A stretch of 64,000 bases of DNA from assembly GCA_048937405.1 (NCBI GenBank), contig JBHLNF010000010.1, positions 21,338-85,337 of the forward strand. The letters run 5' to 3'. Positions 1 to 64,000 of the stretch are shown here, in pieces. Within the stretch, counting starts at the first letter, position 1, and each line of letters starts with the position of its first letter. A model generated the notes under the pieces. It was given only the letters and a program-made list of their open reading frames with translations, had not been told where the DNA came from and searched no databases. Source of the stretch: Promethearchaeota archaeon (GTDB taxonomy: Archaea; Asgardarchaeota; Lokiarchaeia; Sigyniarchaeales; SOKP01). A program made the position numbers and the translations under genes.

Positions 1-850
1 AAAATTGAACTTAATGGAGAGCCCCATATTCTTACAATCATTAATGACATTACTCAGAGAAGACTGGCAGAAATAAAGTTAAAGGAGTCCGAAGAAAAAT
101 TTTCTAAAGCATTCAATTCTAACGCATTAGCAATGTGTATAACTACATTTGAGGAAAGTCTATTAATTGAAGCAAACAAAGCCTTTTTAGATGTTATAGA
201 CATTTCTAGAGAAGAATATATTGGCAAAAGAACAACTGCATTTAATTCATGGAGTCCTGTTCCAAAACGAAGAGATTTAATGCTAAAACAATTAAAGGAT
301 GAAGGAATTATAGTTAATGTTGAAAGCGAGTTTGTATCATTTACAGGTGAAACTAAATATGGTTTATTTTCTTTTGTTAAAATTGAACTTAATGAAAAAT
401 CCCATATTCTTACTATTATAAATGATATTACGCCATTGAAACTAGCTGAACAAAAACTAAAAGAATCAGAAGTAAAATTTTCTAAAGCATTTAATTCTAA
501 TGCATTAGCAATGAGTATAACTACTTTTGAAGAAGGTATAGTAATTGAAGCAAACAAAGCCTTTCTGGAGATTCTAGACTTTACTACGGATGATTATATT
601 GGTAAATCAATAGAAGAATTACAGGGATGGAGCCTTCAACCAAAACGAAGAGGTTTAATGCTAAAACAATTAAAGGAAGAAGGAATTATAGTTAATGCTG
701 AAAGCGAGTTTGTATCATTTAAAGGAGAACCTAAATATGGGTTATTTTCTTTTGTTAAAATTGAACTTAATGAAGAACCTCATATTCTTACTATTATAAA
801 TGATATTACACCATTGAAACTAGCGGAACAGAAATTAAAACAATCAGAAA
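1..850 (+). repeat. Tandem intragenic PAS-domain repeats, period 378 bp
   Basis: aaaattgaacttaatg recurs at about 1, 379 and 757, and the units are highly similar at DNA level. Confidence 0.9.
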
Positions 851-1968
851 AACATTATCGGTTAATTTCGGAAGCTTCTCGGGCAGTTATGTGGACTTCA
901 GACTTGAATATAAATCTAACTTATGTTGATCCTATTGTTCTTAATATTTTTGGAGCTACTTCTGAAGAAGTAATAGCTCTGCCTCTTTCTTCATATCTAA
1001 CACCAGAATCTTTAGAGACAACATACAGAGTCATGGAGGAAGAATTAAGAATTGAAATGAGTAAAACTAAAGATTTAAACCGATCATGGACATATGAAAC
1101 AATTCAAATTCACAAAAACGGAACTAAAATTCCTGTTGAAAATATTCTCACATTTCTTCGTGATGATGATGAAAAAGCTATTGGGATATTAGGAATTTCA
1201 AGAGATATCTCTGAACGGAAAAAGACAGAAAATCAATTAAAAGAATCGGAGAAGAAATATCGAGAAGCTTATGATATGGCAAATTTCTATAAAGATCTAT
1301 TTACGCATGATATGAATAACATTCTGCATATTATAGGTTCTTCCGTAGAAATTATTGATCTACAACTAGGGGAATCTGAGAAGTCAGTATTTATTGAAAA
1401 TATGACAAAAATGATTCATAGTCAAGTGGATCGGGGTGCGAAATTAATTTCTGATGTCAGAACTCTAACTGAACTTGATGATGCTGAAATTCCCATTAAT
1501 CGAGTAAATATTACCGAATTTTTAAAAAAATCAATAAATTTCATTGAAAAGTCTTATAGTGAAAAAAATTTGTCTATTTTTGCTAAAAAACTTGATAGAG
1601 ATTATTATACTAATGGTAATGATCTCCTTCAAGATGTTTTTGATAATATATTGAGAAATGGAATAAAACATAATGAAAATTCTGATATTCAAATATCAAT
1701 CAAAATTTTCAAGCAAAAAATAAAAGGAAAAAAATATATTAAATTAGAATTTATTGATAATGGAATTGGAATTCCTGAAGATAGAAAAATTGATATATTT
1801 CAACCAAGTAATAGAGAACGCAAAGGATCCAAGGGAATGGGGATAGGTCTTTCTTTAGTTAAAAAAATACTTACTATTTTTAAGGGAAAGATTTGGGTAG
1901 AGGATAAAATTGAAGGGGATTATACTCAAGGTAGTAAATTTATTGTGCTATTACCTGAAGTAGATTAG
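1..1968 (+). CDS. Multi-PAS sensor histidine kinase (5'-truncated by window edge)
   Basis: Frame is open from base 1. Repeated PAS/PAC units (HILTIINDITP), H-box FTHDMNN, N-box NILRNGIKH, G-boxes DNGIGI and GMGIGL. Confidence 0.93.
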   Translation, partial: KIELNGEPHILTIINDITQRRLAEIKLKESEEKFSKAFNSNALAMCITTFEESLLIEANKAFLDVIDISREEYIGKRTTAFNSWSPVPKRRDLMLKQLKDEGIIVNVESEFVSFTGETKYGLFSFVKIELNEKSHILTIINDITPLKLAEQKLKESEVKFSKAFNSNALAMSITTFEEGIVIEANKAFLEILDFTTDDYIGKSIEELQGWSLQPKRRGLMLKQLKEEGIIVNAESEFVSFKGEPKYGLFSFVKIELNEEPHILTIINDITPLKLAEQKLKQSEKHYRLISEASRAVMWTSDLNINLTYVDPIVLNIFGATSEEVIALPLSSYLTPESLETTYRVMEEELRIEMSKTKDLNRSWTYETIQIHKNGTKIPVENILTFLRDDDEKAIGILGISRDISERKKTENQLKESEKKYREAYDMANFYKDLFTHDMNNILHIIGSSVEIIDLQLGESEKSVFIENMTKMIHSQVDRGAKLISDVRTLTELDDAEIPINRVNITEFLKKSINFIEKSYSEKNLSIFAKKLDRDYYTNGNDLLQDVFDNILRNGIKHNENSDIQISIKIFKQKIKGKKYIKLEFIDNGIGIPEDRKIDIFQPSNRERKGSKGMGIGLSLVKKILTIFKGKIWVEDKIEGDYTQGSKFIVLLPEVD

Positions 1969-2069
1969 TTAAACAAATTTAGTAAAAAGAAAATTAATAT
2001 TTGTTTTTTAATAATTCATTTTCTCTAAACATTCCCTAATTTGTTAGATTTCAGGCAATCTTCTTAATT

Positions 2070-3152
2070 CTATTCAAATAAATTCTGAATAAAATCCCCG
2101 ATTTTACTAATTGCTTCATTCGCTTCAGGTAAATCATGAAAGCCAAAACCCTGAAAAACATGTATAGTATCATTCCATTCTTGTAAAGTTACATCCACAC
2201 CAGCGGTCTTAGCTCGTTCTACTAAGCGTGTTGAATGGTCATATAACATTTCACTCGTACTTACTTGTATTAAAATTGGAGGTAATCCACTTAAATTTGC
2301 ATTTACAGGTGATAATAATGGATTATTTGGATCAGCTCCGGCAAGATAGCTTGTCGTCCACCAAAAAATCCCAATATCTGCTAGAATTGGATCTGTTTTT
2401 GCATTCTCATAAATAGTTTTACTGCCATCTGTAAAATCTGTTAGCGGTGATAATGCTACTGCACCAATGGGCAACTCAATTCCTTCATCATGTAGTTTAA
2501 TTAAAGTTGTTATTGTTAAAAAGCCTCCAGCAGAATCACCTGCAATTACTATATTTTTTGCTTTAAAGCCCTGTGATAAAAGCCAATTATAAGCAGCAAC
2601 ACAATCCTCTAATGATGCGGGATACGGATGCTCTGGTGCAAGACGATAATCAACACTTAATATCCGCATTTTTGTAAGTTGTGCAATTTCGATTGTCAAT
2701 TCTCTATGAGTTTTTGGTGACATTATTACCATACCACCACCATGAAAATATAAAATCACTTTATCAGCATCTGCTCCAAGCACTATTTGCCATTCTGCAG
2801 GAACACCTCCAGCATTTATTTCCTCTATTTTTACATCTTCCGGAAGTGGATGTTGTTTTAATTGTTCTTCTATACTATAATTTACAACAAAACGTAAGAA
2901 TTTTGCGACTTTAAGCAATTCCTCATCACTAAAGACTCCATAAAAATCATCTAAAGTCCCTTCCTTGCTTGATAACATTTGAAAATATTTCTCGTTGTAT
3001 TCTGCTGTTTTTTGCATATAAGCTTGGAGATTAAATCCTTTACTTTCCTCAGTTTTAAGAAATTCTAATGCTCCTTTTATTTGAAGTTTCTGGCTCTCAT
3101 CTATTAATTTAAGAACATCAGGTCTAAGTTTTGATCTTTCTAATATTGGCAT
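2070..3152 (-). CDS. HSL-family alpha/beta hydrolase (esterase/lipase)
   Basis: HGGG oxyanion motif, DYRLAPEHPYPA, GDSAGG nucleophile, HVF catalytic His. About 100-aa N-terminal extension. Confidence 0.93.
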   Translation of the reverse strand: MPILERSKLRPDVLKLIDESQKLQIKGALEFLKTEESKGFNLQAYMQKTAEYNEKYFQMLSSKEGTLDDFYGVFSDEELLKVAKFLRFVVNYSIEEQLKQHPLPEDVKIEEINAGGVPAEWQIVLGADADKVILYFHGGGMVIMSPKTHRELTIEIAQLTKMRILSVDYRLAPEHPYPASLEDCVAAYNWLLSQGFKAKNIVIAGDSAGGFLTITTLIKLHDEGIELPIGAVALSPLTDFTDGSKTIYENAKTDPILADIGIFWWTTSYLAGADPNNPLLSPVNANLSGLPPILIQVSTSEMLYDHSTRLVERAKTAGVDVTLQEWNDTIHVFQGFGFHDLPEANEAISKIGDFIQNLFE

Positions 3153-3309
3153 GTTTCTCTCTCTGAATAACTAGATTTAAAATTTAAGTCAATTAATCTT
3201 AATATTACTTTTAATTTTGTTTTTAGAAAAATCTTTTTATTTTTTTAAATTGTCGAATTAAAATTCATTGAATTTAAGGCAATTTTAGTTTTGAAAAAGT
3301 ACTTTTGTT

Positions 3310-3975
3310 TTACTTAATCACTTCAAATTGAAGTTCTGTACCATTTTTATCAAAACACTTAATATTGTTTAAACTATAAGGAAATCCTACAATAAAATGA
3401 AATCTGTTTCCTTTAAATACACTATTTAAATCTTGTAAAGAAGGGAATACATTTCCAGATGGATGGGAATGAATCGTTCCTTGATAATCTCGATTTATAG
3501 GGATTCTACTAGGAAAAAAAACTCCTGAATTTCTTGAAGTAATTGCACCTGGGGGTAGTATAAATTCTGTAAATACAAATCTCTCCATTTTAAGGATTCC
3601 TACAAATTCTTTTGGATGGTGTGCTTTACATAGTGCTAAAAAACCAGTTAATAAATCCTTTTTTATTTTGACTGTATTTGATTGTAGATTTTCTAAAATA
3701 AATTTAATTTCATTGATAACCTCTAAAATAGATTTAGTTTCCATTATTTTCCAATCTTTTAAGGAGATGATCTCATTATTTAAATTTTTATAAACTTTTC
3801 CAGATTTGTTAATTAGCTTAATTTTTGGTTTTTTAGGATATTTGGAATATTCTATTTCTACTATAATTCCCTTAATTAAATCAATTTTTATATGTGAAAT
3901 TTTATTATCAATAGTTTCACAATTAGGAAAATGCTCTATAATATTTTGATATTGTATCTCAATCTCTTTAAGCAT
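3310..3975 (-). CDS. JAB/MPN+ (JAMM) metalloisopeptidase with N-terminal UBC/RWD/UEV-like domain
   Basis: C-terminal E...HSHPSG..PS.QD JAMM motif is intact. N-terminal YPKKPKIKL resembles the YPxxP motif of the E2/RWD fold (inferred). Confidence 0.85.
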   Translation of the reverse strand: MLKEIEIQYQNIIEHFPNCETIDNKISHIKIDLIKGIIVEIEYSKYPKKPKIKLINKSGKVYKNLNNEIISLKDWKIMETKSILEVINEIKFILENLQSNTVKIKKDLLTGFLALCKAHHPKEFVGILKMERFVFTEFILPPGAITSRNSGVFFPSRIPINRDYQGTIHSHPSGNVFPSLQDLNSVFKGNRFHFIVGFPYSLNNIKCFDKNGTELQFEVIK

Positions 3976-4167
3976 TATTTAAATATAATTTTGATTTTAA
4001 AAGAATGTTATTTATTTTGGAAATAATTTGCTATTTTTTTTTTAACATGAATTTGATTTTGATCAAAAAAGATTTAATAAAGTAAAAACAAAATTGAGAT
4101 ATTCTATTTTAATCAGGCAAATTCTAAACTAAAGAAAAAAAAAGATGAAAAATTAATTATAAATATT

Positions 4168-4380
4168 TTATACTATTTTCATTGCCAAGTCCATGTCCTC
4201 AAGTGTAAGTTTCTTTCTTCCAGCGTGTCGAGTCATTTCAAGAGCCTTATTTGTCATACCTTTAGCTAGCTTTTCTAAATAATCAATTAAGGCATCTACA
4301 GCATCTCGAGCCACCATTTCAGCCCCGTTGTCTTTCATTAATTTACGAACAGGAGACCAAGCAAAAACCTTTTTAGCCAT
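4168..4380 (-). CDS. Archaeal histone (HMf-like)
   Basis: 70 aa with P-V-R-K-L, ARDAV and HAGRKKL..ED histone-fold motifs. GGAGG SD upstream. Confidence 0.93.
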   Translation of the reverse strand: MAKKVFAWSPVRKLMKDNGAEMVARDAVDALIDYLEKLAKGMTNKALEMTRHAGRKKLTLEDMDLAMKIV

Positions 4381-4689
4381 ATTATTATTCCTCCACTTAT
4401 TATTATTTGTAATAATTTAGTAAAGTCCATAAATTTTAGTATGAACTTTATTATATTATATTACTTCTTTCAAATATTTAAAAGTTGCGTAAAACTTTCG
4501 ATATAGTATGTTTCGGTTAATAAAATTATCCGATTAACAAGATCACGATGTTTGAGAAGAACGCTTGAGGATATTGTTCCGAGTTATTAGATCTGAGATC
4601 TTTTCTATTTATAAAATCAGTAATCGAAGAATATCATATAGTTATAAATCTTATCCAATTTAATGAATTAGAATATCTTCATATTTTTA

Positions 4690-5265
4690 TTAAAACTCTT
4701 TATGCATTACATAATAATTCTTTAATTCTTTATATATAGAAAATCCTTGAGATTTATATAATGAAAGTGGTCCATGATAGCTATAAGCATCTGATAAGTC
4801 CCCCTCTTTCCGAGGGTAAGCTTCGATTAAATCATATCCATTATTTTGAGATAATGAACATGCAACTTTCAACAATTTTTTTGCAATTCCTTGTCTTCTA
4901 TGAGAAGGTGCAACAACAAAGCATACAATGGAAGCAATCTTAGCTTTTGAACCTTCTTCATAAGGAATTTTAGCAAAATTCTCTTTAGAATTAACATTAC
5001 ACCATCCAACTGGTTTATTATATAGATATGCTAGTAAACCATTCATCTTTTTTGCCAGAATTAATTCCATTGAAGCATTTCTATTCTGTTCATTGGATCT
5101 TTCACTCCATTCTTTAATGTTTCCTGAAAAGTGGTAAAAATGACAATAACAGCCCGCCCAATCAGGATTATCAGTAAATCCAACATTATCAAAAAAGTAA
5201 AAAAAATCTTCAATATTTTCAGGGGTTAAAGGCTTGATATTGACTTCCATGTTTATATCTTTCAT
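4690..5265 (-). CDS. GNAT-family N-acetyltransferase
   Basis: Motif A (HRRQGIA), EAYP, YHGPLSLY..GF, N-terminal WAGCYC. Confidence 0.9.
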   Translation of the reverse strand: MKDINMEVNIKPLTPENIEDFFYFFDNVGFTDNPDWAGCYCHFYHFSGNIKEWSERSNEQNRNASMELILAKKMNGLLAYLYNKPVGWCNVNSKENFAKIPYEEGSKAKIASIVCFVVAPSHRRQGIAKKLLKVACSLSQNNGYDLIEAYPRKEGDLSDAYSYHGPLSLYKSQGFSIYKELKNYYVMHKEF

Positions 5266-5289
5266 GCGGAAATAATTTAGATTGATAAT

Positions 5290-6849
5290 TTAATATTTAT
5301 TATCTATAGCAGACAGGAATATTTTCAATTGATCGAATATATCTAAACGATAATCAGTACTAATTCTGAAGAAAAAGAGGTCAATACTTTTTTTAGTGAG
5401 ATATTCATCTACATTTAATTGTTCAATTATTTTTGACCAGTTACTACTTTCAGATGCTCTAATCCCCACAAAAATAACTAAATTTTCTTTTCCATTTTCG
5501 ATTATTTTAATAAGAATGTCTTTCCAACTGGTGTCAATTTGTGTGTTACCACGTGTATCAAAAATGCAAAATACACCATCTGTGCTGGAGATATCGTCAA
5601 TAGCAGAATATTCATGCTGTTTTATAATCATTCCATTAGTGTATTGAAAAACTTCTTCATCTTCATAATCTCTTATTAATGATTTTTCTCCTAAATCTTT
5701 AATACTAGTTATAATTTGTAATCCTGGACTCCATTGTGAACTTTCATTTACGAATGACAAAGTTAGGACAATCTTTTTTTTAAGAATAGAGTTAATAAGT
5801 TCTAGTAATATTTCGCTTCGTCGAGAATCTTCAATTTGTTTACTTCTCATAACATAGTGATAAGAGATTAGATTGAAAGCGTCCTTAACATTGCTTCCTG
5901 TCAATGCACTTGTCTCAATATATGATATCTTAATTTTTTCGTTTTCTGACAATGTATTAGCTAGTTTAGCACCATCTTGATATAACACTCTTCTTTCCTC
6001 AGTCAAATCAGATTTGTTTCCAACAATTATTATTGGAATGTTCTCTTTAGGTATAAATAATTTTAATTCATCATACCACACCTTTACATTCTCAAGTGAT
6101 TCACGTTTAGTTAGATCAAAAACAATAAAAGCTGCTTGGGCACCTAAATAGTAAACTTTACGAAATCTCTTAAAATATTTTTGAGCACCTAGATCATATA
6201 AATTTACTCCAATTTTATTTCCATAATATTCATATTCATGAAATACAATATTAATACCAAGAGTTGCTCTATAATCAAGAGAAAATCTATTTTCAACAAA
6301 TCTACGAATTATTGAGGTTTTTCCCACTTCATGATCGCCTAAAATTACAAATTTAAATCTATAATCACCCTTAGTACTGAAAGGCATCTGATATAACTGA
6401 TTTTTTAATCTCTCAACATTGTTTGCTTCATATTCAAAATTTGGTACATCAATTTGGATCAAAGCACCTTCATCAATAGTAAGAATTTGAGCCGTTTTTT
6501 CTGCTAAAAAAAATCCATATGGAGAAATTTTTTCAATTGAGGCCATACTATCTAAGACTAAACTCAGTATTCTTTCTTCATCAACAGATATGAATAAAAG
6601 ACGATGATCCTCTGTATCAAAACTTGCATTTCCAAATTTTTGAAATTCAAACTCGTTTCGCATTCTTTCTAAAATAGGATTAATTATTGTTGTTAAAACT
6701 GAAACAAGTTCAATATCTATATCTTTTCTTTTTTCTCCTGCAATTACTAATCCTTCAGAATCAGAAATAATTACCGATTCTACTTCTCCATTAGCTTTTA
6801 AGAACTGATTGAATAGTTCTTTAAAGAGTTTATTTTTTTGTATAGGCAT
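5290..6849 (-). CDS. Roadblock/LC7 + Rab-like small GTPase + C-terminal degenerate GTPase-like domain (paralog A)
   Basis: Roadblock pattern VIISDSEGLVIA; G1 GDHEVGKT, G2 T, G3 DLGAQ, G4 NKSD, G5 ETSA. ATG 6849 follows GGAGTGA (ORF track starts at GTG 6858). Confidence 0.9.
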   Translation of the reverse strand: MPIQKNKLFKELFNQFLKANGEVESVIISDSEGLVIAGEKRKDIDIELVSVLTTIINPILERMRNEFEFQKFGNASFDTEDHRLLFISVDEERILSLVLDSMASIEKISPYGFFLAEKTAQILTIDEGALIQIDVPNFEYEANNVERLKNQLYQMPFSTKGDYRFKFVILGDHEVGKTSIIRRFVENRFSLDYRATLGINIVFHEYEYYGNKIGVNLYDLGAQKYFKRFRKVYYLGAQAAFIVFDLTKRESLENVKVWYDELKLFIPKENIPIIIVGNKSDLTEERRVLYQDGAKLANTLSENEKIKISYIETSALTGSNVKDAFNLISYHYVMRSKQIEDSRRSEILLELINSILKKKIVLTLSFVNESSQWSPGLQIITSIKDLGEKSLIRDYEDEEVFQYTNGMIIKQHEYSAIDDISSTDGVFCIFDTRGNTQIDTSWKDILIKIIENGKENLVIFVGIRASESSNWSKIIEQLNVDEYLTKKSIDLFFFRISTDYRLDIFDQLKIFLSAIDNKY

Positions 6850-7016
6850 ATTTTTCACTCCAATAATAGATTTTTATTTTATAATCAAATCCTTACCAAT
6901 ATTATATTATTATGAGTTTTTTATTATTATTGATTATATAATGTAAATTATTTACCTTTAAAGATTTCATTTCTAAGAAAATTTTTCAAATTGACCATAA
7001 AGACAATCAACAGAAG

Positions 7017-7043
7017 TTTGTAACTAATGTTATTTGTTACAAA
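7017..7043. promoter_or_regulatory. Inverted repeat, candidate operator upstream of the GNAT/radical SAM operon
   Basis: TTTGTAACtAAT-gtt-ATTtGTTACAAA: 12-bp arms with one mismatch. TATA-like TTTAAATA at about 7107-7114, before ATG 7142. Confidence 0.4.
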
Positions 7044-7141
7044 ATAGTATACAAAGTTATCAATATGAGAATTCAAAATATATTATTAAACCAATAGGGT
7101 GCAACCTTTAAATATAAGATATGCATATTCTATAAAATATC

Positions 7142-8125
7142 ATGATATCCAATTTTTTAAAGTATAATTTATTAAATGAGTTAGATATTCGGGAAATTGA
7201 AAAAAAGGATTTAGATCAGGTTATTCAACTCATAAAAAAAGTCTACCAAAGCAACTACGACAAAAAATATTATGATAAGCGTTATCTTGAAAAATACATC
7301 AGTACAGTTAAAAAGAAAGCGATAACTTTCTGGAAGGGGGCATTTTTTCAAGAACGACTGATAGCTCAAATGGTGTTCATAATTAAAAATGGAGTGGGAA
7401 AACTTAAGTTTACAATGGTAGATCCCGAATTTAAATCTAAAGGTGTGATTTCATATTTAGGATTTAATATGAATAAGGTTTTGCAACTTCCATTTGTAAA
7501 ACGTTCGAATTTACATATGATCTATGCTTATGTGGAGAATGATAATATTCCAATGATTAAAGTTTTAGAAGAATATGATTTTAAATTATTTGGTCGAACT
7601 CCCAATTATAATAAAAAATCTTTTTATAAAATATATGGAAGAGTTATAAATATAAAAAGGTGGAAATATATAACACCTTATTTTAGTGTAAGTAGATTTA
7701 TCCAAAATATTAATATAAAATACAATTTGCAGAGATTATTATGTGTTTTTATACCATCATTTTCAACTCCTTTTACAAAACTAGATCTTGATATTGAAAT
7801 CGTTGATCAGAAGAAAATATTATTTTTAGTAGAAGGGATAAAATATGGAAAGATATATCAGGATAATCATTCTTGGCATGATTTCAAATTTATTAACAAT
7901 CCTTCTAGAGATATAAAATTCTCTATATTGGTAAAACTTATTGAGGAATTTAAAAAAAATGAAAAAATTTATTCAATTTCATTGTTCATAGATGTGAATG
8001 ATCTTAATTCTCAGGAATATCTATTGAAAAAAGGATGCAAATTTTTTGCTTATTTACCATATTATCATGAAGATGATATTATTTTAATAGGAAAAACAAA
8101 AACAAGAGATGATAATAATGAATAA
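7142..8125 (+). CDS. GNAT-fold protein, probably two GNAT-like domains
   Basis: IREIEKKDL start, MVDPEFKSKGV (motif A-like), N.PM..VLEEYDF (motif B-like). A second degenerate unit ends in SQEYLLKKGCKF. Confidence 0.7.
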   Translation: MISNFLKYNLLNELDIREIEKKDLDQVIQLIKKVYQSNYDKKYYDKRYLEKYISTVKKKAITFWKGAFFQERLIAQMVFIIKNGVGKLKFTMVDPEFKSKGVISYLGFNMNKVLQLPFVKRSNLHMIYAYVENDNIPMIKVLEEYDFKLFGRTPNYNKKSFYKIYGRVINIKRWKYITPYFSVSRFIQNINIKYNLQRLLCVFIPSFSTPFTKLDLDIEIVDQKKILFLVEGIKYGKIYQDNHSWHDFKFINNPSRDIKFSILVKLIEEFKKNEKIYSISLFIDVNDLNSQEYLLKKGCKFFAYLPYYHEDDIILIGKTKTRDDNNE

Positions 8126-9635
8126 AGTAAAAATAGCTTTCTTAAAAACCATAAAATTTGATGATAGATCAACTGAACATATGGCGTTAGAAGTTCTTGA
8201 CGATCCGAAATACGATGATTGCAAATATGTTGATAAAAATGAAATTGAAAAAGCATTTGATGAATATGGATATAAACTAAATCCTTTTAATGCTAATACT
8301 TACAGTTCAATTATGTTAAGCCCTAATATTGAAGGTTATTTCCTTAAAAACAATTTGCCTGAAATAGAATCACTTGTATTTGATGACGTATGTGATGAAG
8401 AATATCTTAAAAAAGTGATGGATAAACATCCAGATATTTCACATTTTGCACTATCTACATATGCTATGGGAATGGATAATACCATTAAGGTAATAAAAAC
8501 AATGAAGACAGAATATCCCGATGTTCAAATAATAATTGGGGGAATTGGTGTATTATATCCTCATTTAAAAAAGTATGTAGATGAAAAAAACATATGTTAC
8601 GGAAATGGAGTAAATTGGTTAAGAAACTATTTTAAATTAAAACCTTATAAAAAGGGAGAATATAACATCTCTATTATACCTTCTAAAAAAGGTGTATACA
8701 ACATCAAAACTGTTTATCTAGTGACTCAAATAGGATGTCCTGGTAATTGTGATTTTTGTATAACCAATACATTTCTCAATTATACTCCTCTTTCCAATAG
8801 TTCAAAAAAGATAATTGATTCTCTTGAAAAAATAAAAAATGAATCTAATAAAGATATTTTCTTATTCCTCTGTGATCCTAATGCTTTATATCCTACTAAT
8901 GTATGGAAAGAAGTATTTGAATATTTTATAACACATAATCAAGGTAATTATATTTATCTACTCTGTCTTATCACTCTAAATCATTTACAATCATTTGATT
9001 TGGAACGAATTCAGCAGAAAAGTTCCCTAAAATTATTTATGGTAAATTTTGGGATAGAATCTGTTCTACAAGGCGGTTATGAAAAGAATAAAAATATCCA
9101 GAACACTTATATAAAAGAACTTAATAATCTTGGAATATCTACTTTTCATAATTTTATATTAGGATTACCTTATCATACTGAAAAATTAATTGATTTAGAA
9201 ATCAAGAGAAATTTTGAATTTGATTCTGTATGGTTTTCAGTAAATACTTTAAAACCTCTTCCTACTACAAAAATATATAGTGATTTAAAAAAAGAAAATA
9301 GAATTTTTGGAGATGATCTACCTCCTGAATTTTTATATAGAGAAGGGTTTTTTCCATTTAAACACAAATACTTAGGATCTGGATATTCGGCTTTAAAATA
9401 TGCATTTAAAGCTTATTATGAATGTGAGAAAAAAAGTATAGATTCATATGGTCGGTTTATCGAAACACTCTCAAAAATACCATTTTCAGAATCCTCAAAT
9501 TTCATCAGAGATCTTACTATCACTTTTAAAGATCTTAGTAGAAAAAACTTTGAGTTGACTAAATTAAGAATGCCTTCTAGTTTCATCAAAAAGTATGAAG
9601 AAAATTATATGAGAACATTTTCATCTAAAATCTAA
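8109..9635 (+). CDS. B12-binding-domain radical SAM protein
   Basis: CxxxCxxC (GCPGNCDFC), N-terminal cobalamin-binding-like region (ALS...IIIGG), FGIES, FILGLP. Overlaps the upstream GNAT stop; alternative start ATG 8118. Confidence 0.88.
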   Translation: MIIMNKVKIAFLKTIKFDDRSTEHMALEVLDDPKYDDCKYVDKNEIEKAFDEYGYKLNPFNANTYSSIMLSPNIEGYFLKNNLPEIESLVFDDVCDEEYLKKVMDKHPDISHFALSTYAMGMDNTIKVIKTMKTEYPDVQIIIGGIGVLYPHLKKYVDEKNICYGNGVNWLRNYFKLKPYKKGEYNISIIPSKKGVYNIKTVYLVTQIGCPGNCDFCITNTFLNYTPLSNSSKKIIDSLEKIKNESNKDIFLFLCDPNALYPTNVWKEVFEYFITHNQGNYIYLLCLITLNHLQSFDLERIQQKSSLKLFMVNFGIESVLQGGYEKNKNIQNTYIKELNNLGISTFHNFILGLPYHTEKLIDLEIKRNFEFDSVWFSVNTLKPLPTTKIYSDLKKENRIFGDDLPPEFLYREGFFPFKHKYLGSGYSALKYAFKAYYECEKKSIDSYGRFIETLSKIPFSESSNFIRDLTITFKDLSRKNFELTKLRMPSSFIKKYEENYMRTFSSKI

Positions 9636-9648
9636 ATTAAAATAAATC

Positions 9649-10665
9649 TTAGAGAATGTCACATTTTTCTAAAACATATTTTAGTAATTTAGATTCAATT
9701 CTATTTTCTGAAATTAAACAAGAATAGGATGGTTTTCCTTCGAAATCATTCTCTAATTCAATCCAACTAAATTTATCTAATAATTTAAAAACATCATCTT
9801 TAAATTTCTCTTTTGAATATATCGAAAGCTCTTTCAAGATATTATTTATAATTTTTTTTCCCTTTTCAAAATCCTTAAATGATATAATTGAATCATTGAT
9901 TTGTGACATTCTTATCCAAAGATGTGTTTTTAAATCGTTTACTATATAATGTAAATTTAATATTTTCTCTAAATTTTTATCAATAAGTGCTCTCCTATTT
10001 TCTAAAGATATGGAATGATCATCCATTAAAGAAGTTCTTCTCATCATTAATTTAACATACCTAGGAGAATATAGAAAAGAAGACAATTCAAACCCTAAAA
10101 TCCCTGCTAATGCAATTATTCCTTTCATCTGTTCAAAATGAATATTTTCATGAGTTCCAGCATATGTTATAATATATTCTTTCCCAAAAATATCAATTTT
10201 AAATTCTTTAGTCAAGTTGTTTGAAAGCATAAATTTATTCATATTTTTAAAAAATCCAATTAATTTATCATCATCTAATCTTCCCCCTCCTAAGATAAAA
10301 TCAGCATATCTCATTAAGAGTGAATATAGTTCTTTAGAAAAAGGCAAATATCTGTTCAATTTAATATTATCTTCTTGAGTAAGTGTGATTTGTATATGCG
10401 AATTCTTCCTAATAAGTTCTTTAATATCTGCTGTATTAATTATTCCCTGAATTTCTTTAAGATTCTTTCCATTTTCATAATTATTAATAATAAAATCTAA
10501 AATTTCTCTAATAAATTCAGAAAGGTTTACTTTTCTTTGTTTTCTATTGTTATTTCTATTAATAGAAGATACTATCTTTTCAAGTTTATATCTTTGAAAT
10601 GGAGATATTGCCATATTTAACCTTGCTGTCAATTTTTTTGATAAAAATTCTTCTTTTGTTTTCAT
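9649..10665 (-). CDS. Putative regulator with N-terminal ribbon-helix-helix domain
   Basis: RLNMAIS...KLEKIV...NLSEFIREIL fits the CopG/MetJ-type RHH pattern. C-terminal region unassigned. Confidence 0.6.
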   Translation of the reverse strand: MKTKEEFLSKKLTARLNMAISPFQRYKLEKIVSSINRNNNRKQRKVNLSEFIREILDFIINNYENGKNLKEIQGIINTADIKELIRKNSHIQITLTQEDNIKLNRYLPFSKELYSLLMRYADFILGGGRLDDDKLIGFFKNMNKFMLSNNLTKEFKIDIFGKEYIITYAGTHENIHFEQMKGIIALAGILGFELSSFLYSPRYVKLMMRRTSLMDDHSISLENRRALIDKNLEKILNLHYIVNDLKTHLWIRMSQINDSIISFKDFEKGKKIINNILKELSIYSKEKFKDDVFKLLDKFSWIELENDFEGKPSYSCLISENRIESKLLKYVLEKCDIL

Positions 10666-10919
10666 ACATTTTTAATAAATATCATATTTAAAAATCTTTC
10701 TTAACAGATAGATCTTTTATTATCTTTAAATTTCTATTTTTTTATTCAATTGATGAAAATTGTTTTCCCCAAAAACAGAAAGTTAATAATTTAATTAATT
10801 ATTTCAAATATACCTCATTGCTTTTTATAATTTTTCAATTTTAAAATTTTCACAAATTTATTTAAATATACATAAAAGATGATATTGATAGAAGATAAAA
10901 ATTAGTTACTATATCAATT

Positions 10920-11186
10920 ATGATCTCAGTTAAATTAACAAAATCTAAAAAAAATAAAGACAATATCATAAGATATCAATGTCCAAAAAATCATTTGTTA
11001 TCAAAAATCAACTTGTCTTTTTATATTTGCAGAAGTGGATTGACTTATGATTTATTAAAAAACACTCACACACAATTCGGTCATTATTACAGATGTCCTG
11101 AATGTAATACTTCATATTATGAGGATGAATGGGAACTTGTAGATTTAGATTTTAATAATTTTAATGAGAATCACTCATGGAGGTAA
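10920..11186 (+). CDS. Small zinc-binding protein
   Basis: CPKNH...C...H..YRCPEC motifs, 88 aa. Confidence 0.6.
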   Translation: MISVKLTKSKKNKDNIIRYQCPKNHLLSKINLSFYICRSGLTYDLLKNTHTQFGHYYRCPECNTSYYEDEWELVDLDFNNFNENHSWR

Positions 11187-11192
11187 AATAAA

Positions 11193-11414
11193 ATGTATTG
11201 TATTCAAGATAAGAAAAATAAAAATGATTCAGACCTCCTTTTCTCTTCAAAAGAGATGGAAAGTAATATTATAGCTTTAAATAAAATAAATAATAGTCTT
11301 TCTGAATTGCAGGTAATTTCTATTGAAACTACAACGGATCTATATAATGTCATGGAAATCTGTGATCTTATCTTCCCAAAGACTGAAAAAAAAAATATAA
11401 AAAAATTAGTTTAG
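11193..11414 (+). CDS. Small hypothetical protein
   Basis: GGAGGT SD at the end of the previous ORF and a 6-bp gap. Confidence 0.5.
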   Translation: MYCIQDKKNKNDSDLLFSSKEMESNIIALNKINNSLSELQVISIETTTDLYNVMEICDLIFPKTEKKNIKKLV

Positions 11415-11662
11415 CATAGTTTTAGAGAGTTTTCAAATAAAGTAGAAAAAACTGGGGAGAATATAGAGGGCCCAATCCTCCGCTTTAACAATCTTATAAT
11501 AGGATAAATATATATATTAGTTTATTTAGATTATTAAGAGTTTATTAGATATAGAGTATGATTTTAATAATCTTTCATATAATTTCAATATTAAAAACCT
11601 AAAAATTTTAGAAGTAATAAAAAGAGTATTGATAAACTGGAATAAAAGAAAACTAGTTTTCT

Positions 11663-13249
11663 TTAATAGAATCTAATAGTATTTAACATTACTTTAAGTT
11701 GATCGAATATCTCTAATCGATATTCAAGTCCTATTTTAAAAAATAATAAAGATACCATCTTTTGTTCAAGGAGTTCATTTACACTTAATTGTTCAAGTAT
11801 TTGTGACCAATTGGTATTTTCAGAGACTCTAATACCTATTAGAACGACACTATTTTCCTCTATATTGTTAATAATTTTTATTATAACCTCCTTCCATTTC
11901 GGATCAGAATGGTCTTTATTTCTGGCATCAAAAATGCAGAAAACCGCATCAGAATCATTAACTTCAAGATTCTCATATAAGTAATTTTTCAATATTATGC
12001 CATTTGAAAATCTATATATTTTTTCTCCTTTATCGTCTTTATTTTTTTCAAGCTTATATTCAGAATTAATATCTGAAAGTATTTGAAAACCAGGACTCCA
12101 AAATTCATTTTCAGAGACAGTTGTTAAAATTAACAATTTATCTAAACTTAAACCTTGTTTTTTCCTTTTCTCTAATATCAAATTTATTTCTTCTAATAGA
12201 TCTAACTTAACCCTTTCCTCTTCTTCTTCTTTACTTTTTGTTATATAATGATAGGCAATCAATGTAAATGCATCTTCAACATTTTCACCCGAAAGAGCAC
12301 TTGTTTCTATATATGAAAGCTTGATATTAGGTTTTTGAGATAGAGTATTAACTAAATTTACTCCCTCTTGATATTCAATTCTTCTTTGATCTTTTAAATC
12401 TGTTTTATTTCCAATAATAATAATTGGAATTTCTTTACCACTAATGAAATTTTCTAATTCTTCATACCAATTTTTTATATTCTCAAATGATTCTCTATTC
12501 GTTAAATCAAAAACTATAAAAGCTGCTTGTGCACCTAAATAGTATGTCTGTCGAAACCGTTTAAAATATTGTTGAGCACCTACATCCCATAAACTATAAA
12601 TAATCTGATTTCCAAAGAATTGAATTGAATGTGATAAAATGTTAAGTCCGATTGTCGCTCTATAATCATGAGAAAATTTATTTTCCACAAAACGTCTTAC
12701 TAATGAAGTTTTACCAACTTCATGATCACCAATAATTACAAATTTAAATCTATATTCTCCTCCTTCATCTAACCTCATTTGATAAATTTGATTTTTTACA
12801 CGCTGATAATGAGTTGCCTCATCAATTTCATATTCGAAATTGGGGATATTAAGCTGAATCTTATCACCTTGTTCTGCATTTAAAATTTGTGAAGATTTTT
12901 CTGCTAATAGATAGGCATATGGACTTGCTTTATCAAGTGAAGCTAAACTATTCAATACAACACTTAGAGTTCTACTTTCATCTAAAGAAATGAATAAAAG
13001 TCTATACATATCAGTATCAAAACTTGCAGTTCCAAATTTTTTGAACATAAATTCATCTCGTATCCTATCAACTATCGGATTTATAATAGAGGTCAAAACT
13101 GATACAATTTCCATATCAACATCACTTCTTTTTTCTCCCGCAATCACAAATCCTTGTTTATCACTAACTATTACTGCTTCTACCTCTTTATTAATTTCTA
13201 GGAATTGGGTGAATAATTCAATAAAAAGTGTTTTTTTATTAATTGACAT
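11663..13249 (-). CDS. Roadblock/LC7 + Rab-like small GTPase + C-terminal degenerate GTPase-like domain (paralog B)
   Basis: Collinear with 5290-6849. VIVSDKQGFVIA; GDHEVGKT, WDVGAQ, NKTD, ETSA. Confidence 0.92.
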   Translation of the reverse strand: MSINKKTLFIELFTQFLEINKEVEAVIVSDKQGFVIAGEKRSDVDMEIVSVLTSIINPIVDRIRDEFMFKKFGTASFDTDMYRLLFISLDESRTLSVVLNSLASLDKASPYAYLLAEKSSQILNAEQGDKIQLNIPNFEYEIDEATHYQRVKNQIYQMRLDEGGEYRFKFVIIGDHEVGKTSLVRRFVENKFSHDYRATIGLNILSHSIQFFGNQIIYSLWDVGAQQYFKRFRQTYYLGAQAAFIVFDLTNRESFENIKNWYEELENFISGKEIPIIIIGNKTDLKDQRRIEYQEGVNLVNTLSQKPNIKLSYIETSALSGENVEDAFTLIAYHYITKSKEEEEERVKLDLLEEINLILEKRKKQGLSLDKLLILTTVSENEFWSPGFQILSDINSEYKLEKNKDDKGEKIYRFSNGIILKNYLYENLEVNDSDAVFCIFDARNKDHSDPKWKEVIIKIINNIEENSVVLIGIRVSENTNWSQILEQLSVNELLEQKMVSLLFFKIGLEYRLEIFDQLKVMLNTIRFY

Positions 13250-13435
13250 AAATCCTCTAAACCTTCAAAATTATATCAGTGATTAATATGTCTTTATCCT
13301 TATAATAAAACTAGCATTTTTAATATTTATTATATCATTATATCGAAATACATATGTTTAAAACTTCTTATTTTGTTAATTTATTATACTACACTATGAG
13401 TACTGTAGACCCCAAAAAACTAATATTATGGAATA

Positions 13436-14020
13436 ATGCCCTCTTGTATAGTTTGTCATTTAGACATTGATGAGAATACAGATTCCCACTTTATGTGTAA
13501 TAACGATCATCCTGTTCATAGAGATTGTCTAGCTGAATGGTTAATGCATTCGCATAATTGTCCCTTATGTAGTGATCCATATCCTCAAAATTTAATTAAT
13601 CAATTTAAAGATTATATGGAAAAAAAAGAACAAGAAAAACAAGCAGCTTTAGACAAGGAATTAGAAATAGAAACAATAAAAAAAATGCAACAAGCCACCA
13701 AGGAAATTATATATCAAAAATTTATTGAGATTAATGAAAAAAAAATTGAACAAGGGCAATATGATGAAGTAATTGAGAAGCTTTTAAATCGATACGACGA
13801 TAATTCTGTTGATGAAAATAATTTAAAAGTCCTTTTTTTGTTAGGAAAAGCAAATTATTTAAAAGGACGATATGATTTAGCAATAAACTTTTTATTTAAA
13901 TTAGTTAAAATTAGATTTGATTATCCTGAAGGATTTTTATTTTTAGGTAAGGCTTATGAGAAATTAGGTCTTGCTGATAAAGCCCAATGGGCATATGATC
14001 GGGTCAAAGAAAGCATATAA
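13436..14020 (+). CDS. RING-H2 finger + coiled-coil + TPR protein (putative E3 ligase)
   Basis: CIVC...CNNDHPVHRDC..W.....CPLC RING-H2 pattern. C-terminal TPRs (LGKANYLKGRYDLA, LGKAYEKLG). Confidence 0.88.
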   Translation: MPSCIVCHLDIDENTDSHFMCNNDHPVHRDCLAEWLMHSHNCPLCSDPYPQNLINQFKDYMEKKEQEKQAALDKELEIETIKKMQQATKEIIYQKFIEINEKKIEQGQYDEVIEKLLNRYDDNSVDENNLKVLFLLGKANYLKGRYDLAINFLFKLVKIRFDYPEGFLFLGKAYEKLGLADKAQWAYDRVKESI

Positions 14021-14067
14021 ATTTATTCTTTTTTTACCTTTAACAATTATAGTCTTAGGATAATATA

Positions 14068-14652
14068 ATGATGCAAATTTCTGAAGAAAAACAAAACATA
14101 ATTAATCAAATAAGGAAAATATACAGTTTAATATCAAAAGACAAAGATTTTAGCAAATTAATACCAGAAGTTAGAATGAATATATCAGGTTCTCTCTCTA
14201 ATGCAAAAGAGAAAAGTGAAATCGCTGCAATTGAGGGTCGCATTACAATAATCAATGGTTTCCCGAAAGCTTCAGGCGAAATTAAATTTGGAGTATCTGA
14301 TCATACCGCTAGATTGATTCTTACTGCTAAAGAGTTTGATAGTTCAATTAATTTTGTTATTAATTTAAAATATATACCCAAATTAATTGAATTAATTAAA
14401 AAAGATACAAAACTGGAGCTACAGGAAATCATAAGGGAACATCAACCAGAAAACGTGAAAAAGAAAGAATATTCAACAATGCAATGGTTGATAAAGGAGA
14501 GTGTTAAAAAAAAAGGGAAAATACCAGATATAATCTGGGACAAAGGCGCAATCGGGAAAGAACCAATGATGAGAATATTCGCCAAAAATTCTGATAATCT
14601 AATAAGGAAACTCGAACAAATTATTAAATTAATTAAAATATATAAAATCTAA
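14068..14652 (+). CDS. thiN: Thiamine-phosphate synthase, ThiN-type (stand-alone)
   Basis: LIPEVRMN, GRIT, FGVSDHTAR, PDIIWDKGAIGKEPM motifs. Adjacent to thiD and thiC. Confidence 0.85.
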   Translation: MMQISEEKQNIINQIRKIYSLISKDKDFSKLIPEVRMNISGSLSNAKEKSEIAAIEGRITIINGFPKASGEIKFGVSDHTARLILTAKEFDSSINFVINLKYIPKLIELIKKDTKLELQEIIREHQPENVKKKEYSTMQWLIKESVKKKGKIPDIIWDKGAIGKEPMMRIFAKNSDNLIRKLEQIIKLIKIYKI

Positions 14653-15482
14653 ATTTCTCTCACACTAACTATATCAAGATTAACTTTTACTACATTCCCT
14701 TGTGAATGATCCGTTGGACCATGGCCTTTACCTATATTAAGATTATTTGCTCTTTGAATAGCGTTTGTCAAATATGCTTTCGCGATATGCACGGCTTTTT
14801 TAATATCCTCTCCTTTAGCTAACTCAGCTGCAATGCCGGAGGCAAACGTGCATCCTGTTCCATGTGTGTTATTTGTGTTAATACGAGGACTACGAAATTC
14901 TGTAAAATTTCTCCCGTCATAAAGAATGTCTATTGATTCATCAATATCTTCTAAATGTCCTCCTTTTACAACTACGTTCTTAGCACCCATTTTAAAGATT
15001 TCAACTGCGGATTCTTGAACATGATTTAAATTTTTTATTTGAATTCCTGTTAAAATATGAGCTTCATGAATATTTGGAGTTATTACATGAGCTAAAGGAA
15101 CAAGTTTTGAGATAAGGGTATTATGAGCTTCGGTTTTTAATAAAGGATCGCCACTTTTAGCAATCATTACCGGATCAACAATTAAAAGCTCAACATTATA
15201 ATGAGATGCTCGATTAGCCACTAATTTTATTATCTCTGAATTTGAAAGCATACCTGTCTTCCAAGCATCAGCCCCTATATCGCTCATTACTGAATCAATT
15301 TGTTTAGCAACAAATTCAGGATCGATTTCTAAAATTCCTTGAACTTCGACGGTATTTTGAGCTGTAAGTGCTGTAATTGCACTCATTCCGAAAACTCCTA
15401 GAGCAGAAAAGGTTTTTAAATCTGCTTGAATCCCTGCACCCCCGCCTGAATCTGAACCTGCTATTGATAAAACTTTTTTCAT
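14649..15482 (-). CDS. thiD: Hydroxymethylpyrimidine/phosphomethylpyrimidine kinase
   Basis: IAGSDSGGGAGIQADLKTF, VDPVM, TPN..EA, THGTGCTFA. Confidence 0.96.
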   Translation of the reverse strand: MKKVLSIAGSDSGGGAGIQADLKTFSALGVFGMSAITALTAQNTVEVQGILEIDPEFVAKQIDSVMSDIGADAWKTGMLSNSEIIKLVANRASHYNVELLIVDPVMIAKSGDPLLKTEAHNTLISKLVPLAHVITPNIHEAHILTGIQIKNLNHVQESAVEIFKMGAKNVVVKGGHLEDIDESIDILYDGRNFTEFRSPRINTNNTHGTGCTFASGIAAELAKGEDIKKAVHIAKAYLTNAIQRANNLNIGKGHGPTDHSQGNVVKVNLDIVSVREI

Positions 15483-15551
15483 GATTATAAGTAGTAAAAA
15501 TGAGTTTTTTTAATTAAAATTTTAAAGAATAAAAATACTATTATAATTCTT

Positions 15552-16859
15552 TCATTTCTTTTTTTTTTCTAATGCTTCTTTTAAAAGCTTTATTGCACAA
15601 AATTCTCCGCACATACTACAAACTTCATTATCTTTAGAATTTCCATTTCTATAATGTAGCTCCCTTGCTAAATCAGGATTGATTGAACAATTAATCATTT
15701 GTTCCCAATCTAAGTTTTTTCTAGCAATGTCCATTTTATAATCCCAACTTGAAGCTCTTTTACCATATTTAGCAATATTTACAGCATGGGCCGCTATTTT
15801 AGAGGCAATTACTCCTCTTTTAACTTCTTCTTTTGTAGGAAGTCCTAAATGCTCTGATGGAGTCACATAACATAAGTAATCCGCTCCAGCTAAACCCGCC
15901 ATGGTTCCACCAATAGCACTTACGATTTCATCATAACCGGGTGCAATATCTGTTACTAATGGCCCTAATACATAAAATGGAGCATCTTCACACAGAGTTT
16001 TTTGTATTTTCACATTTTGTTCGATTTGATGAGCAGGAATATGACCAGGACCTTCAACCATCACCTGGACATTCTTCGCCCACGCTCTCTTTACTAATTT
16101 TGAAATTTCAATTAATTCTTGTATTTGGGTATAATCAGTAGAATCAAAAATACAGCCAGGTCTCAATCCATCTCCCAATGATAATGTGAAATCGTATTCT
16201 TGAGCCACATCAAGCAAATAATCAAATCTTCGATTAAAAGGATTTTCCATCTCATTTTCCAGAATCCAAGAAGCTAAGAAAGTACCCCCTCTGGAAACTA
16301 CTCCCATTGTGCGTGGATGTTGAACCAAATAATCCACAATTTCTTTTGTTACACCAGCATGAATAGTAAAAAAATCAACACCTTCTTTAGCTTGTTCTTC
16401 AACAACATTAAACATATCATCTTCATCCATGTGGATAATCGCACCTTTAGTTTCAATAGCTCTTAAAGCAGTTTGGTAAATGGGAACTGTACCTATTGGA
16501 ACCTTGAGTTCTTCAATTATATGTTTTCTGATTGTTTTAATATCAGTTTCAGTTACTCCCGTGCTTAAATCCATAACTGTATCTGAACCATATTTAACTG
16601 CGATTCTAGCTTTTTCTATCTCTTCTTCAATATTGCACACAGTTTTCGAGGATCCAATATTTGCATTAATTTTCACAAGAAGTCCTTTCCCAATACCTAT
16701 AGGAGGATCTAATTCTCTTCTATTCGATTTAGGGATAATTATTCTTCCACTTTTAATTCCTTTTCTTAAAAATTCAACATCTACCTGCTCGTTTGCAGCA
16801 ACTAATTCCATTTCTTTGGTAATTTTTCCGTTTTTTGCAGTTTTCATCAATGCGGACAA
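15552..16859 (-). CDS. thiC: Phosphomethylpyrimidine synthase
   Basis: KINANIGSS, DTVMDLST, SRGG, LGDGLRPG, EGPGH, CSMCGEFC. TTG start. Confidence 0.97.
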   Translation of the reverse strand: MSALMKTAKNGKITKEMELVAANEQVDVEFLRKGIKSGRIIIPKSNRRELDPPIGIGKGLLVKINANIGSSKTVCNIEEEIEKARIAVKYGSDTVMDLSTGVTETDIKTIRKHIIEELKVPIGTVPIYQTALRAIETKGAIIHMDEDDMFNVVEEQAKEGVDFFTIHAGVTKEIVDYLVQHPRTMGVVSRGGTFLASWILENEMENPFNRRFDYLLDVAQEYDFTLSLGDGLRPGCIFDSTDYTQIQELIEISKLVKRAWAKNVQVMVEGPGHIPAHQIEQNVKIQKTLCEDAPFYVLGPLVTDIAPGYDEIVSAIGGTMAGLAGADYLCYVTPSEHLGLPTKEEVKRGVIASKIAAHAVNIAKYGKRASSWDYKMDIARKNLDWEQMINCSINPDLARELHYRNGNSKDNEVCSMCGEFCAIKLLKEALEKKKK

Positions 16860-17021
16860 ATTCTCGAACCTTTAATTGATTTCTTTTTCCTATATCATTA
16901 AAATGTACTCTATAACAAAATAATAATGATAAAATTATATTCTTTTGTTTTATAGTTTAAAAAAATCCTGAAAAATAGAAATGATTAATTAGTAATAAAA
17001 AAAAATATTTAATTTTTATAC

Positions 17022-17351
17022 TTATATTTCTGGGGCAGTCATATTTAGTATCTTATACGCTTCGCTGAAATCCAAAATTATTTCTGCTTTATATTTAAAA
17101 TTTTCGATCCCTGCAGCCATAAATATGTTTTGCTTAGAGACCCTTTTCAAAGCTTCATTTTCTTTTCCTTTAACAATGTCAGCCATACTTATCGTCAGAA
17201 CATTTCCATCTTTATTTGATAAGACCCCTATACGAACGTTGGTCGTAATTGTTTTATCAAGTGGATTATCCTTTAGCCAATCCATATACCTTTTAGCAAC
17301 TTTATTTGATTGATTTGCTGGAAACCAACTTTTTGTTAATAAAATAGTTAT
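17022..17351 (-). CDS. Small hypothetical protein (SWxP family, paralog of 19307-19627)
   Basis: TILLTKSWFP aligns with TYIFVYSWYP. Proposed start ATA 17351 after GGTGA (ORF track gives GTG 17360). Confidence 0.75.
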   Translation of the reverse strand: MTILLTKSWFPANQSNKVAKRYMDWLKDNPLDKTITTNVRIGVLSNKDGNVLTISMADIVKGKENEALKRVSKQNIFMAAGIENFKYKAEIILDFSEAYKILNMTAPEI

Positions 17352-17608
17352 AAAAATCACCCTTAGTTTAACTTTTATAGATTAGATTTCCTAGTAAGTC
17401 TAAATATGAAATAGTTAATATAAGTCTTTACATTTTTGTCTTAATTTAGATTGATTATCTATCGTAAAATATCATTAAAAGAAGATTTAAAAAATGAAAC
17501 ATAATGAATTTATAAAACTTGAATAAAGAGAAAGGTAAATCAACCGTATTTTAAATGTATAAATATGTTTTAAACTGTATAATAAAACGTAAATATATAA
17601 TCAATATT

Positions 17609-19018
17609 TTATTTAGAATGCGTGTTAAGATATTCCCTAAACGTGCACATCTTATCCAAGGCCTTAGCTGCTAAATGTACCGACTCGAATACTGGAACTT
17701 TTAATTTAAACATTTCTCTTTTAAACAGTACTTTATTAGCAAAATCACTAGTATCATCTACAACTTTATATGCTAAACAAAAAAGTGGTTTTTTCATTTC
17801 CTTATAAGCTCGTTTAATAGTTTCAAGGAACTGACGGCCGAATTCACGTGTCTTAATGAACATCACTCCAGAGATATTAGGATCTGCATCTAAAGTTATT
17901 AGAGTCTTGTAGAATATTTCTGGATCGCTCATACTTCCTCCTAGATCCAGAGGATTTCGGAAAATTGTATTCACATCTGGAACAAATTGTGTAAACTTTT
18001 CAACTGTTTTAGGTGATAGTTTAGGTACTTTTAAATTATTTCTTTCAAAAGTATCAGTTGTTTCGATTGAAGCACCACCACCTCCAGTAGTAATTGCCAT
18101 ATTTCTATCTAAGGGCATGCTACTGATATGTTGAAATAACATTGCCAAAGTAATTAATTCATTTGAATCCTCTACTAATAGAGCACCAGTTTGTTTTGCC
18201 ACAGCTTCCCATATTTTTAAAGATCCCGCTAAACCTCCTGTATGAGACACGATTGTTTCTCTTGTCGCTTCTCCACTCCCTACTTTCCAGAGAATAACAG
18301 GTTTTCCTTTCAATGTTAATTCCTTAACAACCTTCATAAATTTTCTCCCAATTTCAATACTTTTAATATTTTCAACGTAGAGAGCAACTATTTTTGTCTC
18401 CTCATCATGTAAAAAATATTCCAAGAAATCTACAAAATTTAAATCGATTTGATTTCCGATTGATAGAATTTTACTAGGATAAGTGCCATAGATTGATTGT
18501 CCTTTCGTTGAAATATAAATTGCTAAACCTCCAGATTGAAAAATACCTCCAAAATTACCAGATTGATCAGTTAGGAGAATACGCGAAAATGAAACATGAT
18601 TTTTAGGTACAAAAATCCCTAGACAATTTGGGCCAATTATGCGTATTTCATTTCTTTTTGCAATTTCAAGAACCTCTACCTCTAAATGACGATTTCCAAC
18701 CTCTGAAAATCCTGATGCAAAAACAGTAACAAATGGTACTCCCTTCTTGCCACATTCTTCTAAAACTACCGGACAAATTTTAGCAGGAACAGCAAGTATG
18801 ACATAATCAATAGGATTATTCTCAGGAATTTCTAAAATAGAACCATACACAGGGATGTCCTTAATTGTGTTCCCTTTTAATCTCGGATTTACAAGATAAA
18901 TAGGCTTCTCATAGCCAATATTTAAAAGAGCATCAATAAAAAAACTCCCAGCTTGTTTTTCATTAGCACCTATTATACAGATACTTCTCGGATTGAATAA
19001 TTTTTCGAAATCAGTCAT
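17609..19018 (-). CDS. Acyl-CoA synthetase (ADP-forming) alpha-subunit-like protein
   Basis: CoA-binding N-terminus (LFNPRSICIIGA), ASGFSE, GPNCLG, QSGG, SHTGGLAG phospho-His motif, NPLDL. Confidence 0.9.
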   Translation of the reverse strand: MTDFEKLFNPRSICIIGANEKQAGSFFIDALLNIGYEKPIYLVNPRLKGNTIKDIPVYGSILEIPENNPIDYVILAVPAKICPVVLEECGKKGVPFVTVFASGFSEVGNRHLEVEVLEIAKRNEIRIIGPNCLGIFVPKNHVSFSRILLTDQSGNFGGIFQSGGLAIYISTKGQSIYGTYPSKILSIGNQIDLNFVDFLEYFLHDEETKIVALYVENIKSIEIGRKFMKVVKELTLKGKPVILWKVGSGEATRETIVSHTGGLAGSLKIWEAVAKQTGALLVEDSNELITLAMLFQHISSMPLDRNMAITTGGGGASIETTDTFERNNLKVPKLSPKTVEKFTQFVPDVNTIFRNPLDLGGSMSDPEIFYKTLITLDADPNISGVMFIKTREFGRQFLETIKRAYKEMKKPLFCLAYKVVDDTSDFANKVLFKREMFKLKVPVFESVHLAAKALDKMCTFREYLNTHSK

Positions 19019-19306
19019 CACAAAACGTATCAATTTTGATTTAGAATTACTATAATCAAAAAAGTGAATAAAGTTAAAATTTTGCTTATTTTTTTTAGTT
19101 AGATCAATCCTAGTAACAAAAGTTTATTTTTTTATTAGAAAAATCAAAGTGAACTACACCAATCCTAAAAATCGTGATATACTACAAGTATGCAACTGTT
19201 TCTAATATGGGTTAATCTGTATATCTTAAATAACTTAAAAAATAGTCTTTTTAAATCAAAATTATATTAAAGTTAAAAAAAAGTTTTATTTAATGGATAT
19301 AGAATA

Positions 19307-19627
19307 TTAGGGTAGACTTTTTCCTATCACGGCCAAACCTTCTTCTACAGTTGCCCAAACCTCAATTGAATATTCAAATCCTTCAATACTTAGGAACATC
19401 GCCATTTGAGTACGAGCACGAGTCAGAGCGTCCTCCAGTTTTCCTTCCATAACTTTATTGACACCAAGGGTTTTTATTCCTTCGCAACCTGTTTTTACTG
19501 CACTAGGGATAATTTCTTCAACCAAGGATTCATCTACAGGAAACTTTTTTAACATTTCAAGATAAACTTTAACAACTTCTTCGGTCTTATGGCTAGGATA
19601 CCAACTATATACAAAAATATATGTCAT
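19307..19627 (-). CDS. Small hypothetical protein (SWxP family)
   Basis: 106 aa, GAGGT SD, paralog of 17022-17351. Confidence 0.8.
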   Translation of the reverse strand: MTYIFVYSWYPSHKTEEVVKVYLEMLKKFPVDESLVEEIIPSAVKTGCEGIKTLGVNKVMEGKLEDALTRARTQMAMFLSIEGFEYSIEVWATVEEGLAVIGKSLP

Positions 19628-19778
19628 AATTTTTACCTCTTCTAATTTTAATTGAAATAATTAGATTTCGATGTGATTAATACTAGGATTTTTTATTATA
19701 AAAGTATTTACATTCTTGTACAATTAATATTTTAGTGACCATAAAAAAAGAATTGATGACTTCAATAAATCATAGATT

Positions 19779-20249
19779 TTAATCATATCCAATTTTTAAT
19801 TGTTTTAAGAGTTCTATTAAAGATTTTGTTAAGTTGTAATTTTTCAATTCCTCAAATGGGACAAAGCTTGCATCTAAGGCATCATCTGCAGCTCTAGGTG
19901 GTTGAGTAAGATCTCCTTCGATTTGTTCTACAAAATAATTAAGTAATACATAATGATATTCGATCTTTCCATTCTTATCATACATTATCTTATCAATGAT
20001 TCCTGCTAATTCGGTTACTTTCACTTTAAACCCTGTTTCCTCATATACTTCTCTCTCCGCTGCCTTTTTGACTTTTTCTCCTAGATCTAAATGCCCTCCA
20101 GGAATACTCCAATATCCTGCATCTGGATCATATTTTCTTTTTACTAATAATAAACGATTTTCTCGAATTAACAGTACTCCTACTCCAATATGGGGAAATG
20201 TGGGATAATGACGAATTTCAAAAAGATTTATTTCTTTTTTATCAGCCAT
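19779..20249 (-). CDS. Nudix hydrolase
   Basis: Nudix box GGHLDLGEKVKKAAEREVYEETG. Confidence 0.95.
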   Translation of the reverse strand: MADKKEINLFEIRHYPTFPHIGVGVLLIRENRLLLVKRKYDPDAGYWSIPGGHLDLGEKVKKAAEREVYEETGFKVKVTELAGIIDKIMYDKNGKIEYHYVLLNYFVEQIEGDLTQPPRAADDALDASFVPFEELKNYNLTKSLIELLKQLKIGYD

Positions 20250-20339
20250 ATTTCATCTAAATTCTTAATTAAATTATACTTTAAAAAAATGATTTTTTAC
20301 ATAATATCTTATGCAAATCTAAAAGTTATCAAAAAGAAT

Positions 20340-21562
20340 TTATATATAACTTTTAATACCTTCCAAATAAAGGGGAGATATGCCTATCTTTTTATTACTG
20401 ATCCAATATCCTCGAGGAGGTAATATTATGTTATTCTCTTTGCAAATCCGACCTAAATGAGAAGATGAGATCCCATAATATTCACAAAGTTCCTTAATCG
20501 GAATTATCATTACAAGATGCTGAATCTCTTCTAATATTTCATTAGTGATTATAATTTTAGTATTTTTATCTATTAATTCTTTGGGAGTAACTAATCTAAT
20601 TCGTTTTTTCGGCATACTTTTTTTATAATTGTCTAACATTTGATTGAATAACTCTGCACCTAAATGAAAAGACCAAGCATTTTTTCTAGGTTCATGATAT
20701 ATAACAAATGGTAAATTAAATCTGGTCTTTATTTGATTTATAAATTTTAAACTACTACTTGTGATTCTCGTAGATCCTCTTTACCATCTCCATCAAAAAA
20801 ACCTAATAAAAATGCTAAATATAATTCCTGCTTGTTAAGTTTTGGCAATTCAATAGTGTAAGTTTTCATCTTTCCAATGATTAAACCATGTTTAATCAAA
20901 TATTTAGCAAAGATATCACTTGTAATTTCAAATCCATACAGTCCATTTGTTTTTACGTTTACATATTTAGGTTCAATTCCAATAATTTTTGCCAGACAAT
21001 CTACTGTGTTTATAGAATCAATATCTTTTGCATTAAGTCCAAATCTAAATCTCAAATTTATATTTTTATATCTTTTTCCACTTTTTTTGTAGCTAATACT
21101 TCCATCAGCAAAGATAAATCCTAGCCAATAAGCTTTTTCTTTTGTGTTAATATTTTTAAAATAATGGAGATTAAAGTTTGGATGATAATTGTAGATTTTA
21201 TATGGCTCTAACTTTAAGTTATTCAACTTATTATACTTTTCAATTAATCTGATTGCGTGTAAAGATTTTTCCTTTAATTTCTTTCTTAAATTGAACTTAT
21301 AATCAAAAACTTCTTGCTTAGAAATCTGGAAACGTGAATTGCGAGCAATATTTTTCTTAATATAAGTTATAAGATTTTCCTTTTGACCTAAAAAGTTGCT
21401 TAATATCTTATCTGTTATTTTATAATTAGAAATTGATTGTAATTCCTTTTTTAAATCATTAATAAGCATTAATGTTGTGTAAGTATTTTTACTGGTTTTG
21501 ATATTTTTGGTATTATCAGTAATATAATTCTTTATCCTCACCCCATATTCTTTCCCCATCAA
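20340..21562 (-). pseudogene. Two-motif LAGLIDADG endonuclease-like gene with C-terminal HTH, frameshifted near 20777
   Basis: AYWLGFIFADG and AFLLGFFDGDG motifs. Adding one base in AAAGAGGATCT joins ORF 20747-21562 to ORF 20340-20639 via GSTRITSSSLKFINQIKTRF... Confidence 0.82.
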
Positions 21563-21710
21563 TATCTTTTATTACTTATAAGCAATAAGAATAAAGAGAG
21601 TCTTAAATTATTAATTTTTTTCAATAAAGGATGAATTTACAATTCAGAATAAATTTATATTATTAATACGATAGAAAGAATATAAGGATTCATTAATATT
21701 TGTTAATTAT

Positions 21711-22196
21711 ATGGTTCGTCCATGGTATTGGCCAAAAAATGGTATGCCGGATAGAGCGATTCCTTTTACATGGATAGTTAAAAATAAAATGGCTGCTTCA
21801 TGGTGGCCAGATAAGCAAGTAATTGAGAAATATAAGAAAGAAGGGATTAAGGTTGTCGTGAACTGCTCTGAGTTCGATAATAAGAAAGAAATTTCTCCTT
21901 ATTTTGAATATTTTCATATTAATATCCCAGACTTTGGAACTCCAAAGGAGACTCAAGTAAAAAAATTTCTGGATATTACCAGTAGATTTGGAGCTAATGA
22001 TGATCCGATAGTTGTTCACTGTGTAGCAGGTTGTGGAAGAACTGGTATAATGATTGTGATATGGGCTACGTATAATGGTTATATTCCAAATGGATTGGAT
22101 CCAGTAAAATGGATTCGAAATCTTAGGCCTTGTTCCTTAGAAACAAAGGAACAAATGGACTTAGCACGAAAAATGGTTAGAAAGTATCAAAAATAA
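21711..22196 (+). CDS. Dual-specificity protein phosphatase (Cdc14/DUSP-like)
   Basis: IPDFGTP WPD-like loop, VHCVAGCGRTG P-loop, RPCSLET..Q. Confidence 0.93.
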   Translation: MVRPWYWPKNGMPDRAIPFTWIVKNKMAASWWPDKQVIEKYKKEGIKVVVNCSEFDNKKEISPYFEYFHINIPDFGTPKETQVKKFLDITSRFGANDDPIVVHCVAGCGRTGIMIVIWATYNGYIPNGLDPVKWIRNLRPCSLETKEQMDLARKMVRKYQK

Positions 22197-22287
22197 CTTT
22201 AATGTAAAGTATTTAAGATTGGAATATATTTTTATTATTAGGTATATCTTTTTTTGATTATATAATTAGTGTTAAGGCTATATATTA

Positions 22288-23451
22288 ATGCAAAAAACTG
22301 ACTATATATACATGATTACGGACAATATTTTGGTTTATCAGATTAATTTACCAGAAGAACTTGGGGGAAATAATTTACATGTGCATTTGAATAAATATGA
22401 TGAAGAATATCTTAAAATTATTGCCGGATTTGATAAAAACTTCTTAGAACATTTTTTAATAATATCAAAAGGGCGAAACCCGCAAGATTTTACTGATATT
22501 CTTAAAAAAATGGAAAAGATCTCTTTCATGATTGGTCCTACAGGAAATTTAAGTTATCTTACATCTAATCAAATCCAGTATATTCTTACTCAGTTAGGAT
22601 CTTTAAACTTAAGAGAAATTAAAGAGACTAAAATAAGTAAAATTGCGGATGAACAGATAGAAAAAGAATTTGGAGCCTCACATGATGGTTCATCAGCATT
22701 AGAACGTCAACTATCTAGCGCAGCATTTTATTTACAATCCATTGGATATTCACATCAAGATATACAAGAACTATTTAATGAAGTTAGACAAGATCATTCT
22801 AAGATAGATACTCTATTCACCTTGCAACCTAAAGAAATTTATAGCATGCCAGAAGAAATCCAACCTAGAAGCAATCCCCCCTCGAGAGCTCAAGCAACCT
22901 CAACTACTCAATCTAATCCTATTGAATCAAGTGTAGAAACTCAAAATGCAATTGATCGACATGTTCAAGCAATTCAACATGAAATTTCTGGAGAGAGAGC
23001 TAAAAAAGTCGACGAAATAATGCAATTAATAAAAGATCATGTTAAGGAGCATATGAATGACAGATATGAGAGAGTACTTAGACAGATCCATCCTGATCGA
23101 TTAAATCGTGCTTTTAAAATGCTGAAAGAGACAAAAAGGAAATCCAAAAGGATGAATCTTTATTTAGAATGGTTTTTTTGCTCTCATCTTTTAGCTAATA
23201 TTGAAGTAAAAGTTGAACATTGGCAAACAAGTAGCGCAGCGGGTCATGGGCAAACAGGAGTTTATACTGCAGGAATAAGTTTTTCTCGATATGATAACAT
23301 TATAAGAGATTTTCCAGATGCCAAATTAACAAAAGTTATAAATATAGCCAGAAAGATACTCCAAAATCCAACTAAAAAAGCAATTCAGAAATTAGCTACA
23401 GACTTGGTAGCCGAAACAGGATTTGATGAACATCTTTACTTCACAGATTAA
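22288..23451 (+). CDS. Hypothetical protein with central S/T/Q/P-rich linker
   Basis: 387-aa ORF with no family recognised. Confidence 0.75.
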   Translation: MQKTDYIYMITDNILVYQINLPEELGGNNLHVHLNKYDEEYLKIIAGFDKNFLEHFLIISKGRNPQDFTDILKKMEKISFMIGPTGNLSYLTSNQIQYILTQLGSLNLREIKETKISKIADEQIEKEFGASHDGSSALERQLSSAAFYLQSIGYSHQDIQELFNEVRQDHSKIDTLFTLQPKEIYSMPEEIQPRSNPPSRAQATSTTQSNPIESSVETQNAIDRHVQAIQHEISGERAKKVDEIMQLIKDHVKEHMNDRYERVLRQIHPDRLNRAFKMLKETKRKSKRMNLYLEWFFCSHLLANIEVKVEHWQTSSAAGHGQTGVYTAGISFSRYDNIIRDFPDAKLTKVINIARKILQNPTKKAIQKLATDLVAETGFDEHLYFTD

Positions 23452-23496
23452 ACTAAATTATTGAAGAAAAATTTTAGGAACTGATAGAATAAATTT

Positions 23497-25125
23497 TTAG
23501 GTCTCTTTTTTATAAACTGTTTTTCCTCTTATTATTGTTTGGAGAACCTGAATTTCTTCAATTTTATCTTTTTTAGCTTCAAGAGGGTTTTGGTCTAAAA
23601 TCACCAAATCTGCAAGTTTTCCTACTTCTATACTACCTTTAACATTTTCTTCAAATGCGGCATAGGCTCCATTAATAGTATAAGTTTTTAGTGCTTCTTC
23701 CATAGTTATACATTGCTCTGGAATAAATCCATTTCTATTAACTAATGCATGTAATCCCATTATTGGATTTGGATCTTCGATTGGAGCGTCACTCCCTGAA
23801 ATAAGAATAACACTTGAGTTAATAATAGATTTCATAGGATATGTATATTTGCATCTCTCTTTTCCCAACCTCTTTTCAAGCCATTTATATTCTGAATTTA
23901 TGAAAGGTGGTTGACAAGATGCGATAATTCCATATTTCTTCATATCCTCTATAACATCATCAGTCAACATTGAAGCATGCTCAATTCTATGCCTATGATT
24001 TTCTCGAGGATATTTATTTAGAAGACGTTTATATAAGTCGACGCAAATCCTATTACCTTTATCACCAATTGCATGAATAGCTATTTGAAATCCATTATTA
24101 TGAGCAATTTTCATTTTTTCATATATATTCTTTTCATTAACTACACAAAAACCGCTTATATTAGGTGCATCTGAAAATGGCTCCCACATGCAAGCTGTCT
24201 TTGCTCCAAAAGTTCCATCAAGAAATAATTTCAAACATCCAATCTTAAATTTGCTATCTTCTTTACCCCCATCTAAAGGAGGTATTTTCAATTTCATTAT
24301 TTTCATAGGATTGTTTGTAGATATTAATCCATAGTAATTCTGGAGCACTTTTTCATGAATTGATTTAAAAATTGTGGTCTCCCGAATGCCTAAATCTCCA
24401 CCTTCTCCAGTTGTTTCCAGTTGAATAACTCCATGAAAAGAAGTTATTCCCATTTTAGCTAATTTTTGAAAAGTTTTATCCGCAGTTTTTTGTATAACTT
24501 CAGGCTGTGGGATGAGAAATTTAGAAATTTTTGAATAAACTAAATCTAGAGCATTTTCTGATATAATTCCTGTTAATTCACCTTTTTCATTTTTTCTTAT
24601 TTCACCTCCCTTAGGCACCTTAGTTTTAGAATTAAATTCCAAGCATTCGAGTGCTTTTGAGTTAGCAATTCCAATATGAGAATCATACCTTAATAAAAAT
24701 ATAGGATTTTCTGAAGATGCTTCATCTAAATCCCAACGTGTGGGTAATTTTGGATCATCAAATTCCTCTTCTTTTAAAAGGAATCCAAATATAAATTCTC
24801 CTTCACTTTTTCCTTTTGCATTACTTCTTAAAGTATTCTGAAGTTCTTTTAGACTTTTTACTGAAGATAGATCTAGATATATTTGAAAAAACATAGAACT
24901 CACTGGATGTAAATGACAATCAATAAAGCCTGGAAGCATTGCTTTACCTTCCAGATCACATAATTCTACATTCTTTTTCATTTTTTGTTTAACCTCCTCA
25001 AGTTTACCTGTCGCAATTATTTTTTCTCCTCTAATTCCTACAGCCTCTACTAAAGGTTGAGTTTCATCAACAGTAATAATTGTTCCACCATAAAATACTT
25101 TACTTTCAAGGTTTTCTCTATTCAT
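23497..25125 (-). CDS. Metal-dependent amidohydrolase (YtcJ-like)
   Basis: PGFIDCHLH, KLFLDG, HAIGD, RHRIEHA, GSDAP, GKLADLV. Confidence 0.94.
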   Translation of the reverse strand: MNRENLESKVFYGGTIITVDETQPLVEAVGIRGEKIIATGKLEEVKQKMKKNVELCDLEGKAMLPGFIDCHLHPVSSMFFQIYLDLSSVKSLKELQNTLRSNAKGKSEGEFIFGFLLKEEEFDDPKLPTRWDLDEASSENPIFLLRYDSHIGIANSKALECLEFNSKTKVPKGGEIRKNEKGELTGIISENALDLVYSKISKFLIPQPEVIQKTADKTFQKLAKMGITSFHGVIQLETTGEGGDLGIRETTIFKSIHEKVLQNYYGLISTNNPMKIMKLKIPPLDGGKEDSKFKIGCLKLFLDGTFGAKTACMWEPFSDAPNISGFCVVNEKNIYEKMKIAHNNGFQIAIHAIGDKGNRICVDLYKRLLNKYPRENHRHRIEHASMLTDDVIEDMKKYGIIASCQPPFINSEYKWLEKRLGKERCKYTYPMKSIINSSVILISGSDAPIEDPNPIMGLHALVNRNGFIPEQCITMEEALKTYTINGAYAAFEENVKGSIEVGKLADLVILDQNPLEAKKDKIEEIQVLQTIIRGKTVYKKET

Positions 25126-25254
25126 TTGAACCCCTATCCACCTATTCTAGAAATATTAAATTATATAATAGAAAATATGCAAGGTTTTAAAAAGTATAAT
25201 TTAAAAAAAAAGATTAATATTTTAATGGGTATTTATTCAAGGATTTTTTACTAT

Positions 25255-25614
25255 TTATAATACTCCTATAAATAGATTTTGAAAGATCATCAATAAAGCT
25301 AGAGCTAGTATTCCCATACCTGATGCGAAAACCATTCCTCTTCTAACTTCTCCTGAAAGGTCCCTGTCACTCATCGCCCCGAGAAAAGTTGATAAGCAAA
25401 ACATTATTATACCCAATTGTGTGAAAAATCTTGTGAAAGCTGTGAGATATCTTAATATTCTATAATAATCCTCATATTCCTCAAAATCAGTAGGTGGTTC
25501 AACGAGACTTGAAATAGTTACTAGAATTATGCCTACTATCACTAAAAGCATAGAAATGGTAAAGAGTTTTACGTAGTTTTTCTTAAACATGGATCCTCGA
25601 TATGATTCTGAAAT
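25255..25614 (-). CDS. Small 3-TM membrane protein
   Basis: Three hydrophobic segments. Start uncertain: ATT 25614 after GGTGA, GTG 25623, or ATG 25590. Confidence 0.75.
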   Translation of the reverse strand: MSESYRGSMFKKNYVKLFTISMLLVIVGIILVTISSLVEPPTDFEEYEDYYRILRYLTAFTRFFTQLGIIMFCLSTFLGAMSDRDLSGEVRRGMVFASGMGILALALLMIFQNLFIGVL

Positions 25615-25677
25615 AAATTTCACCTTTATTAATGCAGAATTGGATTAAATATGATTATGATGTTATCTTATAAAAAG

Positions 25678-26256
25678 TTATTTCTTTCGGAGTTTTAAAT
25701 CCATATTCTCTTTACTGGCAATTAATCTAATTTTATCCTTAAGGATTTTAGATTTATTCTTTAGGTCGTTTACATCTACACCTTCCTTTTTTATTATTTC
25801 ATTACTTTCCTCTAAAGCTGTTTCTAGCCTTTTTATAGGAAGTAAAGCAGATGCGATACAATAAAAACTCTTAGATCTACCTTCATTAAATTCTTTCAGC
25901 ATTGTTTTAAGTAGTTCGATCCTCCTTTTCTGTTGATCCAAGAAAGGTTCAATTCCTTTCTGTTTAATTGTGTTTAAATTTGAAAGTGACACTTTATGAG
26001 ATATAAATGAATCGAATTTATCCCATTTATCGATTTTTGAGCACGGGAATTGATTGCATTCTGCACACGTCTCAAAATCGTTTTTTTTTACACAACACGT
26101 AATTATTGAACATGATGGATGCTTTTCGATGAAATTAGGTCCACAACAACCAGGACATCTTGAAGGACCTTTAGTATAATAACTAGGACATAACCCACAA
26201 TCTAAACCACAGCAAGCAATTGTAGCATACTTTTTTAATGGAAATTCTCTCGTCAT
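25678..26256 (-). CDS. Cys-rich DUF3795-like protein
   Basis: CCGLDCGLC...CPGC...C..CC...CAEC.QFPC pattern. Confidence 0.85.
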   Translation of the reverse strand: MTREFPLKKYATIACCGLDCGLCPSYYTKGPSRCPGCCGPNFIEKHPSCSIITCCVKKNDFETCAECNQFPCSKIDKWDKFDSFISHKVSLSNLNTIKQKGIEPFLDQQKRRIELLKTMLKEFNEGRSKSFYCIASALLPIKRLETALEESNEIIKKEGVDVNDLKNKSKILKDKIRLIASKENMDLKLRKK

Positions 26257-26390
26257 AATTGAACCTTCTAAGTAATTTATTCAATATTAATACCTTACAT
26301 TTTAAGAAATAAAAATATTATAAGTAAAATATTAAAAATATGAAATAATTCTTAGGATTAATCAATAGGGAAAAATGTGAAGTTAAGAAA

Positions 26391-28733
26391 ATGAAAGCCT
26401 CACTTTTGAAAAAACTCAATGTAATAATTGAAGAAGCTAATGCTTTTAAAGATAATAATGATTTTAATAAAGCCATTAGAAAATTGAAAGAAGCTTTAAA
26501 CTTTGTTAATGATAAAGTGAAAGAGGAGAGAGAGAAAAATACTGAAATTGAGAACATCAAAAACGCAATTAATCAAACTTACTCTATCCAAATCGATAAT
26601 GTAGTCCAAGGAGGAATACGTTTTACAGCTCAAAAAAAATTTGAAAAAGCAAAAGAAGAATTGCAAAATGCTCTAATGATTGTTGAAAATATTGATGATC
26701 CAAATCTTCAAAAAGCTGAAAAAGAGGAAATTAATAAGCTCATAAGCGAGAATGAAATAGAAAAATTAATGGCAAAAGGAATTGATTTAAAGAAGAATAA
26801 TAAACCAGATGAAGCTTTAGAAATATTTAAAGAAGCAATGAATTTCGCTGAGGAAATTTTTAAATCAGATTTTAAAAACGAAGGTTTAGCAAGAATCAAA
26901 AGGGAAATTACTGATATTTATGGTTCAAAAATTGATGAGATTATTGAGCAAGGTAAGATATTTAAAAATAAGGGTCAGAATAACGAGGCGATCAAAACTT
27001 TTGAAAGTGCATTACAAACTATTGAAAAATATTTTGATTTGGAAGACAAAAAAGCTCAGATTACTTCAATTAAAAATTTGACTAATGAAATTTATTCTAA
27101 TCAAATTAAACCGTTAGTTGATAATGGCAGAGACTTATTAAAACAAAATTTAACTGAAAAGTCCATTTCTGAATTTAACAATGCACTATCTATAGTAAAG
27201 AAAATGTATGATTCTGATGTCAAAAATCATGAGTTAAGTCTTATTGCTGATGGATTAAATCCTATCTATATCGAAAAGATAAAACCACTAGTTGAAAAAG
27301 GAAAAGAAATAGCATCTAAAGAAAAGTTTGAAGAATCTTTAAATTTAATTAATGAAGCTGTTGACTTCTTCCATCAAGCTCTAGATATTGCTAATTCTAT
27401 GGCACCATCGGAAAATAAAGAACTAGAAATTAAAGAAATTAATGAGTTGATTAATAATTCTTGTAATTCAGGTATTAATATTATTAAGGATAAATCAATC
27501 CAGTTCATAGTCCAAAAAAAATACGAAGAAGCTATTAGCGATTTATATATTGCTCTAAGCTTATCCAAAAGAATGGCATATCCTGAAGAAGAAAACCCAG
27601 AACTTACCAATCTAAAAAATTTAGTAAACAAAGTATATTCTGCTGAAGTTATAGAAGTTGTAAATAAAGGAAATAAATTGGTAGAACAAAAGGATTTTGA
27701 AAAAGCAATTGAAACATATAATAATGCTTTAAACATAACGAATAAAATGTATTTAACTGAAGAAATGGAGAAAGAAGTAGGTAGAATTAAAAGTTTAATT
27801 TATGAAACGGAATTAAAACAATTAGTTGGAAAAGGTGGTTTGGAAGATGAACAAAAATTAAAAGAAAAAGAGATTGAGAAACTTAAAAAGAGATTAGATT
27901 ATGCTCAATCAATTGAGGATCCTGAACGCAGAGCAAAAGAAATGACTAAAATTAAAACTTTAATTGATAATGTTCATTCTGAAGAAATCACATTATTAAT
28001 AGAGCAGGGAAATCAACTTGCAGATATAAAAAAATATGATGATGCATTCAAATTTTATGAAAGAGCATTGAAAGTTACTGACATGATGGAATCACCTGAT
28101 GTTAAAAATAAAGATTTAATTAAAAAAACCTACAAAAATAAGCTTATAAATAGAGTAAAATTAGAAATTGAAAATAAGGAATATGATAAAGCCATAAAAT
28201 ACTGCCAACGAGCTTTAGAACTTGATGACATATTTGTTGAGGCATATTATCACATTGGTCTTGTTTATTATTATAAGAAGAAATATGATATTGCTATAGA
28301 AAATTTTGAGAGAGCAGTAAGTTATAATAACAAACATGTTAATTCATGGAATTCTATGGGATTAGCATTTGAAGCAAAAAAAGACTACGATAATGCCCTA
28401 AAGAATTTAAATAAAGCTGTAGAGATTGACCATGATTTTTCTGAGGGTTGGTATAATCTTGGAAATGTGTTTAAATTAAAAAAAGAATATGATAATGCCA
28501 TTCAGAATTATATTAAAGCAACAGAGATTAATCCAGATTTCGCAACAGCCTGGTTCTTTATGGGGTGTGCTTATTTTGATAAAAAAGATTATAATAAAGC
28601 GGTTGAAAGTTTAGAAAATGCAATTAAATTGGATCCAAACTTAGCTCATGATGTTAATCCCCTTTTAAAAGAATTCAAAAAAACAATTGATAAACTCCAA
28701 GAAATTCTTTCAATGTCGTTTATAAATAAATAA
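26391..28733 (+). CDS. Large TPR/alpha-solenoid protein
   Basis: Canonical C-terminal TPRs (AYYHIG, WNSMG, WYNLG, WFFMG) preceded by divergent helical repeats. Confidence 0.92.
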   Translation: MKASLLKKLNVIIEEANAFKDNNDFNKAIRKLKEALNFVNDKVKEEREKNTEIENIKNAINQTYSIQIDNVVQGGIRFTAQKKFEKAKEELQNALMIVENIDDPNLQKAEKEEINKLISENEIEKLMAKGIDLKKNNKPDEALEIFKEAMNFAEEIFKSDFKNEGLARIKREITDIYGSKIDEIIEQGKIFKNKGQNNEAIKTFESALQTIEKYFDLEDKKAQITSIKNLTNEIYSNQIKPLVDNGRDLLKQNLTEKSISEFNNALSIVKKMYDSDVKNHELSLIADGLNPIYIEKIKPLVEKGKEIASKEKFEESLNLINEAVDFFHQALDIANSMAPSENKELEIKEINELINNSCNSGINIIKDKSIQFIVQKKYEEAISDLYIALSLSKRMAYPEEENPELTNLKNLVNKVYSAEVIEVVNKGNKLVEQKDFEKAIETYNNALNITNKMYLTEEMEKEVGRIKSLIYETELKQLVGKGGLEDEQKLKEKEIEKLKKRLDYAQSIEDPERRAKEMTKIKTLIDNVHSEEITLLIEQGNQLADIKKYDDAFKFYERALKVTDMMESPDVKNKDLIKKTYKNKLINRVKLEIENKEYDKAIKYCQRALELDDIFVEAYYHIGLVYYYKKKYDIAIENFERAVSYNNKHVNSWNSMGLAFEAKKDYDNALKNLNKAVEIDHDFSEGWYNLGNVFKLKKEYDNAIQNYIKATEINPDFATAWFFMGCAYFDKKDYNKAVESLENAIKLDPNLAHDVNPLLKEFKKTIDKLQEILSMSFINK

Positions 28734-28811
28734 TTAGATTGAAATTTGAATTTTTTGATTGAAAATTTTATATTTCAAGCTTATAAAGAAAATAAAGAAG
28801 TGAAAAAAAAA

Positions 28812-30428
28812 TTATTCGATTTTCTCTAAGTGCCTGAATCCTATAAAGAATAATGGAAGGGAGATTGTAAGATGAATGGAAATGAAGAAGATTGCAGGTG
28901 TTAATTCCCAAGTAATGAGATCTGGAAATTTATCTCCCAACCAAATCATCAAGAATATAAAACCCATGAACACACCCATCTGGATTATCATAAGCTTAAA
29001 AATGGAAAATCCCATGTGTTTTCCCTTTTCTTCGAAGGCAGGACTAAATCCTTGTATTCCAATTGCTTCAAGTAGAACTATTATACCATATGATAAATAA
29101 GCTATGAAAAAAACAATTGCGTAAAATGCATCAAATTGAAAGAGGATAGTATAAAATATTGTTATTATCAGGGCTAATATTGTATTGATTATTATCATCG
29201 CTATAATGTAGGAATAAACCAAACCGTTTACGCTTCTTGGACTCTTTTTATATACCCATAGTAAATCTTTACTTCCTACAAAGATGAAGTTTCCAAGCAT
29301 CATCCCATAGAGCATCCCACCTATGAAAACTACCAATAATATTACAAATCCTCCAGATAAAAGATCATTAGTAGCTGCTTCTCCCGTAGAAAGTGAGTAA
29401 ATCACTCCATAAACGCAAGTTAAGCCTCCCAAATATACCAGCTTCGTGATATTTTCTTTCTTTCGGAAAAATTCTTTTAATTGGGTGATAACAAGTCCCT
29501 CCCATTTTGATCCCAGAATGTGTCTATTAAACTTGTAAAATTTATTTTCCTTTTCTATAACTGAACTGGCTTTTTCGACCCCGCCTTCAAGTGAGTAGAA
29601 TCTATTAGCTCCTTTATAAGAAATATACAAAATAGACACAGGTATTAAAATTGCAAGTGCTAAACTAGTCCAAATATTTAAGATGTAGGTATCTAATAAT
29701 GTAGGATCGAATGTATAAAGAATTATATTTGAGAACCATAGTGCGGGATACCACATAAAGTAGTTTTTCAATTCTGGATGCTCCAAAATGAACTGAAAGC
29801 CAAATTGAAGGGAATAGATGAGAGCGACCATTCCAATTGATAAGAGCATTAATAGAGCTTTAGCGATATCTTTTGCTTTCGCGCTCTGAGAAATTTTGTG
29901 TTCTATCCAACTCATTAGAATGGTACCAATTAATGTTGCCATAAATACAAGCCCAAATACACAGCAATAAATAACAAGAGTTTGTATGAATGATAGATTA
30001 AATATTGGATTCAGCATATTTACAAAGACAGGTGTGAGAGCAAAGACATAGGAAAAGAGTATTGGTATCTTTCCAAAAAATTCTCCTAAAAAGATATCAC
30101 CCGCAGTTACGGGGGATGCTAACAGAATTTCCTTAAACCCTATCTCAGTTTGACGATAAATATTATTCAAGGGATAAATTAAAACAGCTATGAAAAATAT
30201 CATCATAAGGAATTCTATAATCATTGCAATAGAGGGGATTAAAACATCAGAAAGTTCCTCCCTCTCTGCTAATCCCGGCATAAATTGGTCAAAAATTAAG
30301 GGACATAGAATAAACGCCCAGGATATAAGGAGAGAATATAAAACTAAGAAAAATGCTACTCTATTTTTGCGAAATTTAGAGGTTCTAACCCTTACTTCAT
30401 TTTTGGCGATTGTTGTCCATAACGCCAT
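28812..30428 (-). CDS. ABC exporter permease (multi-TM)
   Basis: Many TM segments, directly downstream of an ABC ATPase, paralog of 63104->64000. Confidence 0.8.
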   Translation of the reverse strand: MALWTTIAKNEVRVRTSKFRKNRVAFFLVLYSLLISWAFILCPLIFDQFMPGLAEREELSDVLIPSIAMIIEFLMMIFFIAVLIYPLNNIYRQTEIGFKEILLASPVTAGDIFLGEFFGKIPILFSYVFALTPVFVNMLNPIFNLSFIQTLVIYCCVFGLVFMATLIGTILMSWIEHKISQSAKAKDIAKALLMLLSIGMVALIYSLQFGFQFILEHPELKNYFMWYPALWFSNIILYTFDPTLLDTYILNIWTSLALAILIPVSILYISYKGANRFYSLEGGVEKASSVIEKENKFYKFNRHILGSKWEGLVITQLKEFFRKKENITKLVYLGGLTCVYGVIYSLSTGEAATNDLLSGGFVILLVVFIGGMLYGMMLGNFIFVGSKDLLWVYKKSPRSVNGLVYSYIIAMIIINTILALIITIFYTILFQFDAFYAIVFFIAYLSYGIIVLLEAIGIQGFSPAFEEKGKHMGFSIFKLMIIQMGVFMGFIFLMIWLGDKFPDLITWELTPAIFFISIHLTISLPLFFIGFRHLEKIE

Positions 30429-30434
30429 TTTATA

Positions 30435-31250
30435 TCACTTCCTTTTCTTTTTTTCTTTCTTATTGAGATTTTCTGCATTTGGACCATTCTCACGCCATGC
30501 TAATAAGTCTTCCATCTGAGTTACACCCATAATTTTAAGATATGCATCCTCTAAATCTTCTGCATTTTGAGATTCGATAATTTCTTTAGGATTACCTTGT
30601 AATTTCAATTCTCCTTTATCAATAATTCCAATAATATCACAAAGTTCTTCAGCCGCATCAAGTAGATGAGTACATATGAAAATTGTCTTATCAGCTTTTT
30701 TAGCCAAATCGGAAATGAGATCCTTTACCATTCTCGCCGCTGCAGGATCTAGATTAGATGTAGGCTCATCTAAAAAAATAATCTTGGGATCCTGAATTAA
30801 TGCTGCACATAAACATACTTTTTGCTTCATTCCACGTGAGTATCCCTCAAGTAAATCGTTTTCTCGCCCCTCAAGATCAAATATTTCAAGAAGTTCATCA
30901 ATACGATTAGATATGGTTACTTTTGGTAAATAATAAAGCTCACCAATAAATTCCAAGAACTCTTTTGCAGTTAGTTTTGCATATAATCCAGGCGATTCTG
31001 GTAGAAAGCCGCAGATCATCTTTGCATCATTGGCTTGGGTAAGAATATTATATCCCCCTACTAAGGCAGTACCACTTGTTGGAGTAATAATAGCATTTAA
31101 CATTCTTACCGTTGTTGTTTTACCAGCTCCATTTGGTCCTAATAACCCATAGGTAGTACCATATGTAATATCAATATTTAAATCATGTACAGCTACAATA
31201 TTACCAAAAACTTTTGTAAGATCTTTGGTTGTTATTGCCAATTTTTCCAT
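30435..31250 (-). CDS. ABC-2-type transporter ATP-binding protein
   Basis: GPNGAGKT, YSRGMKQK, FLDEPT, H-switch CTH. Confidence 0.96.
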   Translation of the reverse strand: MEKLAITTKDLTKVFGNIVAVHDLNIDITYGTTYGLLGPNGAGKTTTVRMLNAIITPTSGTALVGGYNILTQANDAKMICGFLPESPGLYAKLTAKEFLEFIGELYYLPKVTISNRIDELLEIFDLEGRENDLLEGYSRGMKQKVCLCAALIQDPKIIFLDEPTSNLDPAAARMVKDLISDLAKKADKTIFICTHLLDAAEELCDIIGIIDKGELKLQGNPKEIIESQNAEDLEDAYLKIMGVTQMEDLLAWRENGPNAENLNKKEKKKRK

Positions 31251-31304
31251 TCTGTTTTTTACACTTCCAAAATTTTTATTCTATTTTTTTTTTATTCATT
31301 TTTT

Positions 31305-31724
31305 TTAATTCTCAGCTTCTTTCTCAAATAGATCTTCAAATTGCATTCCTAATCCTTTAGCAATCTTATTTAATAAATTTTCGTTAAAATTTGAAGTTAA
31401 TTGTTCATCATCTATTTCACTTAAAGAAGCTAATTTATCAAGGCTAATTCCAGCTATTTCAGCAACCTCTTTTGATTCTGCAAACGATTTAGTTTTAAAG
31501 ATATCCTTAATAATTGGTTCTTGATAAAAAATATTATCTAGTGATGTTTGAAAAATTTCAGTTAGTTTAAATGATAATATTAAAGAAGGGTTATAATCCC
31601 CTTTCTCCAAATAATAGATCGTTTGACGTGAAACACCTACTTGATCTGCTAATTGTTGCTGTGTTAAGCCAAGTTCTTCTCTGAAATCTTTGACTTTTGA
31701 TTTAATTGATTTTTTAAATTTCAG
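31305..31724 (-). CDS. XRE/Cro HTH transcriptional regulator with a second degenerate HTH
   Basis: The frame upstream of TTG 31610 encodes the HTH LTQQQLADQVGVSRQTIYYLEKG. No ATG/GTG/TTG occurs before the in-frame stop, and CTG 31724 lies 6-7 nt after GGTGA(G). Confidence 0.85.
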   Translation of the reverse strand: MKFKKSIKSKVKDFREELGLTQQQLADQVGVSRQTIYYLEKGDYNPSLILSFKLTEIFQTSLDNIFYQEPIIKDIFKTKSFAESKEVAEIAGISLDKLASLSEIDDEQLTSNFNENLLNKIAKGLGMQFEDLFEKEAEN

Positions 31725-31796
31725 GTGTTTCTCACCACTCCTTTATTCTATTTGGAGTTAAAATAATCGTATTATAAATAAAAAAAATATTGAATT

Positions 31797-32639
31797 TTAT
31801 ACCAATTTAAACAAATCTTCTATTTTACACTGTAATACTTCCGCAATTCTATAAGCTAATGATAAACTTGGATTATATCGCCCTTCTTCTAAATATTTAA
31901 TAGTTTGAAGTGGAACACCTACCTTTTCCGCTAAATTTGCAACAGTCATATTAAGATTTTCTCTCTTTTCTTTAATAGTTGTTATTAAATGCTCTCCTTC
32001 CCGCATTTTAGAAAGTATATAACTAATAAAGTTATCAAAAGCAAGTTCTTCTGGTTTGAAAATTTTATCTTCTAATCCACTTGGTATTGCCGAATATTTG
32101 AGTATTCTTTCTTTTATTTTTTCCTCAATAATATTAGGGTTCAATAATCCAGGAATATAACCTTCTGGACGAGCTATCCCTGACTTTGCACTCGCTGCAG
32201 TAGCACTCGATCCTGCTGTTTCAATTTTGACTGTGAATGTCTTAAATATCCTGTCAAAAACTCCATTAGTAATATTTATATTTTGTATTCTGCTAAAAGG
32301 AATAGTTGCTCGAACTCTATTAAAAACACCGTGTTGAAGAATTATCTCGCTTTCTAATATCTCAAAGAAAAACATCTTTACAAATCGATAATAATACCAG
32401 ATTGACAATAATAACAAGACTATAAATGGGACTACAACTGATAATATAAGTATCCATATCTCAAGGATCCATGTCATCTCTTCAAATAGGATTTCAGGCG
32501 TAAAAAAGTACATTAAGCAAATTATTAAAATCATCCACCACGCATAAATTGAAAAATAAACTATAATATTCTTAAATATTTCTTTTTTTGCATAGTTAGA
32601 CGAGATATTTCCCTTATATGATTGATTTTTATTACTCAT
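31797..32639 (-). CDS. 2-TM + bacterial PH domain (bPH_2-like) + C-terminal XRE HTH fusion
   Basis: GVFNRVRATIPFSRIQNI..VKIETAG is bPH_2-like. LAEKVGVPLQTIKYLEEGRYNPSL is an XRE HTH. Confidence 0.88.
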   Translation of the reverse strand: MSNKNQSYKGNISSNYAKKEIFKNIIVYFSIYAWWMILIICLMYFFTPEILFEEMTWILEIWILILSVVVPFIVLLLLSIWYYYRFVKMFFFEILESEIILQHGVFNRVRATIPFSRIQNINITNGVFDRIFKTFTVKIETAGSSATAASAKSGIARPEGYIPGLLNPNIIEEKIKERILKYSAIPSGLEDKIFKPEELAFDNFISYILSKMREGEHLITTIKEKRENLNMTVANLAEKVGVPLQTIKYLEEGRYNPSLSLAYRIAEVLQCKIEDLFKLV

Positions 32640-33251
32640 TTTTTTTCCTCCATTTTATTTTTTATTTTTTATTAATGTAAACTTTAATTACTTGAGGACT
32701 TTGATACTATGAATCCTAAAACATCATTTTTAAAAAGAATAATTTCTTATGTAATATTTATTAACATTGATATTTAAATATTTCTATATTGATTAGTAAT
32801 TAATGGGTAGAAGGCTTAGTGCTTCATTATTCTTAATGTTGAGTAGACTTTACATTATTATTAATTTTAAAATTTCAACTTAAAATACATTTCTATATGG
32901 TTCTATTTATATTTCAATTATTATTGCTTTCAAGGTTTTTTCTCTAAAAGAATCAAATTATATCATTTTTTTTAATATATAACTCAAGCTGTATCTAAAT
33001 TTTTTTCATTAGATTTTGACTTCATATTTAAAGTTTTTGATTTCGAAATTTATTTGTTCAGAAAAAATAGTTAATTTAAAGACCATGTTCATTTTATCTA
33101 AATAATTAGGTTTCAACATCACCTCTTTTATCGTCGCTTTATTTGGTTAAATAAGTGGGAACTGTATGGGTAAAAGTTTAAATATGTGTATGAGATAATA
33201 TACTTAAGAAATTTGAAATATTGAAAAAAGTTTATAAAAAATTAAAAAAGA

Positions 33252-33452
33252 TTGAACAAAAAAATGCGTAATTTTACATGTGGCGTTAAACACAACTTTA
33301 ATACTGGAGTTATAGTTCTAAAGGATGATCGAAAAAATTATATGTGGAATTGTTCCACTTGTGGAATTCAAGAAAAAATGGAAGATAGTGAAGATACTAA
33401 AGATTTTAAGGCAAACAATAAAGTCATAAGTCCACTTTTATCTTATGAATAA
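33252..33452 (+). CDS. Small putative zinc-ribbon protein
   Basis: CGVKH...WNCSTCG. TATA-like TTTAAATA upstream. May start at ATG 33264. Confidence 0.55.
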   Translation: MNKKMRNFTCGVKHNFNTGVIVLKDDRKNYMWNCSTCGIQEKMEDSEDTKDFKANNKVISPLLSYE

Positions 33453-33620
33453 CTATTTTTTATTTACTTGAACTTTCTTAATATTTCTTTTCCATTTCCT
33501 TTATATTTGTTAACGTGAACTTTAAATTAGTAGTGTTAAGAATTTCTAGATAGTTTTTATACTATTGATCTTCTGGAGAATCCAATTTCAGTAGAATTTT
33601 CATTTCTTTTAGGATTTGTC

Positions 33621-33865
33621 TTATATAGATTCATTTTTATAATAATCAAGAACTTTTAATGGGAATCTACTGGATACTGTTGCAGGACCACCCCCCATTT
33701 CAATAGCTACCTCTATTGATTCAATGATTTGATCTCTCTCTGCTCCAGAATTTAATGCTTCTTTTATATGCCATTCCATACAGGATTCACAATTTATAAC
33801 CACAGAAATCCTTATTGTTATTAATTCTTTATATAATTTCTTTAACGCCCCATCTGAATATGTGC
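33621..33865 (-). pseudogene. C-terminal part of a carboxymuconolactone decarboxylase/AhpD-family gene
   Basis: KELI...SVVINCESCMEWH...A...G...EVAIEMGGGP. Its own N-terminus is missing. Confidence 0.85.
33791..33865. repeat. 75-bp imperfect direct repeat, copy 1 (partner 35889-35963)
   Basis: 65 of 75 bases identical by manual alignment. Confidence 0.9.
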
Positions 33866-34116
33866 ATAAATAAAAGTAATTATATATTGAAGAAAAGATA
33901 TTAAAAGGAATATAACAGATAAGATAAATACTAGGACCCAAGATCTCTGGAAAAAGCACGAAAAGAACATAGAAGATGTGAGCATATCGAGCATATTTGA
34001 TAATATCTCAGGTTCTATAAAAGAATTTAACAAAAAATTATATTTAAAATATTTTAAAAAGAAATTAATAAAATTTGTAATCTTTTGATAAAAATTTTAA
34101 CAAAAATTATAAAGTA

Positions 34117-34389
34117 TTAGAAATACAGTAAAACAATAATAAATATAAATTCAAAAAATAAGAAAAAGAAAATACCAATTATCTTTAATTTAATGGGATC
34201 AGGATGAATTTTTCCTATTAAAGATTTTCCCTTTGTTTCAGCAATAATATCATCAATAACTAAAAATAATCCAAAAATAATAAAAATAAAAGAGAAAAAA
34301 ATAGGTTTCCAAAGAAATATCAATACAATACCCTCACCTAAAATGATAATCCCCGATACTAAATGATGTAAATATTTCCAGATGTTCAT
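34117..34389 (-). CDS. Small 3-TM membrane protein
   Basis: Hydrophobic 90-aa ORF with LHH and IDD motifs. Confidence 0.65.
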   Translation of the reverse strand: MNIWKYLHHLVSGIIILGEGIVLIFLWKPIFFSFIFIIFGLFLVIDDIIAETKGKSLIGKIHPDPIKLKIIGIFFFLFFEFIFIIVLLYF

Positions 34390-34441
34390 AGAATTCTGTT
34401 TTTTTTTAGTAGTAGTAATAAATAAAAATAATGAATTAAGT

Positions 34442-35554
34442 CTAGACTAAACCAAAGAGAGATAGTATAAAAGGAACTACTGAGGAACCAAGTGTTATTA
34501 AAAACTTCTTAATTGATGTAGGATTAAAAGGCCAATTACTTATATTTAAAATTTCATTGTAAAAATGATGAATTGCTTGGATTTCCATATAGTTAACATT
34601 ATCCTCTGAAAGATTATCTTGAATACTACCAATAATTTTTGCTTTAAGTCCTTCTTTGTGTGTTACTATTGAATTATGTATATGAAGTGTATTTTTATAT
34701 AATAAAAATGCCATTATAACAGATATCGCTAAACCCAATCCAATATAATAGTAACCAATATAACTGGTAGCAGTTCCCCTATATGTGAAAATATAAAATA
34801 AACCAACTATGCTAATAAAAGTGCTGCCAGCTATGACAGGGATATTTATTGACATAATGAATTTTCCAATTTCATTAAAGGCACCAATTTTTAATTCTTT
34901 ATAGGAAACTTTTAGTTGAAATTTTTCGGATCCTAGCTTATTGATACACCTGAAAGTAATTATTATAATTACAATTGCTGAAAAAGCTAAAGTGAAAAGA
35001 ATAAAATATGCTACCGAAACTAAGAAAAGACTTATAATATAGATTATACGAGTTATTCCCTCAACATAGACTTTTTCTCCACCCCATTCACCATATTCAA
35101 AATTTATTAAAAAATTTCCACCAAAAACAAAAAAAAAAGCCCCTATTCCCATGAAGAATGGAACAATAAACTCCCATTTGGATTTAAAAGCGTTTTCAAT
35201 CTCTTTTTTATAATTTTCAAATGTTTTTTCATTCTTGAAAATAGCTTTATTCTCTAATATCAGTCTATGAAAATATTCAGGATTTTTTAAACCAACAAAT
35301 AGAGAAAATATAAAAATTGCTATACAAAGGATGTCTATTACATATCTGTTTGCTCTATACCAAAGATCTATACCCATAATAAAGAAAATTCCGATAAGAC
35401 TAGACACCAAATACAGTATCAGGTAGCTGTATTTAAAAACTGTATCATATTTTAAACGATTTACCCAAACTTTAATATTTAATTCTGAGGTTTTAGATAT
35501 AGGTTGAGCATTAATGATTGGTTCTTCTTTTTGAAATTCTTTAACATATACCAT
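34442..35554 (-). CDS. Multi-pass membrane protein
   Basis: About 7 TM segments, C-terminal WPF motif. Confidence 0.8.
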   Translation of the reverse strand: MVYVKEFQKEEPIINAQPISKTSELNIKVWVNRLKYDTVFKYSYLILYLVSSLIGIFFIMGIDLWYRANRYVIDILCIAIFIFSLFVGLKNPEYFHRLILENKAIFKNEKTFENYKKEIENAFKSKWEFIVPFFMGIGAFFFVFGGNFLINFEYGEWGGEKVYVEGITRIIYIISLFLVSVAYFILFTLAFSAIVIIIITFRCINKLGSEKFQLKVSYKELKIGAFNEIGKFIMSINIPVIAGSTFISIVGLFYIFTYRGTATSYIGYYYIGLGLAISVIMAFLLYKNTLHIHNSIVTHKEGLKAKIIGSIQDNLSEDNVNYMEIQAIHHFYNEILNISNWPFNPTSIKKFLITLGSSVVPFILSLFGLV

Positions 35555-35871
35555 TAAATTCTCACTTCTAATTTTTATCTTCTTATAGATTAACTAGAAA
35601 AATAATTTAAACATTGAATATAATTTATCACTCTATCTATGAAAATACATAATTCTATTCTTATATTTTATATATAAATTTTTTGTTATACAAAATTTAG
35701 TAAAGAGAAAAATTTTTTATATTATTTCTCAAATCTCCAAAGTAAATATGATATAACTTACTTCTAATTCTTGAATTAGAAGACAATCATTAAGTGAATA
35801 CAACTTTTCAATTTTAAAGACACGTCTATTGAATTTTTATAAAATTATAATTGGTTTCTTTTGTTTGATTT

Positions 35872-36081
35872 TTATTGAAACATTTTATAATTTATAATTA
35901 CAGAAATCCCAATTGCAATTAATTCTTTATATAATTTCTTTAGCGATCCGTCTGAATATGTGCTTTCTTCTAATTTAAGGAATGATTTATAAACTTCTGA
36001 TTTTTTATTTAATAAAATATTATGAGCTTTTTTTCTATCTGAGATGATTTTTTCTACTTTTTTTATATCTTCAATGTCCAT
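35872..36081 (-). pseudogene. N-terminal part of the CMD/AhpD-family gene
   Basis: VYKSFLKLEESTYSDGSLKKLYKELIAIGISVIIN, ending just before the CxxC. Confidence 0.85.
35889..35963. repeat. 75-bp imperfect direct repeat, copy 2
   Basis: Matches 33791-33865. Confidence 0.9.
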
Positions 36082-36275
36082 AGTAGGTTATTTACACTTT
36101 ATCTCTTTTTAAATTTTTCTTAAAATTTGGTTTTTCATTTTAATATTTAAAGCTTATATATTGATTCTCTTTCTAAAGATATTTTAGTTCTACAAATCTT
36201 TCAGAACTTAGTATTATTAAAAAAATTAATAAATTATTGATTAGATTTAAAAATTTGTATTCGATTATTTAATTC

Positions 36276-37544
36276 TTATAATAACAACGCCCTAAAAAAT
36301 TTTGGACTTAGCGTTATTTTTGAAAGAGTAGGAAGTTTGGCAAACCATTTTTCTCCAACATATCTATCATTACTGGTGTTATGAGTTGATAGATCATGAT
36401 TGATATATGCTTCATAAATGTATTGTCTTGCTAATTTATTTTCACTAAGGAGTTCTGTATATAACCGCCACAAAGTCTTTACATGAGAACTTTCATTATA
36501 GATCAAGTACTCAAGGGCATTTCCGTTCTTAAAATAAGATAATAAAACCCGTCTGACTTCTTGATCATACTTTTGCAAATCAGAATTGGTAAAGTTGCTA
36601 TCATTTTCCAGTAATGGTATTAAGGTTTTAGTAGCTATATCTGCACAAGCAACTCCTGGTAATAAACCTTCGTAAAAAAAGGCAGTAACTAATCCTGCTG
36701 CTTCACCAAGAACGAGGATGCGATCTTTAGTGAAACTTTTTATAGGGTGTTTTGATATGTCTCCTACAGTAGCAGTGGACATATCATATTTCAATCCATC
36801 CATAATATGTTGAATTGGTTTGTAATTTTTTAAAATTCTATCAAGTTTAGAAAGAATGCTTTCTTTAGTTTCACTCCTAGAACCTAAAAATCCAGTAGAA
36901 ATACGATCCACCCCCTTGTTAAAGAAGAAAGGTCCATCCCGAGAGATTTTTGGATTAATATGAAAAGTATAATTATACTCTAAATTTTCATTGATTTTAT
37001 CCTCATCACCAAATAAATGAAGAAAGGTTCCTGTATAATGATCTGGAACCTCAAATCCTACAGATCGTTGTAAATCAAAACCACGAGAGCCAGTTGCTAA
37101 AGCTAGGATTTTGGTTGCATATGATTCTCCCTTGTTATTAACTAATTTTAAATGGTCATTGTGTCTGTTAATTTTAGAGATTTTCTCATTTGAATGGAAT
37201 TCTCCTCCCTGATCTTCAAATTGATTAATAAGTGCTTCTAAGATGCTTTCAGTATAACAGATATTTCCTAACGGGATTCCAAATTCAGTAGAATCAATAA
37301 CACCATTGAACTCATCACTCATATAATTGGATTTAGTATGAAGACTTGGAAATATTTTTTTATTATTCCAATCAATTTCATCTTTTATAAAAGGTTTATT
37401 ATGTTCAGGAAAGATATTGGTTTTTTTTGGAATTTCTTTACGGTAATCTAGGGCTTCAATCAGAAGTGTGTTAGCGTATTTTGAGATTTTAGAAGCAAAA
37501 GTTGCACCCGCGATTCCTGCACCAATAATAATGACATCATACAT
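36276..37544 (-). CDS. FAD-dependent oxidoreductase, geranylgeranyl reductase-like
   Basis: DVIIIGAGIAG, LATGS, LVLGEAAGLV...EG. Confidence 0.85.
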   Translation of the reverse strand: MYDVIIIGAGIAGATFASKISKYANTLLIEALDYRKEIPKKTNIFPEHNKPFIKDEIDWNNKKIFPSLHTKSNYMSDEFNGVIDSTEFGIPLGNICYTESILEALINQFEDQGGEFHSNEKISKINRHNDHLKLVNNKGESYATKILALATGSRGFDLQRSVGFEVPDHYTGTFLHLFGDEDKINENLEYNYTFHINPKISRDGPFFFNKGVDRISTGFLGSRSETKESILSKLDRILKNYKPIQHIMDGLKYDMSTATVGDISKHPIKSFTKDRILVLGEAAGLVTAFFYEGLLPGVACADIATKTLIPLLENDSNFTNSDLQKYDQEVRRVLLSYFKNGNALEYLIYNESSHVKTLWRLYTELLSENKLARQYIYEAYINHDLSTHNTSNDRYVGEKWFAKLPTLSKITLSPKFFRALLL

Positions 37545-37710
37545 ATATAATCATTCTTCTCAAATGAAGTGAAATTATTTGTTATAATCATTCGATTGAT
37601 TTTAAATTTTAGTTAGAAAGTTTTTATAGGTGTGAATTCGTAAATATAATGAATAAAAATTTTTTATAATTTAAACAAAAAATATTAGAAAAAATTAAAG
37701 GTGGTTAATT

Positions 37711-39411
37711 ATAGGATTAAGATTAGCTTCGGGGCTAGCAATAACTTCTCTATTTGCTTTAATGTATGCAGTTATTTTCGTTATTGGTGTTTGGTTTTTA
37801 CCCTCAACAATATTTGGTTTACTTTTCATGGTAGGACTGACGATTATGATGGTATTATTTCAATATGGAATTTCTCCATTGATTATTGGTTGGCTTTACA
37901 GAATAGATTGGATACCCTATGAGCAATTTGTACGGCAATTTCCACATTTAGTAAACTCTCTTGAAAAAGTGGTAGCATATAATCGAATTAAGATGCCACG
38001 GCTTGGGATAATACATGATCTCAATCCAAATGCATTTACATACGGATGGACTAAAAATTCTGCCAGAGTTGTTCTTACTGATGGTATTTTAAAATACTTA
38101 AACAAAAAAGAGCAGGATGCTGTGTTTTCGCATGAGTTAGGGCATGTGGTTCACTCGGATTTCATTTTAATGACGGTAGTGTTTGCAATTCCGCTACTTT
38201 TACTATCTATCGCTCGATGGGCATATTATGCCAGCTTTTTTTCAAGGGGTAGTTCAAGAGATGATGAGGGTGCTTTACTTGGTATTGCTCTAATCGCTAT
38301 AGCTTTATTATCCTACTTAAGTTATTACATAAGTTATTTTATCTCACTTATAATAAGCAGAATTAGGGAATATTACGCGGATGAACATAGTGCAGAAGTT
38401 TTAGAGAACCCAAACGCGTTAGCAACCGGACTTGTTAAGATAGCTTATGGTTTATTGGTCGACGGTAATATTGAGGAAAGAAAAAAATCCCGCGTACTAG
38501 CACTGAGAGGATTAGGAATTTTTGATCATAGAGCTGCAAAGGGATTGGGTATTATAAGTGTAGGAAAAACAGGAGTTCTTTCAATGGAAGCTATACAAAA
38601 AGCTGCTGCTTGGGATTTATACAATCCTTGGGCGAAATATTTTCAAGCCTTCTCCACTCATCCATTACCTGCAAAAAGAATAATGCGATTAAATATGTTA
38701 TGCGAAATTTATGGTATTAAGCCTGAAATTGACTTTTCTGATGCTAAAAGATTAAAAGAAGAACAAGCAGGAAAATCGTTATGGGATGAATTTCTATGGG
38801 ATATGTTTATAAAAGTTCTCCCTACACTTGTTTTTATTGCTCTACTTGGTTTAACAATAGTATGGATATTTGATCTAGTTTTTGATGGTTTCAATATAGC
38901 TTTTCTGACTCCCTTTTATGCAAACATGTGGCTTGTATGGGCAATTGGTTTTTATATTATAGGTTTCATGACTATAATAAAAACCATATATATGTATAAG
39001 GGAGGTTTTGAAGATAAAACAGTGTTGGACTTAGTTACTAATGTGAAAGTATCACCTATCAGACCAGTACCTGCGTTTTTAGAGGGAAAGATTGTTGGAA
39101 AAGGTATTCCAGGTTACTATTTTAGTGAAGATATGTATTTCCAAGATAGTACTGGTTTACTTTATGTAGATTATAGATTCGGAATTGGTATTGCAGATTT
39201 AATATTTTCCCTTGGAGCTGTTAATCGGTTAGTAGGTCAAAATGTAAGAATTAAAGGTTGGTATAGAAGAGGCCCAAGCCCTTATATTCAAGTAGATACA
39301 ATTTGGTCTGAATCTGGAAAAAGACATAGAAATTATGCGAAACATCTAAGATATATCTGGACAGCTTTAGCATTTATCATTGGTATAGTATGCTTTTATT
39401 TCTGGCTCTAA
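37711..39411 (+). CDS. htpX: HtpX-like M48 zinc metalloprotease with C-terminal extension
   Basis: PNAFT, HELGH, SRIREYYAD, FSTHP..KRI. Proposed start ATA 37711 after AGGTGG (ORF track gives ATG 37762). Confidence 0.9.
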   Translation: MGLRLASGLAITSLFALMYAVIFVIGVWFLPSTIFGLLFMVGLTIMMVLFQYGISPLIIGWLYRIDWIPYEQFVRQFPHLVNSLEKVVAYNRIKMPRLGIIHDLNPNAFTYGWTKNSARVVLTDGILKYLNKKEQDAVFSHELGHVVHSDFILMTVVFAIPLLLLSIARWAYYASFFSRGSSRDDEGALLGIALIAIALLSYLSYYISYFISLIISRIREYYADEHSAEVLENPNALATGLVKIAYGLLVDGNIEERKKSRVLALRGLGIFDHRAAKGLGIISVGKTGVLSMEAIQKAAAWDLYNPWAKYFQAFSTHPLPAKRIMRLNMLCEIYGIKPEIDFSDAKRLKEEQAGKSLWDEFLWDMFIKVLPTLVFIALLGLTIVWIFDLVFDGFNIAFLTPFYANMWLVWAIGFYIIGFMTIIKTIYMYKGGFEDKTVLDLVTNVKVSPIRPVPAFLEGKIVGKGIPGYYFSEDMYFQDSTGLLYVDYRFGIGIADLIFSLGAVNRLVGQNVRIKGWYRRGPSPYIQVDTIWSESGKRHRNYAKHLRYIWTALAFIIGIVCFYFWL

Positions 39412-39554
39412 TCGTAAAATACGTATTAAAAATTTTTTTTATATCAATTTTCTTTTTTTTATTAAATCTTTATCCATATTAGAATTTTAATCTAAAAGGA
39501 TAATTTTCCTTAAAAATCAAAAAAAAATAAAATATTTTAATTCAGAATTTTGCT

Positions 39555-40313
39555 TTATATAATATTGGTTATCTTATTCGCTACTTTTCTTATATTCATT
39601 TCTGCCATTCCCAATGGCACGGTAGTGTCGAAAAGAGCAACAAGAAAGAGTGGTTCTAATTTCCAAGGAATATCTATTATTTTAGAAAATACTTTTTGTC
39701 CATTTTCTAGTCCATAATATTTTTCAGGAAGGTTTAAAGCACCTACCATATAACTAATTTCTAATTCTTTTAAAGAATTTATTAAGATCTCATGAGGTAG
39801 AGATGTATAAATTATATTTCCTTTAGTTGTTAGAAGGGCAACACCGACGAATTCATTATTGTTTAATAATTCTTCAAATAACTCAATTGCTTTTTGATAA
39901 AAAGTTTTACTCATATGGATCTCATCTTCTCCCTTAATTATTGATTTAATTACTTTATCTAGTTTTGGATTCTCAACCTGTTGATAATCTACTATTTCAC
40001 CACTATTAGGATATTCCTTAAGAAAAGTATCAACAATTTTTTCTAGACGTGAACTAACAAATAAAATACTTGCTGTTGAATCAGATAAAAGAGAAAAAAT
40101 TAGATCATTTTTTACTTTAAAAACAAATCTTAATTCCCTCATTTCAAGAATTTCTGGAGTTTTACGAGACATTACATTCTCAGAAAAAGAAAAAATTGCA
40201 GAAAAGAAAGGAGTAATCAAGTTGACTTCAATATGATCAAAATCTTTTGTAAAATTTTTATGAAAGATGCATAATCCAGTTTTCTTGAGAATGAAAAGAG
40301 AATGAATTTTCAT
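39555..40313 (-). CDS. Longin-like domain + Roadblock-like domain protein
   Basis: N-terminus IHSLFILKKTGLCIF...LITPFFSAIFSF is longin-like. C-terminus FVGVALLTTKGNIIYTSL...VPLGMA is Roadblock-like. Confidence 0.72.
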   Translation of the reverse strand: MKIHSLFILKKTGLCIFHKNFTKDFDHIEVNLITPFFSAIFSFSENVMSRKTPEILEMRELRFVFKVKNDLIFSLLSDSTASILFVSSRLEKIVDTFLKEYPNSGEIVDYQQVENPKLDKVIKSIIKGEDEIHMSKTFYQKAIELFEELLNNNEFVGVALLTTKGNIIYTSLPHEILINSLKELEISYMVGALNLPEKYYGLENGQKVFSKIIDIPWKLEPLFLVALFDTTVPLGMAEMNIRKVANKITNII

Positions 40314-40773
40314 TATGAGCGTAACCTTAGTATCATATAAGTAAAATTATATAAACACTGTCTTTTAAGTATTTTTAATATAAATTCTATTCAAATTTGT
40401 CCATATGGGCTTTTTCAAGAATTTTTCAATTTGATGCTCAAATTCTTCCTACAAAGCCATTTCTTTAGAAATCTGAATTTTATATCCATAAATCCTTCAA
40501 AAATCTTAATATTTTCAAATATTTTTCTCCATTAATTCTCATATAACTTAAAATTTAAGTTAGAGAATTCTTTTTTCACGATTACAATAATTTGATTCAA
40601 TAATATAGATTAAGTTATATAATTTATTTTAATCTTGAAATTTCGTTCTTATATCGAGTTTCTTTTTTATTTCCTGAAATTTAAATAAAAAAATTTACAT
40701 CTTTAATTTAGGTAAATGGGGATATGACTCTTTAGTGTTCTCAAAAATTCTTTAAAACGATCAAAAAACTATA

Positions 40774-41175
40774 ATGTCTAAGAATGAAATGGAAAAAGTA
40801 ATAATTCAGAAAGCGGAAGTGGTATCAAAACTTCAAAATTTATCTGGAAAGTTACTTGAGATAAATGATAAAGATGATATCTGTGAATTATTAAGAAATT
40901 TCCCTAAGAAAGTTATGATAATTGATTTTTGGGCTAGTTGGTGCGCTCCTTGCAAGGATTATACTCAAATATTTGAAAAGGTATGTCAAGAATATTCAAA
41001 TGATTTTATTTTTATCAAAACTGATGTTGATAAAGCACCAAAGATCATTCAACACTTCAAAATTTCTTCTGTTCCTACAACTCTTTTATTAAAAGGAGAG
41101 GAAATATTACGAAAATTTGTAGGAGTCGTGAATTATGGGACATTAAAACAAATCGTTGAGAGATTTAGAAAATAG
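40774..41175 (+). CDS. Thioredoxin
   Basis: IDFWASWCAPC and the SVPT cis-Pro motif. Confidence 0.93.
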   Translation: MSKNEMEKVIIQKAEVVSKLQNLSGKLLEINDKDDICELLRNFPKKVMIIDFWASWCAPCKDYTQIFEKVCQEYSNDFIFIKTDVDKAPKIIQHFKISSVPTTLLLKGEEILRKFVGVVNYGTLKQIVERFRK

Positions 41176-41236
41176 TCAAACAGTCTGGTGAATATTTTTG
41201 TTTTTTTAATTTTATATTATGAAATTTTTCTTATTT

Positions 41237-41458
41237 TTATCTCCAAGCAGCGTGTCTTAGTATTGCTTTAAATGGACATGTATCTTGACATACTCCACAT
41301 TCAATGCATTCACCAATCATTTCAGCAACAACTTTTCCATTTATAATTTCATATACGCCAGCAGGGCATACATTTACACAATCTCCAGATCCCATACATC
41401 GATCTATATCTATCTCAACCCAATGATTATCTTCTTCCCACTTCTTAATGTCTGTCAA
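41237..41458 (-). CDS. 4Fe-4S dicluster-type ferredoxin
   Basis: CMGSGDCVNVCP (one Cys replaced by Ser) and CIECGVCQDTCP. Confidence 0.9.
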   Translation of the reverse strand: MTDIKKWEEDNHWVEIDIDRCMGSGDCVNVCPAGVYEIINGKVVAEMIGECIECGVCQDTCPFKAILRHAAWR

Positions 41459-41560
41459 AATTGTATATTACATCTGATATTCCTATAATGCAAAAAAATC
41501 AATATTATTTATCATACGAAAAATAAATAATTTCCTAATCTTTTCTAATATGTGATTTAA

Positions 41561-42688
41561 ATGGAATTGAAAACTCTTTATAGTCCTGAAAAAATAGCAA
41601 ATATTCAAATAAAAAATAGAATTGTTCGCTCAGCCACCTTTATGGCAAGTTCAGAAAAATATGGGTATGTCGGAGAAAATCTTATTAATATTAACAGCAA
41701 ATTAGCAAGTGGAGGTACCGGATTGATAATATCAGGTTATACTGCTGTAGATCCAGGCGGTACTGCAAGTCCCTATCAGGAGTGCATATATAATGACTCC
41801 TTTATCCCGGGTCAAAAGAAATTAGTGAAAGCGGTTCATGAATATCCAGATGTAAAATTTGCTCTTCAAATAGCGCATACAGGTCGATTAGGGTATCATC
41901 CTAAATATCCAACGGTAGCACCATCACCTATCCCTGTAAAGGAAACAGGTATAATACCACGAGAATTAACATCTGAAGAAATTGAAGAACTAGTACAGAA
42001 GTTTATAGATTCAGGAAGAAGAGGGTATGAATGTGGCTATGACATGGTTCAATTACATGCTGCTCATGGATACTTTTTAAGTAATTTTATTTCACCATAT
42101 ACGAATAAAAGAACAGATGAATATGGTGGAAGTATTGAAAATAGAGCTAGAATTATAATTAATATATATAATGGTTTAAGAGATGAATTAGGTAAGGATT
42201 TTCCAATAATGATTAAACTCCAGATTGATGATTTTATCCCAAATGGGCTTCAATTTGAAGAGGGGATTAAATTTGCTAAATTATTCTCTGAGATTGGTTT
42301 TGATGCTATTGAGCCGAGTGGAGGTAGTGAAGAAACAAGAGTGTTAACAAAAAAATCATATCCTTCTCTAATTATTAAATCCTCGGATGATGAGAATTAT
42401 TTCTTACCTTACGCTAAAAAAATAAAACCATTAATGAAGAATTGTAAATTAATTTTAGTGGGTGGTATTAGAGATCCACTACAAGCTAATAAAATCATTC
42501 AAGATAAAAATACGGATTTTATTTCCTTATGTAGACCTTTAATATATGAACCAGATCTTCCAAATCGTTGGAAAGCAGGAGATCATTCACCAGCAAAATG
42601 CATTAGTTGCAATAATTGTTTTCCAAGATTTAGAGATGGTACAGTATATTGTGTAACTAAAAATCAGTTAAAAAAAAAAAAAAAATAA
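41561..42688 (+). CDS. NADH:flavin oxidoreductase (OYE-like) 1
   Basis: KNRIVRSAT, QLHAAHGY, NKRTDEYGG, C-terminal CISCNNC. Confidence 0.94.
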   Translation: MELKTLYSPEKIANIQIKNRIVRSATFMASSEKYGYVGENLININSKLASGGTGLIISGYTAVDPGGTASPYQECIYNDSFIPGQKKLVKAVHEYPDVKFALQIAHTGRLGYHPKYPTVAPSPIPVKETGIIPRELTSEEIEELVQKFIDSGRRGYECGYDMVQLHAAHGYFLSNFISPYTNKRTDEYGGSIENRARIIINIYNGLRDELGKDFPIMIKLQIDDFIPNGLQFEEGIKFAKLFSEIGFDAIEPSGGSEETRVLTKKSYPSLIIKSSDDENYFLPYAKKIKPLMKNCKLILVGGIRDPLQANKIIQDKNTDFISLCRPLIYEPDLPNRWKAGDHSPAKCISCNNCFPRFRDGTVYCVTKNQLKKKKK

Positions 42689-42856
42689 TATAATTTTGTG
42701 GAAAATATAGAGATTCTTAAGGCTCTGTGCATGGAATGATAGTATGGTAATGATTAACGATTTCCCCTCTTTTTATTTTTATCATAGGTATCCCTTCACT
42801 TTAATAAAAATAGCATATAATTTATTATAATAAAAATATTATCAAAAACGATTAGA

Positions 42857-43981
42857 ATGGTATTGGATACTTTATTCAGTCCAAAAAATATTGGAAATGT
42901 TCAAATAAAAAATCGTATAGTACGAAGTGCGACTTTTACGAATACAGCAGAGAAATATGGTTATATTGGAGATAAATTCATTGAACTTTATGAAATTTTA
43001 GCTAAAGGAGGTACTGGATTAATCATTACAGAAGCAATGGCGGTCGATCCAAGTGGAACTGGAGGTCCATATCAAGCATGTTTGTATGATGATTCACATA
43101 ATCCTGGACACAAAAAACTAGTAAATAAAGTTCATGAATCTAGTGATACAAAAATTGCCATTCAACTTGTTCATACAGGGCGTTTAGGTTATCATCCTAA
43201 ATATCCAACGGTAGCACCATCACCTATCCCTGTAAAGGAAACTGGTATTACACCGAAAGAATTATCTACTGAAGAGGTATACGAATTTATACAAAAATTT
43301 GTTACATCTGGTATAAGAGCTTATGAATGTGGATATGATATGGTACAACTTCACGCAGCTCATGGTTATTTCCTTAGCAATTTTATATCACCCTTTACTA
43401 ATAAGCGAAATGATGATTTTGGAGGGTCAATTCAAAAGAGGACAAAAATTTTAATAGATATATATAATGGCATTAGAGATGAAATCGGGAAGAAATTCCC
43501 TATTTTAATAAAACTCCAAGTAGTAGATGCCATTCCAAATGGGTTAATAGAAAAGGAAGGGATTAAACTTGCTAAAATCCTTACTGACGCTGGTTTTGAT
43601 GCAATTGAACCAAGTGGAGGAAGTAGAGAATCGCAGATGTTTGAAAAAAATACTTTTCCTAGTAAAGTGGTTAAAAAGCCTGAGGATGAAAATTATTTCT
43701 TACCAATCGCAAAAAAAATAAAACCAATTTTGAAAAATTGTGCTTTAATACTCGTAGGAGGAATTAGAAATCCCATGTCGGTTGAATCAATTCTACAAAA
43801 TAATGATGTTGATTTTGTTTCATTGAGTAGACCTCTAATTTATGAACCAGAACTTCCTAACCGTTGGCAAAAGGGTGATACTTCGCCAGCGAAATGCATA
43901 AGTTGTAATTCTTGCTATACAATTATGGAAAAAGGAGTTCCTGTTTATTGCGTAACTAAAAAGAATCTAGAAAATAAATGA
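42857..43981 (+). CDS. NADH:flavin oxidoreductase (OYE-like) 2
   Basis: Tandem paralog of 41561-42688 with the same motifs. Confidence 0.94.
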   Translation: MVLDTLFSPKNIGNVQIKNRIVRSATFTNTAEKYGYIGDKFIELYEILAKGGTGLIITEAMAVDPSGTGGPYQACLYDDSHNPGHKKLVNKVHESSDTKIAIQLVHTGRLGYHPKYPTVAPSPIPVKETGITPKELSTEEVYEFIQKFVTSGIRAYECGYDMVQLHAAHGYFLSNFISPFTNKRNDDFGGSIQKRTKILIDIYNGIRDEIGKKFPILIKLQVVDAIPNGLIEKEGIKLAKILTDAGFDAIEPSGGSRESQMFEKNTFPSKVVKKPEDENYFLPIAKKIKPILKNCALILVGGIRNPMSVESILQNNDVDFVSLSRPLIYEPELPNRWQKGDTSPAKCISCNSCYTIMEKGVPVYCVTKKNLENK

Positions 43982-44069
43982 TATGGTAAAACGATTTGAT
44001 AAATAATCATCAAAAAATCTATAAAATAAACATTCTAAAATGAATTCAAGGAGTATTTAAATTAGAATT

Positions 44070-44981
44070 ATGAGTAAAACAGCATATACTGGCCATCTAT
44101 TTCAATTTCGCTCAATAGAGAGGAAGAGACTGATTTTATCTCTATCGATCACTTTAATTGTTTTGATTTTAGAGATTATTGGAGGTTTAGTAACCAATAG
44201 TATTGCTTTAATCAGTGATGCTGGTCATATGTTTACACATGCTTTCGCAATTGCAGTAAGTTTATTAGCAAATTTTATTGCAGGAAAACCATCATGTCAC
44301 CATAAAACTTTTGGTATGTATCGTGCAGAAGTTTTAGCTGCTTTTATAAATGGAATACTTCTAATTCCAATTGTTGGATTTATACTATATGAATCTATCC
44401 TAAGATTTATAAGCCCTAAAGAGATTTTTGGATATTATATGTTAATAGTAGCTTTTATTGGTCTTGGTGTGAATTTATCAAGCATTATTATACTTCAAGG
44501 AAGCAAAAATGTAAGTTTAAATATAAGAAGTGTATTTTATCATATGATTGCTGATGCAGCATCATCTATAGGAATTGTAATTGCCGCAATCATTATTATA
44601 TATACTGGATTGGTTATTCTGGATCCTATAGTAAGTATAGGGATATCTATAGTTATTATTTATTGGGCATATGGAATTTTAAAAGAATCCACTCGTATTC
44701 TACTTGAGATGGCACCAAAGGGAATGAATATAGATAATATCAATGAGGAATTAAAAAAGAATTTTCCAGAAATAATAGATTTATATAATGCTCACCTATG
44801 GACAATCATTCCAAATATACTTGTATATTCTGTGCATATTAAACTAAATGATAAACAGAGAAATGAAAATCAAGAAGAACTTATTTTAAAAATGAATGAT
44901 TTCCTATCCCAAAAATTTAAAATTATCGAATCAACGATACAGATTATACCAAAAAATATGTCAGTAACATGTAATATTTGA
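44070..44981 (+). CDS. Cation diffusion facilitator (CzcD-like)
   Basis: SIALISDAGHM, TFG.YRAE, HMIAD, HLW. Confidence 0.94.
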   Translation: MSKTAYTGHLFQFRSIERKRLILSLSITLIVLILEIIGGLVTNSIALISDAGHMFTHAFAIAVSLLANFIAGKPSCHHKTFGMYRAEVLAAFINGILLIPIVGFILYESILRFISPKEIFGYYMLIVAFIGLGVNLSSIIILQGSKNVSLNIRSVFYHMIADAASSIGIVIAAIIIIYTGLVILDPIVSIGISIVIIYWAYGILKESTRILLEMAPKGMNIDNINEELKKNFPEIIDLYNAHLWTIIPNILVYSVHIKLNDKQRNENQEELILKMNDFLSQKFKIIESTIQIIPKNMSVTCNI

Positions 44982-45084
44982 AAGTTAATATTTTAAAAAT
45001 ATAAAATAAACATTTAAATAAAGTTCTAACCGAAAAATATTAAGAAAAAAAATTTTATCATTAAAATAAAAAGAGGATTTTAAA

Positions 45085-45519
45085 ATGTCATCCGAAAAGA
45101 AAGTAGACCCTTTTGCTGTAATAATTTTGGTATTAAGTATAATTGGGATAATTTTAGTCGCAAGTCAATATTTTGCTGGTTTTTATCTGGGTGGAGGGAA
45201 TTATAGATATTCTTGTTTAGATTGTGAATATGCTACATACGTCGATTTAGCAGCACAGATAATAATAATAATTTTGCTAATAGTACAAATAATTGTTGTT
45301 GTAAATGATTTACTTCCAAACAGGTTTATTGAAAAAAATCTTGACTTAATTGGGATAGTTTTGAGTGGTCTTACTATACTTTTTACTATAATAGGATTAG
45401 GTGCTTTTGGCCTTAAATATAGACTATATGAATGGTGGCCTGAAACAGGTTTTTATGGAGCGATTATTGCGGGAATACTCAACCTTATATTGTTTTTCTT
45501 AAAATATAAAAATAGATAA
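45085..45519 (+). CDS. 4-TM membrane protein
   Basis: Four hydrophobic segments with CLDC in the first loop. Confidence 0.75.
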   Translation: MSSEKKVDPFAVIILVLSIIGIILVASQYFAGFYLGGGNYRYSCLDCEYATYVDLAAQIIIIILLIVQIIVVVNDLLPNRFIEKNLDLIGIVLSGLTILFTIIGLGAFGLKYRLYEWWPETGFYGAIIAGILNLILFFLKYKNR

Positions 45520-45630
45520 TTTCTTCATTTTTACCTTTTTTTTTGAATTTTCAAAATAATTTGGTAATTGTAAATTAAGTTTTTTAAATTCAATACTTTT
45601 TCTACATTAGAATTTTGAGTAGATTAGATA

Positions 45631-46809
45631 ATGGAAAAAACTTATAAATCAAATATTTACAAAATTTATATTTTTTCGTTTATTTTGGGTATTCATACCG
45701 TTAGAGCGGTATATATCCCATTTATGATGGATTGGGGGGGCCTTTCCTTTTTCCAAATCATGATTTTACAAAGTTACTTTACAGCAATGATTGTTATACT
45801 TGAAATTCCTTCTGGGGCAATAGCAGATTTCTTGGGTCGTAGATTAGCTTTAATTTTATCCACATTTTCAGTTGCAAGTGCCGCGTTCACATATGGTATC
45901 ATCCCTAACTTTTTTTTATTTATGCTTGCTGAAACTTTATGGGCTTTTGGTGTAGCTTTAAGTTCTGGAACGAATGAAGCTTTTGTTTATTTTTCTTTAA
46001 AGTCATATGGTAAAGAAAAGGATCTCTCAACGATTTTGGGAAAATCTCAGACTTTAAATTTGATTGCTTTGACGATTTCTGCTCCTATAGGTTCTCTTAT
46101 CGCACAATTTATCTCTCTACAATTTACTATGACATGTTTAGCTATTATTTATATTGGAGCTCTAATTGTAGCTTTTACATTTAAAGAACCAAAATTAACA
46201 GATAATAATTATAAACAGGAAAGTTATTGGAAGATAATAATATCTGGATTTAAAGAATTGAAAAAAAATAATATACTTAAGAGCTTAGCTTTTGACTTGA
46301 TTCCAATAAATGTTTTAATATTTTTTTTATTTTGGACATATCAAGTATATTTAGATGTTATTAACATTCCAATATTCGTTTTTGGATTTATTTTATCTTT
46401 TATGAATATTATAAATGCTATTTTTTCTATTTTAATCCCTTATTTATTGAAAAAATCTTCCAATAAGAAGATATTTTTAATTATTATTAATTTAATAAAT
46501 GGTATAGCCTTTATTTCATTAGGATTCACTACAATCATCCCTATCGGTATTGCCATAATTCTTATAATTGTAGCTTTCGGTTACACAAGATATTTTATAT
46601 TTGTTAATGGGATAAATTTACAGATTGAATCTGAGAATAGAGCTACAGTCCTTAGCACAATAAATATGTTTGGGAGCCTTATTAGAGCACTTATTTATCC
46701 TTTCATAGGGCTCATCGTAGAGTGGAATGTATTTGCTGTTTTTATTAGTACAGGAATATTAATCTTAGTCTTGACAATTTTCACTCGTTCTAAAAGCGAA
46801 TACCTTTAA
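45631..46809 (+). CDS. MFS transporter
   Basis: EIPSGAIADFLGRR motif A, about 12 TM, RATVLS. Confidence 0.93.
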   Translation: MEKTYKSNIYKIYIFSFILGIHTVRAVYIPFMMDWGGLSFFQIMILQSYFTAMIVILEIPSGAIADFLGRRLALILSTFSVASAAFTYGIIPNFFLFMLAETLWAFGVALSSGTNEAFVYFSLKSYGKEKDLSTILGKSQTLNLIALTISAPIGSLIAQFISLQFTMTCLAIIYIGALIVAFTFKEPKLTDNNYKQESYWKIIISGFKELKKNNILKSLAFDLIPINVLIFFLFWTYQVYLDVINIPIFVFGFILSFMNIINAIFSILIPYLLKKSSNKKIFLIIINLINGIAFISLGFTTIIPIGIAIILIIVAFGYTRYFIFVNGINLQIESENRATVLSTINMFGSLIRALIYPFIGLIVEWNVFAVFISTGILILVLTIFTRSKSEYL

Positions 46810-46850
46810 AAGAAGTAAAAAATTTAAGAAGAGGGGGTTGTGATGTATTT

Positions 46851-48545
46851 TTAACCTTCTTTTTCAGCCCTTTCTCTTAATTTCCTACGAAAAATTTTAC
46901 CTACTGCAGTTCTTGGTAATACAGTTATGAATTCTACTATTCTTGGATATTTATATCCTGCTAGTTTATCTTTTGACCATTCAATAATATCTTGCTCTGT
47001 TACTTTTCCTTGATATTCTGGTTTAAGAGCTATATAGGCTTTAATATTTTCACCAATATTCGGATCAGGAGCTGAAACTACTCCAACTTCCAAAACTGCT
47101 GGATGTTCATGTAATTTTTCTTCAACTTCTTTAGGCATAACTTTATAGCCTTTATATTTTATAATATCTTTGGTCCGTCCCTCTATATAAAAATAGCCCC
47201 GCTCATCCATTCGAGCTAAATCTCCTGTTCTGAGCCAATCACCAGCAAAAGCTTCTGCTGTAGCTTTGGGATTTTTCCAATAGCCCTTCATTACTTGGGG
47301 TCCTTTAATTAATAATTCTCCTACTTCACCAATAGGGAGTTCTTCTAATGTATCAGGATTTACGATTTTTGCATCTGTATCGACTAATGGGACACCTATA
47401 CTTTCCGGAATTCTTTCGGGTAACCATCTAAATTGACTATGAGTCGCTGGTGAAGCCTCAGTTAGACCAAATCCTTGACCGACTTTAAATCCAACTACCT
47501 CTTCCCATTTTCTATTTATTACCGGAGGTAATGTTGCGGATCCAGATGATGCACCTTCTAGACTTGTAAGATCTCGTTTGTAAAAATCGGGAGAATTAAC
47601 TAACATCTGATACATTACTGGTACACCTGAAAAAGTTTTACATTTATAATATTCAATTGCTTCTAAAACTTCGGTTGGATTAAATGAGCTAAACATAACT
47701 AACATTGAGGCGACTATTGAAGCTATAATCAAGACAAAAAAACCAAAGCTATGACAAACAGGGAGCAGTATTAAACCTACCCCTGTACCATAAAGATCTT
47801 TAGGATCCTCTCTGGATTCTCTGGAACTCTGGCCAAAACATATAATGTCGGAAATTAGATTAAAATGTGTTAACATGACTCCTTTAGGTAATCCTGTGGT
47901 ACCTCCTGTATATAATAATGCTGCTAAATCATTCACAGGGTCTACTTCAATATCAGGCGCTTTTGCTTCTTTATCTTTTATAAATTCTTCTAGAGTAATA
48001 GTTTCGGGTCTAGCCTCCTCTGCTTGAAGTAAAATTATATTTTTTATTTGAATCTTTTTTCGTACTTTTTTGATTGTTCTGAAAAGACTTTTATGGACAA
48101 AAACTACGTTAATATTTCCTGCATCTCTAATGATATGCGTCACATCTTCCTCTTTGAGAAGCGGATTTATTGGAACAACAGCTGCACCAGTCGACATGAT
48201 TCCTACACAACAAAATAAAAACTCGGGGCAATTAGCAGTCATAATGCCAACAGCATCCCCTTTTTTTATGCCTTGTTCGTATAAAGCATTAGCTATTTTG
48301 TCTGATATATAAAGCATTTCACGATAAGTGTACTTTTTATCTGTTGGTTTATAATAAACACAGACATTGTTAGGAAAGTCTGATGCTGATCGTCTGATAC
48401 GTTCATGTATAGGGATTGGTTCAAATTTTACTGTTTTTGGAATATAATCTGGTTTAAGTTTTAACCATGGACGATCCAAACTTTCGAGGTAAGGAGATTC
48501 ATTGTCATAATCTGGTATTGATTCCCAATCTGAATAATCCTTCAT
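46851..48545 (-). CDS. Long-chain acyl-CoA ligase (AMP-forming) 1
   Basis: YTGGTTGLPKG, GFGLTE, RTGD, GRTKD, GKIFRR. Confidence 0.95.
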   Translation of the reverse strand: MKDYSDWESIPDYDNESPYLESLDRPWLKLKPDYIPKTVKFEPIPIHERIRRSASDFPNNVCVYYKPTDKKYTYREMLYISDKIANALYEQGIKKGDAVGIMTANCPEFLFCCVGIMSTGAAVVPINPLLKEEDVTHIIRDAGNINVVFVHKSLFRTIKKVRKKIQIKNIILLQAEEARPETITLEEFIKDKEAKAPDIEVDPVNDLAALLYTGGTTGLPKGVMLTHFNLISDIICFGQSSRESREDPKDLYGTGVGLILLPVCHSFGFFVLIIASIVASMLVMFSSFNPTEVLEAIEYYKCKTFSGVPVMYQMLVNSPDFYKRDLTSLEGASSGSATLPPVINRKWEEVVGFKVGQGFGLTEASPATHSQFRWLPERIPESIGVPLVDTDAKIVNPDTLEELPIGEVGELLIKGPQVMKGYWKNPKATAEAFAGDWLRTGDLARMDERGYFYIEGRTKDIIKYKGYKVMPKEVEEKLHEHPAVLEVGVVSAPDPNIGENIKAYIALKPEYQGKVTEQDIIEWSKDKLAGYKYPRIVEFITVLPRTAVGKIFRRKLRERAEKEG

Positions 48546-48696
48546 AATAAAGACTCTTTAAGTTTAATTTTATAATAATTTCAAATTAGACTAGGCAAAC
48601 AATATAATAGAAAATAACAACTTTCTTTATAAAAATATTTCTCTGAAAAACAAACAGAAATTTTATCAAGATTATCAGAAAAAAAAATAAAAAAGA

Positions 48697-50415
48697 TTAA
48701 GAAGAGGAGGTTTCGATGTATTTTTCACCTTCTTTTTCAGCCCTTTCTCTTAATTTCCTACGAAAAATTTTACCTACTGCAGTTCTTGGTAATACAGTTA
48801 TGAATTCTACTATACGTGGATATTTATATCCTGCTAATTTTTCTTTTGACCATTCAATAATATCTTGTTCTGTTACTTTTCCTTGGTATTCCGGCTTAAG
48901 AGCTATATAGGCTTTAATTGTTTCACCAATATTCGGATCAGGGGCAGAAACTACTCCTACTTCTAAAATTGCTGGATGTTCATATAATTTTTCTTCAATT
49001 TCTTTAGGCATTACTTTATAACCTTTATATTTTATAATATCTTTGGTCCGTCCCTCTATATAAAAAAGTCCTCGTTCATCCATTCTGGCTAAATCTCCTG
49101 TTCTGAGCCAATCACCAACAAAAGCTTCTGCTGTAGCTTCGGGATTTTTCCAATAGCCCTTCATTACTTGGGGTCCTTTAATTAATAATTCCCCAACCTC
49201 TCCAATAGGGAGTTCCTCCAATGTGTCTGGATTTACGATTTTTGCATCAGTATCGACTATTGGGATACCTATACTTTCGGGTACTTTCTCTAACCATCTT
49301 GGTTGATAATGTGTAATTGGTGAAGCTTCAGTTAGACCAAATCCTTGACTTACTTTAATTCCAACTACATCTTCCCATTTTTTATTTAATTCTAAAGCTA
49401 ATGCTGCAGATCCGGATCCTGCACTTTCAATAAATGAAAAATCTCGTTTAGCAAAATCGGGTGAATTAACTAACATCTGATACATCACAGGTACTCCTGT
49501 AAAGGTTTTAGGTCTATAGTATTCTATTGCATCCAAAATTTCAGTTGGATTAAATGAGCCAAACATAACTAACATTGCGGCAATTACCGATGATACAATT
49601 AAGACTTGAAAACCAAAACTATGACAAATAGGTAATACTAGTAAACTTACTCGTTTGCCATAAAGATCTTCAGGATCTTCAAAACCTTCTCTATTAGTAT
49701 TCATGGAACACAATGTATTGGAAATTAGATTAAAATGTGTTAACATGACTCCTTTAGGTAATCCTGTGGTACCTCCTGTATATAATAATGCTGCTAAATC
49801 ATTCACAGGGTCTACTTCAATATCAGGCGCTTTTGCTTCTTTATCTTTTATAAATTCTTCTAGAGTAATAGTTTCGGGTTTGGCCTCCTCTGCTTGAAGT
49901 AAAATTACATTTTTTACTGAAATCTTCTTTCGTACCTTTTTCATTGTTCTGAAAAGATTTTTATGGACAAAAACTGTGTCGATATTTCCAGCATCACTAA
50001 TAATATGGATCACATCTTCCTCTTTGAGAAGTGGATTTATTGGAACAACAGCTGCACCAGTTGCCATGATCCCTACACAACAAAACAAAAATTCGGGGCA
50101 ATTTCCTGTCATAATACCAACTGCATTGCCTTTTTTTATGCCCTCTTCGTATAATGCATTAGCTATTTTGTCTGATATATGAAGCATTTCACGATATGTG
50201 TACTTTTTATCTGTTGGTTTATAATAAACACAGACATTATTAGGATATTCCAATGCTGCTAGCTTGATGCGTTCATGTATAGGAATTGGTTCAAATTTTA
50301 CTGTTTTTGGAATATAATCAGGCATAATTTTTCTCCATGGACGATCCATAGTTTCAAGGTAAGGAGAATCATTATCGTAATCTGGTATGGCTTCCCAACC
50401 TGAATAATCCTTCAT
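48697..50415 (-). CDS. Long-chain acyl-CoA ligase 2
   Basis: Same motifs. ATG 50415 matches the paralog start MKDYS. Confidence 0.95.
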   Translation of the reverse strand: MKDYSGWEAIPDYDNDSPYLETMDRPWRKIMPDYIPKTVKFEPIPIHERIKLAALEYPNNVCVYYKPTDKKYTYREMLHISDKIANALYEEGIKKGNAVGIMTGNCPEFLFCCVGIMATGAAVVPINPLLKEEDVIHIISDAGNIDTVFVHKNLFRTMKKVRKKISVKNVILLQAEEAKPETITLEEFIKDKEAKAPDIEVDPVNDLAALLYTGGTTGLPKGVMLTHFNLISNTLCSMNTNREGFEDPEDLYGKRVSLLVLPICHSFGFQVLIVSSVIAAMLVMFGSFNPTEILDAIEYYRPKTFTGVPVMYQMLVNSPDFAKRDFSFIESAGSGSAALALELNKKWEDVVGIKVSQGFGLTEASPITHYQPRWLEKVPESIGIPIVDTDAKIVNPDTLEELPIGEVGELLIKGPQVMKGYWKNPEATAEAFVGDWLRTGDLARMDERGLFYIEGRTKDIIKYKGYKVMPKEIEEKLYEHPAILEVGVVSAPDPNIGETIKAYIALKPEYQGKVTEQDIIEWSKEKLAGYKYPRIVEFITVLPRTAVGKIFRRKLRERAEKEGEKYIETSSS

Positions 50416-50575
50416 AATTTCTTTTAACCTCACATACTATTTTTATATTTATATCAAACTAGATTGATAATGTTATAAAAAATTATATTTTAGTATTTAA
50501 ATATCTAACACTATGAACAGAATTGATATTTCACTGATAATAATAAAACTAAAAAAAAATAATTTGTAATGTTAG

Positions 50576-52279
50576 TTATTTATTTTTCTCAATCTCTCTA
50601 TCGCGTAATATTCTTCTGAATATTTTTCCTACAGCAGTTCGAGGTAATGAGTCCAAAAATTCTACTTGTCGTGGATATTTATAAGCAGCCATCTTATCCT
50701 TTGACCATTCGATAATCTCTTGTTCAGATATTTTTCCTTTGTATTCTGGTTTGAGCGCAATAAATGCTTTTATATTTTCCCCAATATTTGGATCAGGAAC
50801 AGAAACCACACCTACTTCTAAGACAGCGGGGTGTTCAAATAATTTCTCTTCAACCTCTCTCGGCATTACTTTGTACCCTTTGTATTTTATCATATCTTTG
50901 GTTCGTCCTTCAATATAAAAATAACCCCGCTCATCCATTCGAGCTAAATCACCGGTTCTTAGCCAATCCCCAACAAGAACCTCTGCTGTTGCCTCTGGTC
51001 TTTTCCAATATCCCTTCATGATTTGAGGCCCTTTAACTAATAATTCTCCAACCTCTCCAATAGGGAGTTCTTCTAACGTGTCTGGATTTACTATTTTTGC
51101 ATCTGTGTCAAGGACTGGCATACCTATACTTGCTGGAATTATTTCGGGGAACCATCTAGCTTGCCCATGGGTGACTGGTGATGCCTCAGTTAAGCCATAT
51201 CCTTGCATTACTTTAAATCCTACTACTTCTTCCCATCTCTTATTCAATTCTGGAGCAAGAGCGGCAGAACCACAACCCGACTCTTGTAAACTTGAAAGAT
51301 CTCGTTTAGTAAAATTAGGTGAATTGATTAACATTTGATACATAACAGGTACACCTACAAACTGATCACACCTATAGTATTCAATTGTTTCTAATACCTC
51401 AGAAGGATTAAAAGAAGATAACATTATAAGCATACGAGCTGTGTGAAGACTTGTAAGCGCTACTATGAAGCCAAAAGAGTGACATAAAGGTAAAACCGCT
51501 AAACGAGTACCTGTGCCATAATAACTCTTATCTTCTCTTTCTAATTCTGCATCTCGTTGACCATATATAACAGAAAGAGCGTTTGCAACTAAATTATTAT
51601 GAGTTAACATAACACCTTTTGGTAGTCCCGTTGTTCCCCCTGTATACAATAGTGAAGCGATATCGTTGGTGGGATCAATCTCCACTTGTGGAGCTTTAGG
51701 TGGTTTATCTTTGATGAATTCTTCATATCTAACAGCCCCTTCTTCAGCTTTTTCAGCACCCAATAAAATTACATTCTCTATATCAACTGTTTCTTGCGCT
51801 TTTTTAACAACTGGATAATTAGCTTTATGTACAAATATAGTATTAATATTTCCAGCATCACTAGCAACATGAATTACAGAATCTTCTCTTAAAAGAGCGT
51901 TAATGGGAATTACCATAGCTCCTGTTTCCAATATTCCAGTAGTACAAAATAAAAATTCAGGGCAATTTGGTGTCATAATTGCTACACCATCAGATTTCTT
52001 TACGCCAATTTCATTTAAAGCATAGGCGGTTTGATCTGATATGTGAAGGAAATCTCTAAAAGTATAATGCTTATCTTGAGGTTTGTAGTATACGCATACA
52101 GTGTTCGCATATTTCTCAGCATTCAACCTTGCAAAAGTGTGTACGGGTATAGGATCGAATTTTATTGCTTTTGGCATAGTATCTGGAGAGAACTTTAACC
52201 ATGGACGATCCTTACTTTCAAGGTAAGGAGAATCATTATCATAGTCATTATATGGTGCCCAATTTGAATAATCTATCAT
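50576..52279 (-). CDS. Long-chain acyl-CoA ligase 3
   Basis: Same motifs, more diverged paralog. Confidence 0.95.
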   Translation of the reverse strand: MIDYSNWAPYNDYDNDSPYLESKDRPWLKFSPDTMPKAIKFDPIPVHTFARLNAEKYANTVCVYYKPQDKHYTFRDFLHISDQTAYALNEIGVKKSDGVAIMTPNCPEFLFCTTGILETGAMVIPINALLREDSVIHVASDAGNINTIFVHKANYPVVKKAQETVDIENVILLGAEKAEEGAVRYEEFIKDKPPKAPQVEIDPTNDIASLLYTGGTTGLPKGVMLTHNNLVANALSVIYGQRDAELEREDKSYYGTGTRLAVLPLCHSFGFIVALTSLHTARMLIMLSSFNPSEVLETIEYYRCDQFVGVPVMYQMLINSPNFTKRDLSSLQESGCGSAALAPELNKRWEEVVGFKVMQGYGLTEASPVTHGQARWFPEIIPASIGMPVLDTDAKIVNPDTLEELPIGEVGELLVKGPQIMKGYWKRPEATAEVLVGDWLRTGDLARMDERGYFYIEGRTKDMIKYKGYKVMPREVEEKLFEHPAVLEVGVVSVPDPNIGENIKAFIALKPEYKGKISEQEIIEWSKDKMAAYKYPRQVEFLDSLPRTAVGKIFRRILRDREIEKNK

Positions 52280-52384
52280 ATAACATCACATCTTTAATAT
52301 AGATTTTTTTGTGTTAATAAAAATAAATTATAATAGAATTTAAATTTAGAAATATAAAAGTGTTTCCTCAGAAAAAAAAAAGAA

Positions 52385-52726
52385 CTATAACCATGATATT
52401 ACTTGCCGATTATTAACTAAAATATCAACAAGGTCTTCATAACCAATTGCATTAATATTTCTTCTTAAATCTCCCAAATCCATTCCTCGAGCTAGAATAT
52501 CTGAAGTTAAAACTTTAATTGATATTGGCATTTGGAGTAATCTTTCTAAAGTACGGGGGAGTTTGCTTTTCTGAGTGACCCCTATAACTCCATCGTGAAG
52601 TAAAACTAAAATGATTTTTATATTTTTTCTGATTTGTTCATTAAAAATCTTTAGTAAACTTTCTGATTTATCTTGTTGCCTTAAACTAAATCCATATAAA
52701 TAAACCATTCCTTTTTCTTGATTCAT
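52385..52726 (-). CDS. DsrH/TusB-like sulfur relay protein
   Basis: LLHDGV, DILARG, YEDLVD, C-terminal ISWL. Third gene of the operon. Confidence 0.82.
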   Translation of the reverse strand: MNQEKGMVYLYGFSLRQQDKSESLLKIFNEQIRKNIKIILVLLHDGVIGVTQKSKLPRTLERLLQMPISIKVLTSDILARGMDLGDLRRNINAIGYEDLVDILVNNRQVISWL

Positions 52727-52745
52727 TATATATCCTTTTAATCTT

Positions 52746-53114
52746 TTAATATTTAAAACTCATTTCTGCTTCAATTATCAGTTCAGAAATTTTTGAAAAA
52801 TCTATAATATTAATATTATCAGCAAGTACTAAATCAGAAGGCTTTATTCCCGCCAATTCAAGGGCTTCATTGTGAATATAAATTTCTAAATCAGACAATT
52901 CAATTAGTCGCATTATATTGGTAAATTCATCCATGTTTAAAGCTTTTGGATTTAGACTTTTATCTAAAAAATATATAGCATCTTTTAATAGAATAATTTT
53001 ACAAATTTCAACATCTCCTACTGCAAGAATTCCCGCAGCCATCCTTATAGCTTCTAATACAGAATTCTTTCCAAAAGGACCATCTTCGCAAATAATTACA
53101 ATCGAATTTACCAT
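52746..53114 (-). CDS. DsrF/TusC-like protein
   Basis: GPFG...EAIRMA, LKDAIYF. Confidence 0.8.
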   Translation of the reverse strand: MVNSIVIICEDGPFGKNSVLEAIRMAAGILAVGDVEICKIILLKDAIYFLDKSLNPKALNMDEFTNIMRLIELSDLEIYIHNEALELAGIKPSDLVLADNINIIDFSKISELIIEAEMSFKY

Positions 53115-53120
53115 AATTTA

Positions 53121-53492
53121 TTATCCTCCTGGACCGAAGAACAATACCCTATCAGACTGCGAAATCATATAAGAAAGACCCCCTAATCCTTCTTGATGTG
53201 CTCCTTCTATAAATTCTTCAGATTTAATTCCAGTAATACTAGTCCATGTACTACAAGCTGCAAATTCTATCTTATTATTTCTACAAAAATTTTCTAAACG
53301 CTTTGATAAATTACGAATAGAATTATCTTTTAACTCTCTTTTCTTAATATTATAAACGCCACTTCCATAGAAAAAGATTCCAAATATTTTATAATCCTTT
53401 TTTATTATTGCTTCCGCTAAGTTAATAACTGTGTCCATAGCTTCATACTTATAAGGTTCCGCACAAATTACAAAAGTAAATGATAACGTCAT
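53121..53492 (-). CDS. DsrE/TusD-like sulfurtransferase
   Basis: IFFYGSGVY, conserved Cys in AACS, GLGGL..SDRV. Confidence 0.85.
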   Translation of the reverse strand: MTLSFTFVICAEPYKYEAMDTVINLAEAIIKKDYKIFGIFFYGSGVYNIKKRELKDNSIRNLSKRLENFCRNNKIEFAACSTWTSITGIKSEEFIEGAHQEGLGGLSYMISQSDRVLFFGPGG

Positions 53493-53682
53493 AGATTTTT
53501 TGTTAATTTTTGATTAAAATTAAAGATAAAAAATGGTATTAGAAATTTATTTCTTATTCTAATAGAATATTATACATTAAGCTATATTATATTACTTTGT
53601 ATCTTTCTTCATAGTTTAGTAATTACGCTTTGAATTAAAGAAAAAATATTGGAATTCATAAATTTTTTATTCAGATAAATCT

Positions 53683-53907
53683 CTAAGTTAAATCAAATTC
53701 ATACTTAAGAATTTTTAATACCTTAATTCTTTCTGATTCTGTTAGATTTTCTATGAGATCTCCACGTAAATTATAATAATCTGGATATTTAATTAGATAT
53801 GGTTCAATAAATTCTTCTAAATTTGTATTACTTAACTTTACTTCAATTTCTTCTTCATTTAAATTTGATAATATATTATTCATCATCATTCTTTTGAAAT
53901 TCCTCAT
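53683..53907 (-). CDS. Small hypothetical protein
   Basis: 74-aa ORF in an otherwise empty intergenic space. Confidence 0.45.
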   Translation of the reverse strand: MRNFKRMMMNNILSNLNEEEIEVKLSNTNLEEFIEPYLIKYPDYYNLRGDLIENLTESERIKVLKILKYEFDLT

Positions 53908-54282
53908 TTCTTACCAATATATACATGAAAACTTAGCATTATAAAAGTCTCCTATATAATATAGGGCATTATTAATGTTCTATATACTCTAAATAGTCTA
54001 CTTGATAGCAATATTGATTAAAATTAAATTTGAAAAATATTTAGGGAAAAGGAGTGTTGCAGTATGAAACTGCAACAATTTGTCAACATAGAATTAAAAT
54101 GGAAAGAAAAGAATAAATGTGCATTGAGGAGAATTTGTTAAGGCGATAAGGGTTCTAGTTGACTTCCATCACTAATTTGTATATTCTTTAGCGGATATAT
54201 AAAAACTGTCTCCATAAAATCAATTGATAAATATTGAGTATATATTATACATAGTAATATATGTTAATGGATTAATAATCCT

Positions 54283-54900
54283 ATGAAAAATTTTTATAAT
54301 TTCTGTATTTGGAAAGATTCTGAGAATTGCAATAATTGCTTCCTTAATGGTAAACTAATATGTCATTTCCATAGAAAATATTTATTAAGTTTTCTTGGAT
54401 TTTTTTTTGCTTTTGCTATTACTGCTTTTGTAGGAGTGATAATAGCGGGTTATGGTTGGTTTTTATTAGGTTGGATTGGTTTTTGGTTATTTTTCTTTGA
54501 ATTTTGGGAGATTCGAATTCTATGTAGTCATTGTCCTTTCTATGCTGAAGAGGGGAAAACATTACATTGCATTGCTAATTATGGCAGCTTTAAACTATGG
54601 AAATTTCACCCAGAACCTATGAATTTGTCTGAAAAAATTCAATTACTAATTGGTTTTATTATTCTTGTTGGGTATCCTTTAATTTTTTTGATATTAGATG
54701 CTCAAACAATCTTTTTAATAATTTGTATTATTGAAATTTCCATTTTCTTTATTTTTTTAATCACAAAAAGGTGCGGAAATTGTTTAAATTTCTCTTGTCC
54801 TCTCAATCGTGTAAAAAAAGAAATAGTCGATTGTTTTCTTAAAAAAAATCCAGTAATGGGAATGGCTTGGAAAGATAAAGGATATAAAATCTTAAAATAA
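54283..54900 (+). CDS. Cys-rich 4-TM membrane protein
   Basis: CxxC clusters (CNNC, CSHCPFY, CGNCLNFSCPLN) flank the TM helices. Confidence 0.8.
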   Translation: MKNFYNFCIWKDSENCNNCFLNGKLICHFHRKYLLSFLGFFFAFAITAFVGVIIAGYGWFLLGWIGFWLFFFEFWEIRILCSHCPFYAEEGKTLHCIANYGSFKLWKFHPEPMNLSEKIQLLIGFIILVGYPLIFLILDAQTIFLIICIIEISIFFIFLITKRCGNCLNFSCPLNRVKKEIVDCFLKKNPVMGMAWKDKGYKILK

Positions 54901-54992
54901 TAAATTGTGAATCATTCGAGAATTTATAATAAACAGTCACAGTATTTAACAGAAAGTATTTATAGAGAATCGCCAAATACTTTTTTCTCTGG

Positions 54993-56174
54993 CTATTTCT
55001 TTACATAACAACGAACTGGAAAACCGTTTGAAATTGCTGCTAGACAACGATTGCAAGAAATACAAGCTGCCTTTTCTTGTTTTCCTTCTTTAAAAGATTT
55101 AACTAAATAAGGTTCCCTAATGAATGGTCTTGCCATTGAAATAAAATCTGTAAAGCCTTTTTCTATAATTTCTTCAAAATAAGCTTTATTTCTCAAACCA
55201 CCTACGACAATTATGGGTAATTTACCAATAATTTTTTTGATTTCTTTTGCAGCTTCAACATTATAACCTTCCTCTAATTCAAATTTTCCTTTCATGTCTA
55301 ATAAAGATTTTTCTGCTAATGGTTTTATCTTATCTGGCAAATATTCAGTAAATTCTTTGACTGGAACAGTTCCACGACACATATTAAATATAGAGAAAGT
55401 TGTTGAACCAGCGCTAACCTCAATTCCATCAATACCTGATTTTTTAAGCCATTTTGCATATTTACATGCTAAGGGGATATTGATTCCTTTTCCTGGAGTG
55501 TAATCTACAGTATTAAGTTTTAATAAAAGAGCCATATCTCTTGGAATGACTTTTTTAATGTTTATTATAATTTCTTTGGTATACTTAAAACGATTTTCAT
55601 CTGTTCCGCCCCACTTATCTTTTCTACGATTATAAAAAGGAGAGAGAAACTGATTGATTAAGTATCCATGAGCACCATGCAATTGAATTGCATCCGCGCC
55701 TGCTTCAACGGCACGCCTAGCAGCCTCAATAAATGATTCAATTGACTCTTGGATATCTTCTTCGGTCATTTCTTTTGGTTTGGTAAAGGTTATTGGATTC
55801 ATAACTTGTTTGGAGGGCCCCAAAGGAAGAGACCCTATTATTGCTTTATGTGTTTGCAATCCTCCATGTCCTATTTGAAATGCAACTTTTCCATCTTCTC
55901 TATGAATCATGTTAACCATTCGTTTTAGACTAGGAATTAAATCATCATTATGAATTCCTGTTTGATTTTTGGATATCTGTCCTAAAGGATGCACATACAT
56001 AAAGCCTGTAATAATTAAGCCAATTTCACCTTTAGCAAGGACACTAAAAAGTTTAATAAGTTGTTCAGATACTTCACCAGATTCATGAGCCAAATTGGTA
56101 ACTACTGCTGAACGTACAAAACGATTTTTTACTTCTATTTTTCCAATATTCATTGATTTAAATAAAATTGAAAT
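54993..56174 (-). CDS. NADH:flavin oxidoreductase (OYE-like) 3
   Basis: KNRFVRSA, QLHGAHGY, CISCNRC. Proposed ATT start 56174 after GGTGA (ORF track gives ATG 56153). Confidence 0.93.
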   Translation of the reverse strand: MSILFKSMNIGKIEVKNRFVRSAVVTNLAHESGEVSEQLIKLFSVLAKGEIGLIITGFMYVHPLGQISKNQTGIHNDDLIPSLKRMVNMIHREDGKVAFQIGHGGLQTHKAIIGSLPLGPSKQVMNPITFTKPKEMTEEDIQESIESFIEAARRAVEAGADAIQLHGAHGYLINQFLSPFYNRRKDKWGGTDENRFKYTKEIIINIKKVIPRDMALLLKLNTVDYTPGKGINIPLACKYAKWLKKSGIDGIEVSAGSTTFSIFNMCRGTVPVKEFTEYLPDKIKPLAEKSLLDMKGKFELEEGYNVEAAKEIKKIIGKLPIIVVGGLRNKAYFEEIIEKGFTDFISMARPFIREPYLVKSFKEGKQEKAACISCNRCLAAISNGFPVRCYVKK

Positions 56175-56401
56175 AATTTATCACCATTTTTACACATTTC
56201 ATAAATTTTTACTTAATTTTGAGATCCCTTAGTAAATATAATAGTTCATTAATAGTTGAGGATGATTATAACATTTAAAATTCTTAGATAATATTATTAT
56301 CTAATTTTTAATGATTTCTTTTATTTAAATAAAGAAAACACACTTTTTAATTAAAATAAAACCTTTAAATTGTTTAAAGAAACTTAATATAACAGAATAT
56401 T

Positions 56402-56767
56402 TTGTCTATTTTGGAAATTTTGAAAGAAAAAAGATGTCGGGTTATTAAGAAATACGAATCGCCATATACAGATCCTTTTTTAATAACTAAGGGAGAAATG
56501 TTATCTATTAGTGAAAAAGATAGTGAATGGTCAGGATGGATATGGTGTACCAAAAAAAATGGAATAAGTCGTTGGGTACCTGAGAGTTATCTTGAAATCG
56601 AGGGAAATTCTGGTAAAGCAAACCAAGATTATAAGGCAACAGAACTTTCTGTTAATGTGGGAGAAGAATTATTCATTGAACAAGAAGAAGCTGAATGGTA
56701 TTGGGTTACAAATCAGCAAGGAAAAAGTGGTTGGGTTCCAATTAAAAATGTTCAATTAATTATGTAA
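56402..56767 (+). CDS. Tandem SH3-domain protein
   Basis: Two SH3-like units: GWIW...WVPESYL and ELSV..GE...WYW...GWVP. Confidence 0.85.
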   Translation: MSILEILKEKRCRVIKKYESPYTDPFLITKGEMLSISEKDSEWSGWIWCTKKNGISRWVPESYLEIEGNSGKANQDYKATELSVNVGEELFIEQEEAEWYWVTNQQGKSGWVPIKNVQLIM

Positions 56768-57347
56768 CGAGATCGGATTTCATACTATTTTGAAACAATT
56801 TTAAATGATTTAATCCTTTACTATTAAGGATTTCTTTCAACATAATCTTAAAGACTATTTCTACGTTCTCTCCTGTTTTTGAAGAACATTCAAGATAAGC
56901 ATATAATTTGTGTGAATATAATAAATCTAATGCTTCTTCTTTTTTACAAATTCTCTGTTGTTCAAGATCTAATTTGCTGCCAACCATTAATATAGGTAGT
57001 TTTCCCATTATTTTTCTAATTTCTGGAAGCCAATTAACTATATTAGTTAGACTTTCATAATTAGTAAGGTCAAACATAAAAATTCCACCAGATGATCCTT
57101 TAGCATATGAGGGAATTAGGAATTTAAACCTATCTTCACCACCAAAATCCCATACTTGAAGTATTATTTGTCCATTCTCAAAATAAAAATATTTTATATG
57201 TATCGTTGCTCCAAGAGTTGATTTAATGTATTCATGATATTTATTTGTAATATAACGATCTATTAATGTCGTTTTTCCAACACCACTATCACCAAAGATA
57301 CAAATTTTATATGTTAAATTTATCCGATCTTCATTAGATCCTTCCAA
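56760..57347 (-). CDS. Rab-like small GTPase
   Basis: GDSGVGKT, STLG, WDFGGE, SKLD, ECSSK. No CAAX motif. Confidence 0.93.
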   Translation of the reverse strand: MEGSNEDRINLTYKICIFGDSGVGKTTLIDRYITNKYHEYIKSTLGATIHIKYFYFENGQIILQVWDFGGEDRFKFLIPSYAKGSSGGIFMFDLTNYESLTNIVNWLPEIRKIMGKLPILMVGSKLDLEQQRICKKEEALDLLYSHKLYAYLECSSKTGENVEIVFKIMLKEILNSKGLNHLKLFQNSMKSDLVT

Positions 57348-57756
57348 TTCTGAACATCCTCAACAAAAATAATGAATCTTTATAATTTAATTATAAAAAA
57401 ACCTATTCTTATACCTTTAATCAAGATTTGCTATTTCTTGAAAAAAATATTATATGGTGATTATTTTTTCATTAATTTAAATATTTTACTTTTCAAATTT
57501 GTAAATTATATTAGAATAAGAATTAAATAACTTCTTATTTCGTATAAATAATAAAAATTTAAGATTTAACGTTTGATTATAAGACAGTAATTATTGGTGG
57601 TATTGAACTAAAGTTACAAAGGCAATTCCAAACCATATAGTGTTCCACATAAAACAATTCATTGAATGGTTGGATTCCTAGTAAATTGTACAAATAACTA
57701 ATAAAATATGAATCACTAAATATTATCAACAAAACATTAAACTCATTTGTCAAATC

Positions 57757-58566
57757 ATGTCTAAATACTCAAATAGTAAAGATTGGTTCGAAATCATTAA
57801 GCAAAAAGATTATTTATATGTTATTCGAGAAAGATTAGATGAAATTGATCCTCGATTTCATACTACTTATACTAACTTATATTTAATTTTAGGTTCTCAT
57901 TCTGCTTTATTGATCGATACTGGTTCTGGATTATTTCCACTTAGGCATATTGTAGATAATTTAATCTTAGATAGAAAATTAAAAGTAATAAATACTCATT
58001 CTCACTTTGATCATATTGGTGGAAATCATGAATTTGAAAAAATTCACATTCATAATGAAGAACGAGAGCAAATTTTAAAACCTCATGGTATTTCTTTTTT
58101 AAAAGAATCTTCTAAAGAAATAACTAAACTTTATAAAAATAAGAATTATTCCCTTCCACCTGCTAAAGATATCCAACTGGTTAAAGATGAGGAAATTATA
58201 GATCTTGGGGATAAATCTGTGAAAGTTATTCATACACCAGGTCATTCATCTGGTTCAATCTGTTTATATACTAACGAAAATGAACTTTTTACGGGAGATA
58301 CTGCTCATTATGGAACAATGTATCTTTCAGAAATAAGGTTTCCTATTTTTCTATCAAGTATCTCAAAATTACTTAATTTGATTCAAAATTTAGAAGATAT
58401 TGAAATTTTTCCTTCTCATGAAGAATTCGCTGTAAGCAAAGATTTACTGATAGATCTTAGGAAGGGTATAAATGAGATTGATAAGATTTGGGATACAAAA
58501 ACTCGAGATGATTTTTTTGAAGCTTGGTTATTATCAGATGAAAATTTTAAATATTTGATATTTTGA
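57757..58566 (+). CDS. Metallo-beta-lactamase-fold hydrolase
   Basis: THSHFDHIGG, TPGHS, FTGD, PSH. Confidence 0.93.
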   Translation: MSKYSNSKDWFEIIKQKDYLYVIRERLDEIDPRFHTTYTNLYLILGSHSALLIDTGSGLFPLRHIVDNLILDRKLKVINTHSHFDHIGGNHEFEKIHIHNEEREQILKPHGISFLKESSKEITKLYKNKNYSLPPAKDIQLVKDEEIIDLGDKSVKVIHTPGHSSGSICLYTNENELFTGDTAHYGTMYLSEIRFPIFLSSISKLLNLIQNLEDIEIFPSHEEFAVSKDLLIDLRKGINEIDKIWDTKTRDDFFEAWLLSDENFKYLIF

Positions 58567-58582
58567 ATTGATTTCTCTTTAA

Positions 58583-59038
58583 TTACATTTTCATTTTAAC
58601 TGCTACTATTTCTCCTGTAGCACATTCTTTATCTCTAACAAAAAGCGAACATGACACATTAATTTTTCTTTCCTGCATATCCTTTATTCGCGCTCTGAAA
58701 ATCCATGGTTTATTCAATGGGGCCGGATTCAAAAATTTCACAGATAAACTTCCTGTTAAATATAACATTGGTGGATCTGTTCCAAATTCTCGACCTTCAG
58801 CTCTGTAAGCGGCGGAAATTGCAGTATTAAGACAGTGACAATCAAGAATAGTGGCTATTATTCCCCCACATCCTCTACCAGGAAAGGCACAGTAATATTT
58901 TTTTGGTTTCCAAGTGCAAATACACTCTTCTCCTTCCCAATAGCTCTTTATTTGCAATCCATGTTCATTATTTTTACCACATCCCCAACAATAAGTGCCC
59001 ATTTCAGGCCATTGATCTTGTATTGCTCTATTTTCCAT
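58583..59038 (-). CDS. PaaI-type thioesterase (hot-dog fold)
   Basis: CWGCG..N..GL, GGIIATILD. Confidence 0.88.
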   Translation of the reverse strand: MENRAIQDQWPEMGTYCWGCGKNNEHGLQIKSYWEGEECICTWKPKKYYCAFPGRGCGGIIATILDCHCLNTAISAAYRAEGREFGTDPPMLYLTGSLSVKFLNPAPLNKPWIFRARIKDMQERKINVSCSLFVRDKECATGEIVAVKMKM

Positions 59039-59169
59039 AAATAATCCTCTTTTTTGATTTTATATAAAGTTATTTCTTTAATAATACGAAAATAATTAAC
59101 TATCTTACTATAATTTCTTTATGAAATATCAATATTATTTAAAAAGATTTTAAGGATAAATTGAGGAAA

Positions 59170-59883
59170 TTAAGTCTTTTTCCACCAATAAGGAAAGTCT
59201 ACTGAAATTAATTCATTGGAATTTAAAAGTAATATCTTATCTTCTAAAAATGTTAAAGCAAATCCTCCTAGATATGATACCCAATTCTTACTTGGAGGAA
59301 TTCCAAACCAACCAAAACGTAGTGCTATTAAAAAAAAATCATGTGTAATATGGATATCTATATTTCTACCAGGCCCCTCTTTTAATTTTTTCAAAAAAAG
59401 TTCAGCTGCTTTTTTACAGTATTCCTGTAGAGGTGTTATTTCATTTGGAGAATATAAACCTGCGATCCAACGAAAAAAGAACTGCTTACCTGAATACTTT
59501 TTTATTTGATTTGGGAAAAAATCTCGCGCAGTTTCTAAATTAAAAAGAGGCCCAAAGGAACCTAAGATTTCACCTTCTCCATCAATATTTTTAAATCCAG
59601 ATAAAATATCTTCTGCTGTTTCTTGACACCTCCAAACAACGCTATGAAATAATCGAATAGATCTATTTCTAGGTAGTTCTTCACCGAATTTTCTAGCAAT
59701 CATATGTCCTTCAGGAGTTAATCTAAGTTTGATTATTGTATCTAACTCTTTAGGTTCATCTCTTTGAGAATGTCTAAGAATAAGTAGGATTTTTGAGTTA
59801 TCTGGAAATTTTTTAAGTCCTTCGATTATTTGTCGTGCTTCAGAAGTCCAATCAGCTTCTTCCCAAATTTTATTGATATCCAT
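59170..59883 (-). CDS. Histidine phosphatase superfamily protein
   Basis: LRHS, LT..G, RC.ETA, THD. Confidence 0.88.
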   Translation of the reverse strand: MDINKIWEEADWTSEARQIIEGLKKFPDNSKILLILRHSQRDEPKELDTIIKLRLTPEGHMIARKFGEELPRNRSIRLFHSVVWRCQETAEDILSGFKNIDGEGEILGSFGPLFNLETARDFFPNQIKKYSGKQFFFRWIAGLYSPNEITPLQEYCKKAAELFLKKLKEGPGRNIDIHITHDFFLIALRFGWFGIPPSKNWVSYLGGFALTFLEDKILLLNSNELISVDFPYWWKKT

Positions 59884-59986
59884 GTAAATTAGAATATTAT
59901 ATACCTTTAGAAAATTTACTTTTTATAAATTAAAAGGATAAGTTAATGATGATGCGATATTTATAATAAAGAAAAATTAAAATAAG

Positions 59987-60322
59987 CTATTTTTCACTCA
60001 ATCCAGTTAAGACTTGTTCCATTTTCTTTCGGTAAATTTCAAAAGCTTCTCTACCTTGTTTACTGAGTTTCAAAATGGTTTGTGGTTTTTTACCCTTAAA
60101 CTTTTTTTCTACTTCCACGTATCCTACAGATTCAAGTCTGTTTAAATGAGAAGATAAATTTCCATCAGTTAATCCTGTTTGATTTCTCAAGAAAACGAAA
60201 TCAGCACTCTCAACAACATATAAAACTGACATAATCATCAATCTTGATGGTTCATGAATGATTTTATCAATGTCGCTGAGTGGTTGGATAATATCCTCTG
60301 ATTCCGCTTTCTTCTTTGCCAT
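59987..60322 (-). CDS. Winged-helix transcriptional regulator (HTH_34-like)
   Basis: IHEPSRLMIM, GLTDGNLSSHL..LE..GYV. Confidence 0.92.
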   Translation of the reverse strand: MAKKKAESEDIIQPLSDIDKIIHEPSRLMIMSVLYVVESADFVFLRNQTGLTDGNLSSHLNRLESVGYVEVEKKFKGKKPQTILKLSKQGREAFEIYRKKMEQVLTGLSEK

Positions 60323-60332
60323 TGAAACACTT

Positions 60333-60968
60333 CTATTTTGTTAACTGATAATTTCTAAAAAATGTTATAAAATAATATAAACCAATTATTACAATTACCC
60401 CTCCCATAATACCAAAAGGAAGTAAAGTATCCAGAGGGGTCCCTACGATTGGATAAAGCAATTCTGTTAAAAAAAAACCTAATCCTGCCAGAATGGCATA
60501 AATATATAATCTTGTGAAATCTAAAAAATAAGCTACTACTACAAAAGGTAAGGTTATTGCCACTAATCCAAGAATTAATGCCATTATAAGTGGTTCGAAT
60601 TTTATGGAATTAACTAAGTCTGTAAAAGTTAAAATCAATAGAACGATATTTAAAATTAAAAATGCAAATAAAAATAGCCTGAGTTTTTGTTGCTTTGATT
60701 TACGCTTTGGTCCAAATTTAACAATTCCTAGACGTGGAATAGTGATAAGCTTCTTCCCTAAATAAAATATCAAAAAAGCACTAATATTTAAGATTAAGCT
60801 CGGAATAACAGCAATCCATAAGTCATCCCAATTGAGAATTGAACTCAAAAAAGTACTAAACCCTAAACTTAATATAATCAAACCGATAAATAAATCCCAT
60901 AATCCATCCTCGAAAATTGACCTATACGCTTTTCTCTCAAGTGATCTTAAATCTACATTTTCAGTCAT
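60333..60968 (-). CDS. 6-TM membrane protein, tandem paralog 4
   Basis: EDGL.D, T.PRLGIVKFG, F..YPL-type tail shared across the array. Confidence 0.85.
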   Translation of the reverse strand: MTENVDLRSLERKAYRSIFEDGLWDLFIGLIILSLGFSTFLSSILNWDDLWIAVIPSLILNISAFLIFYLGKKLITIPRLGIVKFGPKRKSKQQKLRLFLFAFLILNIVLLILTFTDLVNSIKFEPLIMALILGLVAITLPFVVVAYFLDFTRLYIYAILAGLGFFLTELLYPIVGTPLDTLLPFGIMGGVIVIIGLYYFITFFRNYQLTK

Positions 60969-61610
60969 CTATTGAGTCCTCTCCTCTTTTGGTAGTGGAT
61001 ATCTCTTGAGAAAACGAATAAAAAGTGCTAAACCCATTAAAAAAATAACGGCTCCTATTATTCCATATGATAAAAGCGATCTAGTAACCCAATCCATTGA
61101 ATCATATAATAACGCATTGATGAAATTTGCTAACCATATAAGCAATCCAATTAGATATAATCGTGGGAATTTCATCAAAAATCCCATTATCGCGAAAGTA
61201 GGTATAAAAAGTAAGCCAGTTATTAACATAAATATCATTTCTGATACTTTTGATCCCGAGCCACTTCCTGTAAATAATAGGATAAGAAGTATTAATTCTA
61301 TTAACAATTGAATAGATACTAATATAAATAACTTCTTTCTTATTGACTTTATAGAGGGACCCGGTTTAACCACTCCAGTTCTGGGTTGAATGATGTATTT
61401 GGTAACATAAAAAGTTGATACAAGGGATATAAAAACAACAATCAATTGCCACAAAAAATATTTATATGGTGAAGGCAAACTCTCATAAAAGAAGGGAAAA
61501 AAACCCATTCCCAAAAGTAAAAAGCCAAATATTAAATCAATAAAACCATGTTGGTGAGCCGTTTTGAGAATATTTTTCTCAATTTTTTTAAAATTAAAAT
61601 TCTCTGCCAT
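60969..61610 (-). CDS. 6-TM membrane protein, tandem paralog 3
   Basis: HQHGFID, QPRTGVVK, FLKRYPL. Confidence 0.85.
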   Translation of the reverse strand: MAENFNFKKIEKNILKTAHQHGFIDLIFGFLLLGMGFFPFFYESLPSPYKYFLWQLIVVFISLVSTFYVTKYIIQPRTGVVKPGPSIKSIRKKLFILVSIQLLIELILLILLFTGSGSGSKVSEMIFMLITGLLFIPTFAIMGFLMKFPRLYLIGLLIWLANFINALLYDSMDWVTRSLLSYGIIGAVIFLMGLALFIRFLKRYPLPKEERTQ

Positions 61611-61613
61611 TTT

Positions 61614-62252
61614 TTAAGTCAACTCCTCTATTGATAATGGATGTTTCTTAAGAAAACGAATAAAAAGTGATAAACCCATTATAAAAATAATACCTCCCAT
61701 AATCCCATACGATAAGAGATATCTAATTGTATAGTCTATGGAATCCTGTAATAGCTCGTTGATGAATATAGCTAACCATATAAGCAATCCGATTAGATAT
61801 AATCGGGGATATTTCATCAAATAGCCAATTATTCCAAAAATAGGTATAATAAATAAACCTATAATTAATATAAACATAATTCCTGTTACTTTTATCCCTG
61901 AACCACTTCCTGTAATTAATGAGATAATAAGTATTAACTGGATTGTTAATTGAATAATTATCACAATGAATAATTTTTTTCTCATTGATTTTATAGAAGC
62001 ACCTGGTTTAGCAATCCCTGTTCTCGGTTGAATGACGTATTTAATAACAGTAATAAGACACACCTCCGCTATTATCACAAGAATTAATGGCCATAAAAAA
62101 TACTTATATGGTGAGGGTAAGGTTTCACGAAAGAAAGGACCAAAACCCATTCCCGCAACTATAAAGCCAATAAGCATATCAAAAGAACCATGCTGGTGGG
62201 CTGTTTTGAGAATATTTTTCTCAATTTTCTTTATATCAATATTTTCAACCAT
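61614..62252 (-). CDS. 6-TM membrane protein, tandem paralog 2
   Basis: Closest to paralog 3. QPRTGIAK, FLKKHPL. Confidence 0.85.
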   Translation of the reverse strand: MVENIDIKKIEKNILKTAHQHGSFDMLIGFIVAGMGFGPFFRETLPSPYKYFLWPLILVIIAEVCLITVIKYVIQPRTGIAKPGASIKSMRKKLFIVIIIQLTIQLILIISLITGSGSGIKVTGIMFILIIGLFIIPIFGIIGYLMKYPRLYLIGLLIWLAIFINELLQDSIDYTIRYLLSYGIMGGIIFIMGLSLFIRFLKKHPLSIEELT

Positions 62253-62255
62253 TTT

Positions 62256-62894
62256 TTAAGCCATCTCCTCTTTTGATAAAGGGTATTTCCGGAGAAATTT
62301 AATTAAAGATACAATTCCCATGATTATTGTTATCCCACTTATAATGCTAAATACTACTAGAACGTCAAAAGGTTCAGGTATAAAAATTGATAATAAATCT
62401 GACAAAAAGAAACTTAATCCCACCAGTAAGCCGATGATATAAAAACGAGGATGTTGGATGAAATATGCCGCAAAACATACAGGAGCTGTTATAAAGAGTA
62501 ATCCTAAAATTAATCCATCTAAATATCCTGGAAATTCTAAGCTTAATTCAGGATTAGTAAATCGGATTAAAAATAGGATTAAAAGAATAAGGAGATTTAT
62601 AGATAATACAACTAAAGTTTTTAATTTACGTCCTTTTCGTTTAATTCCAAATTTTACTATTCCTAATCTAGGTTGAGTAATCATTTTTTTTGCAGTTAAA
62701 AAAAAAGCTAACCCAATTCCAATAAAAATAATTGGAATAAATTTATCGAGAGGATTAGGCACCACAGGACTAAGAGTCATCCCCATACCAAGCCCTAGAA
62801 TTAATATACCAAAATAGATATCTAAAATTCCATCTTCAAGGGTAGATCTCCATGTTTTTTTCTCAATTTCCTTTAAATCAATCTTTTCTGTTAT
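62256..62894 (-). CDS. 6-TM membrane protein, tandem paralog 1
   Basis: EDGILD, QPRLGIVKFG, FLRKYPL. Proposed ATA start 62894 (ORF track gives GTG 62903). Confidence 0.85.
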   Translation of the reverse strand: MTEKIDLKEIEKKTWRSTLEDGILDIYFGILILGLGMGMTLSPVVPNPLDKFIPIIFIGIGLAFFLTAKKMITQPRLGIVKFGIKRKGRKLKTLVVLSINLLILLILFLIRFTNPELSLEFPGYLDGLILGLLFITAPVCFAAYFIQHPRFYIIGLLVGLSFFLSDLLSIFIPEPFDVLVVFSIISGITIIMGIVSLIKFLRKYPLSKEEMA

Positions 62895-62917
62895 TTTTTT
62901 CACCTTAATATTATATT

Positions 62918-63013
62918 TTAAGACATATTTTCTAAGAATATCATAATGTTTACTATAAAAATTGCAGAAAACACAATGATTATTATGATTCTTAAAACTA
63001 ATATCTTTTTCAT
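62918..63013 (-). CDS. Unannotated 31-aa single-TM peptide MKKILVLRIIIIIVFSAIFIVNIMIFLENMS
   Basis: GGAGG SD 8 nt before ATG, open frame to TAA, fills the gap ahead of the membrane array. Confidence 0.55.
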   Translation of the reverse strand: MKKILVLRIIIIIVFSAIFIVNIMIFLENMS

Positions 63014-63103
63014 TAATTTATCCTCCGTTGATTTATTATTTTTTATTTCTTAATTGATAACCTATTAGAAAAAAGAAAGAAATGAAATTTCTTCGAACTA
63101 ATT

Positions 63104-64000
63104 TTACTCCAATCTATTCAATTTTTTCATACCAAAATACAAAAGTGGAAGGCTCACCCCGATATTATACAGAAATAGAGGTGCTTGTATAACTAACCTC
63201 ATCATCTCTACATTTCCAGGATTAATAAATATCAATAATCCTATTGGTATAAACATTAAAGGTTGTAAAAGTAACATAGAGATCATTGTATTTCCTTTCA
63301 TACTTGAATCTTTTTCTCCGAAAGCGGGAGAAATACATTGGAGTCCCATCGCTTGACACATTGAAATCTCTGCAAACATCAAAAATTCAACAAAAAAAAT
63401 CACTGTATTGAAAAGATCTATATCAGAGAATATCGTAAGCATTGTAGTAATAAATATTGTTAAGAAGATATTAAAGATTAGCATTATAAGCAGATAAGAA
63501 TATACAATTGCTTTAATTCCCCTTGGAGATCTCTTGTAAACCCAAATTAAATCCTTTGAATCAATAAAAGCGAGATGCCCAACAATTATACTTCCTATTC
63601 CTCCTCCTATAGCTATCAATATAGTAGAACTGAAAATTGTCATAGCTTCATCCTCAACCATTCTTGAAATAAACCAACTCATAAATCCTAGAAGTCCTAC
63701 TACATAAGCAACTCTAGCAATATTCGCCTTTTTTCTGAAAAACCTTTTTAGTTGTATAACAATTAAACCTCCCCACTTACGACCAGAAATTTTTCTCACG
63801 AGCTTATAGAAGGGATTTTCATGCTCAATGATTGTAATACTGCTCTTTTCGACACCACCTTCTAAAGTATAGAAGGATTCCGCTTTTCTATATGAAAGAT
63901 ATAAGGTAATAATTGGTATCCCAACGGCTAATAACACATTAATCCATATATTCAGTATGAAAGTATTAATTAAAACGGGATCAATTGAGTACAATATAAT
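63104..64000 (-). CDS. ABC exporter permease (5'-truncated), paralog of 28812-30428
   Basis: Shared FY.LEGGVEK, QLK.FFRKK.N, SKDL.WVYK.SPR and SPAF.EK motifs. Confidence 0.85.
   Translation of the reverse strand: MILYSIDPVLINTFILNIWINVLLAVGIPIITLYLSYRKAESFYTLEGGVEKSSITIIEHENPFYKLVRKISGRKWGGLIVIQLKRFFRKKANIARVAYVVGLLGFMSWFISRMVEDEAMTIFSSTILIAIGGGIGSIIVGHLAFIDSKDLIWVYKRSPRGIKAIVYSYLLIMLIFNIFLTIFITTMLTIFSDIDLFNTVIFFVEFLMFAEISMCQAMGLQCISPAFGEKDSSMKGNTMISMLLLQPLMFIPIGLLIFINPGNVEMMRLVIQAPLFLYNIGVSLPLLYFGMKKLNRLE

Follow-up and report, generated by a model that had tools for sequence, protein, structure and literature searches.

Six genes in a 64,000-nucleotide stretch (the window) of the genome of an uncultured Asgard archaeon of the Lokiarchaeia carry a Shine-Dalgarno (SD) site followed, 5-7 nt downstream, by ATA, ATT or CTG. 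This raises the question of whether translation begins at these triplets or at a conventional codon nearby. In the six genes and in many ordinary genes of this genus, translation most likely begins at the near-cognate triplet. We put at roughly 0.85 the probability that these SD-placed ATA, ATT and CTG triplets are genuine translation starts, both in the genus and in one or more other families of the order. The evidence consists of sequence statistics and comparative genomics of metagenome-assembled genomes (MAGs), without protein- or ribosome-level data.

Six near-cognate triplets behind Shine-Dalgarno sites

All six codons and SD sites proposed in an earlier note on this DNA were found, each at a spacing of 5-7 nt. 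On the reverse strand, an XRE/HTH_3 regulator (31305..31724) has CTG at 31724-31722 behind GGTGA at 31736-31732, with a 7-nt spacer. The M48 peptidase gene (37700..39411), the only one of the six on the forward strand, has ATA at 37711 behind GGTGG at 37700-37704 (spacer 6 nt). An old-yellow-enzyme-type (OYE-type) FMN oxidoreductase (54993..56185, reverse) has ATT at 56174-56172 behind GGTGA at 56185-56181, again with 6 nt between them. The three remaining genes, all on the reverse strand, have GGTGA with a 5-nt spacer. They encode a 109-aa protein of unknown family (17022..17361; ATA 17351-17349, SD 17361-17357), the first of four tandem paralogues of about 212 aa (62256..62904; ATA 62894-62892, SD 62904-62900) and a small membrane protein of 119 aa (25255..25624; ATT 25614-25612, SD 25624-25620). 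The last of these is the weakest case. The canonical start used for reference, that of a Ras/Roc GTPase gene (6847..6861, reverse), was also confirmed, with GGAGTGA, 5 nt and ATG 6849.

Near-cognate triplets account for six of the 15 starts behind a 5-mer SD in the window. The six sites do not fit leaderless initiation, since GGTGA or GGTGG lies 5-7 nt upstream of every one. An Rfam scan of the window found no RNA families. The host had been taken for an archaeon with aIF1 and aIF2, which was correct; its relatives are Promethearchaeota, i.e. Lokiarchaeia.

The same codon in orthologues and paralogues

Each site has the support of orthologues, from as many as 19 further species of the genus. 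In all six genes, the same codon is ATA, ATT, ATC or CTG in some species and ATG, TTG or GTG in others, and it always follows a conserved GGTGA or GGTGG at 5-7 nt.

The regulator gene has an in-frame TAA 7 codons upstream of its CTG, and the next canonical codon is TTG 31610, at codon 39. The HTH spans residues 11-63 (Pfam) and would be halved by a start at this TTG, so the claim that the gene needs a non-standard start holds. Across the genus the codon is CTG in 10 species besides the genome analyzed here (G000), TTG in five and ATG in two, mostly after GGTGAG. Counting against the CTG start, the orthologues of two species also have an in-frame ATG 7 codons upstream.

Both 37711 and 56174 have a stop 1-4 codons upstream. 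The M48 codon is ATA in 17 orthologues of the genus and ATC in one, and in two orthologues from another family it is ATG (MGFKL and MGYKF). The Pfam profile match of the OYE-type protein begins at residue 4, and its orthologues align in register as (M/I/V)SILF, with ATT in two, ATA in one, ATG in four and GTG in one. The codon at 17351 is ATG in paralogues, including the one at 19627 in the window, and ATA (six), ATT (five) or TTG (one) in orthologues. The codon at 62894 is ATA in 13 orthologues of the genus and ATG in the paralogues at 62252, 61610 and 60968, as well as in one more distant orthologue. The 25614 gene had been called the weakest case and remains so, with only five orthologues. 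At SD+5 it has ATT in G000 and G013, ATC in G012 and ATG in G002, G006 and G018, and a Ser codon comes next in five of the six sequences. Outside the six genes, the ribosomal protein uS4 gene has ATA in G000 versus ATG in 29 relatives, the codon position being identical and the SD conserved.

Genome-wide spacing of ATA and ATT

The earlier note had inferred that near-cognate initiation is common in the lineage. For a genome-wide count, SD sites at the 5' ends of ORFs were used if no canonical start lay at spacing 4-9. In-frame ATA and ATT make up 17.3% and 20.0% at spacing 5-6, versus 4.8% and 5.4% at other spacings. Together they occur at 97/260 sites (37%) at spacing 5-6 versus 275/2701 (10%) elsewhere (OR 5.2, p=2e-27), and out-of-frame ATA/ATT stay at about 2%. 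The ATG peak lies at the identical 5-6 nt. Inside genes, 9202 SD-like motifs gave no ATA/ATT spacing peak. These spacing statistics were obtained without an outgroup genome as a negative control.

The genome has 125 SD-positioned ATA/ATT candidates, with about 44 expected by chance, an excess of about 81 genes. Individual ATA or ATT calls without orthologue support are uncertain because of this chance expectation. Inflation of the count by paralogues was ruled out, as clustering by sequence splits the 125 candidates into 113 groups. SD-led canonical starts number 281 for ATG, 87 for TTG and 23 for GTG, so that GTG is outnumbered in this position by ATT and by ATA, each taken alone. Near-cognate starts thus amount to some 80 or more genes, around 2% of the total and about one-sixth of SD-led starts. 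They are mostly AUA and AUU, and rarely CUG, AUC or ACG.

Two properties of the codons themselves accompany the peak. Serine follows SD-positioned ATA/ATT in 20.8% of cases, versus 7.3% after internal ATA/ATT (p=1e-6); it follows SD-led ATG in 23%. This enrichment gives the sole indirect support for protein N-termini at these codons. The start triplet is kept in 17/18 orthologues of M48, 13/13 of the 62894 gene and 20/20 of aIF1. At fully conserved internal Ile codons the synonymous codon is kept 45-67% of the time (45% for M48).

A sample from the same genus, 400 kb of G006, had too little power (5/29 vs 8.5%, p=0.17). Ca. Harpocratesius, which belongs to a different family, has the same ATA/ATT peak (18/58 vs 58/703, p=3e-6). 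Two look-ups of its near-cognate genes in Promethearchaeum syntrophicum and kin gave no usable orthologues. The position, frame, spacing, abundance and conservation of the near-cognate triplets, and their interchange with ATG, TTG and GTG, are observed. The genome-wide statistics, orthologue alignments, serine at +2 and start-triplet conservation indicate that SD-positioned near-cognate initiation is a habit of the lineage, as had been inferred.

Reading of the near-cognate codons

By pairing with the anti-SD, the SD would bring the near-cognate triplet into the ribosomal P site, with the 5-7 nt spacing that ATG also has. The anti-SD is assumed, and 16S rRNA was not found in the assembly. The ordinary initiator Met-tRNA, with its CAU anticodon, may then start the protein with one mismatched base. 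This step is inferred, and the first amino acid was not identified. The initiator tRNA gene, located by motif, has a normal CAT anticodon and the GGG/CCC stem. "Relaxed start-codon selection", as the earlier note put it, remains an inference.

Several other routes were rejected. A variant code in which AUA is Met was ruled out: internal ATA codons of G000 align with Ile in 37% of cases (and with ATA in another 11%) and in 3.3% with Met; ATT and ATC behave no differently. Operon coupling or reinitiation as an enabler was ruled out because only 20% of the near-cognate starts have a same-strand gene within 30 nt upstream, versus 45% of SD-led ATG starts. A-to-I editing of AUA would leave ATT and CTG unexplained.

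The alternative that survives best, though we consider it improbable, accepts the starts as real and assigns them to a specialised decoder. This would be an initiator tRNA whose C34 carries a wobble modification, along the lines of f5C in mitochondria or agmatidine in archaea, or else a second initiator tRNA that has escaped recognition. Animal mitochondria offer a precedent, as their AUA and AUU starts require a modified C34 in tRNA-Met. ARAGORN and Rfam detected only 14-20 tRNA genes, many with introns, and the tRNA set is incompletely known; that only about 20 genes are detectable owing to introns leaves room for such a decoder. The dominance of the third-position variants ATA and ATT points the same way, but it also fits AT mutational bias. 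The conserved CTG is a first-position mismatch, which a wobble modification does not explain, and the anticodon arm of the sole initiator tRNA found is standard. Reading by the ordinary initiator tRNA is preferred.

Conventional starts and public annotation

It is very unlikely that the conventional starts are the real ones, whether the GTG within GGTGA or the first ATG or TTG further downstream, with ATA, ATT and CTG as chance triplets behind an SD-like motif. ATA and ATT are common in a genome of 29% GC, and chance would account for about 44 of the 125 matches. With a spacer of 5, the GTG inside GGTGA is also in frame with the ATA or ATT, and the ORF list had taken it as the start in three cases, as was confirmed at 17360, 62903 and 25623. 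However, these three GTGs have no SD of their own. In two orthologues of the 17351 gene (L114 and L117), a stop separates the GTG of the SD from ATT, so a GTG start is impossible there. In the orthologues of the 62894 gene with a spacer of 6, a GTG start is excluded because GGTGA itself ends in an in-frame TGA stop. Downstream codons fare no better: the TTG would halve the HTH, and Met18 of M48 is not conserved, being L or I in many species. Chance triplets also fail to account for a peak that is sharp, specific to spacing and frame and absent inside genes, for the ATG that relatives carry at the same codon, or for the enrichment of serine at +2.

Public annotations use ATG 56153 and ATG 25590, in keeping with conventional starts. 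The earlier note had predicted systematic mis-annotation, and this was met in part. NCBI truncates the OYE-type gene to ATG 56153 (386 aa) and the 25614 gene to ATG 25590 (111 aa), and Logan starts the latter at the GTG of the SD, 25623 (122 aa). On the other hand, NCBI gets the HTH gene right, calling the CTG start (139 aa).

Assembly or consensus errors for ATG, or pseudogenes with a lost start, can hardly be the explanation. In their favor, the MAG comprises 29 contigs, its contamination is estimated at 5.7% and the uS4 ATA occurs in G000 only. But the same non-ATG codons are found again in 13-21 MAGs that several studies assembled independently, the reading frames are conserved and unbroken, the essential genes uS4 and aIF1 are affected and the internal ATG frequency is normal (1.8%). 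Sequencing error tied to a motif was also rejected, as was a Type I methylation motif, since neither the SD variant nor the spacer is constant from site to site and independent MAGs carry the codons too.

The start of aIF1

Inspection of aIF1, which the earlier note had proposed, revealed that this gene itself lacks a canonical start ahead of the zinc knuckle. Its start is ATT in all 20 orthologues of the genus with a readable start region. It is ATA, TTG or GTG in the sister family, and three further Asgard families have ATA or CTG. The basic loop 1 of aIF1 (RKWGR) does not differ from that of other Asgard archaea, and no obvious fidelity-relaxing substitution was found.

The proofreading by aIF1 may be permissive, which is inferred, plausibly because aIF1 synthesis itself hangs on the conserved AUU start. 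Negative feedback on aIF1 like that of infC would hold stringency low enough for AUU and AUA to be used, although the autocontrol is also inferred. Each gene's particular weak codon is kept by selection, and this suggests that the weak codon sets or regulates expression level. A tentative extension, for which the odds are against rather than in favor, is a stringency circuit in Lokiarchaeia and possibly other Asgard archaea. Here, aIF1 would be made from a conserved AUU, AUA or CUG, its level would feed back on fidelity and a regulon of about 100 or more genes, with AUA, AUU and CUG starts that selection maintains, would respond.

Consequences for databases and evolution

The archaeal AUG/GUG/UUG rule underlies gene finders, which treat near-cognate starts inconsistently. 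Literature searches for AUA or AUU starts in Asgard archaea found no published description, and the habit is not known to have been described for archaea. If an Asgard lineage routinely uses AUA and AUU, a few percent of its proteins would be mis-started in databases, i.e. truncated, extended into the SD or inconsistent between assemblies, and comparisons of eukaryotic signature proteins would inherit these errors. The evolution of start-codon fidelity across the archaeal-eukaryotic boundary (eIF1/aIF1) would also become testable, as the same order has cultured relatives, such as Promethearchaeum syntrophicum.

Comparison with known systems

Among bacteria, pcnB has an AUU start. Bacterial infC, the gene for IF3, has an SD-led AUU start with translational autocontrol (PMC4705826). 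These genes resemble the present ones in having a near-cognate codon behind an SD at normal spacing, and a conserved AUU on a gene for a proofreading factor (aIF1 here). In bacteria they are isolated genes, whereas here some 80 or more are involved, in an archaeon with a eukaryote-type aIF1.

Canonical archaeal starts are AUG, GUG and UUG on SD-led or leaderless mRNAs (PMC7531240), and S. solfataricus aIF1 rejects AUU in vitro (PMC4705826). The GGTGA-family SD and the 5-7 nt spacing are those of ATG starts in this genome, but ATT and ATA each outnumber GTG behind the SD, and these reviews omit both as archaeal starts. Ribosome profiling of Haloferax volcanii placed near-cognate codons at about 30% of putative alternative initiation sites (PMC7261190). 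This is experimental evidence of archaeal ribosomes initiating at such codons. The sites in question were alternative ones, however, which the authors set aside, and differ from conserved primary starts in a few percent of genes.

Animal mitochondria (genetic code table 2) use AUA and AUU as start codons and have reassigned AUA to Met. Routine AUA and AUU starts in an AT-rich genome are thus shared, whereas internal ATA here aligns with Ile and the Lokiarchaeial starts depend on an SD.

In eukaryotes, eIF1 is autoregulated through a weak start context (PMC4705826). Eukaryotic near-cognate initiation differs in that it involves scanning, favors CUG, GUG and ACG and serves mostly uORFs and N-terminal extensions, whereas here AUA and AUU are SD-positioned main starts of ordinary genes. 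The likeness lies in a homologous fidelity factor (eIF1/aIF1) made from a weak site, so that stringency could be tunable. Although autocontrol in Lokiarchaeia is inferred, the conserved weak start of aIF1 suggests an archaeal counterpart of both infC and eIF1 autoregulation. If the stringency circuit exists, eIF1-type autoregulation would predate eukaryotes, and their closest archaeal kin would initiate less stringently than other archaea.

Probable near-cognate start codons in the window

The window occupies positions 21338-85337 of contig C10 in an assembly of 4.47 Mb (29 contigs, 29% GC). Close relatives of this assembly, identified through ribosomal protein uS4, are NCBI metagenome-assembled genomes (MAGs) labelled Promethearchaeota/Promethearchaeia, i.e. 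Lokiarchaeia, Asgard archaea. This bears out the premise of an earlier note that the DNA comes from an archaeon with aIF1/aIF2. Two closed genomes, Ca. Harpocratesius repetitus (G032) and Promethearchaeum syntrophicum (G038), represent a sister family of the same order. Ras/Roc GTPase, PAS histidine kinases and TPR proteins are encoded in the window.

The earlier note reported six start codons other than ATG, GTG or TTG behind Shine-Dalgarno (SD) sites, and all six were found. These are CTG at 31724 in the HTH gene, 31305-31724 (-), 7 nt behind GGTGA; ATA at 37711 in an M48 peptidase gene, 6 nt behind GGTGG; ATT at 56174 in a gene for an Old-yellow-enzyme-type FMN oxidoreductase (OYE), 6 nt behind GGTGA; and ATA at 17351, ATA at 62894 and ATT at 25614, each 5 nt behind GGTGA. 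Near-cognate codons make up 6 of the window's 15 starts behind a 5-mer SD. The ATG at 6849, used for comparison, follows GGAGTGA by 5 nt as described. The gene with this canonical SD-led ATG, 5290-6849 (-), encodes a 519-aa protein of a kind typical of Asgard genomes, with a Ras/Roc small-GTPase domain at residues 162-329 (Arf 162-329, Ras 166-328).

The ORF list does start three of the genes at the GTG inside the SD, since a spacer of 5 nt puts the GTG of GGTGA in frame. In the HTH gene, an in-frame TAA precedes the CTG by seven codons, and the first ATG, GTG or TTG comes only at codon 39. Pfam HTH_3 covers residues 11-63, so the domain begins upstream of any canonical start, as claimed. The ATA at 62894 belongs to a tandem array of four paralogues of ~212 aa without a Pfam match, 59987-62903 (-). 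Three of these have an AGGAG-type SD and ATG, and the first has GGTGA and ATA. Of the four, only the lead gene retains a weak start, with an ATA that is conserved in 13 species.

Genome-wide distribution of SD-positioned codons

In-frame codons at SD distance were counted across the genome using 4,739-4,775 coding stop-to-stop ORFs of >=90 codons. The SD set comprised the 5-mers of AGGAGGTGAT plus GGTGG, with the alignment anchored on the A of GGTGA. The spacing between SD and ATG peaks at 5-6 nt, and ATA and ATT peak at the same distance. At ~430 SDs at ORF 5' ends without an in-frame canonical codon at spacing 4-9, in-frame ATA was found in 17.6% at spacing 5 and 17.5% at spacing 6, and in-frame ATT in 16.0% and 24.6%, compared to ~5% each at all other spacings (range 1-24). 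Pooled, this is 97/260 at spacing 5-6 vs 275/2701 elsewhere (odds ratio 5.2, p=2e-27). Out-of-frame triplets at equal distances were ATA or ATT in only ~2% of cases. The peak was absent behind 9,202 SD-like motifs deep within genes, and the A/T-rich codons AAA, AAT, TTA, TTT and TAT were not enriched at SD spacing. CTG and ACG showed small excesses with few counts, and the excess of ATC was not significant.

At spacings 5-7, there were 125 ATA/ATT sites vs 43.8 expected, an excess of ~81 genes. As these sites represent 113 sequence clusters, the excess is not due to paralogous families. The canonical SD-led starts number 281 ATG, 87 TTG and 23 GTG; against the latter, the excess indicates that ATT and ATA are each used more often than GTG. 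The count is a lower bound, as only sites with a perfect 5-mer SD near the upstream stop enter it. Site 62894 is among those left uncounted: its frame stays open for another 38 codons upstream.

Serine provides an independent signature. SD-led ATG is followed by Ser more often than by any other residue (38/167), and Ser also comes after SD-positioned ATA/ATT in 26/125 cases (20.8%) vs 7.3% after internal ATA/ATT (p=1e-6). In these loci, ATA/ATT located a few codons beyond the SD-positioned one served as a control and were followed by Ser in 9%. Translational coupling could allow weak codons to be used at operon-internal junctions. It was rejected, since near-cognate starts are not concentrated there: an upstream gene lies within 30 nt of 20% of them vs 45% of ATG starts.

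In 71 ORFs, the first canonical codon is the GTG inside GGTG[AG]. The proper distance downstream holds a canonical codon in 26 of these and a near-cognate codon in 22. A "GTG" start within GGTG[AG] is usually the SD itself.

Conservation in orthologues

If these codons are starts, relatives should carry canonical starts in register, and some orthologues have ATG or another canonical codon at the homologous position. In all six genes the trait extends across the genus. At the HTH site, ten other species of the genus have CTG, while five have TTG and two have ATG; in most of them GGTGAG precedes the codon by 6-7 nt. Two orthologues (L036 and L037, from the related genomes G009 and G006) have an in-frame ATG 7 codons upstream of the CTG, overlapping the SD, which NCBI annotates as the start (146 aa); the start position may therefore differ between species. 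The M48 site has ATA in 17 orthologues and ATC in one, with ATG at exactly the homologous codon in two orthologues of another family. The downstream Met required by a canonical call is Leu or Ile in many species. The OYE orthologues begin (M/I/V)SILF, with ATT, ATA, ATG or GTG as the codon in register. At site 17351, six orthologues have ATA, five have ATT and one has TTG, the paralogues have ATG, and in two species a stop codon separates the SD's GTG from the ATT. Site 62894 is ATA in 13 orthologues, and ATG in a distant orthologue and the three downstream paralogues; a 6-nt spacer, where orthologues have it, brings the TGA of GGTGA into frame as a stop. The case that the earlier note ranked weakest, site 25614, also holds up, on fewer species: the codon five bases past GGTGA is ATT, ATC or ATG in the six species having the gene, with a Ser codon next in five. 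Outside the window, uS4 (contig C28:552393-552899 (+)) has ATA six bases past GGTGA where 29 relatives have ATG, a loss of ATG that is specific to this species and affects an essential gene with high expression. The recurrence of near-cognate codons across MAGs from several independent assembly projects excludes assembly error and pseudogenes.

The start triplet itself appears to be under selection. The M48 ATA is identical in 17/18 orthologues, while at 16 internal, fully conserved Ile positions the codon is shared by an average of only 45% of species. The corresponding values are 20/20 vs 47% for aIF1, the start-codon proofreading factor, and 13/13 vs 67% for site 62894. The weak codon has been neither exchanged for other Ile codons nor turned back into ATG, which suggests that it is maintained. 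These figures are only indicative, as related species are not independent.

Beyond the genus, Ca. Harpocratesius (another family, 1.6 Mb) has ATA+ATT in 18/58 cases at spacing 5-6 vs 58/703 elsewhere (p=3e-6). The same-genus sample from G006 (400 kb only) was underpowered. The negative controls were internal only and no outgroup genome was compared, so the limit of the trait is not placed.

Database annotation

The earlier note also inferred systematic mis-annotation. NCBI annotates OYE from ATG 56153 (386 aa) and the 25614 gene from ATG 25590 (111 aa), both shortened; another caller starts the latter at the SD's GTG (122 aa). For the HTH gene, NCBI's call in this genome begins at the CTG (139 aa, written with M), and in a second assembly it begins at an ATT six codons further in (133 aa). 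No ATG-truncated form is on record for any of the remaining three genes. With such mixed calls, mis-annotation is real but inconsistent, not systematic.

Decoding and aIF1

Reassignment of ATA to Met was rejected. Internal ATA aligns with ATT/ATC in 37% of cases, ATA in 11% and Met in only 3%, and ATT and ATC show the same pattern, so the code is standard. An initiator-type tRNA (A1, AGCGGGG..., CAT anticodon, GGG/CCC stem) is present on contig C3 (-), ~10,340-10,480 from the reverse-strand end. ARAGORN missed its gene, which has one interruption following the anticodon loop and probably a second one in the T arm. Owing to introns, the tRNA inventory is incomplete, with only 14-20 genes detectable in the whole assembly.

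Inspection of aIF1, proposed in the earlier note, found that the gene (SUI1; contig C29:22004-22310 (-), outside the window) itself starts at a conserved ATT. In-frame TGA and TAA lie just upstream, and no canonical codon precedes the CxxC...CxC zinc knuckle. The ATT is kept in 20/20 genus orthologues with a readable start region (within L173-L202), and the leader of ~20 nt (GGTTGTGATAAGAGAGT) is almost identical in these species. An imperfect SD stands unusually far from the ATT, at 9 nt, and these features suggest, from sequence alone, a deliberately weak, regulated initiation site. Sister-family aIF1 genes start with TTG, GTG, ATG or ATA, and those of other sampled Asgard families mostly with ATG. 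In three other families, aIF1 lacks a canonical start (L336, L339, L340, L345, L347): two have ATA six bases behind AGGAGG and one has CTG six bases behind AGGTG. The basic loop 1 (RKWGR) does not differ from other Asgard archaea. After strand beta-2, aIF1 of this order (L173-L202, compared to L336-L365) has T-V-I-T-F-V-G-N-F or N-F-N-N-F in place of the usual T-I-I-E-G-I-D.

In vitro, AUU is rejected by S. solfataricus aIF1, and both bacterial IF3 and eukaryotic eIF1 are autoregulated through a weak start (PMC4705826). The aIF1 described here likewise has a weak start, AUU, although autoregulation is only inferred by analogy: an AUU-started aIF1 would hold stringency at the level where AUU still works.

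Comparison with known initiation systems

Reviews give AUG, GUG and UUG as archaeal start codons and describe SDs as not prevalent in Promethearchaeum (PMC7531240). In Haloferax, near-cognate sites for alternative initiation were seen by ribosome profiling and then set aside (PMC7261190). Our literature search found no report of AUA/AUU as common primary starts in Asgard or other archaea. The statistics and orthologues support the earlier note's claim that SD-positioned near-cognate initiation is common in this lineage, without protein-level proof. The lineage is among the closest archaeal relatives of eukaryotes. Elsewhere, near-cognate initiation has been described for single bacterial genes, in mitochondria and at eukaryotic uORFs; here it is a habit within this lineage, apparently maintained by selection.
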